From a virus, in IMG/VR virus record IMGVR_UViG_3300035698_008372, positions 1 to 64,000 of that record: a stretch of 64,000 nt of DNA. One strand, given 5' to 3'. Shown here piece after piece: positions 1-64,000 of this stretch; position 1 is the stretch's first letter, and each line of letters begins with the position of its first letter. Below the pieces are notes generated by a model. The model was not told the origin of the DNA. It searched no databases and worked only from the letters and a program-made list of their open reading frames with translations. Both the position numbers and the translations under genes were made by a program.

Positions 1-3000
1 AAAAAATTGGACAAAATAAAATTATCAGCGATGAACCAAGCACGAGCTAAAAAAGGGAATGTCAGTGCTAAGCAAAAAGCGATGGCAACTAAATTTAAAT
101 TCCAAGAGGATATTACAGAATCCCCAGATGATGTTATGGGAAATGCGTTCTACTTGAGATTTCATCATAGTGACGCGCGTGCATTCGGTTGGCAAAGAAA
201 TGGTGATCATGAAGGTGATGCCCTAGTTGGAGAAGAAAATGGAAAAACTCATGGTAGCATAATAGATCATGATGGTCACAGGGTTGGGAGTAGGAGCAAT
301 TTGCATTATGCCGGAAGATTGTGGACTTCACAAAAGATTATATCATTTTGGGATTATCCAAAAGCATCCGATTTGCCTAAGATGATTAAACAACTCAATA
401 AAGAATTGAAACAATATAATGAAAAGATTGACATCAATACTTGGGGCGTCGACGTTGTTGCCGATTCAAAAGGCAAATGGGCCAAAAAAATTAAAGGTGA
501 TGTAAATTTCAAAAATGATCGCTGGAATATATGGGACACTACTACTGTTATTATTCCATTGAAAAAATTCGCTGGCAGTGAAAAACGGACTGCAGAGGAA
601 ATGGGCAAATCACATTTATTGTCTCCATTACTGAAAAAGATAAGTGCGGCCAAAAAAGAGAAATTAAAGGCTATGGATAGTGCCCGATCCAAAAAGGGGC
701 ACACTTCCGCCAAACAAAAAGCCATGATGACCAAATTCAAATTTAGTGAAGATATCACTGAATCTCCGGACAAAGTAGCAATCAGTGATAATGGCACGGT
801 GACTCACCGAGACAATGAAGCTTATTCGTTTGCTCCCGGTGGAAATGATTTAAAAACGATGTTTATTAGTGACAAAGGCAGTAGTCATTCGAGTATGATT
901 GTACAGTATCCTGGTGTGGGATTCAATTGGGAATATTCGGGTAGGGTATGGATAAAACATAAGATAATAGCATTTTGGTATGTTCCAAATAAAAATAAAT
1001 TGAAAACCCAATTAAAATATATAAACAAAGCGTTAAAAGAGGTGACAGGGGTTCAAATTAATGACGATTGGCTGATCGAACTCAAGGGGGATTATTTCAA
1101 AAAAAATCCCGATAGGTTAGAACTCGCTCCATATTTTGAAGAACATGGGTATGGATTATTGCCGATTAAATATTACACAGGACAACCACCAAAGCACGAT
1201 TCCAAAGCGTATCAACAACATCAAGCTTCACCGATGAAGAAAAAGGTTAATAAGGCCAAATTGTCGGCTATGGGAAACGCTCGTATGAAAAAGGGTGGAA
1301 CTACCGCCAAGCAGAAAGCTATGGCAACTAAATTCAAATTTTCAGAAGATAAATTAAATGAGGGCAGGGTATTTAAATCGGCTGGTATAGTACCATATAT
1401 CAAAAAGGGTGGTGAAATATACTATTTATTGTTGCATAGTGGCCGCTTGTGGGGATTCCCTAAAGGTATGCTAGATAAGGGTGAGGACTCTGTTGCTACC
1501 GCAAAAAGGGAAACCAAAGAGGAAACTGGAATATCCATATCCAAAATTGATAGTGGATGGAAGGCGGCTCAGAAATTTTTCGTCAATGTTGATTATTCGA
1601 CTGGTGAGAAATTGGACAAGCCTGCCCCCAAATTTGTTGTTTATTTCTTGGGAGAATCACCAACTGAAAAAGTTAAGTTGTCATTCGAACATACGAAATA
1701 TAAATGGGTGAAATATGAAGAAGGCCTTAAATTATTAAAGTTCGGCAAGGATATACTTAAAAAAGCAAACGAGCATTTGATTAAAAATGAGATACGTGAA
1801 AGTGTTAAATTGAATGATGAAATAATTGGAAGATTTATAGAAGAAACGGATATCGTGGCAATAATTAAAGAGGCTAGTATTAATTCCAGGGCCCCAACTG
1901 ATGATGGCCCTCCAATTTTTTACAAGACATTCGCTGAATACAAAAGGGTATCCAAGAAATGGTTGAATTCCATGTTCCAAGAAACAGGTTGGGAAGTCAT
2001 GGATTACATATTGTCTCATGGTGCGGAAGACCCTGAAAATGATTTTACAATGGAATACAGTACGGTTCCTGCTGTTGCTTACGGAAAAACTGGTGATGGT
2101 GAGGGTTACCCAGACCCAGTTGGCAGGTATAAAAAACACTTCGCTAAGATGAATCGGGAACTTGGTTGGGAAATTATCAAGTGGATGGGAATTGATGGTA
2201 AAAAAGTTACGGGTGTTGGTGCGAAAGCTCCAGTCGCTGCAGGTGCCAAGGATGGTACTGAAAATTCGGATAGAATGGAAAAGGATAAAGAAATGAATGA
2301 AAATTTATTTACACAGGAATGGTGAAAAGCTGAATTTCTTCGTGGAGAATTGTTACAAGAAGGAGGAGCCTACGGACACATGGCTCACCCATTTGATAAC
2401 AGAGATTTGACTTTCGGGGATTTGAAAAAAATTATAGAATTGGGCTTGGGTGGACAACTAAATCGTGAGGATAATGTCAGTGAAAAACTGGATGGCCAGA
2501 ACCTTATGTTATCATGGAAAAATGGTAAACTAATCGCTGCTAGAAATAAGGGTCATATCAAAAATGCTGGAAAAACGGCATTAGATACAAAGGGTATGAT
2601 TGCCAAATTTAAAGGTAGGGGTGAGATATACAAAGCATTCGTATATGCCATGAAAGACTTGGGCAAAGCCATTGGTCAATTGTCGGATAAACAAAGGGAC
2701 AAGGTGTTCGATGAGGGTAAAAACTTTATGAATCTTGAAATCATGTGACCTGGATCTGCTAATGTGGTGGATTATGACTTGGCACAGATTATATTCCATG
2801 GGGCATTGAAATATGATGCCGCTGGTACTCCAATAGGTGAGGTTCCCGGTAGTGGTAGGATATTGGCTGGAATGATTAAACAGGTCAATCAAAGTGTTCA
2901 AAAACATTATAAGATAGAACAACCCATATTCTTGGATATTCCAAAGCATCAAGATTTTGGCAAGTTAAAGAAGAAATTCTCGGCCAGATTGGATAAACTA

Positions 3001-3585
3001 AAGAGTGAATTTGCACTTGGCGACAAAGCCACATTGGCGATGTATCATCAAGAATGGTGGAAATCATTTATAGTCAAACAAGCGGCAAAAATGAAAGCTA
3101 AAAATATCGGTGGTGCATTAGAGGGGTTGATCAGGAGATGGGGATTTTTTGAGAAATCATATAGTGTGGCGATGATGAAAGCAGATTTAAAGAATAATCC
3201 AGAATTTTTAGAATGGGCGTTAGCATTTGATAAGAATGACCACGCGGCTCAGGTTAAGGAAAATATGCTTCCATTCGAAACATTGTTTTTTGAGGTCGGT
3301 GCAACTATACTGAAAAATGTAAGTGGATATCTAGCCGTAAATCCAGATAAATCCGTACAGAACATGAAGGATGAATTTGAAAAGGCTGTTAAGGAAATTG
3401 AAAAAAAGGGTGATCCTAAAAACTTGAAACGATTGCATACACAATTAAAAAGATTGGATGCTATCGGGGGGTTGGATGCGGTTGTACCAACTGAGGGCAT
3501 TGTATTTAAGTATAATGGGCAGATATACAAGTTCACGGGTTCATTCGCTAGCATAAATCAAATTATGGGTCTATTGACTTTCTAG
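1..3585 (+). CDS. Large multidomain protein, 5' end outside window, 2 in-frame TGA (2323, 2746): tandem ~215-aa modules, Nudix hydrolase domain, C-terminal KxDG-motif domain
   Basis: ORFs 7..2325, 2350..2748 and 2764..3585 are in one frame separated only by TGA (QEW*KAEF; EIM*PGSAN). Nudix box GMLDKGEDSVATAKRETKEETG; GGAYGHMAHPFD...EKLDGQN. Confidence 0.75.
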
Positions 3586-3596
3586 GAGAAAAACGT

Positions 3597-3754
3597 ATGA
3601 AACTGTCCGATTTGAGGCGTTTAAAAATAAGAAAGTAATTGAAATAGATGTGTTCCATAAAGATTATGGTACTATTTATAAGAAACTAAGTGCAAGTGAT
3701 AAACGCACTGTGGACGCGGCGATAGGCGGTCCTGGTGAAAAAGGAGCATACTAA
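3597..3754 (+). pseudogene. Small frameshifted ORF (MKLSDL start, body in the -1 frame)
   Basis: AGGAG then ATG at 3597; this frame stops after 13 codons, but the -1 frame from 3614 is open to TAA 3754, abutting the next start at 3756. Confidence 0.4.
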
Positions 3755-3755
3755 A

Positions 3756-4016
3756 ATGAAAAAATCAGAATTAAGACAAATGATAAGAGAAGAAATTTTG
3801 AAGGAAACTGGCACAGATAAAAATTTGCTGGGTGGTATTGATAAAGGAATTCGACCCAAAGTGGCCGAAAAAGTATTTGCGGCCATGGCAAAACAAGACA
3901 AAAAATATGATAAAATGAATAGTTCGTGAAAAGAATTACTAAAATCCAACAACGATTTTTGAAAAGAATGGCAAAAATTTAGAAATGATGCAAAAGATTT
4001 TGCTGAAAACATGTAA
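3756..4016 (+). CDS. MKKSELRQ-leader protein (putative internal head protein), 2 in-frame TGA
   Basis: AAGGAG SD; MKKSELRQMIREEILKE; TGA at 3927 and 3960 read through to TAA 4016. Confidence 0.7.
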
Positions 4017-4050
4017 ATAAAAAAGGTGCATGGCATTTGGGAGAAAAATA

Positions 4051-4284
4051 ATGAAATTGACTGATTTAATGATAACGGAAGAATTAAGCCCTCATCAAAT
4101 TAGAAAGCTTAAATCTGAATACGATAAAATGATTAAAGAAATTGAGAAACAAGAATCTAAGATTAAAACTCAATGGAAGCAATATGGATTGAATGATAAA
4201 TTTATAAGAAATTTGAATGCTGCTTGGTATGAGATTTGGGATGAAATAGATGAAATCCGGATATTGTTAGATAAGGTAAAATAA
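4051..4284 (+). CDS. Hypothetical protein (MKLTDLMITE leader)
   Basis: GGGAG SD before ATG 4051; ORF track. Confidence 0.65.
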   Translation: MKLTDLMITEELSPHQIRKLKSEYDKMIKEIEKQESKIKTQWKQYGLNDKFIRNLNAAWYEIWDEIDEIRILLDKVK

Positions 4285-4299
4285 ACAAAAGAGGTTAAT

Positions 4300-4857
4300 A
4301 TGAACAGAGAAAATAAGGCCATGAAGGATATTCTGGCAGGTAGAAATCCAGACAAGAAAATACAAGTATCAATGTGGAATCCAGATAAGGATGAAACCAT
4401 TATTAAAGAACGCGAGAAAACTGCTAAAGAAAAGACTGATCGTGATGAAAAATCGGAAATTTTAAGGGCGGCTAGAATGCCAATGTTTTGCCCCGAATGT
4501 AAACACATAATGAATAAAACGGCCGATAAGAAATTTTTCAATCTTACTGGTAAATGTATGGATTGTGTGGTAACTGAAGAGAATAGACACAGGATTGATG
4601 GGACATGGGATGTGTACGAAAAGACAAAGGTGCTTCAGAATAAGAGGTCATGGATAAACGAGCAGATTGCTAGTATAGTGGAATGGCGTAAGGGTGAGGA
4701 AGTGAAATTTCTCAATCAGATTAATCCAGATGGTCATTCAGTTGAAGAGGAAAAATGGGAAACCAACAAGGCTCAGATTGAAATGCTAGCAGATAAAGCT
4801 ACAAAAGAGTATAATGAGATGTTGGACTCAGTAAATAGCGAATTATCAGAACTTTAA
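4300..4857 (+). CDS. Hypothetical protein with CxxC...CxxC zinc ribbon
   Basis: CPEC...CMDC; GAGG SD. Confidence 0.75.
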   Translation: MNRENKAMKDILAGRNPDKKIQVSMWNPDKDETIIKEREKTAKEKTDRDEKSEILRAARMPMFCPECKHIMNKTADKKFFNLTGKCMDCVVTEENRHRIDGTWDVYEKTKVLQNKRSWINEQIASIVEWRKGEEVKFLNQINPDGHSVEEEKWETNKAQIEMLADKATKEYNEMLDSVNSELSEL

Positions 4858-4915
4858 TATTTATAAGTGAACAAGTGTATATAGGAGAAATTTAGTGAAA
4901 AAATCAGAAACCATA

Positions 4916-5167
4916 ATGAAGAAATCAGAATTAAGACAGATTATACGAGAAGAAATCCAGAAATTGAATGAAGCCCGACCAATTAATATTGAAATTTGAT
5001 ATGACAATCCGAATGAAGAAAAATTTATTAAATCCAATGTTAAAAAATTTGGTGGTAAAATAATTAAACCATCTGGTGATCAAATTTCAACCATTTGGGA
5101 TGGGGATGGATATGAGTTTTCCAAATTGATGAAAAAGCATAAATTGAAAATTTATAGGTGGTATTAA
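4916..5167 (+). CDS. MKKSELRQ-leader protein, 1 in-frame TGA (absent from ORF track)
   Basis: MKKSELRQIIREEIQKLNE-ARPINIEI*YDNP; TGA 4997; TAA 5167. Alternative GTG start at 4895 has AGGAG SD. Confidence 0.7.
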
Positions 5168-5189
5168 TATTAAATTGAAGGAAAAGTAA

Positions 5190-5474
5190 ATGAAAAAATC
5201 AGAATTAAGACAAATTATTAGGGAAGAAATTCAGAAATTGAATGAGGCTGCACCAGTGCATGCCGATTTTGGTAAATATCTTGGTGATCTTACTGACAGT
5301 AAAACTATTTGGTTGTACCCAAAAAAGGGCGCATACGATTTCAAAAAAGAAATTGTGATACTAAAAAAGGCTTTTGGTAAAGCAAAAGTAACACCACATG
5401 AAATGGATTCAGTGGAGCTGGTATTTTCTAAGCCAATCCCAAGTCCAAAAGAGTGGGCGAACGCACTAAAATAA
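5190..5474 (+). CDS. MKKSELRQ-leader protein
   Basis: MKKSELRQIIREEIQKLNE leader. Confidence 0.75.
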   Translation: MKKSELRQIIREEIQKLNEAAPVHADFGKYLGDLTDSKTIWLYPKKGAYDFKKEIVILKKAFGKAKVTPHEMDSVELVFSKPIPSPKEWANALK

Positions 5475-5486
5475 GTGGAGAAAAAC

Positions 5487-5822
5487 GTGAAACTAATAGA
5501 CATGTTGAACAAAGACGGGAAAGTTTATTCTGTTAAAAAACTGGATGAACAGATGGAAATTGGTGATATCACATTCGATGTGGGTAAGGTGTATAATTTT
5601 GGAGACGGATTCAAATCAGTAAATGAAGAGGATATCCGACCAAAAAATGAAGAAAAAGAATACCCAAAGCCCATTAAGAAAATATTCAATAAATTTGGGA
5701 TTCCCCCTAAGGCACATAGTCCAATTTTGACTATGTTGGCGTATATAGAGAAGAATCCAGACGCATTAAAGACTATATTAAAATCAGCGGGCATGACCGA
5801 AAATAAAAAGGGCGAAAATTAA
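5487..5822 (+). CDS. Hypothetical protein
   Basis: GGAG SD before GTG 5487; TAATG coupling to the next gene. Confidence 0.65.
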   Translation: MKLIDMLNKDGKVYSVKKLDEQMEIGDITFDVGKVYNFGDGFKSVNEEDIRPKNEEKEYPKPIKKIFNKFGIPPKAHSPILTMLAYIEKNPDALKTILKSAGMTENKKGEN

Positions 5823-6136
5823 TGAATAAGATATTTACATATATATGGAAGGGAATACTGGCGTTGGCTAGTATTGCATCCATATTCTTTGCTTTGAAGA
5901 ATAAAGAAATTAGGGATTTGAGCAAGGTTATCAAAGATAATAAGAAAAAAGAAAAAGAAGTCAAAAAGGAAATTGCCCAATTGGAGAATAATAAGCAGGC
6001 CAATAAAAAGGAAATCGAAAAGCTCAAGGGTGATTTGGACAATACTAAAAAAGAAATAGAAGAAATGGAAACTGTATATAAAAGCGATGATGTAGACGCT
6101 GCAGTTAAATTTCTCAAGGATTTTGCTAATGGTTAG
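5822..6136 (+). CDS. N-terminal TM plus coiled-coil protein (possible i-spanin-like)
   Basis: Hydrophobic ILALASIASIFFAL followed by a K/E-rich coiled coil. Confidence 0.5.
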   Translation: MNKIFTYIWKGILALASIASIFFALKNKEIRDLSKVIKDNKKKEKEVKKEIAQLENNKQANKKEIEKLKGDLDNTKKEIEEMETVYKSDDVDAAVKFLKDFANG

Positions 6137-6482
6137 ATGGATTATGATAATACTGATAGTATTATTGTCATGTGGATTTGGACAACATTCATTTACGGAT
6201 GAAGAAGTATTAAATATTGCCAATAAGGTGACTGAATTGCAACGGCAGGACAGTTTAAAGACAGTAGCTATGGTGACACAGGGTATGATTATAAAGAAAT
6301 TGGAATTCCAAGCGGAAATGGATTCTTCGATTATTGCGTCCAAAGATAAGAATATAGAAATTTTAGAAGAACGAGTAGAATTGGTTAAACCCAAATGGTG
6401 GCAGAATCCGAAGATTGCTTATGTCGGTGGAATGGCCACAGTATGATTTACATTATGGGCTAACGGGCAAATAGTGGGATAA
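6129..6482 (+). CDS. Membrane protein with signal peptide/lipobox-like LLSC and hydrophobic C-terminus, 1 in-frame TGA
   Basis: TGA 6444 read-through gives IAYVGGMATV(W)FTLWANGQIVG and ends just before the terminase start. Confidence 0.55.
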
Positions 6483-6483
6483 T

Positions 6484-8070
6484 ATGATGAATGAAGCACA
6501 AAAACTAAAAGAGGCGATGAAGAAAGAGTACATTAAGTGTGCTGTTGATCCCACGTACTTTATGAGAAAATACTGCATCATTCAGCATCCGCAACGTGGT
6601 AAGGTAAATTTTAACCTTTATGATTTTCAGGCCGATACTCTAGAAAAAATAGTAAGCAATAATTACACTGTAATTCTCAAAGCTAGACAACTGGGATTAT
6701 CCACATTAACTGCCGGATATGCCCTTTGACTAATGACATTCAATACGGATAAGGATATTTTGGTTATCGCTACGAAACAGGATAAGGCCAAAAACTTGGT
6801 AACAAAAGTAAGGGTTATGCATGCAAATTTACCAAATTGATTAAAATCCACCTGTACGGAGGATAACAGACTTTCAATGAGTTATAAGAATGGCTCAAGA
6901 ATTAAAGCAGATACATCATCCCCAGACGCTGCACGATCAGAATCACTATCATTATTGATTCTCGATGAAGCGGCATTCATCCCAAAAATTAACGATATAT
7001 GGACAGCAGCTCAACAGACATTAAGTACTGGTGGCCGCTGTATTGCATTGAGTACACCAAATGGTGCTACTGGATGGTTTCACGATATATGGGTTGGTGC
7101 GGAGAATAAGGTTAATTCATTTTTTCCAATATATCTTCACTGGACGGTACACCCAGAACGTGATCAAGTATGGCGTGACAAGCAATCTTTGGATTTGGGC
7201 CCAGAATTGGCCGCCCAGGAATGCGATTGTTCGTTTATCACTTCTGGAAAATCGGTAGTCCCCGGTCCAATTATTCAATGGTATTTGGATAATTTAAAGG
7301 AAGAACCCATCGCACGAGAAGGTCTTGACGGTAACTATTGAAAATGGAAATATCCTGAAATTGGAGCATCCTATGTGGTTTCGGCAGACGTGGCACGTGG
7401 CGATGGTAAGGATTATTCCGCATTTCATGTAATTAATATTGACACATTGGAACAAGTGGCTGAGTATCAGGGGAAAGTCGATACTAAAGCATTTGGAGAT
7501 TTATGTGTAAATGTGGCTACAGAATATAATGACGCACTGTTAATTATTGAAAATGCCAATATTGGTTGGGGTTCGATTCAACAGGTTGTTGACAGGGATT
7601 ATAAGAATTTATTTTACGCCACATCGGACTTGAAATATGTGGATGTAAAATCACAGATGACAAACAAATATTATAGAGACGATCGAAAAATGGTGGCAGG
7701 GTTTTCAACTACTAGCAGAACCAGACCAATGATCGTGGAAAAACTGGTGGAATATTTTAGAGATAAAACCGCAATAGTACATTCCAATAGACTAATAAAT
7801 GAGTTATTTTCATTTGTATATGGTCCTGCTTCGGCCGCACAGGCCGATTATGGTGCTAATGACGATTTAGTAATGAGTTTCGCGATAGCCCTATGGGTAC
7901 GTGATACTGCAATTCGTCTAAGAACTGAGGGAATGACTCAGCAGAAAAATTTAATGAAGCAAATGGTGGATTATCAACCAGTTTATAGCGAAAGTAGTAA
8001 TAAAAATGATTCATGGAATTGGGACGACTCACATGGGAATAATGTTGGGTTGGACTGGTTGCTGGATTAA
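6484..8070 (+). CDS. terL: Terminase large subunit (gp17-like), 3 in-frame TGA (6727, 6838, 7339)
   Basis: KARQLGLST Walker A variant, LILDEAAF Walker B, STPNG, ADVARGDGKDYS, DDLVMS; three track ORFs join in frame. Confidence 0.95.
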
Positions 8071-8087
8071 AAGAGACGAGGTAAAGA

Positions 8088-11000
8088 ATGGCTGAAGGTA
8101 AATTAGCACGGAATTTAAAAAGATTATTTTCTGGAACCGTTATTGTTCGCAATATTGGTGGTAGAAAATTAAAGGTTGTGGACACGGACAATGTCCAATC
8201 TACTGTGAATAGAAATTTCATGGATAGATATACTAGATTGTACTCATCAATGGGTGGGTCAACTGGTCGTGCTATACAATTCTATCAAGCTGGGCAGAGA
8301 ATGGCCCTTTTCAAAGATTACGAACAAATGGATGCGGATGCTATTATCTCATCCGCACTAGACATTTATGCAGATGAATGTTTGGCAGGCGATACCATAA
8401 TTCCATTATTGGATGGTCAAAAATTGACTTTAAAAGAAATGTTTGATAATAATATGACCGATTTTTGGTTGTATGGTATTGACGATGGTGGAAATTTTAA
8501 ACCGTCTATGGGTAGATTTGTGGCATATAAGGGAAAATCCGATGTTTATAAAATAACATTGGAAGATGGTACGATATTGAAATCCACTGGAAATCATAGG
8601 TGATTGGATTCAAATAATAAATTGAAATATACTGAAAATTTTAAAGTCGGGGATGGAATTTATGCTCTTTCTACTAAAATAAGTGAACATAAAAATATGC
8701 CTGGATATGAAATGATAAAAAATGGAGAAAATTTCGAATTTGTTCATCGGATGGTTGCTAAAAATAATAAAATTTTATTGGAAGAACGAAAGCATAAAAC
8801 GGATAAGGCTGTAATACACCATAGTTCATTTGATAAGAGAAATAATTCTCCGGAACATTTAATTTGGCTTAATTCCAAAGAGCATTGGCAAATGCATGCT
8901 GATTTTAACAAACAATTGTGGTCAGATGATACCAAAACTCATGCATATAAAGACAAAATTAAGGAAGCACATGAGGCATATTGAACACCCGAACTTAAAC
9001 ATCAAGTAGCTATACGCCAGTCTAAATTTATGAAAGACTGAATGTCGAAAACTACTGACAATGAAAGAAAAGTTTTATTTGGGAATTATGGTGAAAAAAA
9101 TGGAATGTATGGCAACGGCGAATTGTTGTCTGGTAATAAAAATGGTAGATGAATATCATCAATGAATAGAATTAGTAAGTATGATTTAAATACACTAGTT
9201 GATTTATTAATGAAAGAGTATACTGGTGGTAAAAATAGCAGTGCTAGAAATATTTTATCTAATCACTACGATTTTAATCGTTCGGAATTTTTAAAATTTT
9301 CCAAAATGGTATGTGAATATTATGGAATATCAAATTTAAAATCATTACCACGTGAATATTATTTTGAGAAAAATAAACATTTATTATCTGACATGAGATT
9401 AAAAATATCCAAATTCAATAAAAATCCAAAGCGAAATTTTAATTTATTGTGCAATAATATAGGGACTACTAAAATAGAGTTTAATCATATATTAAATAAA
9501 GCTGGATATCATTCTTTTGGTGATTTTGCGGATTCTTCTAATCATAAAATTATATCTATTGAGAAATTGCCTGAATTGGAAGATGTATATGATATTATTG
9601 ATGTGGATGATACTAACATTTATGCGATTGAATCGGTCGATGGATCGAAAATATATACTCACAATTCTACAATGAAATCCGAATATGGTGATGTTATTGA
9701 GATTACCGCTGAAGATGAGGGTGTAAGGGAAGTATTACATAACTTGTATTATGACATTTTGAATGTTGAATTCAACTTGTGGCCATGAGTTAGAAATATG
9801 TGTAAGTATGGGGATTTCTTCCTGCATTTACAGATAGATGACAATTATGGTATATACAATGTTATTCCAATGTCGGCCTATGATGTGGTTAGACTTGAAG
9901 GATTAGACCCAGCAAAACCAAATGAGGTTAAATTTCAATTGGGCGAGGGTGAAACCAGACACATGGCTAAGGGTAATGATGAAACCGAGATGCTGGAAGA
10001 TTATGAGGTTGCACACTTTAGACTACATTCAGATTCAAACTATTTGCCATACGGTAAAAGTATGATTGAAGGTGGCCGTAAAACGTGGAAACAACTAACA
10101 CTAATGGAAGATGCCATGCTGATTCACAGAATCATGAGGGCCCCTGAAAAGAGAGTATTCAAATTGGATATTGGTAATATTGCTCCAAATGAGGTTGAAC
10201 CATTCATGAAATCGGTTATTTCCAAAATGAAAAAAACCCCAGTTATGGATGAACAGACTGGTGAATATAATTTAAGATACAACATGCAGAATCTCACTGA
10301 GGACTTTTTCCTTCCAGTGCGTGGTTCTGATAGTGGAACTGAGATTGACACATTATCTGGGTTGTCTTATGAGTCCACCGATGATATAGAATATTTGAAG
10401 AACAAAATGATGGCGGCTTTGAAAGTACCTAGGGCATTCTTGGGATACGATGAGGCTCTAAACAGTAAATCAACATTGGCAGCAGAAGATGTGAGATTTG
10501 CAAAAACAATCGAGCGAATCCAAAAGGTGATAGTTGACGTTTTGATGAAAATTGGTGTGGTTCACCTTTATACTCAAGGGTATAGGGATGAGAGAATGCT
10601 TAATTTTGATCTTAGCTTAACTAACTCGTCTATCATGTTTGAAGAGGAACGGTTGGAATTATTGAACAACAAAATTTCAGCGGCTAGTTCACTTCTACAG
10701 GACGATTTGGCACCTACAGATTGGATATATAATAATATCTTCAAATTCGGAAAAGCCGAACAAGAACAAATCAGACTGGAACTATTAAAAGACAAAAAAC
10801 GCAAGTTCCGTTATCAACAGATTGAAGATGAGGGAAATGATCCATTGAAATCTGGTGAAGCTGTTGGTACACAAGGTGCCATGATGGCCGCCGGCGGGGA
10901 AGAGGGCGGCGGACCCCCACATCCAGTTCCAGGTGGCGCACAGGAAGAAAATTATGGTGATTATGGAGAAGATAATGAAGCTCCTGCAGGTGGCCATCCA

Positions 11001-11264
11001 GGTGGTGGCCGACCTAAAGAAGGGCCTAAGTATGGTAAGGATAGTTCCGCTACCGGCCGTGATCCACTAGGAAAACATGACATGAAAAAGGCCAGTAGCA
11101 ATAGTCCTAAATACGGAAAAACTTTATCACTCTCACATTACGCGTCTTTAAAGACAAGATTGGGTGAAAAGTTCGTAGAAAAGAATCAAAAAATATTAAA
11201 AGAATCTGATGATATAGAAAAAGAATATAAAGATGATATTTCTAGCTCAGAGGACGCTGAATAA
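8088..11264 (+). CDS. Portal protein (gp20-like) with intein, 5 in-frame TGA (8601, 8982, 9039, 9150, 9786)
   Basis: IISSALDIYADE, KYGDFFL, LMEDAMLIHRIMRAPEKRVF, EDFFLPVRG, DIEYLK..LKVP; single frame with TGA read-through. Confidence 0.95.
8379..9665 (+). mobile_element. Intein (429 aa) with HNH homing endonuclease in the portal gene
   Basis: ADE|CLAGDT N-terminus, block B STGNHR, block F DVYDI, C-terminal THN|S; VHRMVA...IHH...DKRNNSPEHL HNH; GEKNGMYG NUMOD3-like motif. Confidence 0.92.
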
Positions 11265-11338
11265 GCACCGATTTTAGGAAGTTTTAATATTTATATATAA
11301 GATAAATTGCATAGAATTTATTAATATGGAGTGAAAAT

Positions 11339-12217
11339 ATGAGTAAAAATTTGCGACACAGCAAGATTAAGAACACTGGGATTTTATTTGAACTATTATC
11401 AAGACAGATAACAGTGGATGTTCTTAACAATAGGAAGAATTCTTCCGCCATAGATATTATTAAGAAGTATTTTAATGAGAATACGGAACTCGGAAGAGAG
11501 CAACAATTGTACCGTATATTGATTGGGGAAAATTACAATGTGGAATCTAAAGCGGATAAGTTGATTGAGGCGGTGATATCTTCACGCCAAAAAATCAAAA
11601 ATTCAAATTTGCACAACGAAAAATATAATCTCATTAAAGAGATCAAAGAGAATTACAGTGTAGATGAATTTTTCGCGGCCAGAATACCTAATTATAAAGT
11701 TTACGCGTCCATCTATAAATTATTTTTGTCTGAGACTTCAGGTGGTACATTCGATCCCGCCGAAGCTGTTAATAGCAGATTTACAATAATTGAACATATA
11801 ATTAGAAACCCAATTGCCAAAAAAGACAAGCAGGCTAAAATTGTTAGTGAGTATCAAAAGCAGGAAAAAGACTTGAGATTACTATCCTACCAAATTTTAG
11901 TTGACAAATTCAATGAACGCTATTCGGCGTTAGATTCCCATCAGAAAAAGTTGTTAAAGGAATATATTAATAATATTTCAAATACCAATAATTTGAGGGA
12001 ATATATCAATGTTGAATCTAAGAGAGTGACAAAGGAATTAAAATCATTGATTTCCAAGGTTGATGACGATATTACTCGTATCAAATTGAAGGAATCAATT
12101 GCTCAAGTCAGTAAGGTAACAACTGGCAAGCTTGTAAAAGATGATCAGGTAGTTAAGATGATGAGATATTATCAGTTAGTTAAAGAAATCAAGAAAACCA
12201 TCAAAGGAGATAAATAA
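11339..12217 (+). CDS. Head-module hypothetical protein
   Basis: 292-aa ORF downstream of TATTTATA and GGAG, between portal and protease. Confidence 0.75.
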   Translation: MSKNLRHSKIKNTGILFELLSRQITVDVLNNRKNSSAIDIIKKYFNENTELGREQQLYRILIGENYNVESKADKLIEAVISSRQKIKNSNLHNEKYNLIKEIKENYSVDEFFAARIPNYKVYASIYKLFLSETSGGTFDPAEAVNSRFTIIEHIIRNPIAKKDKQAKIVSEYQKQEKDLRLLSYQILVDKFNERYSALDSHQKKLLKEYINNISNTNNLREYINVESKRVTKELKSLISKVDDDITRIKLKESIAQVSKVTTGKLVKDDQVVKMMRYYQLVKEIKKTIKGDK

Positions 12218-12990
12218 TGAGTGACGCGTTACGGAATTATATTAGGGAATTAGTAGAAGCTGAGTTGGCCGAGGCCAATGCGACTGGTAACATTGATGGT
12301 GGTGAAGGTCCTCCTAAGACTCCCAATGCATTCAGAAACAAAAAAAATGGTAAGGTTGAAAAATCCGGCAGAGCAAAGGGTCATAAAGACCCAGCGGTAG
12401 GTGAATACACAAAAGCTGATGTCAGCAACAAATATATTAAAAAAATGTATGAAACTATGGTAGCACATAGGGTGTCATTGAATGAAAAACTGGGTATCGA
12501 AGCAAGAGAACTTCAGATTTTTATTGATAATGACCAAGCATTGTATAAACAGCGGTTTATTCCAATTTTGAAGAATTTATCTAAGAAAAAGAAATCTGGT
12601 AAATTTGACGCCGCTTTGGCTCCAAAATTATTTATGTATTTGGTTGACGATGGTGCAAAACGATATGTCAAAGAGTATGGCGGTAATGTACGTGATGTGT
12701 TCCCTAAAAAGGAACGTATGGAATTGGCTAAAGAATATGCTGCAGATTTTGAAGAAGCATTTGAAAATAAAGAATATGATTTTATGAATGAAGATATGGC
12801 TCCAAATAAGGTGGATCAGGCTGAGAATGATTGGGGCAAACTCAAACACGCTCACTGACTGATAAGTTCGGTGGCCAGTGACGCCGGTGGTTATTCACAA
12901 TCTTCCAGTTCAAAAATCTCAGTAATATCCAAGGGATTGGACGGGGTAATGAAATATTTTAAAAAAGATACTGGTATAAAGGGGAAATAA
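12217..12990 (+). CDS. Putative head core/internal protein, 1 in-frame TGA (12856)
   Basis: LRNYIRELVEAELAE leader variant; read-through ends at TAA 12990, 1 nt before the protease ATG. Confidence 0.7.
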
Positions 12991-12991
12991 T

Positions 12992-13597
12992 ATGATAACT
13001 AGACAGCTAATTGTGGATTATTTGTTATTTGATGTTTCACCGCAACAAATTACGGAATCTATTAAACAGAATGGCAAGGTAATTGTACAGGGTGTATTAC
13101 AACGTGCAAATTCCGAAAATCAAAATGGTAGGGTTTACCCACGCAAGATTTTAATGAGAGAAGCGGAAAAATATTCCGAAAATTTCATTAAACAGAAAAG
13201 AGCGATGGGTGAATTGGATCACCCCGATAGTTCAGTAGTAAACCTACAGAACGTATCTCATAATATTGTGGAAACACATTGGGAAGGTGACAATTTAATT
13301 GGAACCATCGAAGTATTGGGTACTCCTTCTGGAAATATTCTAAAGGAATTATTTAAAGCTGGCATAAAATTGGGTATTTCATCCAGAGGTTTAGGTTCGG
13401 TTCAACAATCTGAAGCTGCTGGTGGTGCACAAGAAGTCCAAGATGATTTCGAATTGATTGCATTCGATTTTGTTTCAAATCCGAGTACACATGGTGCATT
13501 TATGTACCCAGTGAATGAATCGGTTGATCCATCTGCCAGAACGTGTGGAAAATGGTGTAAAGTAGAATCAATCATTAATGATATTATTAGAGGATAA
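12992..13597 (+). CDS. Prohead maturation protease (gp21-like)
   Basis: NQNGRVYP, GELDHP, VSH, GISSRGLGS, FDFVSNPS. Confidence 0.93.
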   Translation: MITRQLIVDYLLFDVSPQQITESIKQNGKVIVQGVLQRANSENQNGRVYPRKILMREAEKYSENFIKQKRAMGELDHPDSSVVNLQNVSHNIVETHWEGDNLIGTIEVLGTPSGNILKELFKAGIKLGISSRGLGSVQQSEAAGGAQEVQDDFELIAFDFVSNPSTHGAFMYPVNESVDPSARTCGKWCKVESIINDIIRG

Positions 13598-13600
13598 ATA

Positions 13601-13825
13601 ATGAAAAAATCTGAATTACGTCAAATCATTAAAGAAGAGCTTTTGAAAGAAGAAGAAGGTGACCTCGGCCGTGACATTGATAGGGTTGTCCAGATGGCAA
13701 AGGATAAATTTAGCGATTGGGAATCCGATAAAGAAATCAACAAATTGACAATGAAAAATTTACAAAGGCTTGCCGATTTCTTCGGCAAAGACGCTAAAAA
13801 ACTATTGGCTAAGGAGGGCAAATAA
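13601..13825 (+). CDS. MKKSELRQ-leader protein
   Basis: MKKSELRQIIKEELLKE. Confidence 0.7.
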   Translation: MKKSELRQIIKEELLKEEEGDLGRDIDRVVQMAKDKFSDWESDKEINKLTMKNLQRLADFFGKDAKKLLAKEGK

Positions 13826-14157
13826 TGAAAAGAACGAATTTAAAGGATTTAATTAGTGAACATGCATTCGATCGCAAGTTCGGAGAACCAAGTCCAACAC
13901 TGGAAGATACAATGAATTCCCATGGTAGAAAATCTATCAATGAAGCTGACATTAAGATGTCAAAACATTGGGAAGAGGTGGTTGCCGAAAAACAGGAAGA
14001 ACTAGAGGATTTATTCGGTGATTTGGAAGTATTGTTAAATGACAATTCACATGAAGATTGGTTCAATTCCGCATTTAAACATTTTGACAATGCCACTACA
14101 GCTATAGAATCGGCGATGAAGAAATTAAAGTCCATAAGTAAGAAAATTAAGGAGTAA
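13825..14157 (+). CDS. Putative internal head protein
   Basis: LKDLISE and INE motifs; translationally coupled. Confidence 0.6.
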   Translation: MKRTNLKDLISEHAFDRKFGEPSPTLEDTMNSHGRKSINEADIKMSKHWEEVVAEKQEELEDLFGDLEVLLNDNSHEDWFNSAFKHFDNATTAIESAMKKLKSISKKIKE

Positions 14158-14159
14158 TC

Positions 14160-14951
14160 ATGGGTAATGAGAAAATATTATACGAATCAATAGGTAATAA
14201 TTGGAAATCATTTCTAAATGAAGCGGCCAAATATGCCGATTTATATGGAGATGGTGTTGCAATTGGTACATCCGAATATGGTATCTATGCAATTGAAATG
14301 AATACTAAGCGTGGTCATTTTTCAATGACCGATTCCACTTATGAGGTGATTACTCAAGAGGGTATCAAGGAAATGGAACGTGATACTATTGAATATGAAG
14401 CTGATTATTATTGGGATGAAGTATTTGCACAGGGTGAAAATATTGAAAGTAATTATTCTGGAGAAGAATGGGGAGACATACCAAAGGGTGAACAGAAACA
14501 TTTAATAGAAACCATGATTGATATTGTAGTGGATAGTAAAATGGACAGTATGCGTGGTGAATTTGATTATGAATTCAACGGAAAATCTGAAGAATTCCAT
14601 CTGGATATGGTAGGCGGCGGACAGGGAGGAATGGATGATCTCGATAAACCCATTATCCCCAAAAAGGATGCACAAGTACTTAAAATGGCTTGGGACAAAC
14701 TACACCTTGGAAAAGAAAAAGATTTTGATAGCGGTGAACTGGCTCTTATGAAAAAGGCTATAGACATTTATGAAAAACTTAAAAAGAATGACCAGAAATT
14801 ACTAGAAAAATCACTTCAATTGTGGTGGATTGGTAACAAGGGCAAGGGTGGCAAGGCCATTGAAAAGATGATGAAAAAGAACGGTTATAAAACGGGAAAA
14901 TTGAAACCTGGTGAATTGAAAAAAATCAAAAAAACCCCAATGGGTTTCTAA
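14160..14951 (+). CDS. Putative internal head protein
   Basis: NNWKSFLNE leader; AAGGAG SD. Confidence 0.6.
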   Translation: MGNEKILYESIGNNWKSFLNEAAKYADLYGDGVAIGTSEYGIYAIEMNTKRGHFSMTDSTYEVITQEGIKEMERDTIEYEADYYWDEVFAQGENIESNYSGEEWGDIPKGEQKHLIETMIDIVVDSKMDSMRGEFDYEFNGKSEEFHLDMVGGGQGGMDDLDKPIIPKKDAQVLKMAWDKLHLGKEKDFDSGELALMKKAIDIYEKLKKNDQKLLEKSLQLWWIGNKGKGGKAIEKMMKKNGYKTGKLKPGELKKIKKTPMGF

Positions 14952-14970
14952 GAAATATAAGGGAGAACCA

Positions 14971-15687
14971 ATGCCAGCAGTCAGCAAAGCACAGCAATCG
15001 TTTATGAACGCTGTAGCAAAATACAAAAAGGGTGAACTACCAGACGCGTCTCAAGAAATTAAAGATGCGGCAGAGGGTATGACATCTGGTGAAGTTGATG
15101 ATTTTGTGGACACTGACACCGAAGACCTGCCGGATACAGTAGAAGAAGCTGAAAAAAAGAGAGATTACGCTAAAGAATATCAGGCTAGAAAACCTTATTA
15201 TTACAAAAAATTTCAAGCATCCGATAAGGCAAAGAAATACAGAGCCGAATTGAATAAGTACAACCGAGATCATGGTACATACGGAAATGGCGACGGAAAA
15301 GACGCTTCACATAAGGGTGGCAAAATAGTTGGCTTTGAAGATCAATCAAAAAACCGCAGTCGCAAGGAGAAAAGCAGATTGAAAAAGGAATCATTGGAAA
15401 TTCGGATAATCAGAAAAATTATTAGAGCCGAATTATTGGAAGCAATGAAACCATCCGAAGCGTATGGGTACACCAAAGATGGGGTGGTGATGTACAAAGG
15501 TTCCAAAAAGAATGTAACCAAAAAAGTAAAAGAGGCTATGAAAAAAAGCCCCGAATCTAAATTTAGTATATTTATGAGTGCCAAGGTTAAGGTCGGCGAT
15601 AAATATTCGGTAAAAAACGAAATAGACTTGCCAGCAAACTTACATCCAAGACCACATCAACAGGGCGTGGTTGGTGATATGTCATAG
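14971..15687 (+). CDS. Multidomain protein: DUF3008-like N-terminus plus degenerate HNH-like segment
   Basis: MPAVSKAQQSFM...; KRDYAKEY...GNGDGKDASHK...KNRSR. Confidence 0.55.
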   Translation: MPAVSKAQQSFMNAVAKYKKGELPDASQEIKDAAEGMTSGEVDDFVDTDTEDLPDTVEEAEKKRDYAKEYQARKPYYYKKFQASDKAKKYRAELNKYNRDHGTYGNGDGKDASHKGGKIVGFEDQSKNRSRKEKSRLKKESLEIRIIRKIIRAELLEAMKPSEAYGYTKDGVVMYKGSKKNVTKKVKEAMKKSPESKFSIFMSAKVKVGDKYSVKNEIDLPANLHPRPHQQGVVGDMS

Positions 15688-15693
15688 GAGACA

Positions 15694-15978
15694 ATGATGA
15701 AAAATAAAGACATGATGGAAATGAATAAAAAGTGGAGAGATTGGAGACTCGAGGAAAAAGTGGAAATTATAACTGAATCTTTGAATCCAAATAAAATTAT
15801 GGAAATATTTGGAGACGTTATTTATAGGAATGTGGATGACATTATTGAAGTGAGAAATAGTAACTCCAAGAAAAATCAATTGGAAATAATTGTTCAAACA
15901 TCCAAGGGTGATAAACTTGTGACATTGACAGCAAAAATAGAAGATGCACCAGCCGAAGACGTCCCTAGGGCGCATTAA
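15694..15978 (+). CDS. Hypothetical protein
   Basis: AGGAG SD; ORF track. Confidence 0.6.
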   Translation: MMKNKDMMEMNKKWRDWRLEEKVEIITESLNPNKIMEIFGDVIYRNVDDIIEVRNSNSKKNQLEIIVQTSKGDKLVTLTAKIEDAPAEDVPRAH

Positions 15979-15992
15979 ATAGGAGACCAATA

Positions 15993-17012
15993 ATGGCAAA
16001 GAAAAAACAAAAATTAGATGAACACATGTTATCAATAGTTGGCGGATTCGTCAATCCTACAAATAACTTCCGTTATCATAGTCTTGGTAAAATCGCTGAA
16101 GAATTTGCAACAGAAGAAGACCCAAAATATGACTTGAAAGAGTTTGTAAATGAGGTTGGAAATTTCAATGAAATGGGCAAGGTAATCTATCGTGAAAATG
16201 ATATTAGAGAAACCGCTCAGAAATTGGCTAAAATGTGTGAGATTGCAAAGCATCACGCTCTTAGTCAAGTTGATGAAGAATTTGATAAAATCACAATCAA
16301 TAAAAATATGAAAACTTTGGGGAACCATTCCAAGGAATTTAGTAAAATCGCTAATGAGGCTGCTGGGGTACAGCAAAGAATGGAATCACTATTTGAAGAT
16401 ATGGGTCATATTCTAGGCAGGTACTATGAAATTAAAGGTGGCGGTGATAGTGAAGAATCAGTCGATGGTGGCGATATCCGTAAAATTGGTAAAAAAATCA
16501 AAGAGAATGACGGTGAATATGAGAAATTTTTCAGGAGTGCAATGAAGAAATACGGAATCAGCTCACCTGATGAACTTGAAGATGATGAGAAAAAGAAATT
16601 CTACAATTACATAGATAAGAACTATCAAGCCAAAACCGAATCCAAATTGCAAGAAGGTAAATTTTCAATGGAAGACGATGAAGATGACGGTGATAAAGAA
16701 ATGGCAGTTCAAGATCATATTGAACGGAAATTAAAGCGTAAGAAAATAGGAGAATGGGAATTCTTTACGGATCAAATGTCTGGTGCATGGGAATGGGGCC
16801 GTGATGGTGATGATACTCTAATATACGCTACATTATTCTGGGATGGGGATAACACCGGATTGCCAATCAACGTGGTTGTTGACGGTGGTGATTATGATGA
16901 TAAATTCAAACCGAATTTTGTTAAATATAAGTCAAAGGGTGCGGATGCCGATTTGAAATGGTATATAAATACTATGAAAAAAATATTAAAGGACGCTAGC
17001 GCGAAATACTAA
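15993..17012 (+). CDS. Putative prohead core multidomain protein
   Basis: YEKFF..AMKKYGISSPDEL..DEKKKFYNYID segment resembles T4-like head core proteins; several L/I-x-E sites. Confidence 0.55.
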   Translation: MAKKKQKLDEHMLSIVGGFVNPTNNFRYHSLGKIAEEFATEEDPKYDLKEFVNEVGNFNEMGKVIYRENDIRETAQKLAKMCEIAKHHALSQVDEEFDKITINKNMKTLGNHSKEFSKIANEAAGVQQRMESLFEDMGHILGRYYEIKGGGDSEESVDGGDIRKIGKKIKENDGEYEKFFRSAMKKYGISSPDELEDDEKKKFYNYIDKNYQAKTESKLQEGKFSMEDDEDDGDKEMAVQDHIERKLKRKKIGEWEFFTDQMSGAWEWGRDGDDTLIYATLFWDGDNTGLPINVVVDGGDYDDKFKPNFVKYKSKGADADLKWYINTMKKILKDASAKY

Positions 17013-17014
17013 AA

Positions 17015-17752
17015 ATGACAATAGACGAACGAGCTGGAATTGGTGAACTGGTCAAGATTGATCGTAAATTTTATAAAGAATTTATGAAACGATTTGGTGT
17101 AACCAAACAAGTAATATCGAAACCTTTTAAAATATTAAAAAGGGACTCAAGTGTAATTAGTGTGAGGTCACTTGAAAATAACAAAAAGTATCAATTGCCG
17201 TTTGGAATATATTCATCAGCTACATTTGCAAATTATAAGAATAATCTAAAACAAGCATGGAGTGAAGATGTGGATACTAAGAAAAAACGAGTAACCGTAA
17301 AAGAAGTATTCAGGTGGTTCAAAGGACTTGAAGAAAATAAGTGGAGAAAGACATATCCAATCGACGCCCGCAGAATTTCATATTTTGTAAATAACAGTGG
17401 ATTGAATGAGGTGGATAGAGCAGAAATGCCCAAGTCACTAAAGAAAAAGAATCCTGACGCAACATACGTTCGTGAACAAAAGTTCGCAAAAAGATTTATG
17501 GAATATAAGGAAGAATCCAACAAACTTGAAGAATCGGTTCGCTCTGAAATTCGAAGTATATTGGCCGAAGATTTCAATGATGATCAGGTCGGGGAATATG
17601 TGAATAATGTGGCCGAATTGAAACAGGCCGCTGGTAATGTCAATATGGACAAAGTAGAAGAATATGCAAAAAAATACTATAGGTCAGTGATAGGAGCTAA
17701 TAAACATGGTTACATACAGCACTTGACTAAATTATTTAAAAAGCTAAAATAA
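17015..17752 (+). CDS. Hypothetical head-region protein
   Basis: ORF track; internal VRSEIRSILAE leader-like motif. Confidence 0.6.
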   Translation: MTIDERAGIGELVKIDRKFYKEFMKRFGVTKQVISKPFKILKRDSSVISVRSLENNKKYQLPFGIYSSATFANYKNNLKQAWSEDVDTKKKRVTVKEVFRWFKGLEENKWRKTYPIDARRISYFVNNSGLNEVDRAEMPKSLKKKNPDATYVREQKFAKRFMEYKEESNKLEESVRSEIRSILAEDFNDDQVGEYVNNVAELKQAAGNVNMDKVEEYAKKYYRSVIGANKHGYIQHLTKLFKKLK

Positions 17753-17780
17753 GAGAACATAAAAAACAAAAGAGGTTAAT

Positions 17781-17990
17781 ATGATTAGTGTAAAGGTCAT
17801 TGATGGAAACATCGAAAAAGCTCTTCAAATTATGAAGAGAAAAATTAAAGATACAAGGTTGTTCGTGGAACTAAGGGAAAACGAAGAATATAAGAAACCA
17901 TCCCAGCGCCGTAGAGAGCAAAAAGCTAGGGGAAAAATCAGAGAAAAATATCGTATACTGGAGAGACAAAATGGAGAACCACAAAGATAG
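17781..17990 (+). CDS. rpsU: Ribosomal protein bS21 homolog
   Basis: VKVIDGNIEKAL..MKRK.....ELRENEEYKKPSQRRR pattern, 69 aa. Confidence 0.85.
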   Translation: MISVKVIDGNIEKALQIMKRKIKDTRLFVELRENEEYKKPSQRRREQKARGKIREKYRILERQNGEPQR

Positions 17991-18213
17991 AGCAATAAAA
18001 TTTTCAGCATTACTTGAGGCGGATTTGCCATTCAGTGACGATGAAATTATGGAAATAATCAGGGAAGAGATCAATGAGGCCAATTATAAGGGTCTGGTGG
18101 ATCAATCCAAAAAGATTATGAAAAAGTTAAAAGACGCCAAGCTGTCCCCAGAGGATGTTAAGAAATTAACATTAGCACTGAGGCAGATTCAGGCGGTGTT
18201 AGATTACGCGTAA
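17971..18213 (+). CDS. Hypothetical protein with internal IIREEINE motif
   Basis: ORF track; GGAG SD. Confidence 0.6.
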   Translation: MENHKDRAIKFSALLEADLPFSDDEIMEIIREEINEANYKGLVDQSKKIMKKLKDAKLSPEDVKKLTLALRQIQAVLDYA

Positions 18214-18240
18214 AGCATAAACAAATAAAGGGAAAATAAC

Positions 18241-18423
18241 ATGGAAAAGACAATAGAAAAATACGAACAAATTAAGAAACTTTTTAAGACATTTGAAGAT
18301 AACCACAAGCTCTTTGAAGAAAAGGGTAATAAAGCGGCTGGCAGTAGAGCCAGAAAAGCTATTGGTGAAATCAAAAAACTTGTAACTGAATACCGAAAGG
18401 TGTCGGTCGAAGATTCCAAATAG
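18241..18423 (+). CDS. Histone H1-like (Hc1 family) small protein
   Basis: EKGNKAAGSRARKA..EI.KL..EYRK.S motif. Confidence 0.75.
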   Translation: MEKTIEKYEQIKKLFKTFEDNHKLFEEKGNKAAGSRARKAIGEIKKLVTEYRKVSVEDSK

Positions 18424-18432
18424 GAGATAACA

Positions 18433-18960
18433 ATGGAGAAATCAGAACTGCGTCAATTAATCCGTGAAGAAATCAAGCGGGTCATGATAAAAGAAGATTA
18501 CGCCGATGATCTAGCCAAAAAGTTGGTTAAGTCGAAAAAGGTTAAATCTGGCATGAATGAAAAGGATAAACTATCCGCCGCTGGTGCTCAAATGAAAAAA
18601 GATTTGGGTGACAAGCGGGCTAAAAATTGGTGGACTACATATCCCGATTTTGCAGCCGATTTCCTAAGTGCCGTGTCCAGCAATCTATCAGAATCGAGCG
18701 TTAATGAAAGTGAATATAAACTTGATGGTAAATTAATTAAGCGATTGAAAATGCCCATTTTACAAACATGAGACTATATTGGTAGTGATGCGATGGAATT
18801 GGGTGTTAGTGATAATGGAGATGCCATAGAATTGACAATTGATGCTTCAAGATTGGCCCAACAAGATAAGGAAGCCGATCAAATAATTCAGGACATTGTG
18901 GCTAAATTCGGGTATAAGAAAGTATTAAAATTTTTAAGCAAAAATATACGAGCATATTAA
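18433..18960 (+). CDS. MKKSELRQ-leader protein, 1 in-frame TGA (18769)
   Basis: MEKSELRQLIREEI; read-through to TAA 18960, 1 nt before the next ATG. Confidence 0.7.
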
Positions 18961-18961
18961 T

Positions 18962-19738
18962 ATGAAAAAATCAGAATTAAGACAAATCATCAGAGAAGAA
19001 ATTCAAGTCATAATGGAACGTGATGTGGCTTATGATTTGACAAAAATCATTAGAAGCCGACCAGACGCATCCACAAAGAAAAAATTGGCAAAAATATGAT
19101 CGTCAATGGATAAGAAATCCACAGAATATGGTCATGTTGAAAAGGCTTTATCCGCTTGGGGCGATCCCTATAGTGGTGGTGAGACTTGGCAATCACATGT
19201 TGAAAAAGCAATAGGTGCATTGAATGAAGATAAAAAATCCGACTTTCTGGCACAGGCATTTGCCAAACAGAATAAAGAGGGCAAACTGGTAGTAGTTCAG
19301 GGTGGTAAGTTCGGTAAAAAGAATTTCAAAAAGGGTCAAAAATTAAACATATTAGGCAGAACATCAAAAGCCTTGCATCCATCACAACAGGGTCTGGTAG
19401 TACAGAATCCTAGTGGTAGGGGTGAATTTGTAGTATATGACCACTTCCTCAAAGACGAATCTATATTCAAAATTGTAAAAGAGAAAATGAATATGGGTGT
19501 AGTCAGGGCCAAACGGGCAACTGAATTGGATGAAGGGGTTGGAGTTACACTTAGTAACAATAGTGCCGATAGAAGAGATGCATTGGCCATCCTAAAAGAC
19601 GAATTTAAGGGTGTAAAATATAAGATTAAGGGTAGTGATTATATAGTGTTCAAAAACGATAAGGACGCTGAAAGATTTTTCGATCTGTGCCAACAAGATT
19701 ATACCGAATTGGCCGGCGCGAACAAAGAGAAATATTAA
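18962..19738 (+). CDS. MKKSELRQ-leader multidomain protein, 1 in-frame TGA (19097)
   Basis: Leader at 18962 is in frame with track ORF 19106..19738. Confidence 0.7.
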
Positions 19739-20493
19739 TGAAAAAATCAGAACTACGTCAAATGATCAGGGAAGAAATAGAGCTTACTATCAATGAGGGG
19801 GCATTTGCCAAGTTTAAGGACATGATAGAAAAGGCCGTTGAAATGCACACCATAGAAAAGTATATCAAAGCTAATGCGGTCAAAATGTTCAAAGGTATCC
19901 CAAATGGTAGTGGATTTGAAGAGCTCAAAAAGGCCATTTTATTTTATGCAAAAGCGTACGAAAATGGTATGAGTGGACGGACCAAATCCAATCGGTTCTA
20001 TGGAATTCAACAGGTATTCCAAAAAAATCCAAAGGTTGAAAAATGATTCTTCCCAGGACTTAGGCGCGGTAAAATAACCCGTGAATATTTAAGACAATTT
20101 GTGGTAGCTTTTGCAAAAGATTACAAAGGGGTAACCGAATCAATCAAATTGAATGAATCAAATGAGGTTGTCAATTCCATGAAACCCGATGTTGATGAAT
20201 TGGTAAAATTATTGTCTGCAAAATACAAGCGAGCAGACGTGGGACTTGTCAGGATTAAAGAATGGGCGCCAACCCAAACCGCATTTGAAATAAAAATTTA
20301 TGATAAAGAATTGTTCAATCATCTAACTGTATGGGTGTGGGGTAAGGAACAGGACTCTGCCAGAATATCAATAGAGGTGGCAGGAAGCAACGAACACAGC
20401 TTCAAACGGGGTGTTAGACCGACAGTGAAACAAATGTACAAAGCGATATTAAAGTCATATAGGGGACATAGAAACCCTCCAATTGTAAAATAA
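19738..20493 (+). CDS. MKKSELRQ-leader multidomain protein, 1 in-frame TGA (20044)
   Basis: TAATG coupling; joins track ORF 20101..20493 in frame. Confidence 0.7.
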
Positions 20494-20708
20494 TAGGTAA
20501 AGCCTATAATATACGACAAAATATTAAGAAAAACAACAAAAAAATTAAAATAATTGGGTATTTTAGCGACTTTTCATAAATTACCTGATATTTATATATA
20601 AATGCAGTATGGGCGAACCCGCCATCATATACCGCAATCAAAAACAAACAAAATTAGAGTTCCTAATAACTTTAGTAAATCCACAATTGTAAAAATTGGA
20701 GAAATTAA

Positions 20709-21869
20709 ATGGATGATCTTTTAAAGAGTGCTATTGCAGACGCAAAAGCAGTAAGGGAAACCGCACTAGCAAACGCACGCATAGCTCTAGAAGAGGCATT
20801 TCAACCACGTATTCAATCAATGTTAGCCAAGAAAATTCAGGCTGAGGTTGATGACTTTGAGGACGGAGATGAATTCGAAGCTGATGAAGAAGAAGATTTT
20901 GATAACGAGGAATCGTTTGATGATGAAGATGAAGTCGCAGTAGACGCCGAAGAAGGCGAAGAAGAAATCGAAGACATTGAAGTAAGTGATGATTTTGAAG
21001 ACGACGAGGAAGAATTCGACGACGAAGAAGCACCAGAACTTGAAGATGATGAAATGGAAGAATCAGAAGATTTCGACGCTGACGATGAGTTTGGCGATTC
21101 CGATCCTGAAGAGGACGAGGACGAGCTAGATTTGGAAGCGGTTATTCGCGAACTTGAATCTGAAATAGACGATGAATACGAAGATGAAGAAGAAATGGAC
21201 ACGGACTACGAGGACGAGGAAGAAGACCTTGAGGAAAATGACGTATCTTCAGATATCGGTAAATCTGACAACAAACAACCTGGTAAAGCAAATCAAACTT
21301 CAGGTATCGGTACAGCTGGTAAAGCTAAACTGAAAGAGGAAGATGAATTTGAGGATGAGGAAGAAGAAGAATATGAGGACGATATGGACGAAGATATTGA
21401 CTTACAGGAACTTCTAAATCAACTTACTGAGGATGATGATGAAGATGAAGATGACGCCGAGGAACAGTTGGAATCCTTACAAGCTGAGCTTACCGAGCAT
21501 CGCGAAGTGGTGAAATACTTACGTGACAAATTAAATGAAGTTAACCTGCTTAACGCAAAATTACTTTATACAAACAAACTGTTCCGTTCCTTTGAACTGG
21601 ACAATGGTAAGAAATTTAAAGTGGTCGAGACTTTCGACAGGGCAAAGAATATTCGTGAGGTCAAGTTGGTTTATTCAACTTTGGCAGAATCATTTGGCAG
21701 TCGTGTCACTAAGAAGTCAAAACCAAAACTCGAGGAAAATAAACGTCAGGGCAAAAGACGCAGTTCAAGCTCCAAGCCTATCCGTTCTACCAAACCTAAG
21801 ACAAATAACATCTTGTCAGAAGGTCAGGAAGTCCGTGAGCGTTTTCAAAAACTCGCAAACATTAAATAG
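20709..21869 (+). CDS. Prohead scaffolding protein (highly acidic)
   Basis: Immediately upstream of the major capsid gene; long D/E tract flanked by helical ends. Confidence 0.8.
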   Translation: MDDLLKSAIADAKAVRETALANARIALEEAFQPRIQSMLAKKIQAEVDDFEDGDEFEADEEEDFDNEESFDDEDEVAVDAEEGEEEIEDIEVSDDFEDDEEEFDDEEAPELEDDEMEESEDFDADDEFGDSDPEEDEDELDLEAVIRELESEIDDEYEDEEEMDTDYEDEEEDLEENDVSSDIGKSDNKQPGKANQTSGIGTAGKAKLKEEDEFEDEEEEEYEDDMDEDIDLQELLNQLTEDDDEDEDDAEEQLESLQAELTEHREVVKYLRDKLNEVNLLNAKLLYTNKLFRSFELDNGKKFKVVETFDRAKNIREVKLVYSTLAESFGSRVTKKSKPKLEENKRQGKRRSSSSKPIRSTKPKTNNILSEGQEVRERFQKLANIK

Positions 21870-21879
21870 GAGAATTTAA

Positions 21880-23496
21880 ATGAGTAAAAGCCTACAAACA
21901 ATCGAAAAACTAATGGGTGGCTATTCTCCAGTTCGTAAGAGATTAGAGGAGTCTAAGGCTCTTGTAGCAAAGTGGGAACCCACTGGACTACTTGAAGGTC
22001 TTAGTACAGAACATGATGTAAACAATATGGCAGTGTTGCTTGAAAACCAAGCACGTCAGCTTATTGATGAATCATCTAAAACTGGAACCGCCTCCAACTC
22101 TGAAGAATGGAGCGGCGTAGCCCTTCCACTAGTTCGTAGAATATTTGGTGAATTAGCTGCACAGGAATTCGTTTCTGTACAACCTATGAACCTGCCTTCA
22201 GGACTTATTTTCTATCTAGATTTTAAGTATTCTACAGCACAACCAGGATTCGATTCAGGGTCCGACATTTATGGTAACACAAGTTCATCTGGCGATGCAA
22301 CTGGTGGTCTTTACGGCGCAGGTCGTTTTGGATATACCTCAAATGATGTATCAGTAGCATCAACTTCCTTCGTAACCGCATCCGTGGTTTGGGGTGATGT
22401 TGATTTCGAAGCAGACTTGTCTGCATCAGTCGCTGCTGGAACACTTCTTAAAATTACCATTCCAAAGGCACAGGCAGCTGCTGCTGATTGGGACGCTGTA
22501 CGTTCATTCGTAATTAGTGGTTCTGGTACTTCAGAAGTAACAACACTGTATCCCGCTTACAGTAAAATAAGTGGTACAAACGCTATCTTTATTATTGATC
22601 CCGCGCTCGCACCTTCTGGTAGTGGAACTCAATTCACAATCAAATATAGCAAACAACCTACTGACATCACTCGCGGTGATTTCGAACAGACCAGTTTCAC
22701 GACTCCTGCTCCTAATTCAGCTGATGATATCGGTATCCCTGAGATCGACATTCAGATGCGTTCGATTCCGATCGTCGCAAAGACCAGAAAGTTAAAAGCT
22801 ATCTGGACACCTGAACTAGCTCAGGATTTAAACGCATATCATAGCGTTGATGCAGAAGCAGAATTAACTGCTATGTTGTCTGAATATGTAACAATGGAAA
22901 TTGACTTGGAAATTCTTGACATGTTGCGTGCAAACGCTTCTGCTAGGACTGAGTACTGGTCAGCAAAGATTGCTAACGAATATAACGCTTCCACAGGTTT
23001 ATTCGAAGAGACATCTGCTAACGCTTCTGCTTATGTTAAGGGAACGTGGTATCAGACTTTGGGTAATAAAATCCAAAGAGTTTCTGCAGCAATTCACCAA
23101 AAAACCCTCCGTGGTGGTGCAAACTTCCTAGTTGTTTCTCCGGAAACTGCTACGATTATCGAAAGTATTCCGGGTTATGCCGCTGATACTACCGGTGATG
23201 CATCTATCACTTCATTCGCTATGGGTGTTCAGAAGGTTGGTATGTTGAATAACAGGTTCACTGTTTACAAGAACCCTTACATGCACGAAAACGTCATTCT
23301 TGTCGGTTTCCGTGGAAGTAATTTCTTGGAAACTGGTGCTGTTTATGCTCCATACGTTCCACTGATCATGACACCACTAGTGTATGATCCAGTAAATTTC
23401 ACCCCGCGTAAGGGTGTCATGACGCGTTATGCGAAGAAAATGGTCCGGCCCGAATTTTATGGCACGATTGTTGTCGCTGACACGAATTTGGTCTAG
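21880..23496 (+). CDS. Major capsid protein (gp23-like)
   Basis: LLENQ, VSVQPMNLPSGLIF, TRKLKA.WTPELAQDL.A.H..DAEAEL, YAPYVPL, FTPRKGVMTRY. Confidence 0.97.
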   Translation: MSKSLQTIEKLMGGYSPVRKRLEESKALVAKWEPTGLLEGLSTEHDVNNMAVLLENQARQLIDESSKTGTASNSEEWSGVALPLVRRIFGELAAQEFVSVQPMNLPSGLIFYLDFKYSTAQPGFDSGSDIYGNTSSSGDATGGLYGAGRFGYTSNDVSVASTSFVTASVVWGDVDFEADLSASVAAGTLLKITIPKAQAAAADWDAVRSFVISGSGTSEVTTLYPAYSKISGTNAIFIIDPALAPSGSGTQFTIKYSKQPTDITRGDFEQTSFTTPAPNSADDIGIPEIDIQMRSIPIVAKTRKLKAIWTPELAQDLNAYHSVDAEAELTAMLSEYVTMEIDLEILDMLRANASARTEYWSAKIANEYNASTGLFEETSANASAYVKGTWYQTLGNKIQRVSAAIHQKTLRGGANFLVVSPETATIIESIPGYAADTTGDASITSFAMGVQKVGMLNNRFTVYKNPYMHENVILVGFRGSNFLETGAVYAPYVPLIMTPLVYDPVNFTPRKGVMTRYAKKMVRPEFYGTIVVADTNLV

Positions 23497-23531
23497 AACG
23501 ACTAAGTTTACTGATAGGTAACATAAATAAG

Positions 23532-23558
23532 AAACCCCTAGAAATAGGGGTTTTTTTT
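23532..23558 (+). terminator. Intrinsic terminator after the major capsid gene
   Basis: AAACCCCTA-GAAA-TAGGGGTTT plus T run. Confidence 0.85.
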
Positions 23559-23629
23559 GCGCAAAAACGAAAATAAATTATCTTTTGGGCACCTTCCCTA
23601 CTATTTATAGTAAAGAGGAATAAAGACCA

Positions 23630-24520
23630 ATGAGTAAAATAACAGAACATAGTGAGTGGAAAAGGAATTGCCCAGATTGTGGGGATACCCTATATTATAG
23701 TTGCAAACGATACCTAAATCGGGCCGCGGATAATAAATCGGTGTGCCGTTCATGCCGATCACTGCCGGATTCAATGAAAGAGAAACTTTCAGAATATTGG
23801 ACTGGCCGCAAACGTGAAAATTACGCTAAAGTTCATCCGTGGACAACGGGACCCACAGAGTGGAGAAATGATTGCCCTGATTGCGGAAAAGAACGGTATT
23901 TTTCATCAAAATTCAACATGAAAAATTCTATCAAAAAGGGTACAATCTGTAATAGCTGCTCCACAATAAAATTTAAAAAGGGATTTTGGGATGGGAAATG
24001 TACAGACGCTCAAATCAAACAAATGAGAGCCACCAAAGCCGGCTTCACGGGCTGGGATGAGTACAAACTCAAATATCCAGTTAAGAAGCAATACCAGCTT
24101 GAGGTTCGTCGCCTGACGCGGCAACAGCCGCTACAGGAACTCCCAGGATACGACAGGTTGCAATCCGATCGTGGGCTGAATGGGGTAGAGGGCGCGTACC
24201 AACTGGATCATGTGGTGTCTATAGACAGTGGTTGGCAATTGGGGATACCTCCAGAGTATATTGCACACATCTCAAATTTGAAGGTTATTACATGGGCAGA
24301 AAATATCAGTAAAGGCAAGGACTTCCTGGTAGGCTATAAAGGACAAACGACAATGGGAGATGGTATTGTTAATGTTCCACATGTGCCGCTATTCGGTGGA
24401 TTCATCGAGGGCGATTTCCCGCCGACTGGAAGCTGGCTAGAGGACACCGAGTATCTCAAGCAACAGATAATAAGTGCAATGGGTGTGCCAAAGGAATATT
24501 TAACAAGAGGAGACGAATAA
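23630..24520 (+). CDS. HNH endonuclease-like protein with zinc ribbons and C-terminal capsid/portal-like segments
   Basis: CPDCG twice; YQLDH...SNLKVITWAENISK; see findings for the C-terminus. Confidence 0.75.
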   Translation: MSKITEHSEWKRNCPDCGDTLYYSCKRYLNRAADNKSVCRSCRSLPDSMKEKLSEYWTGRKRENYAKVHPWTTGPTEWRNDCPDCGKERYFSSKFNMKNSIKKGTICNSCSTIKFKKGFWDGKCTDAQIKQMRATKAGFTGWDEYKLKYPVKKQYQLEVRRLTRQQPLQELPGYDRLQSDRGLNGVEGAYQLDHVVSIDSGWQLGIPPEYIAHISNLKVITWAENISKGKDFLVGYKGQTTMGDGIVNVPHVPLFGGFIEGDFPPTGSWLEDTEYLKQQIISAMGVPKEYLTRGDE

Positions 24521-24824
24521 AATGGCTGGATTGGATTGGATTTCGAAAAAGGATTTTAAACTAACAACAATACAGAGAAAATTTATTGATAAATTGTTGG
24601 AAAATGATATATCAGCGATCAGTACAAAATATAAGGGTGAACTATTTATTGTACTTGAAAGTGAAAAAGATGGAACACAAAAAGTTAAACATGATCATGT
24701 GGCTCTTGAATTTTCGGATGCGAGTCGTGTATTTAAACTAACCACTAAAGATTTTGATACCATTCAGACTAGATATGGTAAATATTATATAAGATTTAAT
24801 AATGAAAATAAATTAAAATAACGG

Positions 24825-24853
24825 TTGACTTTGTCAGTATAATCTTGCATCTT
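24825..24853 (+). promoter_or_regulatory. Early sigma70-type promoter repeat, copy 1
   Basis: TTGACT-17 nt-CATCTT. Confidence 0.75.
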
Positions 24854-26117
24854 CAGGTATGATAAGAGAGGACAACCAAACCGTGAAAACCCACAAAAAA
24901 ATTAAAATTGAAACTGGCGTCTATAAATATAGGGGCTTTTGGTGTTGTGTCAATGAGGAAACTCCCACTGGTTATTGGGGCAGATGGTCAGCTTCCACTG
25001 GAATCATCACTGATTCATTGAAAAATTGTATGAGACAAATAGACGGGAAATTGGACAAATAAATGAAAGAATACCAAATTCCCAAAGAATTACAATCGGA
25101 AACGGATACATTCGAATTTTTTAGAAAAGTACGATTGTTGTATCCAGCGTTGAAAAATAAAAATTTAAGATATGATAAATATAAAAAAACCGTAACTGTT
25201 TTGAGAAGAAAAAGAAAGTAGAATTATGTTTAAAGTTGGATTGTATATGACAATATATGGGACGGGTATGGTATTGTTAGGCGTATCGTTGCCATTGGGT
25301 ATTGCTATGGGTTTGGTTGGGGTATTTGGCGTTTATTATGAATATGACAATAAGGGTTAATTAAATGAAAGCTGAATTTTTAAAGGAATTGAAAGCATTA
25401 TTGGAAAAATATGATGCTTCCCTAGATGTCGAAGAACGTAACGATGGTAGTTGGTATCCCATTACAGAATTGGAAATATATTTCGATAAAACTGGTGACA
25501 GGATTGAATTGGCTAAATATAATGACGCCAATTCTCTTGAAATAGAAATAAAAAACGAATTGGACAAATAATGAAAGTTAGACAACAAATAGTACCGATG
25601 CATAGGGGAGTTCAATATTCAGATAAGGTGCATGACGTTGATGCGTTTAGTGAATTGACTCAAACATTTATACGGAGTGCTTTTGATAGTGATGAGGGCG
25701 ATGTGATTCCAAAGCGTGTTATTACTGAGTATGAAGATCGTATGGTTATTTTTGAAAGGCTGGACGATTAAATGAAAATTAAAAAAGACGAAAAGTTATG
25801 GATGGTTCCAACTCGGTATTGGGAAACAACTGAGCCGGAATCATGTATTGGGCTCACCGATGACGTTTATAGTGGTAAACATGCCTATGTGTTTTTAGAG
25901 CATTATGGTTATAATGCGTATGTTAAAATTGAAGACTTATTTCATATTAAAGAAAATGCCATTAAAGTAGCTGAAGCGCGGGCCATTATAAAAGATGCAA
26001 ATTTTAATGATGAAGGAAGTGAAATTGATATTGATGATTTCATTGAACAAGTCAGAGCGAGTGGATAATTAAATGGATGCTGCTACAGAAAAATAATGAT
26101 TTATAAACGAAATTAAT

Positions 26118-26142
26118 AGCCCCAGCAATGGGGCTTTTTTTT
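26118..26142 (+). terminator. Intrinsic terminator
   Basis: AGCCCCA-GCAA-TGGGGCT plus T run. Confidence 0.85.
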
Positions 26143-27267
26143 GTGCTAAAATAAATCGGGGTTTTGAGAGTGCCCATTACTATTTATAAAAAAAGGAATA
26201 GAATAATGGACTATAATAAAAAATACATATTCATATCAGATGGAACTTGGTTTGATAAGGGTACTGAATGTACCGTTGAAGATGGAGATTCCATGTGGTC
26301 GTATGGGATATGGAACTATGGTACTGCTAAAAAGGAATTTACCCTTGAAGAAATGAATGAGCACAGAGGTGATATTGGCGGCATATTCAGAGGGATTAGA
26401 ACATGTGAAAATTCTGCAGCTGAAGGTGGCAGGCCGGTTGGTGAAAAATATGATGATGGTGAAGTATGTGGTATGGATGAATTTGAGATAAGGAGAATAT
26501 AGATGAAGTTTAATAGAAATGACATGGTAAAATGGAACGGCGAGCTATATGAGTTTGGGTATTATAATGCTAATAGGGCTATTATATACAGACCCGGTGA
26601 GACTGATAAGGACAATAGGTATATTACAGTATTGGTAGAGGAGTTACAGGCTTCAGGCAAGCAATTGTTGAAGGGCAACGAATAGGTGAGCAACAATAAA
26701 TACAGAAAATTGGTTGCCAAAGGCCGCGGCGAATGGATAAAAAAGTGGTTCGGCGGCTCGACTGAAACCGATCCAGTAATAGATGGTAATACAGTGCCAT
26801 ACGAAGAATTAATAGTCGGATTCAGAAGATTTTCGACTGATCAGGAAATATTTTTTAATAAACCATTTGGAGAAGATAGATAATGAGTAAAAAGGTTACA
26901 TTAATTAGTAAGAACTATTATGCCGAAGAATTGGGTGACATTGAACAAGATGTCAGTGATGCGATTCAAGATTCAAAGGTTATGGCAGATGATACGGATG
27001 AACACGGATTTACCAAAGGTCACTTGACTGTTATAATAGAATATATTCCAGAGAGTGAGGACAAACCATGCAAGTCATATATGGGGGTTGGCCCAGGACA
27101 TCAGAGCAGGTTGCAATGTGAGGAACAGGGCACGCATGTAATCCATAGGGCATATTATGATTATGGTGGATATACCGCATATTGGAAAGGCAACGAAGCC
27201 TTTTCGGGATTTTTTGATGATGTCCCCGGTAATGGTGATTTGGAAGTTGAATATTACGAGGAACATA

Positions 27268-27627
27268 ATGAAGATTAAATTTAGAATATGGGATGGTGAA
27301 AAAATGACATACCTGAATAATTGTGGCTATGCTATGGCTACATTATTCTTCACCAATTCAGGCCATAATGATACTGGCAGTTGTAATGAGGGTTATAATT
27401 TGGATCATGTCAAAGTGATGCAATTTATTGGTATGATGGATACCAACGGTAAGGAAATATTTGAAGGTGATATTGTGGAGTACGAGAATGGCAATGCTGG
27501 CTACGGCAGGCCGAGATCAGAAGAATTGAGCAGATATACGATTCCACCGATAATGGAAATTGAAGATGACATGCTGCCGTTTATTAGGTATAGTGAGGTC
27601 GTCGGGAATACAGTGGAGACTGAATAA
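27268..27627 (+). CDS. YopX family protein
   Basis: IKFRIWD...MQFIG..D.NGKEIFEGDIV...EVVGN. Confidence 0.85.
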   Translation: MKIKFRIWDGEKMTYLNNCGYAMATLFFTNSGHNDTGSCNEGYNLDHVKVMQFIGMMDTNGKEIFEGDIVEYENGNAGYGRPRSEELSRYTIPPIMEIEDDMLPFIRYSEVVGNTVETE

Positions 27628-28661
27628 TGGAAGAAACGATTAAAAAATTGGCGGACAACATGATATTTGTCAAGATACAGCCCAAGAGAATAGATGGGGA
27701 TTGGGCATTTAGGTATGTGTGGGAACGGTTTAATGCAAATGGTGATAGCATGTATATGTCAGAATGGGGAGGTTTTGAAGAAGTGATGGATTGTGTGAAT
27801 GGCGCGTTGGGGCATGTTAATGATTAAATTGATGAGTTTGATGGAAGAAAGACGCCAGCTGGAATATGACATTGTTGCATTCGAAAAGGGTGGATTCTCA
27901 ACAACGTGGGAGAGCATACAGCTTTGGTGGTTGGATTACCGAATTGGAAAATTGGCAATGAAAAGGAATATGGATGATGAATAAAGCCGAATATAACATA
28001 GTGGTACGCAACCAACAATGGAATAGCCATACCAAAAAATATTCGTATGATAACTTTAGTTATGAAGCCGGATGGGAATGCTTTCAGATTAAGGATAAAC
28101 GTATGGATGGATCGGGTCATGTCATTGCTGTGTATCCATTTCACAATTGGCATTTGACATTGGAGAAGAAATAATGATAGAACGGTTATTAAACACATAT
28201 ACGATATTGAGGACAAATGCTGATGGATCGGCCGCCTATATATCCGAATTTGTGGAAAAAGAAGAGGCCCAACGCAGGTTGGGTGTATTTCTCAGTGAAC
28301 AAATTGATCCACTTGTTACATTCACTTTGATTAAATATAGGGGTGATAGCAATGATTAAATTGGAAAAAACTGGTGACTTGGGCGAGATGTTTGACATGA
28401 TTGCAGAATTTGTGTATGAGTATTGGGATGGTGAATCCGATCCTTTTGTACATGGTCAGGGTAAGACAATTGCAATAGAATTGGGCGGACCCGAAAAACC
28501 GATGGGGGTGCGAATTCCATGACTATTATCATGTTAAGGGATCGGATAATTCAGAGACTTCTACTGACAGGATTGAGGGCCCTCCCGTTTTCACCCAAGA
28601 AAGTGATAACGATGTGACTGATTCTCATTCTCAATTAGATAAAAATAAATTAAAATAACGG

Positions 28662-28690
28662 TTGACTTTGTCGTTTTTATCTTGTATCTT
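28662..28690 (+). promoter_or_regulatory. Early promoter repeat, copy 2
   Basis: TTGACT-17-TATCTT. Confidence 0.85.
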
Positions 28691-28864
28691 CAGGTATGAG
28701 AGAAACAGAACTAAAGAAATTAACATTGCCGAAAGTCTAATAATGCCCCGGTCGCCTCCCACATAAAATAATAAGAATTATAAAATATATTACAATAATA
28801 GATATACCAAGGGCCCATCATCGTATGGGCCCTTAATAGTTTGCAAAATAAATTAAAATAACGG

Positions 28865-28893
28865 TTGACTTTGTCGTTTTTATCTTGTATCTT
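28865..28893 (+). promoter_or_regulatory. Early promoter repeat, copy 3
   Basis: TTGACT-17-TATCTT followed by the AAGGA leader. Confidence 0.85.
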
Positions 28894-29520
28894 CAGGTAT
28901 GATAAGAAAAGGAAACAAAATGAAAATCGAACCAAGAAATTTTAATGATACACAAGTAACTTTTAACCGAATCGGCTGGAAGGGCAAAACCTATCAGTAC
29001 CGAGGATATGATTACGCCCACAACCCCAAAGCTTTGTATGAGGCCAACGCTGATGAAACGGCATTGGATAGTAGGGTAATGGATTTGTTTAAATCCCCAG
29101 TGGGTGAAACTTCAATTTATAAGAACATCCCAATGGAATACCGTTGGAACCCGCTCATCAGAGGCATGATGATGTCGGGAACATATCGTATTAAGTATCG
29201 CGGCCCTTCAAAGCCCGAATTTCTATTCACACGACCACAAGCGCATACGTTAGCAGAATACGCCGACACATTCACAATCTATCCGAGATAAGCATGGGAT
29301 TTTTTACAAGATTATTTGGACAAGAATGTAAGGTCAGATTTGAGGGGACTCTCTATGATGGCAGAGTTTTTACTGGCAAGTGTAGAATTGAAACATTCAA
29401 TATAAATAATGATGAATTGGAACAAAATCTGAAAAATCATATTTTTGTGGAAACTGGTGATAAGGTGGGATCGGTAAAAGTATTGGGATTTGCAGAACAT
29501 TAGGAAAAGTCTTATCATAG

Positions 29521-29547
29521 AAAGCCTCAGCAATGGGGCTTTTTTTA
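29521..29547 (+). terminator. Intrinsic terminator
   Basis: AAAGCCTCA-GCAA-TGGGGCTTT plus T run. Confidence 0.8.
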
Positions 29548-30655
29548 GCTGCAGTATGTCCACGAATACTGGACATACTAGCCGCATATCATGCAATTAA
29601 AATAAGTGTGACGTTTGGTGGGTCTTGTGTATATGTATATATAAAGGAGATCGTATGCGGGATAATATATATTTTAGAATGCACCTTACTGAAAATGAAC
29701 ACTATTTTATGGAATCTGAATTCAAAAAGGCCTGTGCCGAATATGGGTGTGAATTGGCATATTACAGAAAAATGAAGAATGGTCACATTCCAATGATTAG
29801 GGAATGTAAAATTACTGGCGGCAAATTGGGCAAATTCAAAGGATTTCTGAAGCAGGAAAAATATGATAAACATGTCGTGGATAGGAAGTGCTTTTCAGAG
29901 CACCCCGATATGATGTGTGAAGATTGCAATTGCTGGAAACAAGTAAGGGCGTATTGTTCATAATGAGGGATAAAAGATATATAATAGAGGGCGTTAAAGG
30001 TCTGAAGGATTGGTTTGCAAAGGAAATAGAGGAACAGGGTTCCGAGAAAACGGAAGTGCTCGATTTACTACAGGATGTATTGGATGAACTCAATAAGCCC
30101 GATCCACAACCAGAAATTAGGGAAGTATTGCCACCAGGTATGTGTCCAATGTGTCATAGCTTCTTTTGTAGTGGAAATTGTTTCAAATAGATAAGGAGAT
30201 AAAAAGATGGTATTGGAAATATTATTTGTATTGTGTATTGTGTTATATTGGGTTGCCGAGGGGGTAACCGAAGGATTTACTTGGGCATCACATGACCAAC
30301 GGACCGTAAATAAATTGATTCATCTAAACAATGGAACAAACGGATTAATGGATTATCACGGATGGCGCCTCTTTGAAAATATTGGGATTTGGGGAGCGGT
30401 GATTATTGCATTTTTTATTGATTTGCCGATTTTAAGCTTTTTCTTACTGGGAGTGGGGGCGTGGTTGATAGGAACGGCATTGTATGAAATGGCACTTAAT
30501 CATGTGAATACTGGGAGTATTTACAAGACTAACGATTTCAGGTGGCACATATTTGGAAAAGATATTAGAACGGTGACGGGGAAACTGATATGGGTATTAT
30601 TTTTCCTCGGGGTATTATTATTGATATTATTTATTTTGTAAATGGCAGAAAACGC

Positions 30656-30684
30656 TTGACTTTGTCAATATAATCTTGTATATT
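30656..30684 (+). promoter_or_regulatory. Early promoter repeat, copy 4
   Basis: TTGACT-17-TATATT. Confidence 0.85.
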
Positions 30685-32046
30685 CAGGTATGATAAGAAA
30701 AGGAAAACAAATGAATTTAAGAGAAATGACACCACAAGAACGAGAAGTAACAATGGCTGAATGGCGGGAAAAAGACAGTCTCAAACAAGAAGCTGAAATG
30801 GCCGAACGCCACAAAATTAAGGAGTTCGCTAATTTATGTGGATATTCAGACGTTGAACCTTATGAAGTTGTTGAAACTCGTACTCCTAATAAGGTTATGA
30901 TTCGATTTATGGATTCTGAAATGCTTACACCGGCTAAGTGTGTAGCAATTGGTGGATTCGTTGGTCACTTTGATAACTATACTCAGACTTGGGAAAACTC
31001 TTCAAATGAAGAATATCCTTTGGTGGCAATCCGTTGGTCAAAGGCTAAGGGATACTGGTTTGATAAGTACGGAAGACGCTTTAGTATGTCTGATAAAGCT
31101 GTCAAATTTTACGATAACAACTTCTAAGAAAGGCCCATATAATGGCTTACATGTCTCAAGAAAATAAGAAATCAAAGGCTCCAAAAATCAAAGCTTTGTT
31201 GAAGGAATATGGAATCAAAGGATCGTTGGCCGTACGGAATTACAGCACATTGGTTCTAAATTTAAAGGGCGGCACGATTGATTTCATCGGCGAATATAAC
31301 AAACAGGTGGATGCTCAGAATTCCAGGGTTGGTCAGTATAGAGCTGAAGGTTATATGGATGTTAATACTTATTGGTATATGGAACATTTCACTGGAGAGG
31401 CCAAGGAATTTTTTGGTAAGGTTCTTGAAATTATGAATGATGGGAACCACGATAATTCGGATGCTCAGGTTGATTATTTCGACGTGGGTTGGTATTCCAA
31501 TATTAATGTTGGTAAGTGGAATAAACCATACGAATATGTTGCACCGATATTGGAGCATGATAATGAGTAAATTAAGTAAAGCACACAAAGCATTTATTGT
31601 AGAATCCGCTATGGATTATCTTGGGGTCAGTGATAGAAATCCCGAAGTGGGTATGGGCATGTTTGCCTTTACCGCTGTGGACCTTGCGGTGGCAGAATTT
31701 AAAGAAACGGCCGAACTTTTCGGGCCGGTAATTGATGTTTCTCAAGCTGAAAAGGATGAAATTGAAGAAGAGGTCGTTCGATTACGAACATGGCCAAATG
31801 GAGCACACTAATGGCAGATAAAATTAAGTGGTTGACAAAAGTGGAAGATATCGAGGGTTCTGGGATAGAAGTGCTCGAGAATTCACTATTAACTACAGAT
31901 GGTAAGGGTAAAGAATTTAAACAGTTGGTACTCGATGAATTGAAGTACCAATTGACTAACCAACTCATAGAACGGAATGCCCATCTTGAGAGATTGGTGA
32001 GCTCGTATGAAGTGGGTATTGATCCCTACGCACGGAACTTGTAATC

Positions 32047-32487
32047 ATGACAAATAATTATATGGTATCGGGTAGTGTGGGGGGTTTCTACGGCGGGTCT
32101 GTTCCATCTGGGTGGGTGCAAATGCAATACGATGTGCCGAAACCATTCACAGAATGGGAATCTAAAATTGGAAAATCTAACAATTGGTGAAATGGTGTAA
32201 ATGCAATCCCAGAATTTAAATCCAAGATACCAAGAAAAAACCCGTGGCTGGATATGTGGTATCCAAAGGTAACCATCGCGATGGTTGGTTTGCCGGCTGT
32301 AAGGAATGCATTTCCTCAACAAATAGCTCAACAAATAGTCAGTGTTCAACCTATGGGAACCCCAAAAGGGGTGACATACTATATGGATGAAATTTATGAA
32401 AAAAATAAATATAAACGGGCGTGGAATAAATTCAAACGATTATGCCAATTTGGGACAACCAAACTATTTATTGGAAAGCAAAAATAA
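32047..32487 (+). CDS. Protein containing a major-capsid (Gol-region) segment, 1 in-frame TGA (32188)
   Basis: ATG 32047 lies 2 nt after the previous stop and is in frame with track ORF 32254..32487; 18/35 ungapped identity to this phage's MCP. Confidence 0.65.
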
Positions 32488-32490
32488 CGG

Positions 32491-32519
32491 TTGACTTTGT
32501 CATAAATATCTTGTATCTT
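32491..32519 (+). promoter_or_regulatory. Early promoter repeat, copy 5
   Basis: TTGACT-17-TATCTT. Confidence 0.85.
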
Positions 32520-32544
32520 CAAGTATGAAAAGAAAAGGAATATT

Positions 32545-33336
32545 ATGGATTTATTAGACAAAATTATAGCTTATGAACAAGGTGAACTTGGGAGTGACGC
32601 AACGATTGATTTATTTTCGGAACTGGTAATAAGTGGCCAAGCATGGTCATTACAGGGTCATTATGGCCGAACCGCTTCCCAATTGGTTACTGAAGGTTTC
32701 TTAGCTGAAACTGGTGAGGTTTTAAGATATTTCGACAGTGAGGTGGCATAATGTGGTATCGCATCAAATACCGTGTCGCGATGGCATGGATTAACGCAAT
32801 TCTATTAGGAGATTTAATAATGGAAAAATTACAATGGGTAAAGTTTTACACAATTCAATCAACCGTATATGTACTATACGGGTTAAATTCGGTAATTAGA
32901 GTATAATTGATGAATAAATATATTAATAAGTATTTTGAATGGGTCACGTCGTTTAGTACGGGGCAACGATTTATGATATTTGTATCATTATTTGCTCTGG
33001 CCATAGTAGTTAATGTAAACGGAGCGGTGTGGCTGGGGTATCCTATGCTTTTTCTAGCTGGAAACTTTTTTCCATCGTCACTATTATTTAAAGGAAAAAG
33101 ATAAAATGCGTTCCGTCATTTTAAAGAGTAAAGAATCAATTATAGTGGGTGACCACATCTATCAAATGGATGAACAGGGTGAACCCAACAGGGATATTGA
33201 ACCGATCCACATTGAATTGGCGGCATGTAGTGATGACTATTTAAAGTCATTGTCACAAATGGAATTATTGGCGTTCGCTAATTATTTCAGTGAATATAGA
33301 GAAGTTTACTTCGGAGGGTACACATTCAATGCTTAA
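32545..33336 (+). other. Small hypothetical early genes (32545, 32910 membrane, 33106)
   Basis: ORF track. Confidence 0.6.
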
Positions 33337-33640
33337 TACGGAAGAAGCATATAAGACAGTAATTGACATTTTGATATCATATTCCGATACTCAGAAACTT
33401 GAGTTGTTCCACTATATCGCCAAGAACTACCCCGATTCTATGGCCGATTCGGCAATGGAAATGTATGGTGGTATAGTTTCTGGTGAAAAGGTTTCCGCGG
33501 AAATTATTGAATATCTAAGGCAGAATAAAAAAATTAACGCTATTAAGGTGTACCGATCAACGTCTGGTATGGGGTTAAAGGAATCTAAGGATTTTATTGA
33601 CGAGGTTGATAGGGACTTACGCAGAAGAGGAATAATTTAA
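33329..33640 (+). CDS. Protein with ribosomal bL12 C-terminal-domain-like motif
   Basis: KKINAIKVYRSTSGMGLKESKDFID resembles the bL12 KI..IK.VR..TGLGLKEAKD.VE motif; GGAGG SD. Confidence 0.7.
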   Translation: MLNTEEAYKTVIDILISYSDTQKLELFHYIAKNYPDSMADSAMEMYGGIVSGEKVSAEIIEYLRQNKKINAIKVYRSTSGMGLKESKDFIDEVDRDLRRRGII

Positions 33641-33957
33641 TGCCAGTAATGGATAAAAATGAGTTGCCAAAAAGACAGCGATTGCAGATTGATTTGGACG
33701 GTCCCGATGGTAACGCTTTTGTTATATTAGGTTACACCAAATCCCTTTGCAAATCGGTTGGGTACAATGAACAACAGGCAAAGAAAATTTCAGCTGAAAT
33801 GAAGGAATCCGATTATGATCACTTATTATTGGTATTCTTGAAATATTTCGACGCTTATGTGGATATATGGACTTCCAATGCAGACCTACTCAAAACATTG
33901 AATGATCATGTGAAACACAAAATGTTTGCAGACGATATATTGGAACATGAAGATTGA
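33640..33957 (+). CDS. Phage hypothetical protein (GPDGNAF motif)
   Basis: ORF track; ends at TGA, with a TAA 7 codons later if read through. Confidence 0.7.
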   Translation: MPVMDKNELPKRQRLQIDLDGPDGNAFVILGYTKSLCKSVGYNEQQAKKISAEMKESDYDHLLLVFLKYFDAYVDIWTSNADLLKTLNDHVKHKMFADDILEHED

Positions 33958-33978
33958 TCATATTCCGAATGAAAATAA

Positions 33979-34002
33979 AAAAGGCTCGTGAGAGCTTTTT
34001 TT
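33979..34002 (+). terminator. Intrinsic terminator
   Basis: AAGGCTC-GTGA-GAGCTTT plus T run. Confidence 0.75.
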
Positions 34003-34087
34003 GTGCCCAAAATTAATTTTGTTGATACTTAATTATAAGGGAATTACATGACTTAGTACCACATTTGCCGAATAAAGGAGAAATGTT

Positions 34088-34723
34088 ATGGCTAAGAAAA
34101 AAGCAAGTGGAGTTACAGAAATTATAATCGTATTGGATCGTTCAGGTTCAATGGGTGGTATTCGACTGGATACTATTGAAGGATTTAACAAATTTTTAGA
34201 AGATCAAAGGAAATTGGGTATCAATGGCAGAATGACATTGGCACAATTTGACGATAATTATCAGCTCGATTATGAGGGTGTGGATATCAATGATGTTAAA
34301 TATTTAGATGAATATACATACGAGCCACGGGGTATGACTGCATTATTTGATGCAGTTGGTAAAACCATTAATGACACCAAAAAAAGACTAAAAACGAATC
34401 CAGTAGATAATGTCGTATTTGTGGTGATAACAGATGGTCACGAAAACGCGAGCCAAGAGTTCAATCAAGAATCAGCATTCAAGATGATTACGGAATGTAA
34501 AGATGATAATGGCTGGGAATTTGTATTTTTAGGTGCGAATCAAGACGCTATTCAATCTGGTGGGCACATCGGCGTTAGGGCAGCAACTTCGGCCACATTT
34601 GATACATCGAATATACGCGCCGCGTATGATTCCCTTTCAAGTAATGTCAGGTCGTATAGATCAACGGGTGTTTCTGGAAGTTTGGATTGGTCGCAGGCTC
34701 AAAGGAAATCATTGGTAGAGTAG
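34088..34723 (+). CDS. von Willebrand factor A domain protein
   Basis: MIDAS DRSGS, T.LFDA, ITDGHEN. Confidence 0.9.
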   Translation: MAKKKASGVTEIIIVLDRSGSMGGIRLDTIEGFNKFLEDQRKLGINGRMTLAQFDDNYQLDYEGVDINDVKYLDEYTYEPRGMTALFDAVGKTINDTKKRLKTNPVDNVVFVVITDGHENASQEFNQESAFKMITECKDDNGWEFVFLGANQDAIQSGGHIGVRAATSATFDTSNIRAAYDSLSSNVRSYRSTGVSGSLDWSQAQRKSLVE

Positions 34724-34726
34724 CGG

Positions 34727-34969
34727 TTAGAAACCGTACTTGTTCCATATTTCATTGGAACGCTCGAATGTCAATCGGATATGTTCTTCGGACAAGGGGT
34801 ATCCAGAATTAAATACCGCTATAGATGCGACTGAATGGGATATATGTGCCTCCAGCCCATTCAGTTGATCTTCGGTTAGTTTATCCCTGTCCAAAGCTTT
34901 CAATTTTTCATGCAGTGTTTTTAATTTTTCTATTACTTCACTCATTTCGGCCTTTCTGGTGTTATTCAT
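34727..34969 (-). CDS. Hypothetical early protein, the only supported minus-strand gene
   Basis: Directly preceded by a minus-strand copy of the early promoter; may start at 34945. Confidence 0.7.
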   Translation of the reverse strand: MNNTRKAEMSEVIEKLKTLHEKLKALDRDKLTEDQLNGLEAHISHSVASIAVFNSGYPLSEEHIRLTFERSNEIWNKYGF

Positions 34970-34974
34970 ACCAC

Positions 34975-35003
34975 AAGATACAAGATAAATATGACAAAGT
35001 CAA
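34975..35003 (-). promoter_or_regulatory. Early promoter repeat, copy 6 (inverted)
   Basis: Reverse complement of TTGACT-17-TATCTT. Confidence 0.8.
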
Positions 35004-35070
35004 CACTTTTTTCGCGTAAAATTACCTTTTTGATATTTATATGTGAATAAACTTATTTAGGAGAAACATA

Positions 35071-35640
35071 GTGAGCTATACTTTTTATAGAGACAAAGAA
35101 TCCATTTTTGAGTGTGACGTTAAGGTAGATGGAGCAAGTCTTAGTGATACATCGGCACGATTAATTTTGACATTTGAAAATGGCCTTACAACATTGTATG
35201 AGGGTACAGTTAAAATATCAGGGGATTGCGAGATTAAAATTCCGGCTATTAAGGAAAAATTAACTGAATCTGAAGTGGGCGCCGCGACATTGGAAGTCAT
35301 AGCAGAATCCACAGTTTTCAAACCGTGGACATCGGATTTTACATTAAAGCGGAGCAAAATTGTCACAGTCGAAGTTGCCGACAAAAAGAAGACTCCTTCA
35401 AAACCAAAATTATCGGTTGAAGTAAAGCGGCCGGGACAACACAAAGATGAAATAATATTGGAAAAAATCCAAGAAATGTTGGCGTCAACAAAGAAAACCC
35501 AATTAAGAGAATTGGTCAGAGAATTTAAGGGTATAGATATGTCCAGAGATGCCCAAAAGTGGTTAAAGCGTGTATTGCCTAATGACAAAACACATACGTC
35601 ATCATTGATTGGTAAACTATACGATTCACTAAGTAAATAG
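35071..35640 (+). CDS. Hypothetical late protein
   Basis: TATTTATA and AGGAG upstream; GTG start. Confidence 0.7.
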   Translation: MSYTFYRDKESIFECDVKVDGASLSDTSARLILTFENGLTTLYEGTVKISGDCEIKIPAIKEKLTESEVGAATLEVIAESTVFKPWTSDFTLKRSKIVTVEVADKKKTPSKPKLSVEVKRPGQHKDEIILEKIQEMLASTKKTQLRELVREFKGIDMSRDAQKWLKRVLPNDKTHTSSLIGKLYDSLSK

Positions 35641-35651
35641 GAGAATATATA

Positions 35652-36818
35652 ATGGCCGATTTATTACCAATAGCAATATGACCTGGTAGTGGTTCTGCGG
35701 TAAGCGGTTCAACTCCATACGGATTTTACGATGGGGATACATCTTTTCAATCGGATGCACCCAAGTTCGCCAATTGGTCGGCTAGAACAATGGGATATCC
35801 TATTGTGGAAATTGAGATGCAGGATATTAACTTTTATGCGGCATTTGAAGATTCAGTAAATGAATATTCATCCCATGTGAATCAAATCAATATTAGGGAC
35901 AATCTGTTACATTTACAGGGTCAACCAACAAGTTCAAATATTAGTCAAAATGTGGTGACTCCCACATTGAGTAGGACTGTATTTCTATCACAGCAGTATG
36001 GTTCTGAAACAGGGGCAGGTGGGTTTGTCGATTGGAAAATGGGGCATATCACAGCGACTCCACTTACAAATGAATATGATTTAAATGTGTTATATGCTGA
36101 CGTATCAGAAAGTGGTGCGGCTATTGAGGTCAAGAGGGTATTTCATGATGGAACACCCGCTATCACGCGTTATTTTGACCCCTACGCTGGAACAGGTGCC
36201 GGATCGTATAACATGATGGATAACTTTGGTTGGGGAAATATGACCCCAGCCGTTCAATTTATGATGATGCCCATTTATGCGGATTTATTGAGAATTCAGG
36301 CTATCGAATTTAACGATCAAATCAGAAAAAGTGCATATCACTTTGAGATAAGAAATAACAAATTGAAACTATTTCCAATACCAACTCAATATTTTGAGGT
36401 ATGGTTTGAATATATAGTAAGGGCTGACAGGGATGGTGCACTGGTAGCACCTTATGGTGAAACCACCACTGGTAAAATATCCGATTACTCCAATATACCA
36501 TATAACAACATGACATACGCTTCAATCAATTCGGTTGGTAGACAATGGATACGCAAGTATGCTCTTGCTAGTGCAAGGGAAATATTGGGTGATATCCGAA
36601 GCAAATTTGGGTCAATCCCAATTCCAAATTCAGAAGTTCAGTTGGATGGTGAAACCATGCGAGCAGAGGCAATTGCCGAAAAAGAGCGGCTTGTTACTGA
36701 GTTAAGGGAAACATTGGAGGCAATTAGTAGGAAAGCACTAATGGAAGCTGATAAAGAAGAAGCAGAAAATTTACAGGATAAACTAAACAAGATTCCGATT
36801 CACATTTACATAGGATAA
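35652..36818 (+). CDS. Neck protein (gp13-like), 1 in-frame TGA (35679)
   Basis: AGGAG then ATG 35652 in frame with 35790; GYPIVEIE, WIRKYALA..RE.LG.IRSKF..IPIP...LDG. Confidence 0.8.
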
Positions 36819-36822
36819 TATT

Positions 36823-37308
36823 ATGACAGGTAGATTTATGACAGGTCGGGATTTGAAACTCTTTGATCGGATCAATAAAGAATTAATAGGTGATTTAGGC
36901 CAAGCAAAACCCGGTTGGATAAATCAGACTGCCATATTATATAAGGTATCCGTAAGCGATACCAAAGTGGATATGTACGGAGAAAGCTCGGATGGTAAAG
37001 TATGGAAATCGGGGGTAGAATTTGCATGTCTCATTGACGCCGAAGATTTCGATTGGAGTAATGAAGCATACGGTACTGATGAGGGGCAAAATGTGTCATT
37101 CTATCTAATGAGGGATGCACTGGTACAGGCCAGCATTGTACCACAACAGGGCGATATATTTGAATGGAATTTCGGATATTTTGAGATAAACGGGATCAAT
37201 GAAAATCAACTTATATATGGGGATGTAGAAAACAATTGGTCGGCTGGATATTCTTGTCATAGGATAAGAAAATCCAATGTGAACATCGAAAGAGTTAGGA
37301 GCAATTAA
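36823..37308 (+). CDS. Neck/head-closure protein (gp14-like)
   Basis: Follows the gp13-like gene; D.YGES and P..GDI...YFEI pattern. Confidence 0.6.
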   Translation: MTGRFMTGRDLKLFDRINKELIGDLGQAKPGWINQTAILYKVSVSDTKVDMYGESSDGKVWKSGVEFACLIDAEDFDWSNEAYGTDEGQNVSFYLMRDALVQASIVPQQGDIFEWNFGYFEINGINENQLIYGDVENNWSAGYSCHRIRKSNVNIERVRSN

Positions 37309-37793
37309 TGAAAAAATCAGAATTAAGACAGATGATAAGAGAAGAAATTCAGAAATTAACTGAAGGGCAAGTAAAAATTTGGAAATCTCCTCAAGGTGTG
37401 CTAAGACGAAATAAAGATTGGTCATACTCTGTTTTCAAATCTATGGATGATATGGACGCAAATAAAGCGGTTTTGTCAAATGTTAGCATGGACGACTTGG
37501 CTTCATGGGGAGCTAAAAACAAGAAACAATTTAAGGCTATGGGATTGAGTGGGTTCACCGAATCTATAACCGAAGAAGTCAAAGAACCACCATTGATAAC
37601 CAAAATTCGGTGGATTGTGGACAATAAGCAATTCAAAAAAATTAACGGACAAGTGGTTGATGCTTTCACCGCACAACACGTAATTCAGGTGTACGATGCG
37701 CTTGGTGATAAAAACAAAGAGCAATTTGGCAAGATGAAATTAGAACCTATGGTTAACCTTACATGGAAACTATTTAAAAAGGTAGGAAAATAG
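37308..37793 (+). CDS. MKKSELRQ-leader protein
   Basis: MKKSELRQMIREEIQKLTE. Confidence 0.75.
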   Translation: MKKSELRQMIREEIQKLTEGQVKIWKSPQGVLRRNKDWSYSVFKSMDDMDANKAVLSNVSMDDLASWGAKNKKQFKAMGLSGFTESITEEVKEPPLITKIRWIVDNKQFKKINGQVVDAFTAQHVIQVYDALGDKNKEQFGKMKLEPMVNLTWKLFKKVGK

Positions 37794-37794
37794 T

Positions 37795-38025
37795 ATGAAA
37801 AAATCAGAATTAAGACAAATAATTAGAGAAGAAATTCAGAAATTGGATGAAAAGGCTTTTGACAAACCCAAATATATTCGACACATCAATGTGCCCCCTA
37901 ATAATATCAATGTGATATTATACAATGATAGAATCCAAATCGTCGGCGGCCACACTGGTTATGAAGAATATATTATGATTGACGAATTGCCCGATCTTAT
38001 AAAAGCACTTAAAAAAATAAAATAG
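37795..38025 (+). CDS. MKKSELRQ-leader protein
   Basis: MKKSELRQIIREEIQKLDE. Confidence 0.7.
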   Translation: MKKSELRQIIREEIQKLDEKAFDKPKYIRHINVPPNNINVILYNDRIQIVGGHTGYEEYIMIDELPDLIKALKKIK

Positions 38026-38034
38026 GAATAAAAC

Positions 38035-38829
38035 ATGGCAACTCGGACAAAACCACAACCTCGGTCTGAAAGACAAACTAAAGGTCGGGTAGTAAATAGG
38101 GCAGAACAAACAACTCGTAAAGGTGATACAAGTCCAAATGTATCTATAGGGTTAATGGATATTGATGCCGCAATTATGTACTACTTTCAGGAAGTGATAA
38201 AACCAACAGTTGTTGATAACGGAGAACAAGTTAATGTTCCAGTTATATACGCCAACCCCGAAAGGTGGAAAGCGGCACAAGTTGACGGTTTTATGAGGGA
38301 CAACAAACGCCAAATTATTATTCCAGCTATAGCATTCCGCAGAACTGGGGTTGAAAAAGACGACTCAATGCCGGTGGATAAACTGGATGCCAACGACCCA
38401 AAACTACATTACACATTTGAAAAGAAATATACACAAAAGAACAGATACAGTAATTTTTCTGTATTACAGGGTGCCCTACCGCAACGAGAATACTACAATG
38501 TAGTTATGCCAGATTATGTTACATTAAACTATGAATGCACATTGTGGACAACTTATACAGAACAGATGAATACACTTGTTGAAAAGATAAACTATACTGA
38601 TGGAGCTTATTGGGGTGAACCAAGCAAGTTTAAGTTTCGTACAGAATTGAGTGGTTTTGATGACGCAAGTGAATATGACGACGGGGAACGCAAAATTAAA
38701 ATGGGTTTTACACTCACAGTTAAAGGTTATTTGATACCAGAATCGTTCAATGATTATATAACTACAATCAGAACATATTCACCCAAAACAATCAATATGG
38801 GTGTATCTTTTAAGGAAAATATAACTTAA
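38035..38829 (+). CDS. Tail terminator/sheath stabilizer (gp15-like)
   Basis: VPVIYA.PERW, P.YV.L.Y...WT...EQMN...E pattern; upstream of the sheath gene. Confidence 0.65.
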   Translation: MATRTKPQPRSERQTKGRVVNRAEQTTRKGDTSPNVSIGLMDIDAAIMYYFQEVIKPTVVDNGEQVNVPVIYANPERWKAAQVDGFMRDNKRQIIIPAIAFRRTGVEKDDSMPVDKLDANDPKLHYTFEKKYTQKNRYSNFSVLQGALPQREYYNVVMPDYVTLNYECTLWTTYTEQMNTLVEKINYTDGAYWGEPSKFKFRTELSGFDDASEYDDGERKIKMGFTLTVKGYLIPESFNDYITTIRTYSPKTINMGVSFKENIT

Positions 38830-38931
38830 ACTAAAAAAAATTAACAAAACAGCGAGTTTTGGTAATACTGCTTGATATATATTATTAAAGCAGTAATAAA
38901 AACAGTTACTAAATAAACAAGGAGAAAAGTT

Positions 38932-39225
38932 ATGACTGAAGTAGATGCAAAGATTAAATTTTCAGAAGAGGAAATGGAATCATTAAAGGGATTAAGTTCT
39001 GGATACCAAGCGATCCAGTTTGAGTTTGGACAATTACGAATTAGGAAGATGGCGCTTAAAGCTGAATTGGATGGAGTTGAACTTCGTGGTGACGAACTAG
39101 AAAACGAATATCGCAAACAACAAGAAACCGAACAAACTCTAGTTAAAGAATTAACAGACAAGTACGGCCCAGGTACTCTTAATCCAGAGACGGGCGAATT
39201 TATGCCCACACCAACAGAAGGATAA
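38932..39225 (+). CDS. Coiled-coil hypothetical protein
   Basis: AAGGAG SD; KYGPGTLNPETGEF. Confidence 0.7.
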   Translation: MTEVDAKIKFSEEEMESLKGLSSGYQAIQFEFGQLRIRKMALKAELDGVELRGDELENEYRKQQETEQTLVKELTDKYGPGTLNPETGEFMPTPTEG

Positions 39226-39251
39226 TATCCTTATAAATTAGGAGAATACAA

Positions 39252-41630
39252 ATGGCCGAAAGAATAGTTTCCCCCGGTGTTTTCACCAACGAAACTGATC
39301 TATCGTTTCTTCCACAAGGAATTTCCGAAATCGGTGCCGCAATTGTTGGGCCTACAGTAAAAGGGCCAGCATTTGTACCAACCGTTATTCGAAGTTTCCA
39401 GCAGTTTGAGGAAGTTTTCGGTACGACTGATAATCGTTATTATACACCGTATGCAGTAGAACAATATTTAAGAAGCGCGGGGTCAGTGACCATCGTTCGC
39501 GTTCTTGGATTAGGAGGATATAGTTCAGATTATGTCGCTCTTCAAATATCAAGTTCCGATGGAACTAAAACAGTGGCAGTCATTGCACCATCTCGTGGTG
39601 GATTGAATGGACTGGGAGATTTATCCGCAAGTACAATTACTGGCGACTGATCTTCAGCTACACTAACATTGTCTGGATCGGATACAACCGTAGCGTCATA
39701 CGCGATTTCATTCAATACCGGCAGTGCAAATTACATTGAAAATGTGATAAGCTCTAGTCCACAGGTTCAAACTTCTGGACAAACCACATTGGCCGGATAT
39801 CTTTACAAAAATTACAAAACATATCAATCTAGTCAGGGTCTTGATTCTAACGCTTCCGCTTCAGTGGCAAGTGGTACTATGAATTTTGCTTTTGATGCGA
39901 CATCTGCAACTGCAGTTGATAATTTAGCTGGGTACACCCCATCTATCCAATCACAGTTAATCAATGGGTCGAGATACAATCTATTTCAGATTTATACTCG
40001 TTCTCATGGGACAGATGTTAATAGTAAATATGTTGTAGTAATTGCAAATGTGAAATCCGCCGCGACTGTTCCGGGTAGCAATTTCGGATCATTTTCATTA
40101 CAAGTTCGCAAGATTGATCAAGTGGCTTGGAAACAAAAGAATGAGACAGTAGTGGAATCGTGGGATGATCTAAATTTCAATCCTACAAGCACTAATTACT
40201 TCGCACGTGTCATTGGTGACAGGTATGCGGATATTGATAACAATGGTAAATTGACATATAACGGTGACTGGCCTAACAAGTCCAATCACATTTATATTAG
40301 AAATTACTCAGCTATTGCCGATGGTTCGGTTCCTGTAACAGTAGTCCCAATGGGATTTGCAGCTGCAAGTGTAACTGATCCAACTACAACAGCTGTACCA
40401 GTGGCGTCATATTTAACCGCACAGGTGAATCCAGATACCAATGTATTTAACTCATCATATTACTATGGTTGGGATAATTCAAAGGATGATAATCGCCAAT
40501 ATCTAGCGCCAGTGCCAAATTCAGCAGGCGTTGGTAACAACGTATCAATGAGTTTAGAAGATATGACTGGTGATGATGCAGCTAGTACCACTGGAAATAC
40601 ATACGCGAGTTCAAGTCAATATATTACATTGACAAATTCAAACATCAAACAGCGTCAATTTGGAGTTCCATTCCAAGGAGCGTTCGATGGTGATAATCCG
40701 GCAAATCCAAAATCGGTCGGTGTGAATATTTCTTCCGCCAACACGATGGGATTCAATCTCACTGATAGTACGACAAGTGGGTCAGTTGCTTACAAAAAGG
40801 CTATTAACGCCGTAAGTAATCCAGATGAATTTGATATCAATATGTTGGTAACTCCAGGTATTATCCACAAGTGGCATAGTATAATTACAAACCATGCCAT
40901 TGACAAAATGGAAGCTAGGGGTGATGCATTTTATGTATTGGACTCGGCTGATATTGATGACGGTATTGATGATGTAACTGATACTATTAGTGCATTAGAT
41001 ACAAATTATGCGGCAACATATTACCCTTGGGTTAAAATTGCCGATAGAAACACTTCACTTCCAGTATGGGTTCCACCAGGAATCGTATTACCGGGTGTAA
41101 TTGCTTATACTGATAGGGTATCCCACGAATGGTTTGCACCAGCAGGTCTAAATCGTGGTGGTCTTACTACAGTTCTTGAAGCAAAAACACGCTTGACACA
41201 TGATGAACGTGATACCCTTTATGAAAATAGAGTTAATCCAATCGCTTCATTCCCAGCACAGGGCGTGGTGGTCTGGGGTCAAAAGACCCTTCAGGCATTA
41301 CCTTCTGCATTGGATCGTGTTAATGTGAGGCGTCTATTAATTAAACTGAAGAAATATATTGCTTCAACATCAAGATACTTGGTATTCGAACAGAACAATT
41401 CTGCAACAAGAACGAGATTTCTAAATATGGTTAATCCATTCTTAGAATCCGTACAGCAGAACAGTGGTTTGACTGCATTTCAAGTTGTGATGGACGAGAC
41501 GAATAATACTCCAGATGTGATTGATAGGAACAAGCTGGTTGGCCAGATTTTTATCCAACCGACTCGGACTGCAGAATTTATAGTCCTTGATTTTATTGTT
41601 GTTCCAACGGGTGCAACTTTTCCTTCATAA
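39252..41630 (+). CDS. Tail sheath protein (gp18-like), 1 in-frame TGA (39648)
   Basis: SPGVF..E.D.S, WFAPAGLNRG, VVWGQKT, LDRVNVRRL, PTRTAEFI. Confidence 0.95.
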
Positions 41631-41650
41631 AATAACAGTAAAATAAACCT

Positions 41651-41678
41651 AAAAAGCCCTCGATTTATCGGGGGTTTT
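41651..41678 (+). terminator. Intrinsic terminator after the sheath gene
   Basis: GCCCTCGAT..ATCGGGGGT stem plus T run. Confidence 0.7.
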
Positions 41679-41745
41679 GTGTATCTGGTTTATAATTATT
41701 ATTAGTAATTGGTGGTATGGGTTGGTAATAAATAAAGGAATGATA

Positions 41746-43374
41746 ATGGGTAGAAATATGGATAGTTCAAAGTGGGAAATTAGAAAATGCAAAATGTGCA
41801 GTAATGAATTTAAAGTGTATAAAATACAGAAAAAGACGATGTGTTCATCAGATTGCCGTAAAAAATGGAATTTATTGCCTAAAAATATAGAACATAAACG
41901 AAAAAAATCTATTGAATCGCAAATGGAAAAATATGGAAAATTATTTTACCAGACTGAAGAATTTCAACAAAAAACGAAAAAAATCAAGTTGGAAAAGTAT
42001 GGTGATGAAAATTATGTAAATGTGGAAAAAGGTAAAAAAACCAAGTTGGAAAAGTATGGTGATGAAAATTACAATAACAGGGATAAGTTTAAAGATACGA
42101 TGATTGAAATATTCGGTGGAATAGGCCTACAAAGGCCCGATGTATTGGGGGCGGCTAAGAGGGGTATGGTTGAAAAATATGGAGTGGAATATGCATTTCA
42201 AAGTGATGATATTAAAAACAAAATAAAACGAACTAATATTGGCAAGTTTGGTAAAGAAACATATTGGGGCTCCAATGTTTATAATCAAGAAATGTATAAT
42301 AAGAAAATGGAATCGTTAATTCCGATATTGGAAGAAATGAATTTGATAATGTTATCTGATTATGGTGGTAGTAAAAAAATCGTTGATGGTCATGCCAAGC
42401 ATATTAAATATGATTTTAAATGTTTAACATGTGACATGACATTCAATTACACTACAGCCAATGGCATTGTTCCAAAATGCCCGAAATGCTATGGAACCGA
42501 TGGAGGGACGTCATTCATGGAAAGGGAATTTCAAAAATATATAAGAGAATTATTACCAAATATTGAAATATATGAAAATGATAGGACTTTATTAAATGGC
42601 AAAGAATTGGATGTGTATATTCCGACTAAAAACTTGGCATTTGAATTCGATGGTTTATACTGGCATTCTGAAACCAAAAAGGATAAAAATTATCATTTAA
42701 ATAAGACTGAAAAATGTGAGAAAAATGGTGTTAGACTTATTCATATTTTTGAAGACGAATGGGTATATAAGAATGATATAGTAAAAAATAGAATTAAGCA
42801 TATAGTTGGGATTATGGATAAAAAAATATATGCTAGAAATACCAAAATTAAGGAAATTTCTGCTAAAGAAAAGGGGAAATTTCTAAATCAATTTCATGTT
42901 CAAGGCTCTGGAAAATCTAGTATTAAATTGGGAGCTTTTCATAATGATGAACTAGTCGCGGTCATGACATTTGGAAATAATAGAATTGCTCTTGGGAATA
43001 AAAACAAAGAAGGTGAATATGAATTAATCCGATTTGCTTCTAAATATTCAATAACTGGTGGCGCCAGCAAATTGCTTTCATATTTTACCAAAAATTATAA
43101 TCCGTCCAAAATTATAAGTTATTCAGATAGAAGATGGAACACTGGATTGGTGTATGAGCGAATGGGATTTAAAAAAATATCAAATGGGACACCTGGATAT
43201 TGGTATGTGAAAAATGGCCAAAGATTTCATAGATATAATTTTAGAAAGTCACTATTATCGGAAAAATTAAAGAAATTCAATGATAGTTTAACGGAATGGG
43301 AAAATATGCAATTAAATGGCTTTGATCGAATATGGGATTGTGGCAATTTTAAGTATGAAATGAATTTAAAATAA
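41746..43374 (+). CDS. Hef-like PD-(D/E)xK homing endonuclease-type protein with EKYG repeats
   Basis: K.KLEKYGDENY repeats, CxxC pairs, ELDVYIP...AFEFDGLYWHS, C-terminal ELIRF...SYSDRRW...IWDCG. Confidence 0.75.
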   Translation: MGRNMDSSKWEIRKCKMCSNEFKVYKIQKKTMCSSDCRKKWNLLPKNIEHKRKKSIESQMEKYGKLFYQTEEFQQKTKKIKLEKYGDENYVNVEKGKKTKLEKYGDENYNNRDKFKDTMIEIFGGIGLQRPDVLGAAKRGMVEKYGVEYAFQSDDIKNKIKRTNIGKFGKETYWGSNVYNQEMYNKKMESLIPILEEMNLIMLSDYGGSKKIVDGHAKHIKYDFKCLTCDMTFNYTTANGIVPKCPKCYGTDGGTSFMEREFQKYIRELLPNIEIYENDRTLLNGKELDVYIPTKNLAFEFDGLYWHSETKKDKNYHLNKTEKCEKNGVRLIHIFEDEWVYKNDIVKNRIKHIVGIMDKKIYARNTKIKEISAKEKGKFLNQFHVQGSGKSSIKLGAFHNDELVAVMTFGNNRIALGNKNKEGEYELIRFASKYSITGGASKLLSYFTKNYNPSKIISYSDRRWNTGLVYERMGFKKISNGTPGYWYVKNGQRFHRYNFRKSLLSEKLKKFNDSLTEWENMQLNGFDRIWDCGNFKYEMNLK

Positions 43375-43387
43375 ATAAAAATAACGC

Positions 43388-43416
43388 TTGACTTTGTCAT
43401 TATTATCTTGTATCTT
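43388..43416 (+). promoter_or_regulatory. Early promoter repeat, copy 7
   Basis: TTGACT-17-TATCTT. Confidence 0.85.
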
Positions 43417-43442
43417 CAAGTACGAAAAGAAAAGGAATATAC

Positions 43443-45365
43443 ATGAATCAAAGTGAACGCAGAACACAATTAGTTATATGGAGCGATAGTTATTATAATC
43501 AAAATATCTCAATCGTTCCCGACCATATATTTGACGAAGCACAGGCTTCGTATTTTAAAGATTTTAACGACCCCGAATTACTTTCTACAATTGGTTCTCC
43601 AGTTGTAAAATCGTCCGCTTGGGAAAAAGCAACTCACAAAATTCCAATGGGTTCACTCAGTAAAGTATCAACCGAATCGGAATTTTTAAAATGGTATTCT
43701 ACAGTAACTGGACAAGTTGTTCTGTCCGAAAAGCTCGATGGAATTTCAATTGATTTGGAATATCAAGAAGGTATTTTTATCCGTGGCATCACCAGAGGTG
43801 ATGGTATTGTGGGTGAAGATATCACAGTCAATGTTAAACAGATGAAGGGATTTATTCCCCAATTGATTAACAATGATACGGTATCAGTTCGTGGTGAGAT
43901 TGTTATACTTGAAAACGATTTTGATAAAATTGTTGAACTTCAAAAATTACGTGGTGACGATCCAATCAAAAATCCTCGAAATGGGGCAGGCGGAAAAGCC
44001 CGTGACCGTGAAGGAATTTACGCTGGATATCTGACAATCAAATGTTATGATACGTCAAATACCGGACCCAAAGATGTGGAATTTAATTGGTTGGAAAGCC
44101 AAGGATTTAAGACTCCAAACTGGGGAGTATATTTTAATAGTGGCACTATTCTAGCCGTATATAATGTGTATGAAGAGGACACTCGTGCAAGTCTAGATTA
44201 TGAAATTGATGGACTTGTATTGGAAATTAACGACCCCAAAATTCGTGAAGAATTGGGATACAAAGACGGGCGTCCAAAGTTTGCAAAGGCATTCAAGTTC
44301 GCGAGTCTAAAAGCCAAAACTCAGATTGAAGGTATTGAATGGTCACTCGGCAAGAGTGGAACCATTACCCCAGTTGCATTGTTGAAGCCCGTTCACATGG
44401 GCGGTGTGACTGTACAACGTGCAAGTCTGGCTAATCTAGCTCGTTTCGAAGAAATGGGATTGCACATTCATGATGAGGTTGTTGTGTCTAGGCGGGGTGA
44501 TGTGATTCCATATATTGAATCCATTTCTAGACCTATGAGGGGTGACAAATTCAAAGCACCCGAGCGCTGTCCAACCTGTGACAAACTCGTTATCAAAGAT
44601 GACAAGTTCCTTAGATGTATCAACCCAACATGTTCGGGAGCAATCATCGGTGGAATTATCAAATGGATTAACAAATCCGATATGTCTGGTGATGGACTTG
44701 GGGGATCAACCATTGAAAAATTAGTTGATTTGGGATTTGTGAACACTCCGGCAGACTTATACAAATTGTCGGTAAATGACTTTCTAACATTACCAGGATT
44801 CGCTACACGATCGGCAAACAAAATGCACGACATTATTCAGAGCCACAAAACGATTTCATTAGCTGATTTCGTGGGTGGGTTGAACTTGGGACACTTTGGT
44901 TCATCATTGACTAAATTATTGATAGATGCGGGATATGATTCACTTGAAAAGCTACAAAATTTAGCAGTATGGGATATCATGGGAGTCCCAGGATTCGGCA
45001 AATCACGGGCACAAGATTTTGTTTCAAGCCTATCGAATAAAAAGAGTGTGGTCGATGATTTACTATTATATGTGTCTATAGAGAAGGATGCACCAAAAAT
45101 GGTTGCAGATTCAAATGGATTAAACGGAATGAGCTTTTGTTTCACAGGTGCTATCCACAAAATCGGTGAAGATGGAAAACGCCTGACTCGTAAAGATATG
45201 GAAAAATTGGTATTGATGAACGGAGGAGATACTTCCAATGTCAAGAAAGGACTTACATATCTTGTACAGGCCGACCCCGATAGTGTGAGTTCCAAAACAA
45301 TCAAAGCTTCAAAATTCGGAGTTGAAATTCTGAGTGAATCTAAATTTTTCGAAATGATTGATTAA
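43443..45365 (+). CDS. ligA: NAD-dependent DNA ligase
   Basis: EKLDG, TRGDG..GEDIT, VRGEI, NPRN, DGLV, RRGDVIP, C4 zinc finger, BRCT (FCFTG). Confidence 0.95.
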   Translation: MNQSERRTQLVIWSDSYYNQNISIVPDHIFDEAQASYFKDFNDPELLSTIGSPVVKSSAWEKATHKIPMGSLSKVSTESEFLKWYSTVTGQVVLSEKLDGISIDLEYQEGIFIRGITRGDGIVGEDITVNVKQMKGFIPQLINNDTVSVRGEIVILENDFDKIVELQKLRGDDPIKNPRNGAGGKARDREGIYAGYLTIKCYDTSNTGPKDVEFNWLESQGFKTPNWGVYFNSGTILAVYNVYEEDTRASLDYEIDGLVLEINDPKIREELGYKDGRPKFAKAFKFASLKAKTQIEGIEWSLGKSGTITPVALLKPVHMGGVTVQRASLANLARFEEMGLHIHDEVVVSRRGDVIPYIESISRPMRGDKFKAPERCPTCDKLVIKDDKFLRCINPTCSGAIIGGIIKWINKSDMSGDGLGGSTIEKLVDLGFVNTPADLYKLSVNDFLTLPGFATRSANKMHDIIQSHKTISLADFVGGLNLGHFGSSLTKLLIDAGYDSLEKLQNLAVWDIMGVPGFGKSRAQDFVSSLSNKKSVVDDLLLYVSIEKDAPKMVADSNGLNGMSFCFTGAIHKIGEDGKRLTRKDMEKLVLMNGGDTSNVKKGLTYLVQADPDSVSSKTIKASKFGVEILSESKFFEMID

Positions 45366-45387
45366 GATTTTCAAACAACACCCTACA

Positions 45388-45414
45388 GAGCCCCATTTAT
45401 TGGGGCTTTTTTTG
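45388..45414 (+). terminator. Intrinsic terminator
   Basis: AGCCCCA-TTTAT-TGGGGCT plus T run. Confidence 0.85.
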
Positions 45415-45433
45415 CGAAAAGCGAAAATAACGG

Positions 45434-45462
45434 TTGACTTTGTCGTTTTTATCTTGTATCTT
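45434..45462 (+). promoter_or_regulatory. Early promoter repeat, copy 8
   Basis: TTGACT-17-TATCTT. Confidence 0.85.
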
Positions 45463-46568
45463 CAGGTATGATAAGAAAAGGAAACAAAATGTATTCAGTT
45501 AAAAATGTAAAAACATTTCCAGGTCATGATGACGGATTGGGAATGAATTGTAATTTGTATAAGAACAACAAAAAGGTGGCCACAGTTCACGATGACGCGT
45601 GGGGAGGGGCATTTCATTTCAATTGGGTCAATAACACCGAATCGGATATTTTGGATAACTATTTAGAAACATTTCCAAAATATTTCTTTATTGATGAAAT
45701 GCATACTCATACCCAAGATACATTTGTAGACAAATTGGTCATGAATGTATTGATCGGGAAAGAGGCCAAAGTGGCATTGAGAAAACGATTTATCCTTATT
45801 ACGGATGAGGGAAACTTCTTACAATTTAAGAAAAATGGTTGTACCCTTGAATCGTTTGGAACGTATATCGACGAATCAAAGCAGTATAATGGTGAAGTTG
45901 CAAACCTAATGGATTTCGATAAGTTTTTAGAATTATATAAGGAATATATCAAATGAGAAATGTAAAATTTACTCAAAAAGAATGGGTTGAATTGTACCCA
46001 TTATATACACATGGCATTAAGGCTACTGGAGATTGGGTAGAAGGTATTCAGTACATTGAAGAAATGTTGACTGATAGACAATACAATTTCCTAATGGGGT
46101 TCGCTATGTGGATTGTAGCTGGCGGGGTTGAAGATTTTTATGGTCAGGAAATGGAAGTACGTGCCTTTGGTAGTGGTAACTATATCCAACGATTTCAAGA
46201 ATACAAGAGTGGGGTATAATATGTCGGTACATAGTGATAGACTTGCACAATTTCTGGATGTATCATACAGTGGTCGTAAACTTTTGAAACACCATAATTT
46301 GGATGAATATGGTACGTGGCATGTTAGAGGTGAAGACCCCAATTGCGATATGGGTGGTCCTCATCACATGCCCGATCTTGGGTATTTTAAGGGGACACTT
46401 GAAGAAGTCATAAATCGTGCTGTCGACCTTCCGCGATTTTGGTCATGGGGAGGTGGTGGTGATATTTCAAAAGTGGTTGATAATGTAGTAACCACACTTT
46501 CGGAGCCGGCCGATGAAATGGAACAATAGGATTAAGTTGAAAATAAACGTCAAAGTTGAAAATAACGC

Positions 46569-46597
46569 TTGACTTCGTCATTATTTCGTCGTATATT
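46569..46597 (+). promoter_or_regulatory. Early promoter repeat, copy 9
   Basis: TTGACT-17-TATATT. Confidence 0.8.
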
Positions 46598-47017
46598 CAG
46601 GTATGAAAGAAAAGGATAACCAAATGAGCAAGACTTTAAAAGATTTACAGGCAGAGAAAAGACAATTATTAGTAAAATTCGATAGAATCTGCAGTATGCA
46701 TTCGGGAGCGGATCATAGGGTTCAGAATATGTTGGTATTAATCAGAGAAAATAAAAGGGCAATCGCCAAAATGGGGGAAACCAAATAATGACTATAGGCA
46801 AAGGAATCGCGTTTGGGTCACTATTTTTCTCGGTGGCACTGATTTGCATATTCGCACCGGCCGCGAGCTTCATCGCAATAGTTCTGGGGGTTATTGGGTC
46901 CATGTCAATCGCTGAGGCCGATTAATGCCCGAGTTGCTTGTAATAATGGGTGAAGCGATTCTGCTATTCTTATTTTTGGAATAATGATTTATAAACGAGT
47001 ACAAAGATAAAATTTTA

Positions 47018-47110
47018 GGGGGGCGTTGGTTACTCACCTACCACAGCCGGCGTCACCCCGCACCATTACAAAAACCCCCTCCTTTCTTATCACCTCTGGG
47101 GGTTTTTTCT
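47018..47110 (+). ncRNA. Candidate structured RNA (two hairpins, the second terminator-like)
   Basis: 14-bp GC-rich stem 47018-47059 and stem 47070-47107 with C/U-rich loops, in non-coding DNA. Confidence 0.35.
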
Positions 47111-47132
47111 TTGCCGCATTGCAAAATAACGG

Positions 47133-47161
47133 TTGACTTTGTCAGTATAATCTTGTATCTT
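47133..47161 (+). promoter_or_regulatory. Early promoter repeat, copy 10
   Basis: TTGACT-17-TATCTT. Confidence 0.85.
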
Positions 47162-48252
47162 CAGGTATGATAAGAAAAGGAAAACAAATGACAAATTTAC
47201 CATACACTTTTGATTTATTTTGGGATATCAAAGATACCGAAACACTTACAAGAGAGCTCAATTGGGCTATTGAAAAAGTTGGTGATATGATTGAGGCAAT
47301 GGAAGGTCATAAAATTGAAATGGCCCCTGACACCATCGAAAAATTGGACAAATTAAAAAAAATATTGGAGATCAAATAATGAGTGAGCGAGAATTCGTTT
47401 TAAGAGACGAAACAGGTGATAGGGATACTATTCTATTGATAACCCCAGATACTTGGACATTGAAAGTCGTTCAAGATTACATCAGTGGGTCAGATTATAG
47501 TGTATATGAATTTTCATATTGGTCTACTAAAATGGTCAATGATAATACATTGATTATGACAATTGAAGATTGGGAAAATAGGTAAAATGAAATATCTAGT
47601 ACGACCCCGTGATTTCCACATATACGAATTGGATGAATCCAATGGATGTTATAGATCGTATTCATGTAGAAGTGTAACATATTCAGATGGTACACGACCA
47701 AATGCCCAATCACATTTTACATTTGAAAATTTAACGGAAAATTATGATTTTATCAGTATTGATAATTCGGAACTTCCGGCCTATGAAGAAAAGCATCAAT
47801 TGTATTTGGACTATACATCATGGGCAACAAGATCAGATGGTCATGGTGGTTCAAAGGGTGGCACAATGGGAGAATATTTAAGGCGGAGAAAATGAGAAAA
47901 AAATAAAAGCGTCAATCCTATTTTCGTTTATAATGGTGTTACTGCTCCAATATGTCACTAGTGGATTGTTATGGCTATGTTGGGGAGCGGCCCTATTTTT
48001 GGGCCAATTGATGATTTGGGAAGAATTATAAAATGAATACTGTAAAGACTGCAAACGGCATTAGGGAAATCGTACCGGTATATTGTGAATGGACTGGAAA
48101 ACAATTGTGTTGGGCAACCGTACCCGAATGTCCAATAATGGAAGGTGCAACACCGGCGTATCTTAGTTTTAAAGTTGTTGATACCGACGGTAAGGTATTA
48201 ATGGATTTATCGGATTGTCATACATTCTAAAGCGTTTCATCTAACTACACTT

Positions 48253-48278
48253 AGGGCTCTCTATTGAGGGCCTTTTTT
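48253..48278 (+). terminator. Intrinsic terminator closing island 2
   Basis: GGCTCTC-TATT-GAGGGCC plus T run. Confidence 0.75.
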
Positions 48279-48401
48279 GTGTCCAATAATAAAACTACTA
48301 AAAAACTCATAGGAAAAAAAACATGAAAACGGGCCGTTTTTTAAGTTTATGATATTTATATACGAATAAAGATATTTTAAATTTAAACAAGGAGAATACA
48401 G

Positions 48402-48893
48402 ATGGCCGATTTGATTGATGCTTCTGAGATTTTTTTCACCCCATTCGAACCAAAGGTTAAAAACAGATATATAATGTATATCGAAGGAATCCCTGCATAT
48501 CTTATTAAGACCGCAGCAAGACCTTCAATCACGTTTGAAGAGATTGAATTAAATCATATAAATGTAAAACGATATGTAAAGGGCAAGGGTTCATGGGAAC
48601 CTTTGGATATTACTCTTTACGATCCAGTAGTTCCATCAGCTGCACAAGCGTGCATGGAATGGGTTCGTTTAGGACATGAATCTGTGACTGGCCGTGATGG
48701 TTATTCGGATTTTTACAAAAAAGATATTACCATTAATGTACTAGGACCCGTGGGCGACAAAGTCGAGGAGTGGACGCTAAAGGGAGCGTGGATTACCAAT
48801 TTCAATGGTAATGATTTAGACTGGGCATCCGGAGCTGACGCGATGGAAATTAGTCTGAGCCTTCGCTACGATTATGCAATTTTACAATACTAG
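48402..48893 (+). CDS. Tail tube protein (gp19-like)
   Basis: FEPK..NRY, W..L.ITLYDP, YKKD.....LGPVGD.VEEW.LKGAW, L.YDYA. Confidence 0.9.
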   Translation: MADLIDASEIFFTPFEPKVKNRYIMYIEGIPAYLIKTAARPSITFEEIELNHINVKRYVKGKGSWEPLDITLYDPVVPSAAQACMEWVRLGHESVTGRDGYSDFYKKDITINVLGPVGDKVEEWTLKGAWITNFNGNDLDWASGADAMEISLSLRYDYAILQY

Positions 48894-48902
48894 GAGATAC
48901 TC

Positions 48903-49091
48903 GTGGAACTAAAAAATAGAAAATTGACTGTAGCCGCGGTAGTATTTGCCGTGGCATCACTCATGCTATGGGGTGGGGCATTAACCGCTGTATTATGGGT
49001 GGAATTGGTAAAATGGATTCTAATCACATTTGCCGGTGGTAATGGATTTGAACACGCGGCTAGTGCATATAAAGCTAAAGCTGGAGAATAA
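48903..49091 (+). CDS. Small two-TM protein (holin-like)
   Basis: RK followed by two hydrophobic helices; AGGAG SD, GTG start. Confidence 0.45.
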   Translation: MELKNRKLTVAAVVFAVASLMLWGGALTAVLWVELVKWILITFAGGNGFEHAASAYKAKAGE

Positions 49092-49099
49092 CAACATTA

Positions 49100-49133
49100 T
49101 GGGCACTCGATATCTAATTTGGGTGCCCTTTTT
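49100..49133 (+). terminator. Intrinsic terminator
   Basis: GGGCAC...GTGCCC plus T run. Confidence 0.7.
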
Positions 49134-49199
49134 AAAATAATTTAATAAAGGTTTTTAACCAAAAACAAAAACAACGTAAGAAAACAAAGAGGAGTTATT

Positions 49200-49976
49200 A
49201 TGAGCGAAGAAATGAAATTTCCGAGTGAAATTGTTTCATTGCCGTCCAAGGGATTTTTCTATCCAGAAGATAGTCCATTGGCCAAAGGTGAATTAGAGAT
49301 GCGGTATATGACCGCTAAGGATGAAGATATTCTAACATCCCAAAATTTAATAAGAAGGGGGGTGGTTATCGACAAGTTATTAAAGTCCTTAGTAGTTGAC
49401 AAATCTATTAATTTAGATTCAATGCTTATTGGAGACAAAAATGCATTGATGGTAGCGGCCCGCGTATTAGGATATGGTAAAGATTACGGCTTTGAAGTAG
49501 ACTGCCCAGCCTGTACCGAACACAATAAGGATAATGTGGATTTAACCCAATTATCCGAAAAATCCGTCAGTTTTGATGGTCTTGAAAAGGGAGTAAATGA
49601 ATTCTCTTGAACACTTCCAAATTCCAAAGTTGAAGTAAAATTTAAATTGCTCACCCAAAAGGATGAACGTGAAATCGACGAGGAATTGAAGGGTCTTAAG
49701 AAAATCTCAAAGGGCTCTGGAGCCGATAGTGATATCACCACACGCCTGAAAAAGGTGTTACTTGAAGTTAATGGAAAATCCGAAAGGTCTTATATTAATG
49801 CATTTGTGGATACCAGCTTCCTAGCAGTGGATTCACTACCATTCAGAGAGCATCTAAAGAGTATTACTCCAGATGTGGATATGACATATTACTTTGAATG
49901 CTCATCCTGTTCACATGCAGAGGAGGTATCCGTCCCAATGACGGTTCAGTTTTTTTGGCCTTCCTCCAGAGTATAG
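49200..49976 (+). CDS. Baseplate hub/tail assembly chaperone (gp26-like), 1 in-frame TGA (49608)
   Basis: LPSKG.FYP, MTAKDEDIL, CPAC...CSSC, terminal FFWP. Confidence 0.8.
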
Positions 49977-50181
49977 GGTAACCGTACACGAGGAAATATA
50001 CACACTTTGTTATCATGGAAACGGCGGGTTCAATCATACCGAGGTATATCACATGCCAGTATGGCTCCGCCGTTTCTATATCAAAATGATACAAAAATCC
50101 CTTAAAGAAGAACAGGATGCATACGATGCATCCCAAGGTAAAAATAAGGGAATGGCCCGCGGTCCACAACTGAAAACTTAG
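49957..50181 (+). CDS. Probable frameshift extension of the tail assembly chaperone (gp51/gpT-like)
   Basis: Open frame GLPPEYR..HEEIY.L.YHG.GGF...EVYHMPVWLRRFYI starting at a T7 run; no suitable own start. Confidence 0.65.
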   Translation, partial: GLPPEYRVTVHEEIYTLCYHGNGGFNHTEVYHMPVWLRRFYIKMIQKSLKEEQDAYDASQGKNKGMARGPQLKT

Positions 50182-50235
50182 GAATTTGATATTTATATGC
50201 GGACAATCACATAAACAAAATCACGGAGATGCAAA

Positions 50236-50463
50236 ATGGGAATAATGGATATGCTAGATGATTTCTTATCTTTTTTACTTAGAAATGATAAGAAAGGCGC
50301 ACAAAAATATATAGAAAATCATCCAGAAATAAAAAAACATAAAAAGGAATTGAAGAAGGCTATAAAAGATGCCAATGACGCGTGGGACAAGGTGGATTTT
50401 TCCCAGCTTGAAAATGTTGTTACAAAAAAAGAATTCATGTCTGAGCATTTCAAACGAAAATAA
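50236..50463 (+). CDS. Hypothetical protein
   Basis: TATTTATA and GGAG upstream. Confidence 0.65.
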   Translation: MGIMDMLDDFLSFLLRNDKKGAQKYIENHPEIKKHKKELKKAIKDANDAWDKVDFSQLENVVTKKEFMSEHFKRK

Positions 50464-50483
50464 ATTAATTAGGATCAACTAAA

Positions 50484-53018
50484 ATGGCTAAACAAAAACC
50501 AATCCAAGTCACATCCAAGGAACGCACGGACCTTTTAAAGAAAGAGATTGCCATAAATGACAGGTTGATTGATCAAGCCGAAGAAAAAGTAAAACAAGGT
50601 GTAATTCTCAAAGATACTGAAGAGAAAACATTATTACAGTTAAAAAATCAGAATAAGGAAAAAAAGAAACAACTACGAGCTTCCAAATCCCAGGTTGATA
50701 TTGCTAGTGACCTTTCAAAACGGATGCGGAATCTATCGGAATCTGGACAAGAGGTTGCACGAAATTCGTTAAATTGGTCGGCTACTTTAAAAACCATAAA
50801 ATTGACAACCGACAAAACTTCCGATTCGGCCGAACTGTTAAACGATTTGTCCAAACAACATGCCCAGCTGGGGCTAACCGTACTTGAAAATCAAGAAAAC
50901 CTAAATTCCAAAGAGCACGAATCGGTGGATTTATCATCGCATTTAAACGATTTGTATGCTGCTAGAAAACAAGTAAAGAATGATATCAGTCTGGATGATG
51001 AAAAAGCTAGAAAACAATATATAAATATAATCGACGCTGAAATCAAAACGGCCGTAGTCCTTGAAAAGCAGGCTAAAATGAAAGATTTGATTATTGATAA
51101 AACTGACGAATTAAATGGTAAAATCAGTGATATGCAAAAAAAATGGGATGATGTCAAAGCCAAAGTAGTGTCTATAGTTAAAAACCCAATCACGGCACTC
51201 AAGGTGGGAATTCTGGCTATTGGTGTTGGATTGGTGGCCATGGGTAAGAAAATGTTTGAATTTGGAAATGAGACTGGATTTTCTTATACACAATTATCCG
51301 AATTCGGACCAGCAGTGATGTTCGCTAAAGATGAAATGAATGCCCTGTTAACTGAAACTGGATCATTGAATGGTGTAACCTATGACACATTAATTGATAT
51401 GAAATTGTTGTCACTTCAATATGGAGTCTCCGCAGAATCTGCAGCAAAATTATCCACTCAAATAATGGCCGTATCTGGTTTAACCAGAGAGGCGGCGTTG
51501 GATAGTCTTAAAATGGTGGGTAGTCTGGCACGAGCCGAAGGTGTTGCTCCAGCGGCAGTGATGGAAGACATAGCCGAAAATTCGGAATTTTTTGCTAGTT
51601 TTGCAAAGGCTGGTGGTGATAACTTGACAATGGCCGCTATCGAAGCTAGAAAATTGGGTATTAATTTGGGGACAGTGTCAAAAATATCCGATGGGTTATT
51701 GGACTTCGAAAGCTCGATAGAAAAATCAATGGAAGCTTCAGTATTATTGGGTAGGAATATCAATTTGGATAGGGCCCGTGGCTTGGCAATTAACGGTAAT
51801 GTGGTTGAAATGCAGAGAGAAGTATTATCCCTAGTGGGGAGCCAATCACAATTTGAAAGCATGAATGTTATTCAACGCAGGGCACTCGCTGACGCGATAG
51901 GTGTTGGTGTGGATGAACTATCTAAAATGATAGTGAACCAAGAAAATCTTAATAAAAGAACTGATAAACAGATTGCGTCAGATGAAGCTCGTGCCGATAT
52001 GATTGAAAGTCTTAAAAAGGCTATAATGGCACTGAATGTGGCGATACAACCTTTTGTCACATCATTGGGTGAGAAAGTGATTCCATATTTGGAATGGATG
52101 GTTGAAAATTTGGGAACACTTGTTAAATGGACTGGGACATTTGTAGCTCTATGGGCCGCTAAAAAGTTAGCAACTGGTATATGGAATGCCGGTGCTGGAA
52201 TTTTAAGCATGATGAAAAATGTGAAAACATTGTCGGCCTTGGGACTGAGCAAGGGTATTACAGCGATTAAAAATATGGGTAGTGGTGGATTATCCAAAGA
52301 CAATGGTGGCCGATTGAGAGATGCTAAGGGCAGATTCGCAAAAGCACCAAAACCAAAAGGCAAGGGTGGACTTGGATTTGTAGAAAAAATGAACCCCAAG
52401 AAAATGTTGGCTGGAGCTGCAGCGATGTTAATAATATCCGCGGCATTATTTGTAACTGCTAAAGCATTGATAGAATTTAATAAAGTGGATTGGCCCAGCT
52501 TGGGTAAAGCCGCGTTAGCATTGGGTGGATTGGTACTGGCCGTTTTGGCATTGGGGGCTATAATGACTAGTGGAGTTGGAACTGTAGCTATATTGGCCGG
52601 AGCTGCCGCGATGGCAATAATGGCCGGAGGATTATTGGTATTGGGATTGGCCATCCAATCAATAGCAACTGGGTTCGCAATGTTGGAACCTACATTGGCA
52701 AAATTGGCACCAATGACCGCATCAATTTTAAGTCTGGGAGGAGCTCTTGGAGAATTAGGCTGGGGTATGACAAAACTGGCAGGCGGTGCATTATTACTTA
52801 CTCCATTCCTACCAGTGTTGGGCAAATTGACTGGACTCACCACAGGTGGAAATGTGAATGTGTCTGGAGACGGAAATATGGTATCACAATCGACTGACAT
52901 GAAAGAAACAAATGGATTATTAACTAAACTGGTGGATGTTAATTCTAGGTTACTACAACAGAATGAATTATTAATGGGTAAGCTTACAAATAAGGTTGCC
53001 GACTTGGGAGTAGCATAA
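50484..53018 (+). CDS. Tape measure protein
   Basis: 844 aa, helical, A/G/L-rich hydrophobic C-terminal repeats; follows the chaperone. Confidence 0.85.
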   Translation: MAKQKPIQVTSKERTDLLKKEIAINDRLIDQAEEKVKQGVILKDTEEKTLLQLKNQNKEKKKQLRASKSQVDIASDLSKRMRNLSESGQEVARNSLNWSATLKTIKLTTDKTSDSAELLNDLSKQHAQLGLTVLENQENLNSKEHESVDLSSHLNDLYAARKQVKNDISLDDEKARKQYINIIDAEIKTAVVLEKQAKMKDLIIDKTDELNGKISDMQKKWDDVKAKVVSIVKNPITALKVGILAIGVGLVAMGKKMFEFGNETGFSYTQLSEFGPAVMFAKDEMNALLTETGSLNGVTYDTLIDMKLLSLQYGVSAESAAKLSTQIMAVSGLTREAALDSLKMVGSLARAEGVAPAAVMEDIAENSEFFASFAKAGGDNLTMAAIEARKLGINLGTVSKISDGLLDFESSIEKSMEASVLLGRNINLDRARGLAINGNVVEMQREVLSLVGSQSQFESMNVIQRRALADAIGVGVDELSKMIVNQENLNKRTDKQIASDEARADMIESLKKAIMALNVAIQPFVTSLGEKVIPYLEWMVENLGTLVKWTGTFVALWAAKKLATGIWNAGAGILSMMKNVKTLSALGLSKGITAIKNMGSGGLSKDNGGRLRDAKGRFAKAPKPKGKGGLGFVEKMNPKKMLAGAAAMLIISAALFVTAKALIEFNKVDWPSLGKAALALGGLVLAVLALGAIMTSGVGTVAILAGAAAMAIMAGGLLVLGLAIQSIATGFAMLEPTLAKLAPMTASILSLGGALGELGWGMTKLAGGALLLTPFLPVLGKLTGLTTGGNVNVSGDGNMVSQSTDMKETNGLLTKLVDVNSRLLQQNELLMGKLTNKVADLGVA

Positions 53019-55891
53019 TGGGTATATTAGATTTAACAAGTGACCTATCAAAAAATGCGGGGATTAATTTGAGTGTCCACGGTGAAAGGCATGGGGGGAC
53101 TGAACCCGGTGGTTTGCCAGTACACCCCGATGGACATTCTATATTGGATAACTCGGCCGGCGACAATTTAAGTGAGCACGGTGGCCGTCATGGTGGCACT
53201 TCAAATGAAACACCATCACGACCATCGCATTCCCCTAATCATTCTTCATTGGACAATGGGGTTGGCAATTCAAGTAATGCACAAACATTTGATGATGGGC
53301 ATGGATATACTGTTACTGGAAATAAATATTGGACAAGACCAAATGCCAGTGCATTGGCACAGATGTTAGAATCGGTGGGTGGTACATATACTCCTACTGG
53401 AGAAGGTGTACAAACTGGACCAGTAAATTATTTTAGTGGTATAAGTGGTGAGTGGGGTGCCGGAACGTCACCTCTTGGATTCACATTTGGATTCACTGAT
53501 AAGAATTCGTCTGAGTTGACACGCGGTACTGAACAGGTAATAACATTGCCAACATCCTATCCCAAAACAAGATCAGTATTCAATCACTACACTATTCCAG
53601 CCTTTGAGAGCTCTATTTATTACGACGCTGATACAGATATGGCCGCTCCATCACACAATCCAGGTACTATCATCACACGGCAAATGGGTAGAACTACTCC
53701 ACCTCCAGGATTATCGGCAACACACGCGGCTATTAACACATCATTTCCAGAGGGCCAACCTACATTTCATATTTCAAAACAACATGGCTTTACTGGGGAA
53801 TATGGGGTGCAAGATAGAGAATCTGGAACATACATATTAAATACTCCAGAAACTGTTCCGTCCGCCCCATTATTATTTGCAGGACTTTTTGGATTAAATA
53901 AGGGGAGTAGGTTTTCAGACTTGGCAGACCCCGCACAATTGAAATACCCATCTGCTGATATATTTGGAACATCGTATTCAGAAATGACTTCATTGGGCTC
54001 CAATATAACAATTCCTGAGACATCATTGGATAAATTTCAACAATATACTGGAGAGGACACGTTTACTAATTATTTTGCAAGAAGATCACGATATGACAAA
54101 ACTACATTTGACACCCTATCCATAGGGAATTATTCATCAGAATTTCAACTTGGTAAGGCCAAAGAAAATTCGCCAGAGTTTGATAACGAGGGGTTCAAAA
54201 AATCGCTGGCGTATGCTGGAAAAAATAGAGAAGGGGATGGCCAACTTGGATGGGAAACTTCAATCTCCACAATTACAAAGGGACCCAAATCCAATCTGGC
54301 CAAATTGCACAAAGATGGTACGGATAATGTGGATAGTCTTGAAGATTATTATGGTCGGGGATTCAAAAAGGATAACAACCTTGCATATAGAAATGACAAT
54401 GTGATTGGATTCGATCAACCCTATTTCCTTAAAGAAATTGGGGATAGATGGGGAATAGATGCCATGGGCGATACCGATATCGGTGTTGTTAGGGGTGGTT
54501 TGAACACCGCTATAGCAAGAACTATTGCCGATGAAATAAGAATTGCAAAATTTATTCTTACTCCAAAGGGAATTGTGTTTGCATTAAAACAGGCTGTATT
54601 TCAGAGATTTAATACGAGAGCCGAAACTAGATTGTGGAATCCGATTTCACTATTTACTTCAGTGATTCCGGCTATACATGGCCAACGGCATGTGGATCAA
54701 ACTAGACCACAATTTGCACCAACCGCTCCAGCGGATATTTTAAAAGACCCCGCAAAATGATTTAAACAAAAAGCGGAAGGTGTGTTGAATACAGGACCCG
54801 CCCAAGATTCTGGTATTGATACGGCTAAAACGTCATTGGAACATTATTTTGCAAAAGAGAGGGCTATATTGGATTATGAAGTTAATCCTTTGGCGGCCGA
54901 AATTGATAAATTTCTAGGTATTCCAAGTGAAATGAGCCGTGAAATTGATAGGGTTCGCCAAATATCCACTGGTGAAAAGAGCAAGACTCAGTTCGGCCCT
55001 TTTGCTGGAAATTGGAAAGGGGACCCACTCAATCAAGTTGTTGCAGATGTTGGTGACCCTGGAGCACATGGGGAACTTAAAGAAATTGAAAATCTGGGGT
55101 ATATCAAATCAAATCTGGGTGATAACAATATAGTAACTTCAAACTTGGACAGGGTCAACGCATTGCCTTATGGACTTGTTGGTGGTTTGGAACCCGGATC
55201 AGAGGGCACCAATGGATTGGGGAAAGTTACGGATTTCATTCCATTTAAATTCAAAGATGCTGTTAATAATAAATGAATTATTTTCAGAGCTATATTGTCA
55301 GGGATATCCGATAGTGTATCTCCAGAATGGTCAGAAGAGCGGTATATTGGCCGACCAGATAAGGTTTATACATATACTGGAGTGGATAGGGAAATTAGCT
55401 TCAATTTTAATATATATCCAAAGACAAAACAGGAACTGCCTATCTTGTGGGAAAAAATGAATTATTTAGTTGGGATGTGTTATCCTAGCTGGAAAACATT
55501 CACTAATACTAATTCACAACGTATGATATCACCATTTGCCGAATTAACAATAGGCAATTTATGGAAGAATGCTCCTGGATTTCTAACTAGTTTGTCTATT
55601 ACAGTGGAAGATAATACCACATGGGAAATGGATGAGCATTTTCAATTGCCCAAGCATTTGAGTGTTAGTGTTGGGTATAAATACATTGGGAAATATAATC
55701 CCGATCAACTTGGCAAACATTATGAATTGGATTGGTTGGATTTACAACACCAAAAAGATAATATCAATGGAGACCCAGATAAAGGAATTGCTCCAAAAGC
55801 AGCATTCGGTGGTTATCCTGATAGAAATACGGATGCATTGGATTTGAGGGGTTTATTTGATGCTCTAGGTCAAGCTGGTAATGGCGATTAA
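53018..55891 (+). CDS. Baseplate/tail-tube initiator-like protein, 2 in-frame TGA (54758, 55274)
   Basis: Three track ORFs in one frame; C-terminal FRA.LSGISD...W....YIGR....Y.YTG..R.ISF.F tube-like domain. Confidence 0.7.
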
Positions 55892-55907
55892 TTGGGAGAA
55901 TTAAAAA

Positions 55908-56207
55908 ATGGGTAGATATTCATATACAGGTATAAAAAATAGTAGTACTGGGGCCCGAGCGTTCAAGACTACATTATACCCAAAAATAGATATATTAGAT
56001 AGTGACATTTTTACAATTTCAAAAAAGGGTGATCGTCTTGATATGTTGGCATATAAATATTATGGTGACACATCGTTATGGTGGATTATAGCACTTGCAA
56101 ATGATATTGATGACGCAACATTTGTTTTGAAATCGTCCATTGAATTGAGAATACCCACAGATACCAGTAAAATAATATCCGATATGGAAAGTCTAAATAA
56201 AGAGTAA
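55908..56207 (+). CDS. LysM-like baseplate protein (gp53/TailX-like)
   Basis: GDRLDMLAYKYYGD.SLWWIIA.AN. Confidence 0.85.
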   Translation: MGRYSYTGIKNSSTGARAFKTTLYPKIDILDSDIFTISKKGDRLDMLAYKYYGDTSLWWIIALANDIDDATFVLKSSIELRIPTDTSKIISDMESLNKE

Positions 56208-56212
56208 TAATA

Positions 56213-58759
56213 ATGATTAATTTACAACCAATACACGAGAAAATTCGTCGGGAATTGCATAAGAGGGAAAAACTCTTAAACAGGGATGGCATCCTATTTG
56301 AAGGTCCCCAAACCGATGGTACTGGTAAAAAGAAAGCTGACGCCAACAACATTTTTGCCAAATCTACTTGGATCAGAATGATGTCTCCCGGTTTAAAATA
56401 TGACAAAGAATTGTCTCCAGAGGAAAATAAAAAGCTGGGTAACACCAAGGATGTTGTTTCTATAGGCGGTGGATTATTAAAAGAAGATGGCTCCATGTAT
56501 TTTGGATATGATGATATGTATAATTCTCCTAGAAATACTGGAGAAAATTCCTATAGACCTGTTCCAGGAATAAAAAATATTAGTGTTGAATATAAGGATG
56601 CGATGGTGGCATTAAGGCGTGCCACCATAACTTGAAAAGTATGGTCTTTTGAGGACTTGGAAAAGCTTCAATCATTTTTTATGAAATCCGGCAAATCGGT
56701 TATTTTGGAATGGGGGTATTCTTATGAGAAAAATGATATCAATTTGATGGATATTAAAGACTTGAATTATAAAACTATATATAAGCGATTTATTGAAAAG
56801 GCGTTCAATTCTGGAGGAACTTATGATGGAATGATGGGCGTTATTACAACTTGGGAATGGTCTGTTGCCGATGACGGGTCTATAGATTGCACCACTAATA
56901 TATCCAGTATGGGTCTGGATATATTAAAACAGCAAACTACTCCAGTCGACGATATTAACATATCCCAAACCACAAAATCTTCAGCGTCAAGTACCGAAGA
57001 TCAGAAACAAACAGTCCCCACAATGACATTTAATAAATTTTTGGAAGATATTCATGATAAATTAACTTTTCAAATAGCCGACGCATCCCAATCAGGCAAT
57101 CCAATATCAAATGTGGCTTTTCTGGATGGCAAATTGTATATGTCATGGGGATGAATTGAAGATAATATATTAAGTAGGTATTTGGGCAAAGTTAATGGTA
57201 AGGGTGAAATTTTAAATTCTATAAGAAGTATTGAACCAGTTTTGGATGATGCCGGCAATCATCTTGGGTTGAATCAAATTAAAGATTTGGAATCAAAATA
57301 TAGCGGATTGGAATTAGCCAAAGTGCAAAAAATAAAAAGTGGATTAAATAACGAAAACGGACCACCCGCATATATTTCAAGTGAAATGTCAAATCACACA
57401 TCATTGTTATCTCCAAATTATAGCTTTTTTATATTACCTGGGCAATTTAAAAAAACTGATAGGGATTTATTTGATTCAAATGCACGACCTGTTCATCCAA
57501 TATTGGTAGCATTTGATAAGGAAAAATCGAAATTTTCCAAATTCGAATCCCGCAAAGGTGTGGGATCACAGAGTAGTAATGTTACATACGGGTACATGAG
57601 AAATATAGTATTTAATTGGAACTATTTGGTGGAAAATGTATGGAAGGATTCCGATAATATAAAAACTGCTATGGATAGGTTGTTTCAACACATGAATGAA
57701 AATGTGGGAATCTGAGATTTAAAAATCATAGCTTCTCCAGATAACCCATCCCAGTTGAAAATAGTTGATATGAATACTGTGAAATATAATATTTCGGATT
57801 TGCTTAAAAAGGATAATAGTAGTAAATTATCGTCGGATTGGAATGATGCCCTTGGCCTGTTATTTAAATTCAATACATTGTCCAAAGATAGTATAGTATC
57901 TGGTCACAGTTTAACGTGTAAAATTCCAGACGCAATGGCCATGGCGACGATGTACTCAAATTCCACAACTACTATATCTCCGGCCACCGCAGGCGGATCA
58001 AAGGCTATCGCGATAGGGTCGTCTGATAATGATGTAAAAGATGGAATAATGGATAATATTTCACCGGGATATATATGGGATAAATTCGGGAATTCTACGG
58101 GAATGACCAATGACGATATCAATTTAACCGGTGGGTTTACAATAGATGTAACGCCCCAATCTGATTCATCTCAAGGAATTACAACGAATACTCCGGCAGA
58201 AATAAAATCCGCTACCATATCTTCAATGAAATTTAATGCCGATCAATATTTGGCATTTAAAGATGGGGATATTGGAACCGATGGGACAATATATAATACA
58301 TACGGGGATTCGATTGGAAAAATGAGGAATCCAAAAACTTTATTTTATCTGGATATTATGAAATATCTAATAGGTCATGACCCCAAATATTCCACAATGT
58401 ACAATCAGGCTCCCCTAATTCCGATTGAAATTTCATTGACAATGGATGGTATTTCTGGGATATTTCCCGGTAATTGTTTTCAAAATGATTACATGCCCAA
58501 ACAGTACAATGAAATTTCAGTATTCCAAGTATTTACATCAACTCAAGAATTGGATAGTTCTGGGTGAAAAACCACCATAGGCGGGAAGCTTAGAGTGGAC
58601 ATGTCAAAACTCGCCCCAGATTATGTGGAAGCTTCTATAAAAGAAATGGAACAAAAAATACAAGATGATCTGGCACTGGCCGAAAAACAAGAAAAGGTCC
58701 GACTGGCCGAAGCTGAACGAGAGTTCATTGAAGGTCAAAATAATGCAGGTAATTTATAA
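56213..58759 (+). CDS. Baseplate hub-like protein, 4 in-frame TGA (56633, 57152, 57713, 58565)
   Basis: Four track ORFs in one frame; read-through ends in a TAATG overlap with the next gene. Confidence 0.7.
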
Positions 58760-59343
58760 TGAAAACTATTAATGAAATAAAAGAAAAATTGAATATGAAA
58801 TTGACAGGGTTCACCACATCAACCAATGAATTTACTTATGAAAATGGTACATGGGTCAGACCCGATATTTCATATTCCATATACTACACTAAGGATAAGG
58901 AAGAGCACTACATTTCAGAAACGGTTATTCCTGAGAAAATGATTAGGGTTAAGGGGAGCTCCGCATTTGCACAATATAGTGAGTCCAAAAATGGAAATAT
59001 GGAATCCACTAAATTCGTAAATTCGTATATGCCAAAAGTTAAAAAACCCGATATTAAGAGGGGGTACATGATTAGATACTTTGTGCAACCAAAAAACCAA
59101 CCTCACGTGGATTTAACCGAAATCAATAAATCTGGGTTCAATGGTGATTTAACCTACTATAAGAAACGCAAAATAAATTGGAAAATTGTTGGTGCAAAGA
59201 ACACTGTAATAGGGGAAAATAAACGAGCTCTAAAATACCTGAATAAACAATATCCAGATACATTTATCAGTATGGGCCCACTAGAATTTTGACAGGGGAC
59301 TTCAAGTAAAAAGGAAGAAATCGAAAAAAAACTGGGGCTTTAG
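58759..59343 (+). CDS. Hypothetical baseplate-region protein, 1 in-frame TGA (59290)
   Basis: RGYMIRYF motif; PLEF*QG read-through to TAG 59343. Confidence 0.65.
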
Positions 59344-59378
59344 GAAATACGCTGATACTTATAATAAAGGTTGCGTAA

Positions 59379-60668
59379 ATGGTTATAGAAACAATATCAC
59401 AATTAGAATATTTTATGGCACAATGGGGTTCCCATGAGTGGATCGTCGTGCCTATATTATCCGATACAAAACAACACCCTTTGCAGAATCAACTATGTAC
59501 TTTGTATATTAAAATAGTTGGTGACAACGAGGACGCTATCCTGGCGTTCGATCATACGGAATCATTGAACCTCCCCTATGAGGCTTTGGCCACATTGGAA
59601 ACTGGTCAGCGTAAATATGTATATGATAAAAAGGAATTGAACCACATCTATAAATTCGAGAATGTGGTGGATGTCAATGTGGCATATTATTTGACTACTA
59701 ACAAACCTTTGCTTGTGGATAAAATTACCACTCCAGCACATCAGTTTTTTCACGTAAGGCATTACAGAAAATCCAATCTCAATTCAATAATCCCAATCCT
59801 GAAGCACTTGGAATATTGCCGGAAATTGGCGGCCGAGCTGGAGCTGTGGACATTCATCCCAATCAATGAATTGTATAATGATGAATACATAGAAAATATG
59901 GGGTACATAGAAACCGCGGGGCTCAGGACTACGGATAGCATGGCATACTCAAATTACAATATGTTTACCAGTACAGGTCGACCATCCAATGCTTGGGGTG
60001 GTACTAATTATGCGGCACTAAATAAGTCTGATGAGACTAGAAAAAAATATGTTAGTAGGCATGGTAAAAATGGATATTTGATTGAATTCGACTTCAGCGG
60101 GAATCACTTGTATATTATTGCCGATTTGATAGGGTTTAAATTTCCAGAATCACCCCACGCGTATTTGGGTAAAATATACTATGGCGCCACCGACCTAACC
60201 CCAGAGCAATATAAAGAGGGCAAGGGTATCACATTTCAATTATTGTATGGTGGAATTGACAAAGAGTTCGAAAAAATCGACTTTTTTAAACAAGTTAATA
60301 TGTATATATGGAAGCTGTGGGCAGAGTACAAGATGGGCAATGTAGTGTCACCTGTGAGCGGAAAAACGATATATAAGAATAATCTAAAAAACATGAATCC
60401 GCAAAAGTTATTCAATTATATGTTACAATTGTTGGAGTTCGAAGATGTTCACAAATACTTGAATCAAATTAAAATTTTGTTGGATAGATCGAAAACTAGG
60501 ATTATACTTTACACTTATGATTCACTACTTTTCGATTTTAATGCGACTGACGGTAAGGAATTACTGATTGACATTAAAAATGTGCTGGAAAGCTACGGGA
60601 AATTGGTTACGACAGATATGGGTGTAAATTATTTTGAAATGAAAAACATAGATAATTATTTTGTGTAA
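59379..60668 (+). CDS. Short family A DNA polymerase-like protein
   Basis: TSTGRPSN, motif A EFDFSG.HL, motif B K.ITFQLLYG, motif C YDSLLFD. Confidence 0.8.
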   Translation: MVIETISQLEYFMAQWGSHEWIVVPILSDTKQHPLQNQLCTLYIKIVGDNEDAILAFDHTESLNLPYEALATLETGQRKYVYDKKELNHIYKFENVVDVNVAYYLTTNKPLLVDKITTPAHQFFHVRHYRKSNLNSIIPILKHLEYCRKLAAELELWTFIPINELYNDEYIENMGYIETAGLRTTDSMAYSNYNMFTSTGRPSNAWGGTNYAALNKSDETRKKYVSRHGKNGYLIEFDFSGNHLYIIADLIGFKFPESPHAYLGKIYYGATDLTPEQYKEGKGITFQLLYGGIDKEFEKIDFFKQVNMYIWKLWAEYKMGNVVSPVSGKTIYKNNLKNMNPQKLFNYMLQLLEFEDVHKYLNQIKILLDRSKTRIILYTYDSLLFDFNATDGKELLIDIKNVLESYGKLVTTDMGVNYFEMKNIDNYFV

Positions 60669-60701
60669 TATTTATAGACGAACAAAAATGGAGAAAATAT
60701 A

Positions 60702-62822
60702 ATGAGTTTTGACTACAATCCAGAAGAATATTTAGATGCTTTGGTAAATGAATGGGCATACAGAGTAAATAATGGGACACCGAATCCACATGATTTCGGC
60801 CACCAGATGGCACTGCGGGACATTTTAACAGAGTGGGATTGGAATATGCCTACAATTAATGAATTTATTACCAACCTTAAAAATACGACACCCGCCAATG
60901 AAGCGATTGGTAAAGTGTATATTCAAGATAAAGAAGCACCAGCGGGTGCTCAAGTTAAGACTGGTCCTAAAGGTGGTAAATATTACAGGGGGAACACCGA
61001 AACTGGGGAACCTGATAATTCCGATGAAGAGGGAGAATCCGAAGACAATTCCGAATCAAAACCAGAAGAATCGGATAGCTTGATAACTGGTGACCCATCC
61101 GAGGGGGATAATCAAGTTAAATTGGATGCATTCGAATATGGGTATGGTGATTTTGAAAAGGAAACTGGTTCCAAACCAGCTCCTGGTGGAGCGGGATCAA
61201 TGTTCAATGAAATTGTATCTGGTGAGGGCGTACACATGTTATCCAAAAATTCGTCTATGAAAACTGATGAACTGGCCATGGAAATGTATAAGAAATATCA
61301 TGGGACAAAATTGTCTAAAGAACAGAAAAAGACTCCGATGCCCGCTAGCCAGATACCACAACCATTGAGGGATAAAAAAGATCAGGCGTCCAAAGCTGTC
61401 AGGGAAGCTAAGAAAAGTGGAGATAAAAAGGTGATGAAAGCTGCTATAGAAGAATTCGCCGCCGCTGAACAGAATATTGGGTACTATACAAAATGTTTGG
61501 TATCGGCTCGATCTGCCAAGAAAAAATACACAAATACCATATCTAGAGTAGCCAATTTACAAAAAGAGGGGGCGTTTGGAAAATCCAAACGAGTTGACAC
61601 ATTTTATGGAGCAAACCAATCATTGGCTGCACAGGTGGCGAGTGTGGAAAATGCCAGAAGTGTATTGTTGCCAAGTGGGCAGAAAGTTTCAAAAGACGAT
61701 GCCATTGTCTTTGTCAAAGCTGGTGGTGGTGGTGCAAATCCATCTGATACGGCCACCTTTGTTTCGGATGAAAAAGGAAATTTATTAATACAATTCCATT
61801 CGGATAAAACATCGACTGGTGATATTCAAGATAATTCAACATTAGCAAAAGAAGGTGATAATTACAAAGATGCCATTGATGCACAGGGTGGATTATCCAG
61901 AGAAGAAAAGGATAATTCCAAAAAAATCGTGGATGAATACTCCACCAAAATGGATGAGGTTGAAAAGAATTACAATAATCAGGCCGTTCCAATTGCACAA
62001 AGATTGGAAGAATTGCCATTTAAAGATCAAATGTCCATTATCAACAACGATAAGGGGTCATTGGGTAAAAATATAGAAGCGGCATTGTTTGGAAAAACTG
62101 GATTGAAACCCCAATATAAAAAACTTGTACCAGCTGGAGTTGATCCTAAAAAATTATCAATGGAACTGAAATACAAAATGATTAGAAAATTGGTAGCCAG
62201 CGGTGCTGGAAAGCCTAGTGATGTTAAAGCCATTAATAAAGTTGGTCTTGGATTACAAAAAAAGAACCCTGATATCGAGGGGATTGATGTTAAAAAGAAC
62301 CTATCGGTCCAGCGTAAATTGGCTGTTAAATTGCAGAGAGATAGGATCAACGCGTTAAATGAAACAGTTGCCGAAGTCGACGGGGTAGATGTACCATTGG
62401 GCAGATTAATGGAAGCTGAAGAAACGATTAGGGGATTCCACTTGAAATTATTGGATTACCCGCCTAAGAAATATGAAGAGGGTAACCCTGGAAGTATGGT
62501 AGGGGATAGCTTGGATATCAATATGGGTGGAACAGTGGTTAATGGTGATGTATTGAGGCAAGCATTGGGAGTACAAAATACTACAGAATTCAAGAAACAA
62601 TTCAGACTTGAAGAGACTGATGAATTGACTAAAGATGCCAATAATAATATCACTGGGAAAGTCGTATTTGTATATGCTGTCAAAGCTGGTGGTGAAAAAA
62701 TACAAATAGGGTACAAAACCTATAGATCAAAATCTGGTGCCACAGGCAAAACATCCAATACTATGCAGTATAGTAAGGAAATGCAAAAACGATTTAAAGA
62801 AATATCGGATAAGGAAAAATAA
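60702..62822 (+). CDS. Large hypothetical late protein
   Basis: 706-aa ORF with TATTTATA and GGAG upstream. Confidence 0.75.
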   Translation: MSFDYNPEEYLDALVNEWAYRVNNGTPNPHDFGHQMALRDILTEWDWNMPTINEFITNLKNTTPANEAIGKVYIQDKEAPAGAQVKTGPKGGKYYRGNTETGEPDNSDEEGESEDNSESKPEESDSLITGDPSEGDNQVKLDAFEYGYGDFEKETGSKPAPGGAGSMFNEIVSGEGVHMLSKNSSMKTDELAMEMYKKYHGTKLSKEQKKTPMPASQIPQPLRDKKDQASKAVREAKKSGDKKVMKAAIEEFAAAEQNIGYYTKCLVSARSAKKKYTNTISRVANLQKEGAFGKSKRVDTFYGANQSLAAQVASVENARSVLLPSGQKVSKDDAIVFVKAGGGGANPSDTATFVSDEKGNLLIQFHSDKTSTGDIQDNSTLAKEGDNYKDAIDAQGGLSREEKDNSKKIVDEYSTKMDEVEKNYNNQAVPIAQRLEELPFKDQMSIINNDKGSLGKNIEAALFGKTGLKPQYKKLVPAGVDPKKLSMELKYKMIRKLVASGAGKPSDVKAINKVGLGLQKKNPDIEGIDVKKNLSVQRKLAVKLQRDRINALNETVAEVDGVDVPLGRLMEAEETIRGFHLKLLDYPPKKYEEGNPGSMVGDSLDINMGGTVVNGDVLRQALGVQNTTEFKKQFRLEETDELTKDANNNITGKVVFVYAVKAGGEKIQIGYKTYRSKSGATGKTSNTMQYSKEMQKRFKEISDKEK

Positions 62823-62823
62823 T

Positions 62824-63240
62824 ATGAGAACGCAGCTGTTATGTACTTTCTCGAAAAGGAACCAACTACACGATACATTGGATTTGATAATTGATTATCA
62901 CGATATACTATTTAATAAGGTGTATGTATTTCAGAATGAAGATAATTTTCATCAGCTGATATGCACGTACAATATTGAACAGGAAACGGAAAATTACCTT
63001 ACAAATAAGGATACCATTTCATTGCATAGGAAAAAGCAATCAAATACACTATACACTATTAACGCTCTAAATGAAATAATCAGGCGTAAAAATAATGGGG
63101 TACTGGATAAGCAATTTCCTATTGATTGAGATGAATTCAGAAATAATCTGTTATTAACAAACTCATCGGGGTTTGTCAAAATACCCACTCGGATATACAC
63201 CATCATAAATGTAACCGAATGGGAATCTAAAGAAAATTAA
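62824..63240 (+). CDS. Hypothetical protein, 1 in-frame TGA (63127)
   Basis: MRTQLLCTF...HRKK.SNTLYTINALN...FPID*DEF read-through to TAA 63240. Confidence 0.75.
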
Positions 63241-63249
63241 AGAAAAAGC

Positions 63250-63278
63250 TTGACTTTGTCAGTATAATCTTGTATCTT
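63250..63278 (+). promoter_or_regulatory. Early promoter repeat, copy 11
   Basis: TTGACT-17-TATCTT. Confidence 0.85.
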
Positions 63279-63304
63279 GAGGCAACAAAAAAAAGGAGTT
63301 ACAA

Positions 63305-63598
63305 ATGAGACGTTTTATTACAATTTTACTATTATTGGCCGTACTAGTAATGACAATCGGGTGTGCAAACCCAAAAACAATTGATGGAATCACCTATGAT
63401 ACTTATGGGCTGGCAAATAAAGATCAGGTGATGAATCCAGACATCGAATACAAAATCGTATTTGGCAATGTGGTCTGGTCCATTATCCTATCCGAAACAA
63501 TTATTGTTCCGGTTTATATGGTAGGGTGGTCAATGTGGGAACCAGTCGGCAAGAAAGACCCCAACGCTGTTAAGGGTCAGATCGGTTATAAACATTAA
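63305..63598 (+). CDS. Phage lipoprotein
   Basis: Signal peptide with lipobox TIGC; AAGGAG SD. Confidence 0.75.
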   Translation: MRRFITILLLLAVLVMTIGCANPKTIDGITYDTYGLANKDQVMNPDIEYKIVFGNVVWSIILSETIIVPVYMVGWSMWEPVGKKDPNAVKGQIGYKH

Positions 63599-63609
63599 AT
63601 ATAATTCAA

Positions 63610-63635
63610 AGAGCCCCCTTATGGGGGCTTTTTTT
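63610..63635 (+). terminator. Intrinsic terminator
   Basis: AGCCCCC-TTAT-GGGGGCT plus T run. Confidence 0.85.
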
Positions 63636-63656
63636 ATGCCCAAAATGAAATAACAG

Positions 63657-63685
63657 TTGACTTTGTCGTTTTTATCTTGTATCTT
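63657..63685 (+). promoter_or_regulatory. Early promoter repeat, copy 12
   Basis: TTGACT-17-TATCTT. Confidence 0.85.
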
Positions 63686-63711
63686 GTGATATGGAAAGAG
63701 AATGAACAAAT

Positions 63712-64000
63712 ATGACTGAAGAACATACAATGTTTGAATTAGCTTCCGATATTAAGGATAAGCTATCAGACGTTATCAACCCCGACGATCTAACTGATGT
63801 TATAGAAGTGGTTAGGCAATCTGAAAATGGTGCATATCATTCTGGGTTGGGGACTGTCACAATTAAAAAGTCACGCAAACGGATTAATGTTTACGTGTCA
63901 TTTACTGGTAATACTGGTTCACGTAGGGACAGCGTGAGTACATCGGTTGACACGATATTGGGTGTCAATGATTCGTTGCATAAGTTGAAATACCATAACG
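63712..64000 (+). CDS. Hypothetical early protein, truncated by window end
   Basis: Open frame MTEEHTMFELASD... to the window edge. Confidence 0.6.
   Translation, partial: MTEEHTMFELASDIKDKLSDVINPDDLTDVIEVVRQSENGAYHSGLGTVTIKKSRKRINVYVSFTGNTGSRRDSVSTSVDTILGVNDSLHKLKYHN

Follow-up and report, generated by a model that had tools for sequence, protein, structure and literature searches.

In-frame TGA codons of an aquatic myovirus appear to encode tryptophan and are probably decoded by a phage-borne five-armed tRNA(UCA)

Why are essential genes of this phage interrupted by TGA, and what is TGA read as? The stretch of DNA analysed here (the window, 64,000 nucleotides) covers the first 64 kb of a myovirus of the lytic type, a large phage of an aquatic, Immutovirus- and Mel-JY01-like lineage whose genome is probably ~158 kb in size. 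The initial annotation listed 30 internal in-frame TGAs and proposed that the codon is read as sense, probably as Trp, across the structural module. All 30 coordinates indeed correspond to TGA, each in frame within an ORF of the + strand (Table 1), and the ORFs that contain them are bounded by TAA or TAG only, in keeping with the claim that genes are broken by no other stop codon. Among essential genes, those for the large terminase (TerL), the portal and the sheath contain three, five and one TGAs, respectively, with no in-frame TAA or TAG, and reading through the TGAs restores the full length of their homologues. The list of 30 was incomplete, as a gene call with TGA as a sense codon adds positions 28520, 33955, 33970 and 45954, all at most 10 codons from an ORF end, as well as 46570, 47893 and 63703.

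Table 1. Genes of the window with in-frame TGAs. (s), TGA spanned by a single HSP of a relative and flanked on either side by 15 or more aligned residues.
Product	Coordinates	Strand	TGAs	Basis and architecture	Homologues at the TGA
C-terminal 1194 codons of a giant (~1805 aa) NUDIX-containing protein	1..3585	+	2323(s), 2746(s)	Pfam NUDIX; complete 1805-aa ORF in longer assemblies	2323, W in 17/20 standard-code relatives; 2746, Y in six and W in one; homologue in relative G001 has 2057 aa and 11 TGAs
Small leader-bearing protein	3735..4016	+	3927, 3960	Architecture alone; ends at TAA 14 nt before next start	3927 barely reached, by paralogue alignments only
Small leader-bearing protein	4895..5167	+	4997(s)		TGA at equal column in recoded relative L050, alignment continuing 55 residues beyond; W-to-TGA swap at another position of the L050 homologue
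Membrane-anchored small protein upstream of TerL	6129..6482	+	6444	12 codons before TAA	TGA kept in 3-4 recoded relatives, then conserved tail FTLWANGQI; standard-code relatives read on through the column with I or T
TerL	6484..8070	+	6727(s), 6838(s), 7339(s)	Pfam Terminase_6N; codons 82, 119, 286	See text
T4-type portal with intein (aa 105-513)	8088..11264	+	8601(s), 8982(s), 9039(s), 9150(s) in intein; 9786(s) in extein	Pfam Portal_T4, Intein_splicing	Intein sites, in order, W/F, W, F, W in three intein-bearing relatives; 9786, see text
Head-module protein	12217..12990	+	12856(s)	Read-through stops one base before start 12992	TGA kept, alignment continuing, in 3 recoded relatives; standard-code homologues ~20 residues shorter at end
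First of three successive head-module genes	18433..18960	+	18769
Second of the three	18962..19738	+	19097	TGA links MKKSELRQ leader to body	Body 81% identical in relative L140
Third of the three	19738..20493	+	20044(s)		TGG in L140
Small ORF	28343..28537	+	28520	Stop-like TGA, 5 codons before TAA
Weakly supported small ORF	32047..32487	+	32188	Low coding score	Homology confined to aa 78-121, downstream of the TGA
Small gene	33640..33978	+	33955, 33970	Stop-like TGAs; TAA 33976, then terminator-like hairpin	33955, see text
Head-tail adaptor-like protein	35652..36818	+	35679	PHROG 211; codon 10	Y in 3 standard-code relatives; TGA in 2 recoded relatives
Tail sheath	39252..41630	+	39648(s)	Pfam sheath domains	85 spanning HSPs, variable column (I, S, L, A, V, G and others); TGA kept in 6 recoded relatives
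Small gene	45468..45965	+	45954	Stop-like TGA; ATGA overlap with ATG at 45953
Baseplate hub-like protein	49200..49976	+	49608(s)	PHROG 150	F in 33 and Y in 20 standard-code relatives; TGA in 2 recoded relatives
957-aa tail or baseplate protein	53018..55891	+	54758(s), 55274(s)		1 and 22 spanning HSPs, both columns variable
848-aa tail or baseplate protein	56213..58759	+	56633(s), 57152(s), 57713(s), 58565	End overlaps next start	13 (F/L/M), 5 (variable) and 4 (N/F) spanning HSPs; 58565 aligned with W in one relative
194-aa protein	58759..59343	+	59290	17 codons before TAG	Reached by no homologue
Conserved small protein	62737..63240	+	63127		W in Flavobacterium phage immuto (standard code)

Alignments with relatives span 20 of the 30 sites. 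Four more (6444, 35679, 58565 and 63127) are covered by shorter or close-clade alignments that end nearer the site, and for another four (3927, 3960, 18769 and 19097) the support comes from gene architecture alone, i.e., an ORF that abuts the next start, or a conserved MKKSELRQ leader joined to its body only by read-through. The junctions singled out by the initial annotation, where read-through would end at 12990/12992, 18960/18962 and 58759, have the correct coordinates. Sites 32188, in a weak small ORF, and 59290, close to the TAG of its gene, remain ambiguous.

The TGAs might instead be real stops in split genes or pseudogenes, or result from sequencing or assembly errors, and genes called with table 11 still account for 88-89% of the DNA. 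Coverage is maintained because the fragments can restart at TTG or GTG, which make up half of the would-be restart codons after the TGAs. However, a Shine-Dalgarno-like motif accompanies only 2 of 28 such restarts, compared with 49% of real starts and a background of 10.5%. Moreover, TGA interrupts these genes while TAA and TAG never do, and the homologues align through the interruptions. The same TGA-split TerL and portal genes recur in independent assemblies from other samples, with identical TGAs, arguing that they are not assembly errors, and TGAs are conserved at ~78% nucleotide identity between relatives. The alignments through the TGAs refute the real-stop reading, to which we attach practically no weight. 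The gene re-call suggested as a check could not have settled the matter, since coding density hardly moves when TGA is made a sense codon (from 89.1% to 91.4% in the window and from 87.9% to 88.7% in the 140-kb contig). Public gene calls already split TerL, the portal and many tail proteins into fragments.

The amino acid was inferred from alignments alone, without peptide or aminoacylation data, and they support Trp. At the 18 TGA sites for which standard-code relatives are available, the plurality residue is Trp at 8 or 9 and aromatic (W, F or Y) at 12 or 13; Ser is the plurality residue at no TGA column and Gly at none, so the view that Trp fits better than Gly is borne out. With all sites pooled, 191 of 389 aligned residues are Trp, and 7 are Gly, all in one variable column. 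In the comparison of homologues that had been proposed, the conserved TGA columns of TerL and the portal hold Trp in 35-43 of 35-43 standard-code relatives: the three TerL columns (6727, 6838 and 7339) in 40-43 of 40-43 and the portal extein column (9786) in 35 of 35. Two cultured phages, Mel-JY01 of Microcystis and immuto of Flavobacterium, also have Trp there. The sheath column is variable. The sequence contexts SWG*IED and LPN*LK, which had also been invoked, fall at poorly conserved columns and thus weigh little on their own. Codon exchange within the recoded clade is consistent with Trp, as TGA sites are aligned only with TGA (34) or TGG (8), and TGG sites are aligned with TGA 12 times. 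No exchanges of TGA with TCN, AGY or GGN were found in that clade, and none of ~100 aligned terminal stops is TGA in the relatives.

Phages of Absconditabacteria and Gracilibacteria read TGA as Gly (code 25), and those of Absconditabacteria likewise have in-frame TGAs in structural genes. The contig of our phage does carry three tRNA-Gly-like genes in tandem (81817-82058). Their anticodons are nevertheless UCC, UCC and ACC rather than UCA, and they fit GGA and GGT, the two commonest Gly codons of the phage. Given the missing tRNA-Gly(UCA), the residues found at the TGA columns and the absence of TGA-GGN exchanges, we regard code 25 as effectively refuted, with a negligible chance of being correct.

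What, then, would decode UGA? The initial annotation had noted that no suppressor tRNA or release factor gene is visible in the window. This remains true, and neither the window nor the whole 140-kb contig contains a UCA tRNA, a release factor (RF) gene, an RF antagonist or a TrpRS gene. The phage does have a tRNA(UCA), however. Longer assemblies of the same phage, which are 99.98% identical to the contig, reach beyond it and carry the gene, outside the window. This 93-nt element is flanked by PhoH and an endolysin-like gene at a point 15 kb upstream of the window, and is identical in nine assemblies of the phage. The part of the genome that is still unassembled may amount to ~1% or more. Orthologues occupy the syntenic site in five recoded relatives, and among the loci searched the element was found only in TGA-recoded relatives.

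The element is a tRNA-clan match with a UCA anticodon in Rfam searches (32.5 bits in our phage, 38.7 bits in relative L306). The best model is tRNA-Sec, with scores of 24-38.7 bits, below the gathering score of 47, and both the general Rfam tRNA model and default ARAGORN miss it. Its minimum-energy fold is a cloverleaf (z = -3.57). Compensatory changes affect 14 of 28 pairs, versus 4.5 +/- 1.7 after shuffling and 0-2 with the pairing partners slid, and the UCA loop is unchanged across the six diverged orthologues while the stems covary. The element is conserved by purifying selection throughout the recoded clade. Its acceptor set (A1-U72, G2-C71, G3-C70, G4-C69, G5-C68 and G73 in our phage; A1-U72, G2-C71, G4-C69 and G73 in all six orthologues) satisfies the Trp identity rules (PMC9976931). 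The acceptor stem and G73 match those of Escherichia coli trpT: the first five acceptor pairs are identical in our phage, and the L311 and L312 orthologues share with it the entire stem, AGGGGCG/CGCCCCU, along with G73. The anticodon loop, CUUCAAA, is of the Trp type and differs only by C34 to U from that of bacterial tRNA-Trp(CCA), which with its UCA opal-suppressor derivatives is among the closest known systems.

Unlike tRNA-Trp, the phage tRNA has a fifth arm in the variable-arm position, a 17-19-nt stem-loop with an invariant loop, GUCCAAA, that carries CCA. This extra arm itself resembles a Trp anticodon arm, with 15 of 17 nt identical to that of trpT. Outside its own family, the best match of a covariance model is tRNA-Trp(CCA), and when either arm of the L311 and L312 orthologues is removed in silico, ARAGORN calls tRNA-Trp(cca) or tRNA(tca). 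The bacterial tRNA-Trp criteria are met for the acceptor set but not for the position of the CCA anticodon or the short class-I variable loop. Together, the acceptor set, the CUUCAAA loop and the CCA-bearing arm make the element look like a tRNA-Trp with a duplicated anticodon arm, with C34 apparently changed to U in the 5′ copy and the original CCA apparently preserved in the extra arm. We found no such five-armed architecture (Trp acceptor, UCA arm and CCA-bearing extra arm) in the literature searched.

The tRNA(UCA) probably does the UGA decoding, although both suppression and charging are inferred. TGA could be read as Trp while this element plays another role, the actual decoder being a host or unassembled tRNA. 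The D and T loops are non-canonical in its own subclade, which lacks the D-loop GG and the T-loop UUC; the unassembled portion of the genome could harbour another gene; and a recognisable suppressor tRNA is present in only ~35% of code-4 phages and lacking in ~65% (10.1101/2021.08.26.457843). Nevertheless, the invariance of the UCA loop while the stems covary, the restriction of the element to TGA-recoded relatives among the loci searched and the full Trp acceptor identity set make this alternative unlikely.

A different objection concerns the amino acid. SerRS, which ignores the anticodon, relies mainly on a long extra arm and G73 (PMC5389517, PMC9976931), and serylation cannot be excluded on tRNA features alone. 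The tRNA could then be charged by SerRS, like allo-tRNAs or tRNA-Sec, and insert serine at TGA; the best Rfam model would fit this. However, TGA occurs at invariant Trp columns of TerL and the portal, its exchanges in the clade are with TGG and not with TCN or AGY, Ser is the plurality residue at no column, and the acceptor stem starts with the Trp-type A1-U72 rather than the Ser-type G1-C72, making serine a very remote prospect. The allo-tRNAs, selC* tRNA-Cys and tRNA-Sec described by Mukai et al. (PMC5389517) resemble the phage tRNA in their long extra arm, in the UCA anticodon of some, in their occurrence in phages and in their detection only as sub-threshold tRNA-Sec matches. In contrast, the phage tRNA has a 7/5 fold, not 8/4 or 9/3, its discriminator is G73 rather than the U73 of selC*, and its acceptor and the TGA columns point to Trp, not Ser, Cys or Sec. 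An allo-tRNA, defined by a 12-bp acceptor branch split 8/4 or 9/3, was rejected because, although the single-sequence minimum-energy fold is 8/4, conservation does not extend to the eighth pair and the alignment supports a covarying 7/5 consensus. Selenocysteine decoding was discarded as well, given the sub-threshold Rfam score, a fold that is 7/5 and not 8/5, and more than 60 UGA sites at Trp columns; no selB or SECIS context is present.

The recoding had been described as extending across the structural module. It is enriched there but is genome-wide. TGA represents ~10% of the Trp codons of the phage, the rest being TGG, with shares of 16.7% in the head module, 10.3% in the tail module and 1.6-7.4% elsewhere (chi-square p = 0.002; clustering by gene, p = 0.0006). 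In-frame TGAs also occur in RecA, glycosyltransferases, an epimerase and PhoH; none occur in those replication genes that were examined (DnaB-like helicase, RNR, RNA ligase, PNK and DNA ligase). TGA is concentrated in structural (head and tail) and lysis-proximal genes, which are inferred to be late. The A-ending share is 0.10 for TGA/TGG versus 0.42-0.80 for other A/G codon pairs, and TGG-to-TGA exchange is 5% versus 31-60%; compared with other synonymous G-to-A changes, TGG-to-TGA is roughly ten times less frequent. By these comparisons of codons, TGA is used far less than AT pressure would favour, and selection acts against changing TGG to TGA.

TGAs are also unusually frequent near gene ends: 14 of 75 lie at most 10 codons from an ORF end, versus 36 of 682 TGGs (p = 1.4e-4). 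Small-ORF regions hold 12 of these 14. At the column of TGA 33955, the gene ends with TAA exactly there in relatives L061 and L065. This excess looks like surviving or conditional stops, which could merely be harmless fossils and not work as early stops.

Does the host itself use code 4, with no RF2 and its own tRNA-Trp(UCA), the upstream tRNA being accessory? The lack of RF, RF antagonist and TrpRS genes on the contig, the presence of TGA in all gene classes, RecA and PhoH included, and relative L312, in which TGA far exceeds TGG in one large gene, would be compatible with this. In native code-4 organisms such as Mycoplasma and Spiroplasma, UGA is likewise read as Trp by a tRNA with a UCA anticodon, but most Trp codons are TGA and RF2 is missing, whereas our phage uses TGG for 90% of its Trp codons. 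Selection against TGA, the enrichment of stop-like TGAs at small-ORF ends, one of them aligned with a TAA stop, and the conservation of a dedicated tRNA(UCA) by the recoded clade also argue against a code-4 host, as does a sister clade at ~60% TerL identity that uses the standard code with the same Shine-Dalgarno-rich signals. We know of no free-living aquatic code-4 bacteria. A code-4 host therefore seems improbable, though it is not ruled out.

We consider it likely that the phage decodes UGA as Trp by means of its own tRNA(UCA), in a standard-code host in which this decoding is costly or conditional. The phage would supply the 93-nt opal-decoding tRNA, which the host TrpRS would presumably charge as none is phage-encoded. 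The host, most likely using the standard code by inference, would have RF2 compete for the TGAs. Such competition would make decoding costly or conditional, which would explain the ~10% TGA usage, the rarity of TGG-to-TGA changes and the concentration of TGA in genes for the head and tail and near lysis genes. In small ORFs, which are probably early, stop-like TGAs would persist with a TAA or TAG close by as backup. More tentatively, the decoder could have arisen by internal duplication as a tRNA with two anticodon arms, of which the 5′ copy (UCA) would read UGA while the 3′ copy, retained in the position of a class-II variable arm, would provide anticodon determinants required by TrpRS and partly lost from the UCA arm, or block mischarging by SerRS or GlnRS.

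TGA-to-Trp recoding is itself already known, mainly from gut phages, including the Agate, Jade and Sapphire clades (Borges et al., bioRxiv 10.1101/2021.08.26.457843); the tRNA architecture is a new variant. Our phage shares with them TGA at Trp positions of the terminase, close standard-code relatives, low GC, the rarity of TGA stops already in relatives (~10%), an enrichment in structural and lysis-proximal genes and, as in the Jade clade, a suppressor tRNA just upstream of a lysis gene. It differs in being aquatic and much more sparsely recoded, in that no RF1 or TrpRS module was found in it, and in a five-armed suppressor that standard tRNA finders do not call.

The lineage bears on two questions, namely how a code change is enacted in the code-4 phage genomes, about two thirds of the total, in which no suppressor tRNA is recognisable, and what the early stages of reassignment look like. 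A large survey required a 10% gain in coding density to call recoding (PMC13037316); here the gain is below 3 points and recoding is sparse, so density-based screens would miss the phage, and the five arms of the decoder cause it to be overlooked by default ARAGORN and by the general tRNA model of Rfam. Annotation of the phage and its relatives should translate TGA as W, as otherwise TerL, the portal and tail proteins are called in pieces. The five-armed tRNA provides a testable hypothesis on how tRNA identity is retained after an anticodon change, and relatives with the same tRNA, whose TGA use ranges from ~10% to >90%, form a comparative series for codon capture. If the two-arm reading is true, the extra arm would be a built-in identity handle by which the phage imposes UGA = Trp on a standard-code host using only the host TrpRS, and that series would represent natural stages of codon reassignment.

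The initial annotation had read TGA as a sense codon, probably Trp, at 30 in-frame positions. All 30 coordinates do read TGA, and with TGA taken as sense each lies inside a plus-strand ORF closed by TAA or TAG; the read-through ends placed at 12990/12992, 18960/18962 and 58759 were likewise correct. We collected approximately 150 related loci and searched them by tblastn with an X at every TGA. At 20 of the 30, a single HSP ran across the site with no fewer than 15 residues to either side. Sites 6444, 35679, 58565 and 63127 were covered by alignments that stop closer to the TGA, support for 3927, 3960, 18769 and 19097 comes from gene architecture, and 32188 and 59290 are ambiguous. What follows the TGAs does not look like a set of separate genes. 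An SD-like motif was found at 2 of 28 potential restart codons past the TGAs, compared with 49% of real starts and a background of 10.5%, and half of these potential restart codons are TTG or GTG.

By exact-protein look-up, this phage also occurs in no fewer than seven further samples (JGI, ENA and Logan), in which table-11 calls split TerL (80/154/231 aa) and the portal (171/126/36/208/488 aa) at the same places. The identical splits in other samples show that the TGAs are not assembly errors. The coding-density check suggested earlier could be run but did not settle the matter: the values went from 89.1% to 91.4% for the window and from 87.9% to 88.7% for the contig, too small a difference to decide, and table 11, TGA-sense and TAG-sense calls differed too little to be discriminated. 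With TGA as sense, the number of genes fell from 267 to 228, and that of ORFs of at least 500 aa rose from 9 to 13. The portal is interrupted by an intein (aa 105-513; Pfam Intein_splicing, E = 8.5e-13) that is present in 3 of about 40 relatives, and four of the five portal TGAs fall within it.

The homologue columns bore out the assignment to Trp. When TerL is aligned with 50 relatives, all three of its TGA columns are occupied by W in every standard-code sequence (40-43 of 40-43), and W is also found there in the closest cultured phages by TerL, Microcystis phage Mel-JY01 (55% identity) and Flavobacterium phage immuto (50.5%). The portal extein site, 9786, is W in 35 of 35 sequences and site 2323 in 17 of 20; the intein sites are W/F, W, F and W among the three intein-bearing relatives, and site 63127 is W in immuto. 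Other columns are aromatic (2746, Y; 49608, F/Y; 56633, F), and the remaining sites fall at variable positions. Across all sites together, W accounts for 191 of 389 aligned residues and G for 7, all in one variable sheath column; neither G nor S is the plurality residue at any site. The TGA column of PhoH, opposite His in PDB 3b85, was uninformative.

A sister group (TerL identity 85-89%, nucleotide identity ~78%) is itself recoded. At the codon level, the TGAs of our phage face TGA (34) or TGG (8) and no other codon in that group, and its TGGs face TGA 12 times. In these relatives, TGA occurs at none of approximately 100 positions aligned with terminal TAA/TAG stops. The W columns and the exclusive TGA/TGG exchange rule out Gly (code 25), Ser, Cys or Sec as the general meaning of TGA, and the same alignments rule out pseudogenes. 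The Trp interpretation is supported at the level of sequence comparison.

The window spans bases 1-64000 of an IMG/VR virus contig, a linear record of 140,003 bp with a GC content of 37% and a CheckV completeness of 71%, and all but one of its approximately 228 genes (TGA-sense call) lie on the plus strand (features in the table below). The contig is incomplete: independent ENA assemblies of 156,958 and 158,485 bp, behind loci L168 and L296, share the same genes. One assembly end lies near the 3′ end of the contig (~base 139,940), and the assembly ends do not overlap each other. The genome may therefore measure ~158 kb rather than the ~197 kb implied by the CheckV value. Locus L180, from a longer assembly of the same phage, is 99.98% identical to window positions 1-4656 and reaches 15.6 kb further upstream; L296 extends ~2.9 kb beyond L180. 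A near-identical leader, MKKSELRQ(I/M)IREEI, is found at the N terminus of many small head-module proteins (window 3756, 4916, 18433, 18962 and others; relatives L140 and L063) and resembles a propeptide or a signal for capsid targeting. In the 1805-aa ORF that ends in the window, a cytidylyltransferase-like part is linked to a NUDIX domain by reading through six TGAs; its homologue in the relative G001 has 2057 aa, 11 TGAs and internal repeats. The related-locus search returned nothing for an 848-aa tail protein.

Location of features in the window, on the contig and in the upstream sequence
Feature	Location	Remarks
Giant NUDIX-containing protein, C-terminal part	window 1-3585 (ORF1)	end of a 1805-aa TAA/TAG-free ORF (ext_up 16697-22114, with L180 upstream)
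Large terminase (TerL)	window	
T4-type portal, intein-interrupted	window 8088-11264	
gp23-type major capsid protein	window	
Head-tail adaptor	window	
Small ORF	window 32047-32487	residues 78-121 match N-terminal region of relatives' gp23-type capsid proteins (45-50% identity over ~40 aa)
Terminator-like GC hairpin and T-run	window 33976-34010	after the 33640 gene; conserved in relatives L061 and L065
Tail sheath	window	
HNH homing endonuclease (PHROG 3339/559)	window 41722-45365, with the ligase	between sheath and remaining tail module; TGA-free
NAD-dependent DNA ligase	window 41722-45365, with the endonuclease	TGA-free
Baseplate hub	window	
Tape-measure-like protein	window	
Large tail proteins, several	window	
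Three tandem paralogous tRNA-Gly-like genes	contig 81817-82058 (locus L055:1333-1574)	outside window; only tRNAs on contig
tRNA(UCA), 93 nt	L180:428-520	ends 15,065 nt upstream of the window; Rfam tRNA-Sec model
CCA-adding enzyme, 483 aa	L180:11332-12783	~2.8-4.3 kb before the window; PolyA_pol, PolyA_pol_RNAbd, weak HD match; no in-frame TGA

As stated in the initial annotation, no suppressor tRNA is visible in the window, which in fact lacks any tRNA. ARAGORN detected no UCA tRNA on the contig with default, intron or relaxed settings; a “tRNA-Cys” called at 126491 under relaxed settings was dismissed because of its poor stem and T arm. The contig encodes neither an RF-1-domain protein nor a class-Ib synthetase (TrpRS). 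None of the tRNA-Gly-like genes has a UCA anticodon: they carry UCC (with a 6-nt loop and weak T-stem pairs), UCC and an unusual ACC, which fit the two commonest Gly codons of the phage, GGT (1163) and GGA (777). Supplying these codons is a simpler reading of the trio than a role away from the ribosome. The gene at 81817 was rejected as a UCA tRNA since its 6-nt loop holds UCC. The tRNA genes of the phage end in G-CAA or G-CAT and do not encode CCA. RF00005 detected no tRNA in five contigs of the recoded clade.

The full-genome search that had been recommended, extended here to the stretch upstream of the contig, revealed one tRNA-clan Rfam match with a UCA anticodon in that stretch. Its score with the tRNA-Sec model (32.5 bits, E = 0.004) is below the gathering threshold, and ARAGORN missed it by default, calling a tRNA-SeC(tca) only at -ps80. 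In an exact 15-mer scan of IMG/VR, the matches to the anticodon arm were no more than chance ones. Flanked by a TGA-containing PhoH gene and by a 90-aa gene without homologues, the element takes up all of the space between them; a Peptidase_M15_3 (endolysin-like) gene lies ~1 kb downstream. The 93-nt sequence is identical in nine assemblies, and its predicted fold is a cloverleaf that has one additional arm (-37.3 kcal/mol, z = -3.57). Related loci were found neither for a nearby 374-aa protein nor for PhoH as a single query. Searching for orthologues with identically split PhoH fragments, then with full-length PhoH relatives, yielded five more phages with in-frame TGAs (L302, L307, L306, L311 and L312), each with the element at the same place. 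Two further split-PhoH leads were rejected, one as a bacterial frameshift and the other as an error-prone long-read contig. The giant proteins of L311 and L312 are only 23% identical, too divergent for further TGA columns to be read.

RNAalifold analysis of four sequences gave a 7/5 cloverleaf with a 6-bp extra arm, in which 14 of 28 pairs are retained via two-sided changes; by pair counting, 98.2% of the cells are paired. These 14 double-change pairs compare with 4.5 +/- 1.7 after shuffling (0/500) and 0-2 when the partners were slid. In all six orthologues, A1-U72, G2-C71, G4-C69 and the discriminator G73 are invariant, as are both loops, CUUCAAA in the anticodon arm and GUCCAAA in the extra arm. 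A covariance model of the family found no second copy in the contig; its top match outside the family was a phage tRNA-Trp(CCA). The consensus 7/5 fold excludes an allo-tRNA, and the sub-threshold score together with the lack of a Sec-type fold excludes a tRNA-Sec.

In Escherichia coli trpT (annotated K-12 record), the acceptor stem is AGGGGCG/CGCCCCU, the discriminator is G73 and the anticodon loop reads CUCCAAA. The acceptor stem and discriminator of L311 and L312 are identical to those of trpT, and our phage has the first five pairs in common with it; this stem and G73 are bacterial Trp identity elements (PMC9976931). In a MAFFT alignment, the anticodon arm of trpT lines up with the extra arm of the phage tRNA and not with its UCA arm. 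Relative to that trpT arm, 14 of 17 nt are identical in the UCA arm of L311/L312 and 15 of 17 in their CCA-bearing extra arm. In silico removal of the UCA arm from L311 and L312 leaves what ARAGORN calls a normal tRNA-Trp(cca), and removal of the extra arm leaves a tRNA(tca). The simplest reading of these sequences is a tRNA-Trp with a tandem-duplicated anticodon arm. The 5′ copy would have taken the anticodon position, with C34 changed to U, and the 3′ copy the position of a class-II variable arm, its Trp-type loop being kept by purifying selection. The tRNA features alone leave charging with serine possible, as a long arm and G73 are SerRS determinants, but the protein columns at the TGA sites do not. 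A literature search limited to open-access papers turned up no account of a tRNA-Trp whose arm is long or duplicated.

TGA is used sparsely and unevenly. The contig contains 61 internal TGAs in 40 genes versus 682 TGGs. Among Trp codons, TGA makes up 16.7% in the head/packaging module (1-20.6 kb), 10.3% in the tail module, 7.4% in the replication/nucleotide/sugar-metabolism region, and 1.6% and 5.2% in two small-ORF regions (heterogeneity between regions, p = 0.002; per-gene clustering, p = 0.0006). The genes for the DnaB-like helicase, RNR, RNA ligase, PNK, DNA ligase and MCP are TGA free, and those for RecA, glycosyltransferases and an epimerase have one or two TGAs each. TGA usage is well removed from compositional equilibrium: TGA/(TGA+TGG) is 0.10, compared with an A-ending share of 0.42-0.80 in other A/G codon pairs. 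Similarly, between the phage and the recoded clade, exchange of TGG to TGA amounts to 5%, compared with 31-60% for synonymous G-to-A exchange at Lys, Glu, Gln, Leu and Arg codons. The low share and the rare exchange indicate that TGA is tolerated but selected against. The degree of recoding varies widely within the family: in the more distant L312 (Logan DRR337539), which also carries this tRNA, TGA is almost the sole Trp codon of a 1726-aa ORF (773-5953; 11 TGAs versus 1 TGG).

In-frame TGAs are enriched within 10 codons of ORF ends (14 of 75, versus 36 of 682 TGGs; p = 1.4e-4). The small-ORF regions hold 12 of these 14, and several make ATGA overlaps with the next start. At site 33955, relatives terminate with TAA at that exact column, followed by a terminator-like hairpin. 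These TGAs are either fossil stops that a TAA or TAG close by has neutralized or stops still functional before suppression begins; sequence alone cannot distinguish between the two. For one protein of the 3′ small-ORF region, all relatives were too distant for stop-like TGAs to be compared. TGA is already a minor stop in standard-code relatives (~10% of orthologue ends).

SD-like motifs precede 44-49% of starts in this phage. The standard-code sister clade has them at 45-59% of starts and a recoded relative at 50%, versus only 4% in immuto. A frequency so far above that of immuto makes a Bacteroidota host unlikely. We favor a host that uses the standard code, where RF2 and the phage tRNA would compete for UGA. 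This remains an inference from three lines of evidence, namely that TGA is selected against, that small ORFs have stop-like TGAs and that the phage-borne decoder is conserved across the clade; it agrees with the model proposed for gut phages (10.1101/2021.08.26.457843). As a phenomenon, TGA-to-Trp recoding is of a known kind. What is new is the covariation-supported, five-armed tRNA-Trp(UCA), which explains why the suppressor was not visible, the sparseness of the TGA recoding, and the lineage in which it occurs, aquatic phages related to Immutovirus and Mel-JY01.

Follow-up and report, generated by a model that had tools for sequence, protein, structure and literature searches.

The window analysed here, a 64,000-nt stretch of the IMG/VR virus record IMGVR_UViG_3300035698_008372, carries on its forward strand the major capsid protein (MCP) gene g23 (21880-23496; 538 aa; Pfam Gp23, 1e-75) and, directly 3' of it, a 296-aa ORF for a free-standing nuclease (23630-24520, forward strand). 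Between them lies a cassette of terminator, promoter and ribosome-binding site (RBS) that starts with a terminator hairpin at 23532-23553, extends to about 23629 and recurs at 26115-26207. The cassette, comprising the terminator, GCGCAAAAA..., CTATTTATA and an RBS, is thus present twice (23532-23630 and 26115-26207), and its two copies flank the endonuclease gene together with seven tiny AT-rich ORFs, the first of which (24522-24821, forward strand) has a G+C content of 27.6%. The post-g23 cassette copy of two relatives (L053 and L058) is closer in appearance to the second copy in the window, and short repeats related to the cassette occur at many intergenic sites (near 3752, 5190, 13601, 18958, 19736, 37306 and 37790). 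At the 3' end of the endonuclease ORF (24506-24524, read from the sequence), a Shine-Dalgarno motif (AGAGGAG) lies within the last codons, followed by the TAA stop (24518-24520) and the ATG of the next gene at 24522. The portal gene g20 lies upstream on the same strand (8088-11264; phrog_213, Pfam Portal_T4) and forms a single frame of 1058 aa only under code 4, in which TGA stands for Trp; this frame includes five TGA codons and an intein of ~430 aa with an HNH nuclease (CLAGDT...IYTHN|S). TGA encodes Trp in this genome, and the terminase gene (6484-8070) needs three such codons.

Residues 1-229 of the endonuclease ORF (23630-24316) constitute its core, which combines two CxxC...CxxC zinc ribbons (C14-C42 and C82-C110) with an HNH-like domain (D193 H194 ... 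N216 ... N225 K228). D193 H194, N216, N225 and K228 are invariant across 45 homologues, and the arrangement is that of the HNH (beta-beta-alpha-metal) superfamily, in which a D/H-H motif with the catalytic His is followed by a structural Asn and a metal-ligand Asn/His. No curated HNH profile from Pfam or NCBIfam matched the ORF at E values up to 0.1, and its sole profile match was phrog_5104, a family with no assigned function. The assignment as a nuclease is based on the invariant DH...N...N motif and a weak fold match, and not on a Pfam HNH model. The nuclease of the window retains every invariant residue, and the genome that carries it is that of an intact phage in which complete g20 and g23 genes are found elsewhere. 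We regard the ORF as a putative free-standing homing endonuclease of an undescribed family whose home is directly after g23.

All nine family members sampled (9/9), from diverse contigs, lie directly behind a Gp23 gene and are followed by differing genes; no family member was found at g20. The relatives with the closest MCPs (L053-L058) carry a GIY-YIG endonuclease at the post-g23 site, and their homology to the window ends at 23567, while Flavobacterium phage immuto has no endonuclease after g23. Such sporadic occupancy, with one site holding another or no occupant in relatives, is characteristic of free-standing homing endonucleases. In T4, segD is located between genes 23 and 24 (PMC2988022), and in the Dickeya phage LIMEstone1 F-LimVII follows g23. 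Judged by gene order, the site after g23 is a classic endonuclease hot spot. The GIY-YIG endonuclease of the closest-MCP relatives is a 395-aa protein fused to a P-loop domain (L053 5588-6775; L002 95-1366). Tandem endonuclease genes after g23 were also observed, in that the ORF next to the endonuclease ORF on one contig (L001 1189-1290) starts in the manner of a NUMOD/HNH_3-type endonuclease (...GEFTWIDC...). An HNH_3 gene occurs two genes further on in two other contigs (L004 and L005). The family resembles T4-type seg/mob endonucleases in joining a nuclease to a DNA-binding module, in having its own promoter and RBS between conserved genes, and in its sporadic presence, with other endonuclease families replacing it at the same site. 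It differs in its two zinc ribbons and HNH-like DH-N-N domain, which matches phrog_5104 and no Pfam model, and both cleavage and homing by this family are putative. A further difference concerns the window ORF itself, which has no stop codon of its own and bears a composite tail. As a homing endonuclease that stands free at the g23 hot spot, the gene is of a known kind; what is new is the undescribed family and the unusual read-through tail.

In 62 of 65 endonuclease homologues the protein has its canonical end within a few residues of position ~229. The stop after ...ENI(S/K)KG is missing only in three closest relatives, namely the window protein (P0001) and two others (P0002 and P0003, the latter encoded on contig L001). 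In the window the core residues ...ENISKG end at 24316, and as no stop follows residue 229, translation continues for 67 residues into the adjoining DNA; the corresponding extensions are 75 aa in P0003 and 190 aa in P0002. DNA homology with the P0002 and P0003 loci ends exactly at 24316, and past the common ...AAG GGC all three diverge. The P0002 extension is a P-loop domain that in other phages follows a GIY-YIG endonuclease; the linker GKFVKKSENAERSRE stands before the P-loop domain in one of these two contexts and after it in the other (the GIY-YIG fusion and the P0002 tail). TGA read-through as a source of the window extension was ruled out, there being neither TGA nor Trp at the junction. 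The tail of P0003 has weak similarity to that of the window (p 0.005-0.02) and no significant match to gp23 profiles; given that the cores of the two proteins are only 54% identical, even this weak likeness hints at some constraint. The window tail is missing from the closest relative, P0002, and from all members with the canonical end. Sequence comparison thus shows both the 24316 breakpoint and the absence of the tail pieces from these relatives.

The tail comprises two short pieces separated by a spacer, all on the forward strand. A gp23-like piece (residues 230-255, 24317-24394, KDFLVGYKGQTTMGDGIVNVPHVPLF) is followed by a 14-residue spacer (residues 256-269, 24395-24436, GGFIEGDFPPTGSW; 62% G+C) that matches nothing, and then by a gp20-like piece (residues 270-293, 24437-24508, LEDTEYLKQQIISAMGVPKEYLTR). 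As initially annotated, LVGYKG...VPL (24326-24391) aligns ungapped and in the ORF frame with the MCP segment LVGFRGSNFLETGAVYAPYVPL (23299-23364, forward strand; 10/22 identical), and EDTEYL...EYL (24440-24502) aligns likewise with a portal segment within g20 (10380-10442, forward strand; 9/21 identical). Both counterparts, initially described as highly conserved motifs, belong to the best conserved blocks, the MCP segment being the best conserved block of the gp23 C-terminus in an alignment of 17 sequences. With the portal of Mel-JY01 the gp20-like piece shares 12/22 identical residues. The spacer scored no better than shuffled sequences against gp23 and gp20 and has no relative in the phage genome.

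Both resemblances proved significant under shuffling. Pairwise comparison with the phage's own proteins gave p ~0.001 for each, and two custom profiles drawn from public phages and related contigs, one of gp23 C-termini (17 diverse sequences) and one of gp20 mid-regions (13 sequences, likewise diverse), scored residues 230-255 at 18.3 bits (E 9e-8) and residues 270-293 at 14.8 bits (E 9e-7), scores reached by none of 3000 shuffled tails, the highest of which attained ~7 bits. With the window's own clade dropped from the profiles the signal stayed, at 17.3 bits for gp23 and 10.6 bits for gp20. In six-frame scans of the 140-kb genome and 14 related loci (6180 pieces) for short partial matches, the endonuclease ORF was the top off-target of both profiles, being the best non-MCP match (E 0.0019) and the best non-portal match (E 0.044). 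In the reverse direction, a tblastn search with the tail against the phage's own 140-kb genome returned the portal (E 0.010) and MCP (E 0.018) motifs as its top two off-self matches, with noise starting at E 0.82. Among Pfam families only Portal_T4 matched the tail (12.5 bits over 25 residues, aligned to profile positions 283-307, which are the homologous ones; library-wide E 0.061), and this score is below the gathering cut-off of 22.9 bits for the T4 gp20 portal family (PF07230), leaving the tail outside it. Pfam Gp23 (PF07068) reported nothing on the tail, of which only 26 residues are gp23-like, and the tail does not belong to that family either.

It could be argued that one or both resemblances arose by chance and that the tail is simply translated spacer DNA. 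The pieces are only 22-26 residues each, each piece is at E ~0.3 when the MCP and portal proteins are compared pairwise with the phage genome by tblastn, the portal match stands at E 0.044-0.061 after wide multiple testing, and an exhaustive phmmer search of the tail against 1.84 billion representative proteins found no MCP or portal but only eukaryote-like mTERF repeat proteins, whose match to WLED...QQ looks equally good. Against this, the profile scores lie far above the maximum of the shuffles, the best off-target matches of two independent profiles fall within the same 68 residues, both pieces sit at homologous profile positions, and the reverse search is clear of noise. We consider coincidence very unlikely, and take the profile comparisons to have established the anatomy of the tail and the homology of its two pieces to gp23 and gp20. 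The mTERF proteins were rejected as spurious relatives because their scores are summed over 4-16 repeats. Tail residues 267-292 (24428-24505, PTGSWLEDTEYLKQQIISAMGVP) resemble the mTERF repeat of ~35 residues (PTVAWLEDVGLSRQQVAKVVAGFP), and the summing of repeats yields a misleading E of 1e-10. Two other sources for the tail were considered and rejected. One was a single decayed 3' end of g23 making up the entire tail. In its favour, 64 aa separate LVG from the stop in the tail and 66 aa in the MCP, and a weak tblastn match of the tail to Asteriusvirus MCPs (E 7) runs end to end; the second half of the tail, however, did no better than shuffles against 17 gp23 C-termini, while its score of 66 against portals was reached by 0/500 shuffles. 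The other, the vertex protein gp24, scored 30-34, which is noise level.

Both pieces are decayed as well as foreign in appearance. In leave-one-out comparisons genuine gp23 segments scored 32-45 bits and genuine gp20 segments 24-32 bits, about twice the scores of the tail pieces, in which near-invariant Tyr residues are substituted. The initial description of the pieces as diverged rather than recent copies agrees with a DNA identity of ~56% to the phage's own genes and with saturated third codon positions. By codon position, the MCP piece shares 14/13/10 of 22 nucleotides with the phage's own g23 and the portal piece 15/15/5 of 21 with its own g20 (Fisher p 0.0005), so that conservation is confined to first and second positions, third positions agreeing at the level expected by chance. 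This pattern suggests that most of the divergence accrued under protein constraint, as in functional foreign genes, and was followed by a shorter period of drift; as no donor sequence was found, a foreign origin is read from the codon-position patterns alone. The MCP piece also resembles the general GYKG consensus more than the GFRG of the phage's own protein. The G+C content of the tail, 47.5%, stands at the genome's 98.6th percentile; it is similar to that of the endonuclease core, whereas the downstream ORF has 27.6%. AlphaFold (AF2) assigned pLDDT <50 to residues 232-271 and, with intermediate confidence, predicted a helix at residues 269-284, over the portal-like piece. On T4 numbering (taken from PMC4493910 and L026, with PP01 numbering anchored on N291, M292, R295, K296, R338, K342 and T349), the portal piece corresponds to gp20 359-380, a region that spans stem helix alpha7 and the first part of the tunnel loop.

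Searches for relatives or donors of the tail were negative throughout. A tail-alone word search of 5.8 billion cluster proteins found no protein sharing it, no peptide-level relatives or donors were found in viral or metagenome contigs, and blastn against 50,697 phage records gave no DNA-level match. Eleven contigs from different samples differ by 8 SNPs in 5.9 kb with 0 in the tail, indicating a nearly clonal population. These results also bear on the suggestion that the pieces act as DNA, either as short homology arms to conserved g23 and g20 for spread into diverged phages or as look-alikes of the endonuclease target. Their position at the 3' boundary of the cassette would suit such a role, as would the fact that the upstream arm of the family is always g23. 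By its coordinates the g23 block is 266-331 bp upstream of where the endonuclease gene starts, and SegF and SegG, free-standing endonucleases of T4, cut at roughly such a distance. Distal cleavage sites of free-standing endonucleases are confirmed in general (PMC2988022, where a paper on a 'distant cleavage site' of SegG is cited by title). As the pieces share only 56% of their DNA sequence with g23 and g20 of this phage and have no DNA relative in the 50,697 phage records, present-day homology arms as initially proposed are unsupported; the lack of peptide-level relatives and of any family member at g20 likewise speaks against action at the DNA level, which we judge highly improbable.

We favour, as somewhat more likely than not, the explanation that the tail consists of foreign head-gene scraps that illegitimate break repair attached to the endonuclease gene at its 3' end and that are translated by read-through. 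Beyond 24316 the DNA would thus be a patchwork in which ~78 nt derive from the most conserved 3' block of a g23 gene, 42 nt are GC-rich DNA and ~72 nt derive from the block of a g20 gene that encodes the stem helix. The targets of free-standing endonucleases are conserved sequences within or beside essential genes close to their home, and in this phage group endonucleases target both g23, which has flanking endonucleases, and g20, which carries an HNH intein. During a mixed infection, illegitimate repair of the microhomology type may have joined broken ends or template switches at conserved g23 and g20 stretches of a diverged co-infecting relative to the 3' edge of the endonuclease gene, after which the captured pieces would have drifted. 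In T4-type homing, illegitimate break repair with microhomology junctions after long resection is documented (PMC2988022). Capture of broken ends would account for the origin of the pieces in conserved blocks, their position at a recombination boundary, their foreign and half-decayed look and their absence in relatives. An open frame would be maintained by the coding origin of the pieces, by the high G+C content of the spacer and by the end of the ORF, which overlaps the RBS of the next gene and leaves 1 nt before its ATG. Of the origins first proposed, scars from endonuclease movement fit best, given a tail absent from canonical relatives, an edge of homology at the tail start, the loss of about half the family signal, and a location at a hot spot; other endonuclease fusions and gp23 scraps in the same genome count in the same direction. 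Several findings count against it. Both pieces are in the frame and on the strand of the endonuclease, a coincidence of ~1 in 10 to 1 in 30 for junk; all three stop-less members have long open extensions; the tails of P0001 and P0003 are weakly similar; and the order g23-then-g20 with its unexplained spacer needs at least three joints. No donor sequence, microhomology or intermediate of the joining was identified. The repair mechanism, the foreign origin of the pieces and their presumed lack of function are accordingly what we infer from the end product.

Some of the same findings would be expected if the tail were a selected C-terminal module that poisons assembly or packaging of co-infecting relatives, acts as a decoy for a host sensor of capsid or portal proteins such as CapRel or Avs4, or carries the nuclease into proheads. 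Frame and strand are kept across the join and the frame is open, which for a random 68-codon frame is the case only ~2% of the time. The pieces are drawn from the best conserved blocks, the MCP piece is nearer the general consensus than the phage's own protein, and the P0003 tail is weakly similar. A second gp23 piece is, moreover, present in a small ORF at 32047-32487 (146 aa, one TGA), which contains a 45-residue copy of the N-terminal conserved block of gp23 in an otherwise unrelated protein and matches Pfam Gp23 at 30.3 bits, above the cut-off. Within it, 32284-32388 is 18/35 identical to MCP 80-114 (tblastn E 2.6e-6) and is a separate copy of the Gol-like region of this phage's MCP. The Gol region of gp23 that is sensed by Lit, N-terminal at T4 residues about 93-122, is not the region found in the tail, whose MCP piece corresponds to a block at the C-terminus (residues 473-494 of the window MCP, ~T4 436-457 counting back in L017). 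A precedent for a portal-derived inhibitor is the T4 gp20 peptide 288-311, which binds the terminase gp17 and inhibits packaging (as cited in PMC4493910). Like the proposed module it is a short dominant-negative peptide from the portal, but the tail piece corresponds to gp20 359-380, a different and largely buried element (the stem helix) rather than the gp17-binding clip peptide. The tail is, furthermore, absent from P0002 and all canonical members and unique among 5.8 billion proteins; near-invariant residues are gone and bit scores halved; the MCP piece and spacer are predicted to be disordered, and the near-clonal population offers no variation that could show selection. The idea of epitope decoys or assembly inhibitors thus found no positive evidence, as the pieces match neither the Gol region nor the gp17-binding peptide and most of the tail has no predicted fold. 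In-frame pieces, open extensions, the likeness to P0003 and the other gp23 pieces keep a functional tail in consideration, and we rate it as unlikely.

A broader version of this idea is that the phage expresses mimics of its competitors' head proteins, including the tail, the gp23 piece in ORF 32047-32487 and perhaps an ORF at 65553-65813. If so, the mimics could serve as dominant-negative poisons of assembly or packaging or as decoys for capsid and portal sensors, and the nuclease, with its tail, would link DNA cleavage in a rival's genome to sabotage of the rival's head assembly. We consider this quite unlikely. Were the tail functional, phages would have in it a weapon against other phages, or an anti-defence decoy, of a new kind and assembled from structural-protein motifs.

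If, as we favour, the tail is instead a recombination scar, the locus is a clean natural record of the remodelling of phage genomes by homing endonucleases. Its cassette, which lacks a stop codon and is defined to the base at its 3' edge, would have fused to a different sequence in each of three relatives, at a hot spot behind the capsid gene that is common to several endonuclease families. Scraps of the most conserved head genes would be scattered and translated elsewhere in the genome, which bears on annotation and on diversity surveys based on g23 or g20. The illegitimate break repair described for T4 (PMC2988022) offers a comparable route for joining unrelated short pieces of DNA at the edge of an endonuclease gene, and would be expected to start within conserved target sequences; here it is deduced solely from the end product. 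Barth et al. 2023 describe endonuclease genes clustered beside capsid, terminase and portal genes (PMC10448857), and in the parts of that paper drawn on here these islands likewise feature repeated zinc-finger DNA-binding domains and fusions with neighbouring sequence. The same parts concern shuffling of DNA-binding domains and whole-gene fusions, not tails of short head-gene pieces.

Two further ORFs (64431-65813) lie just beyond the window. The first, of 357 aa, has an HNH-endonuclease-like N-terminus joined to an RNA ligase domain, and the next ORF (65553-65813, 86 aa) contains a stretch weakly resembling the gp23 C-terminus (12.9 bits, E 0.023 in the six-frame scan).
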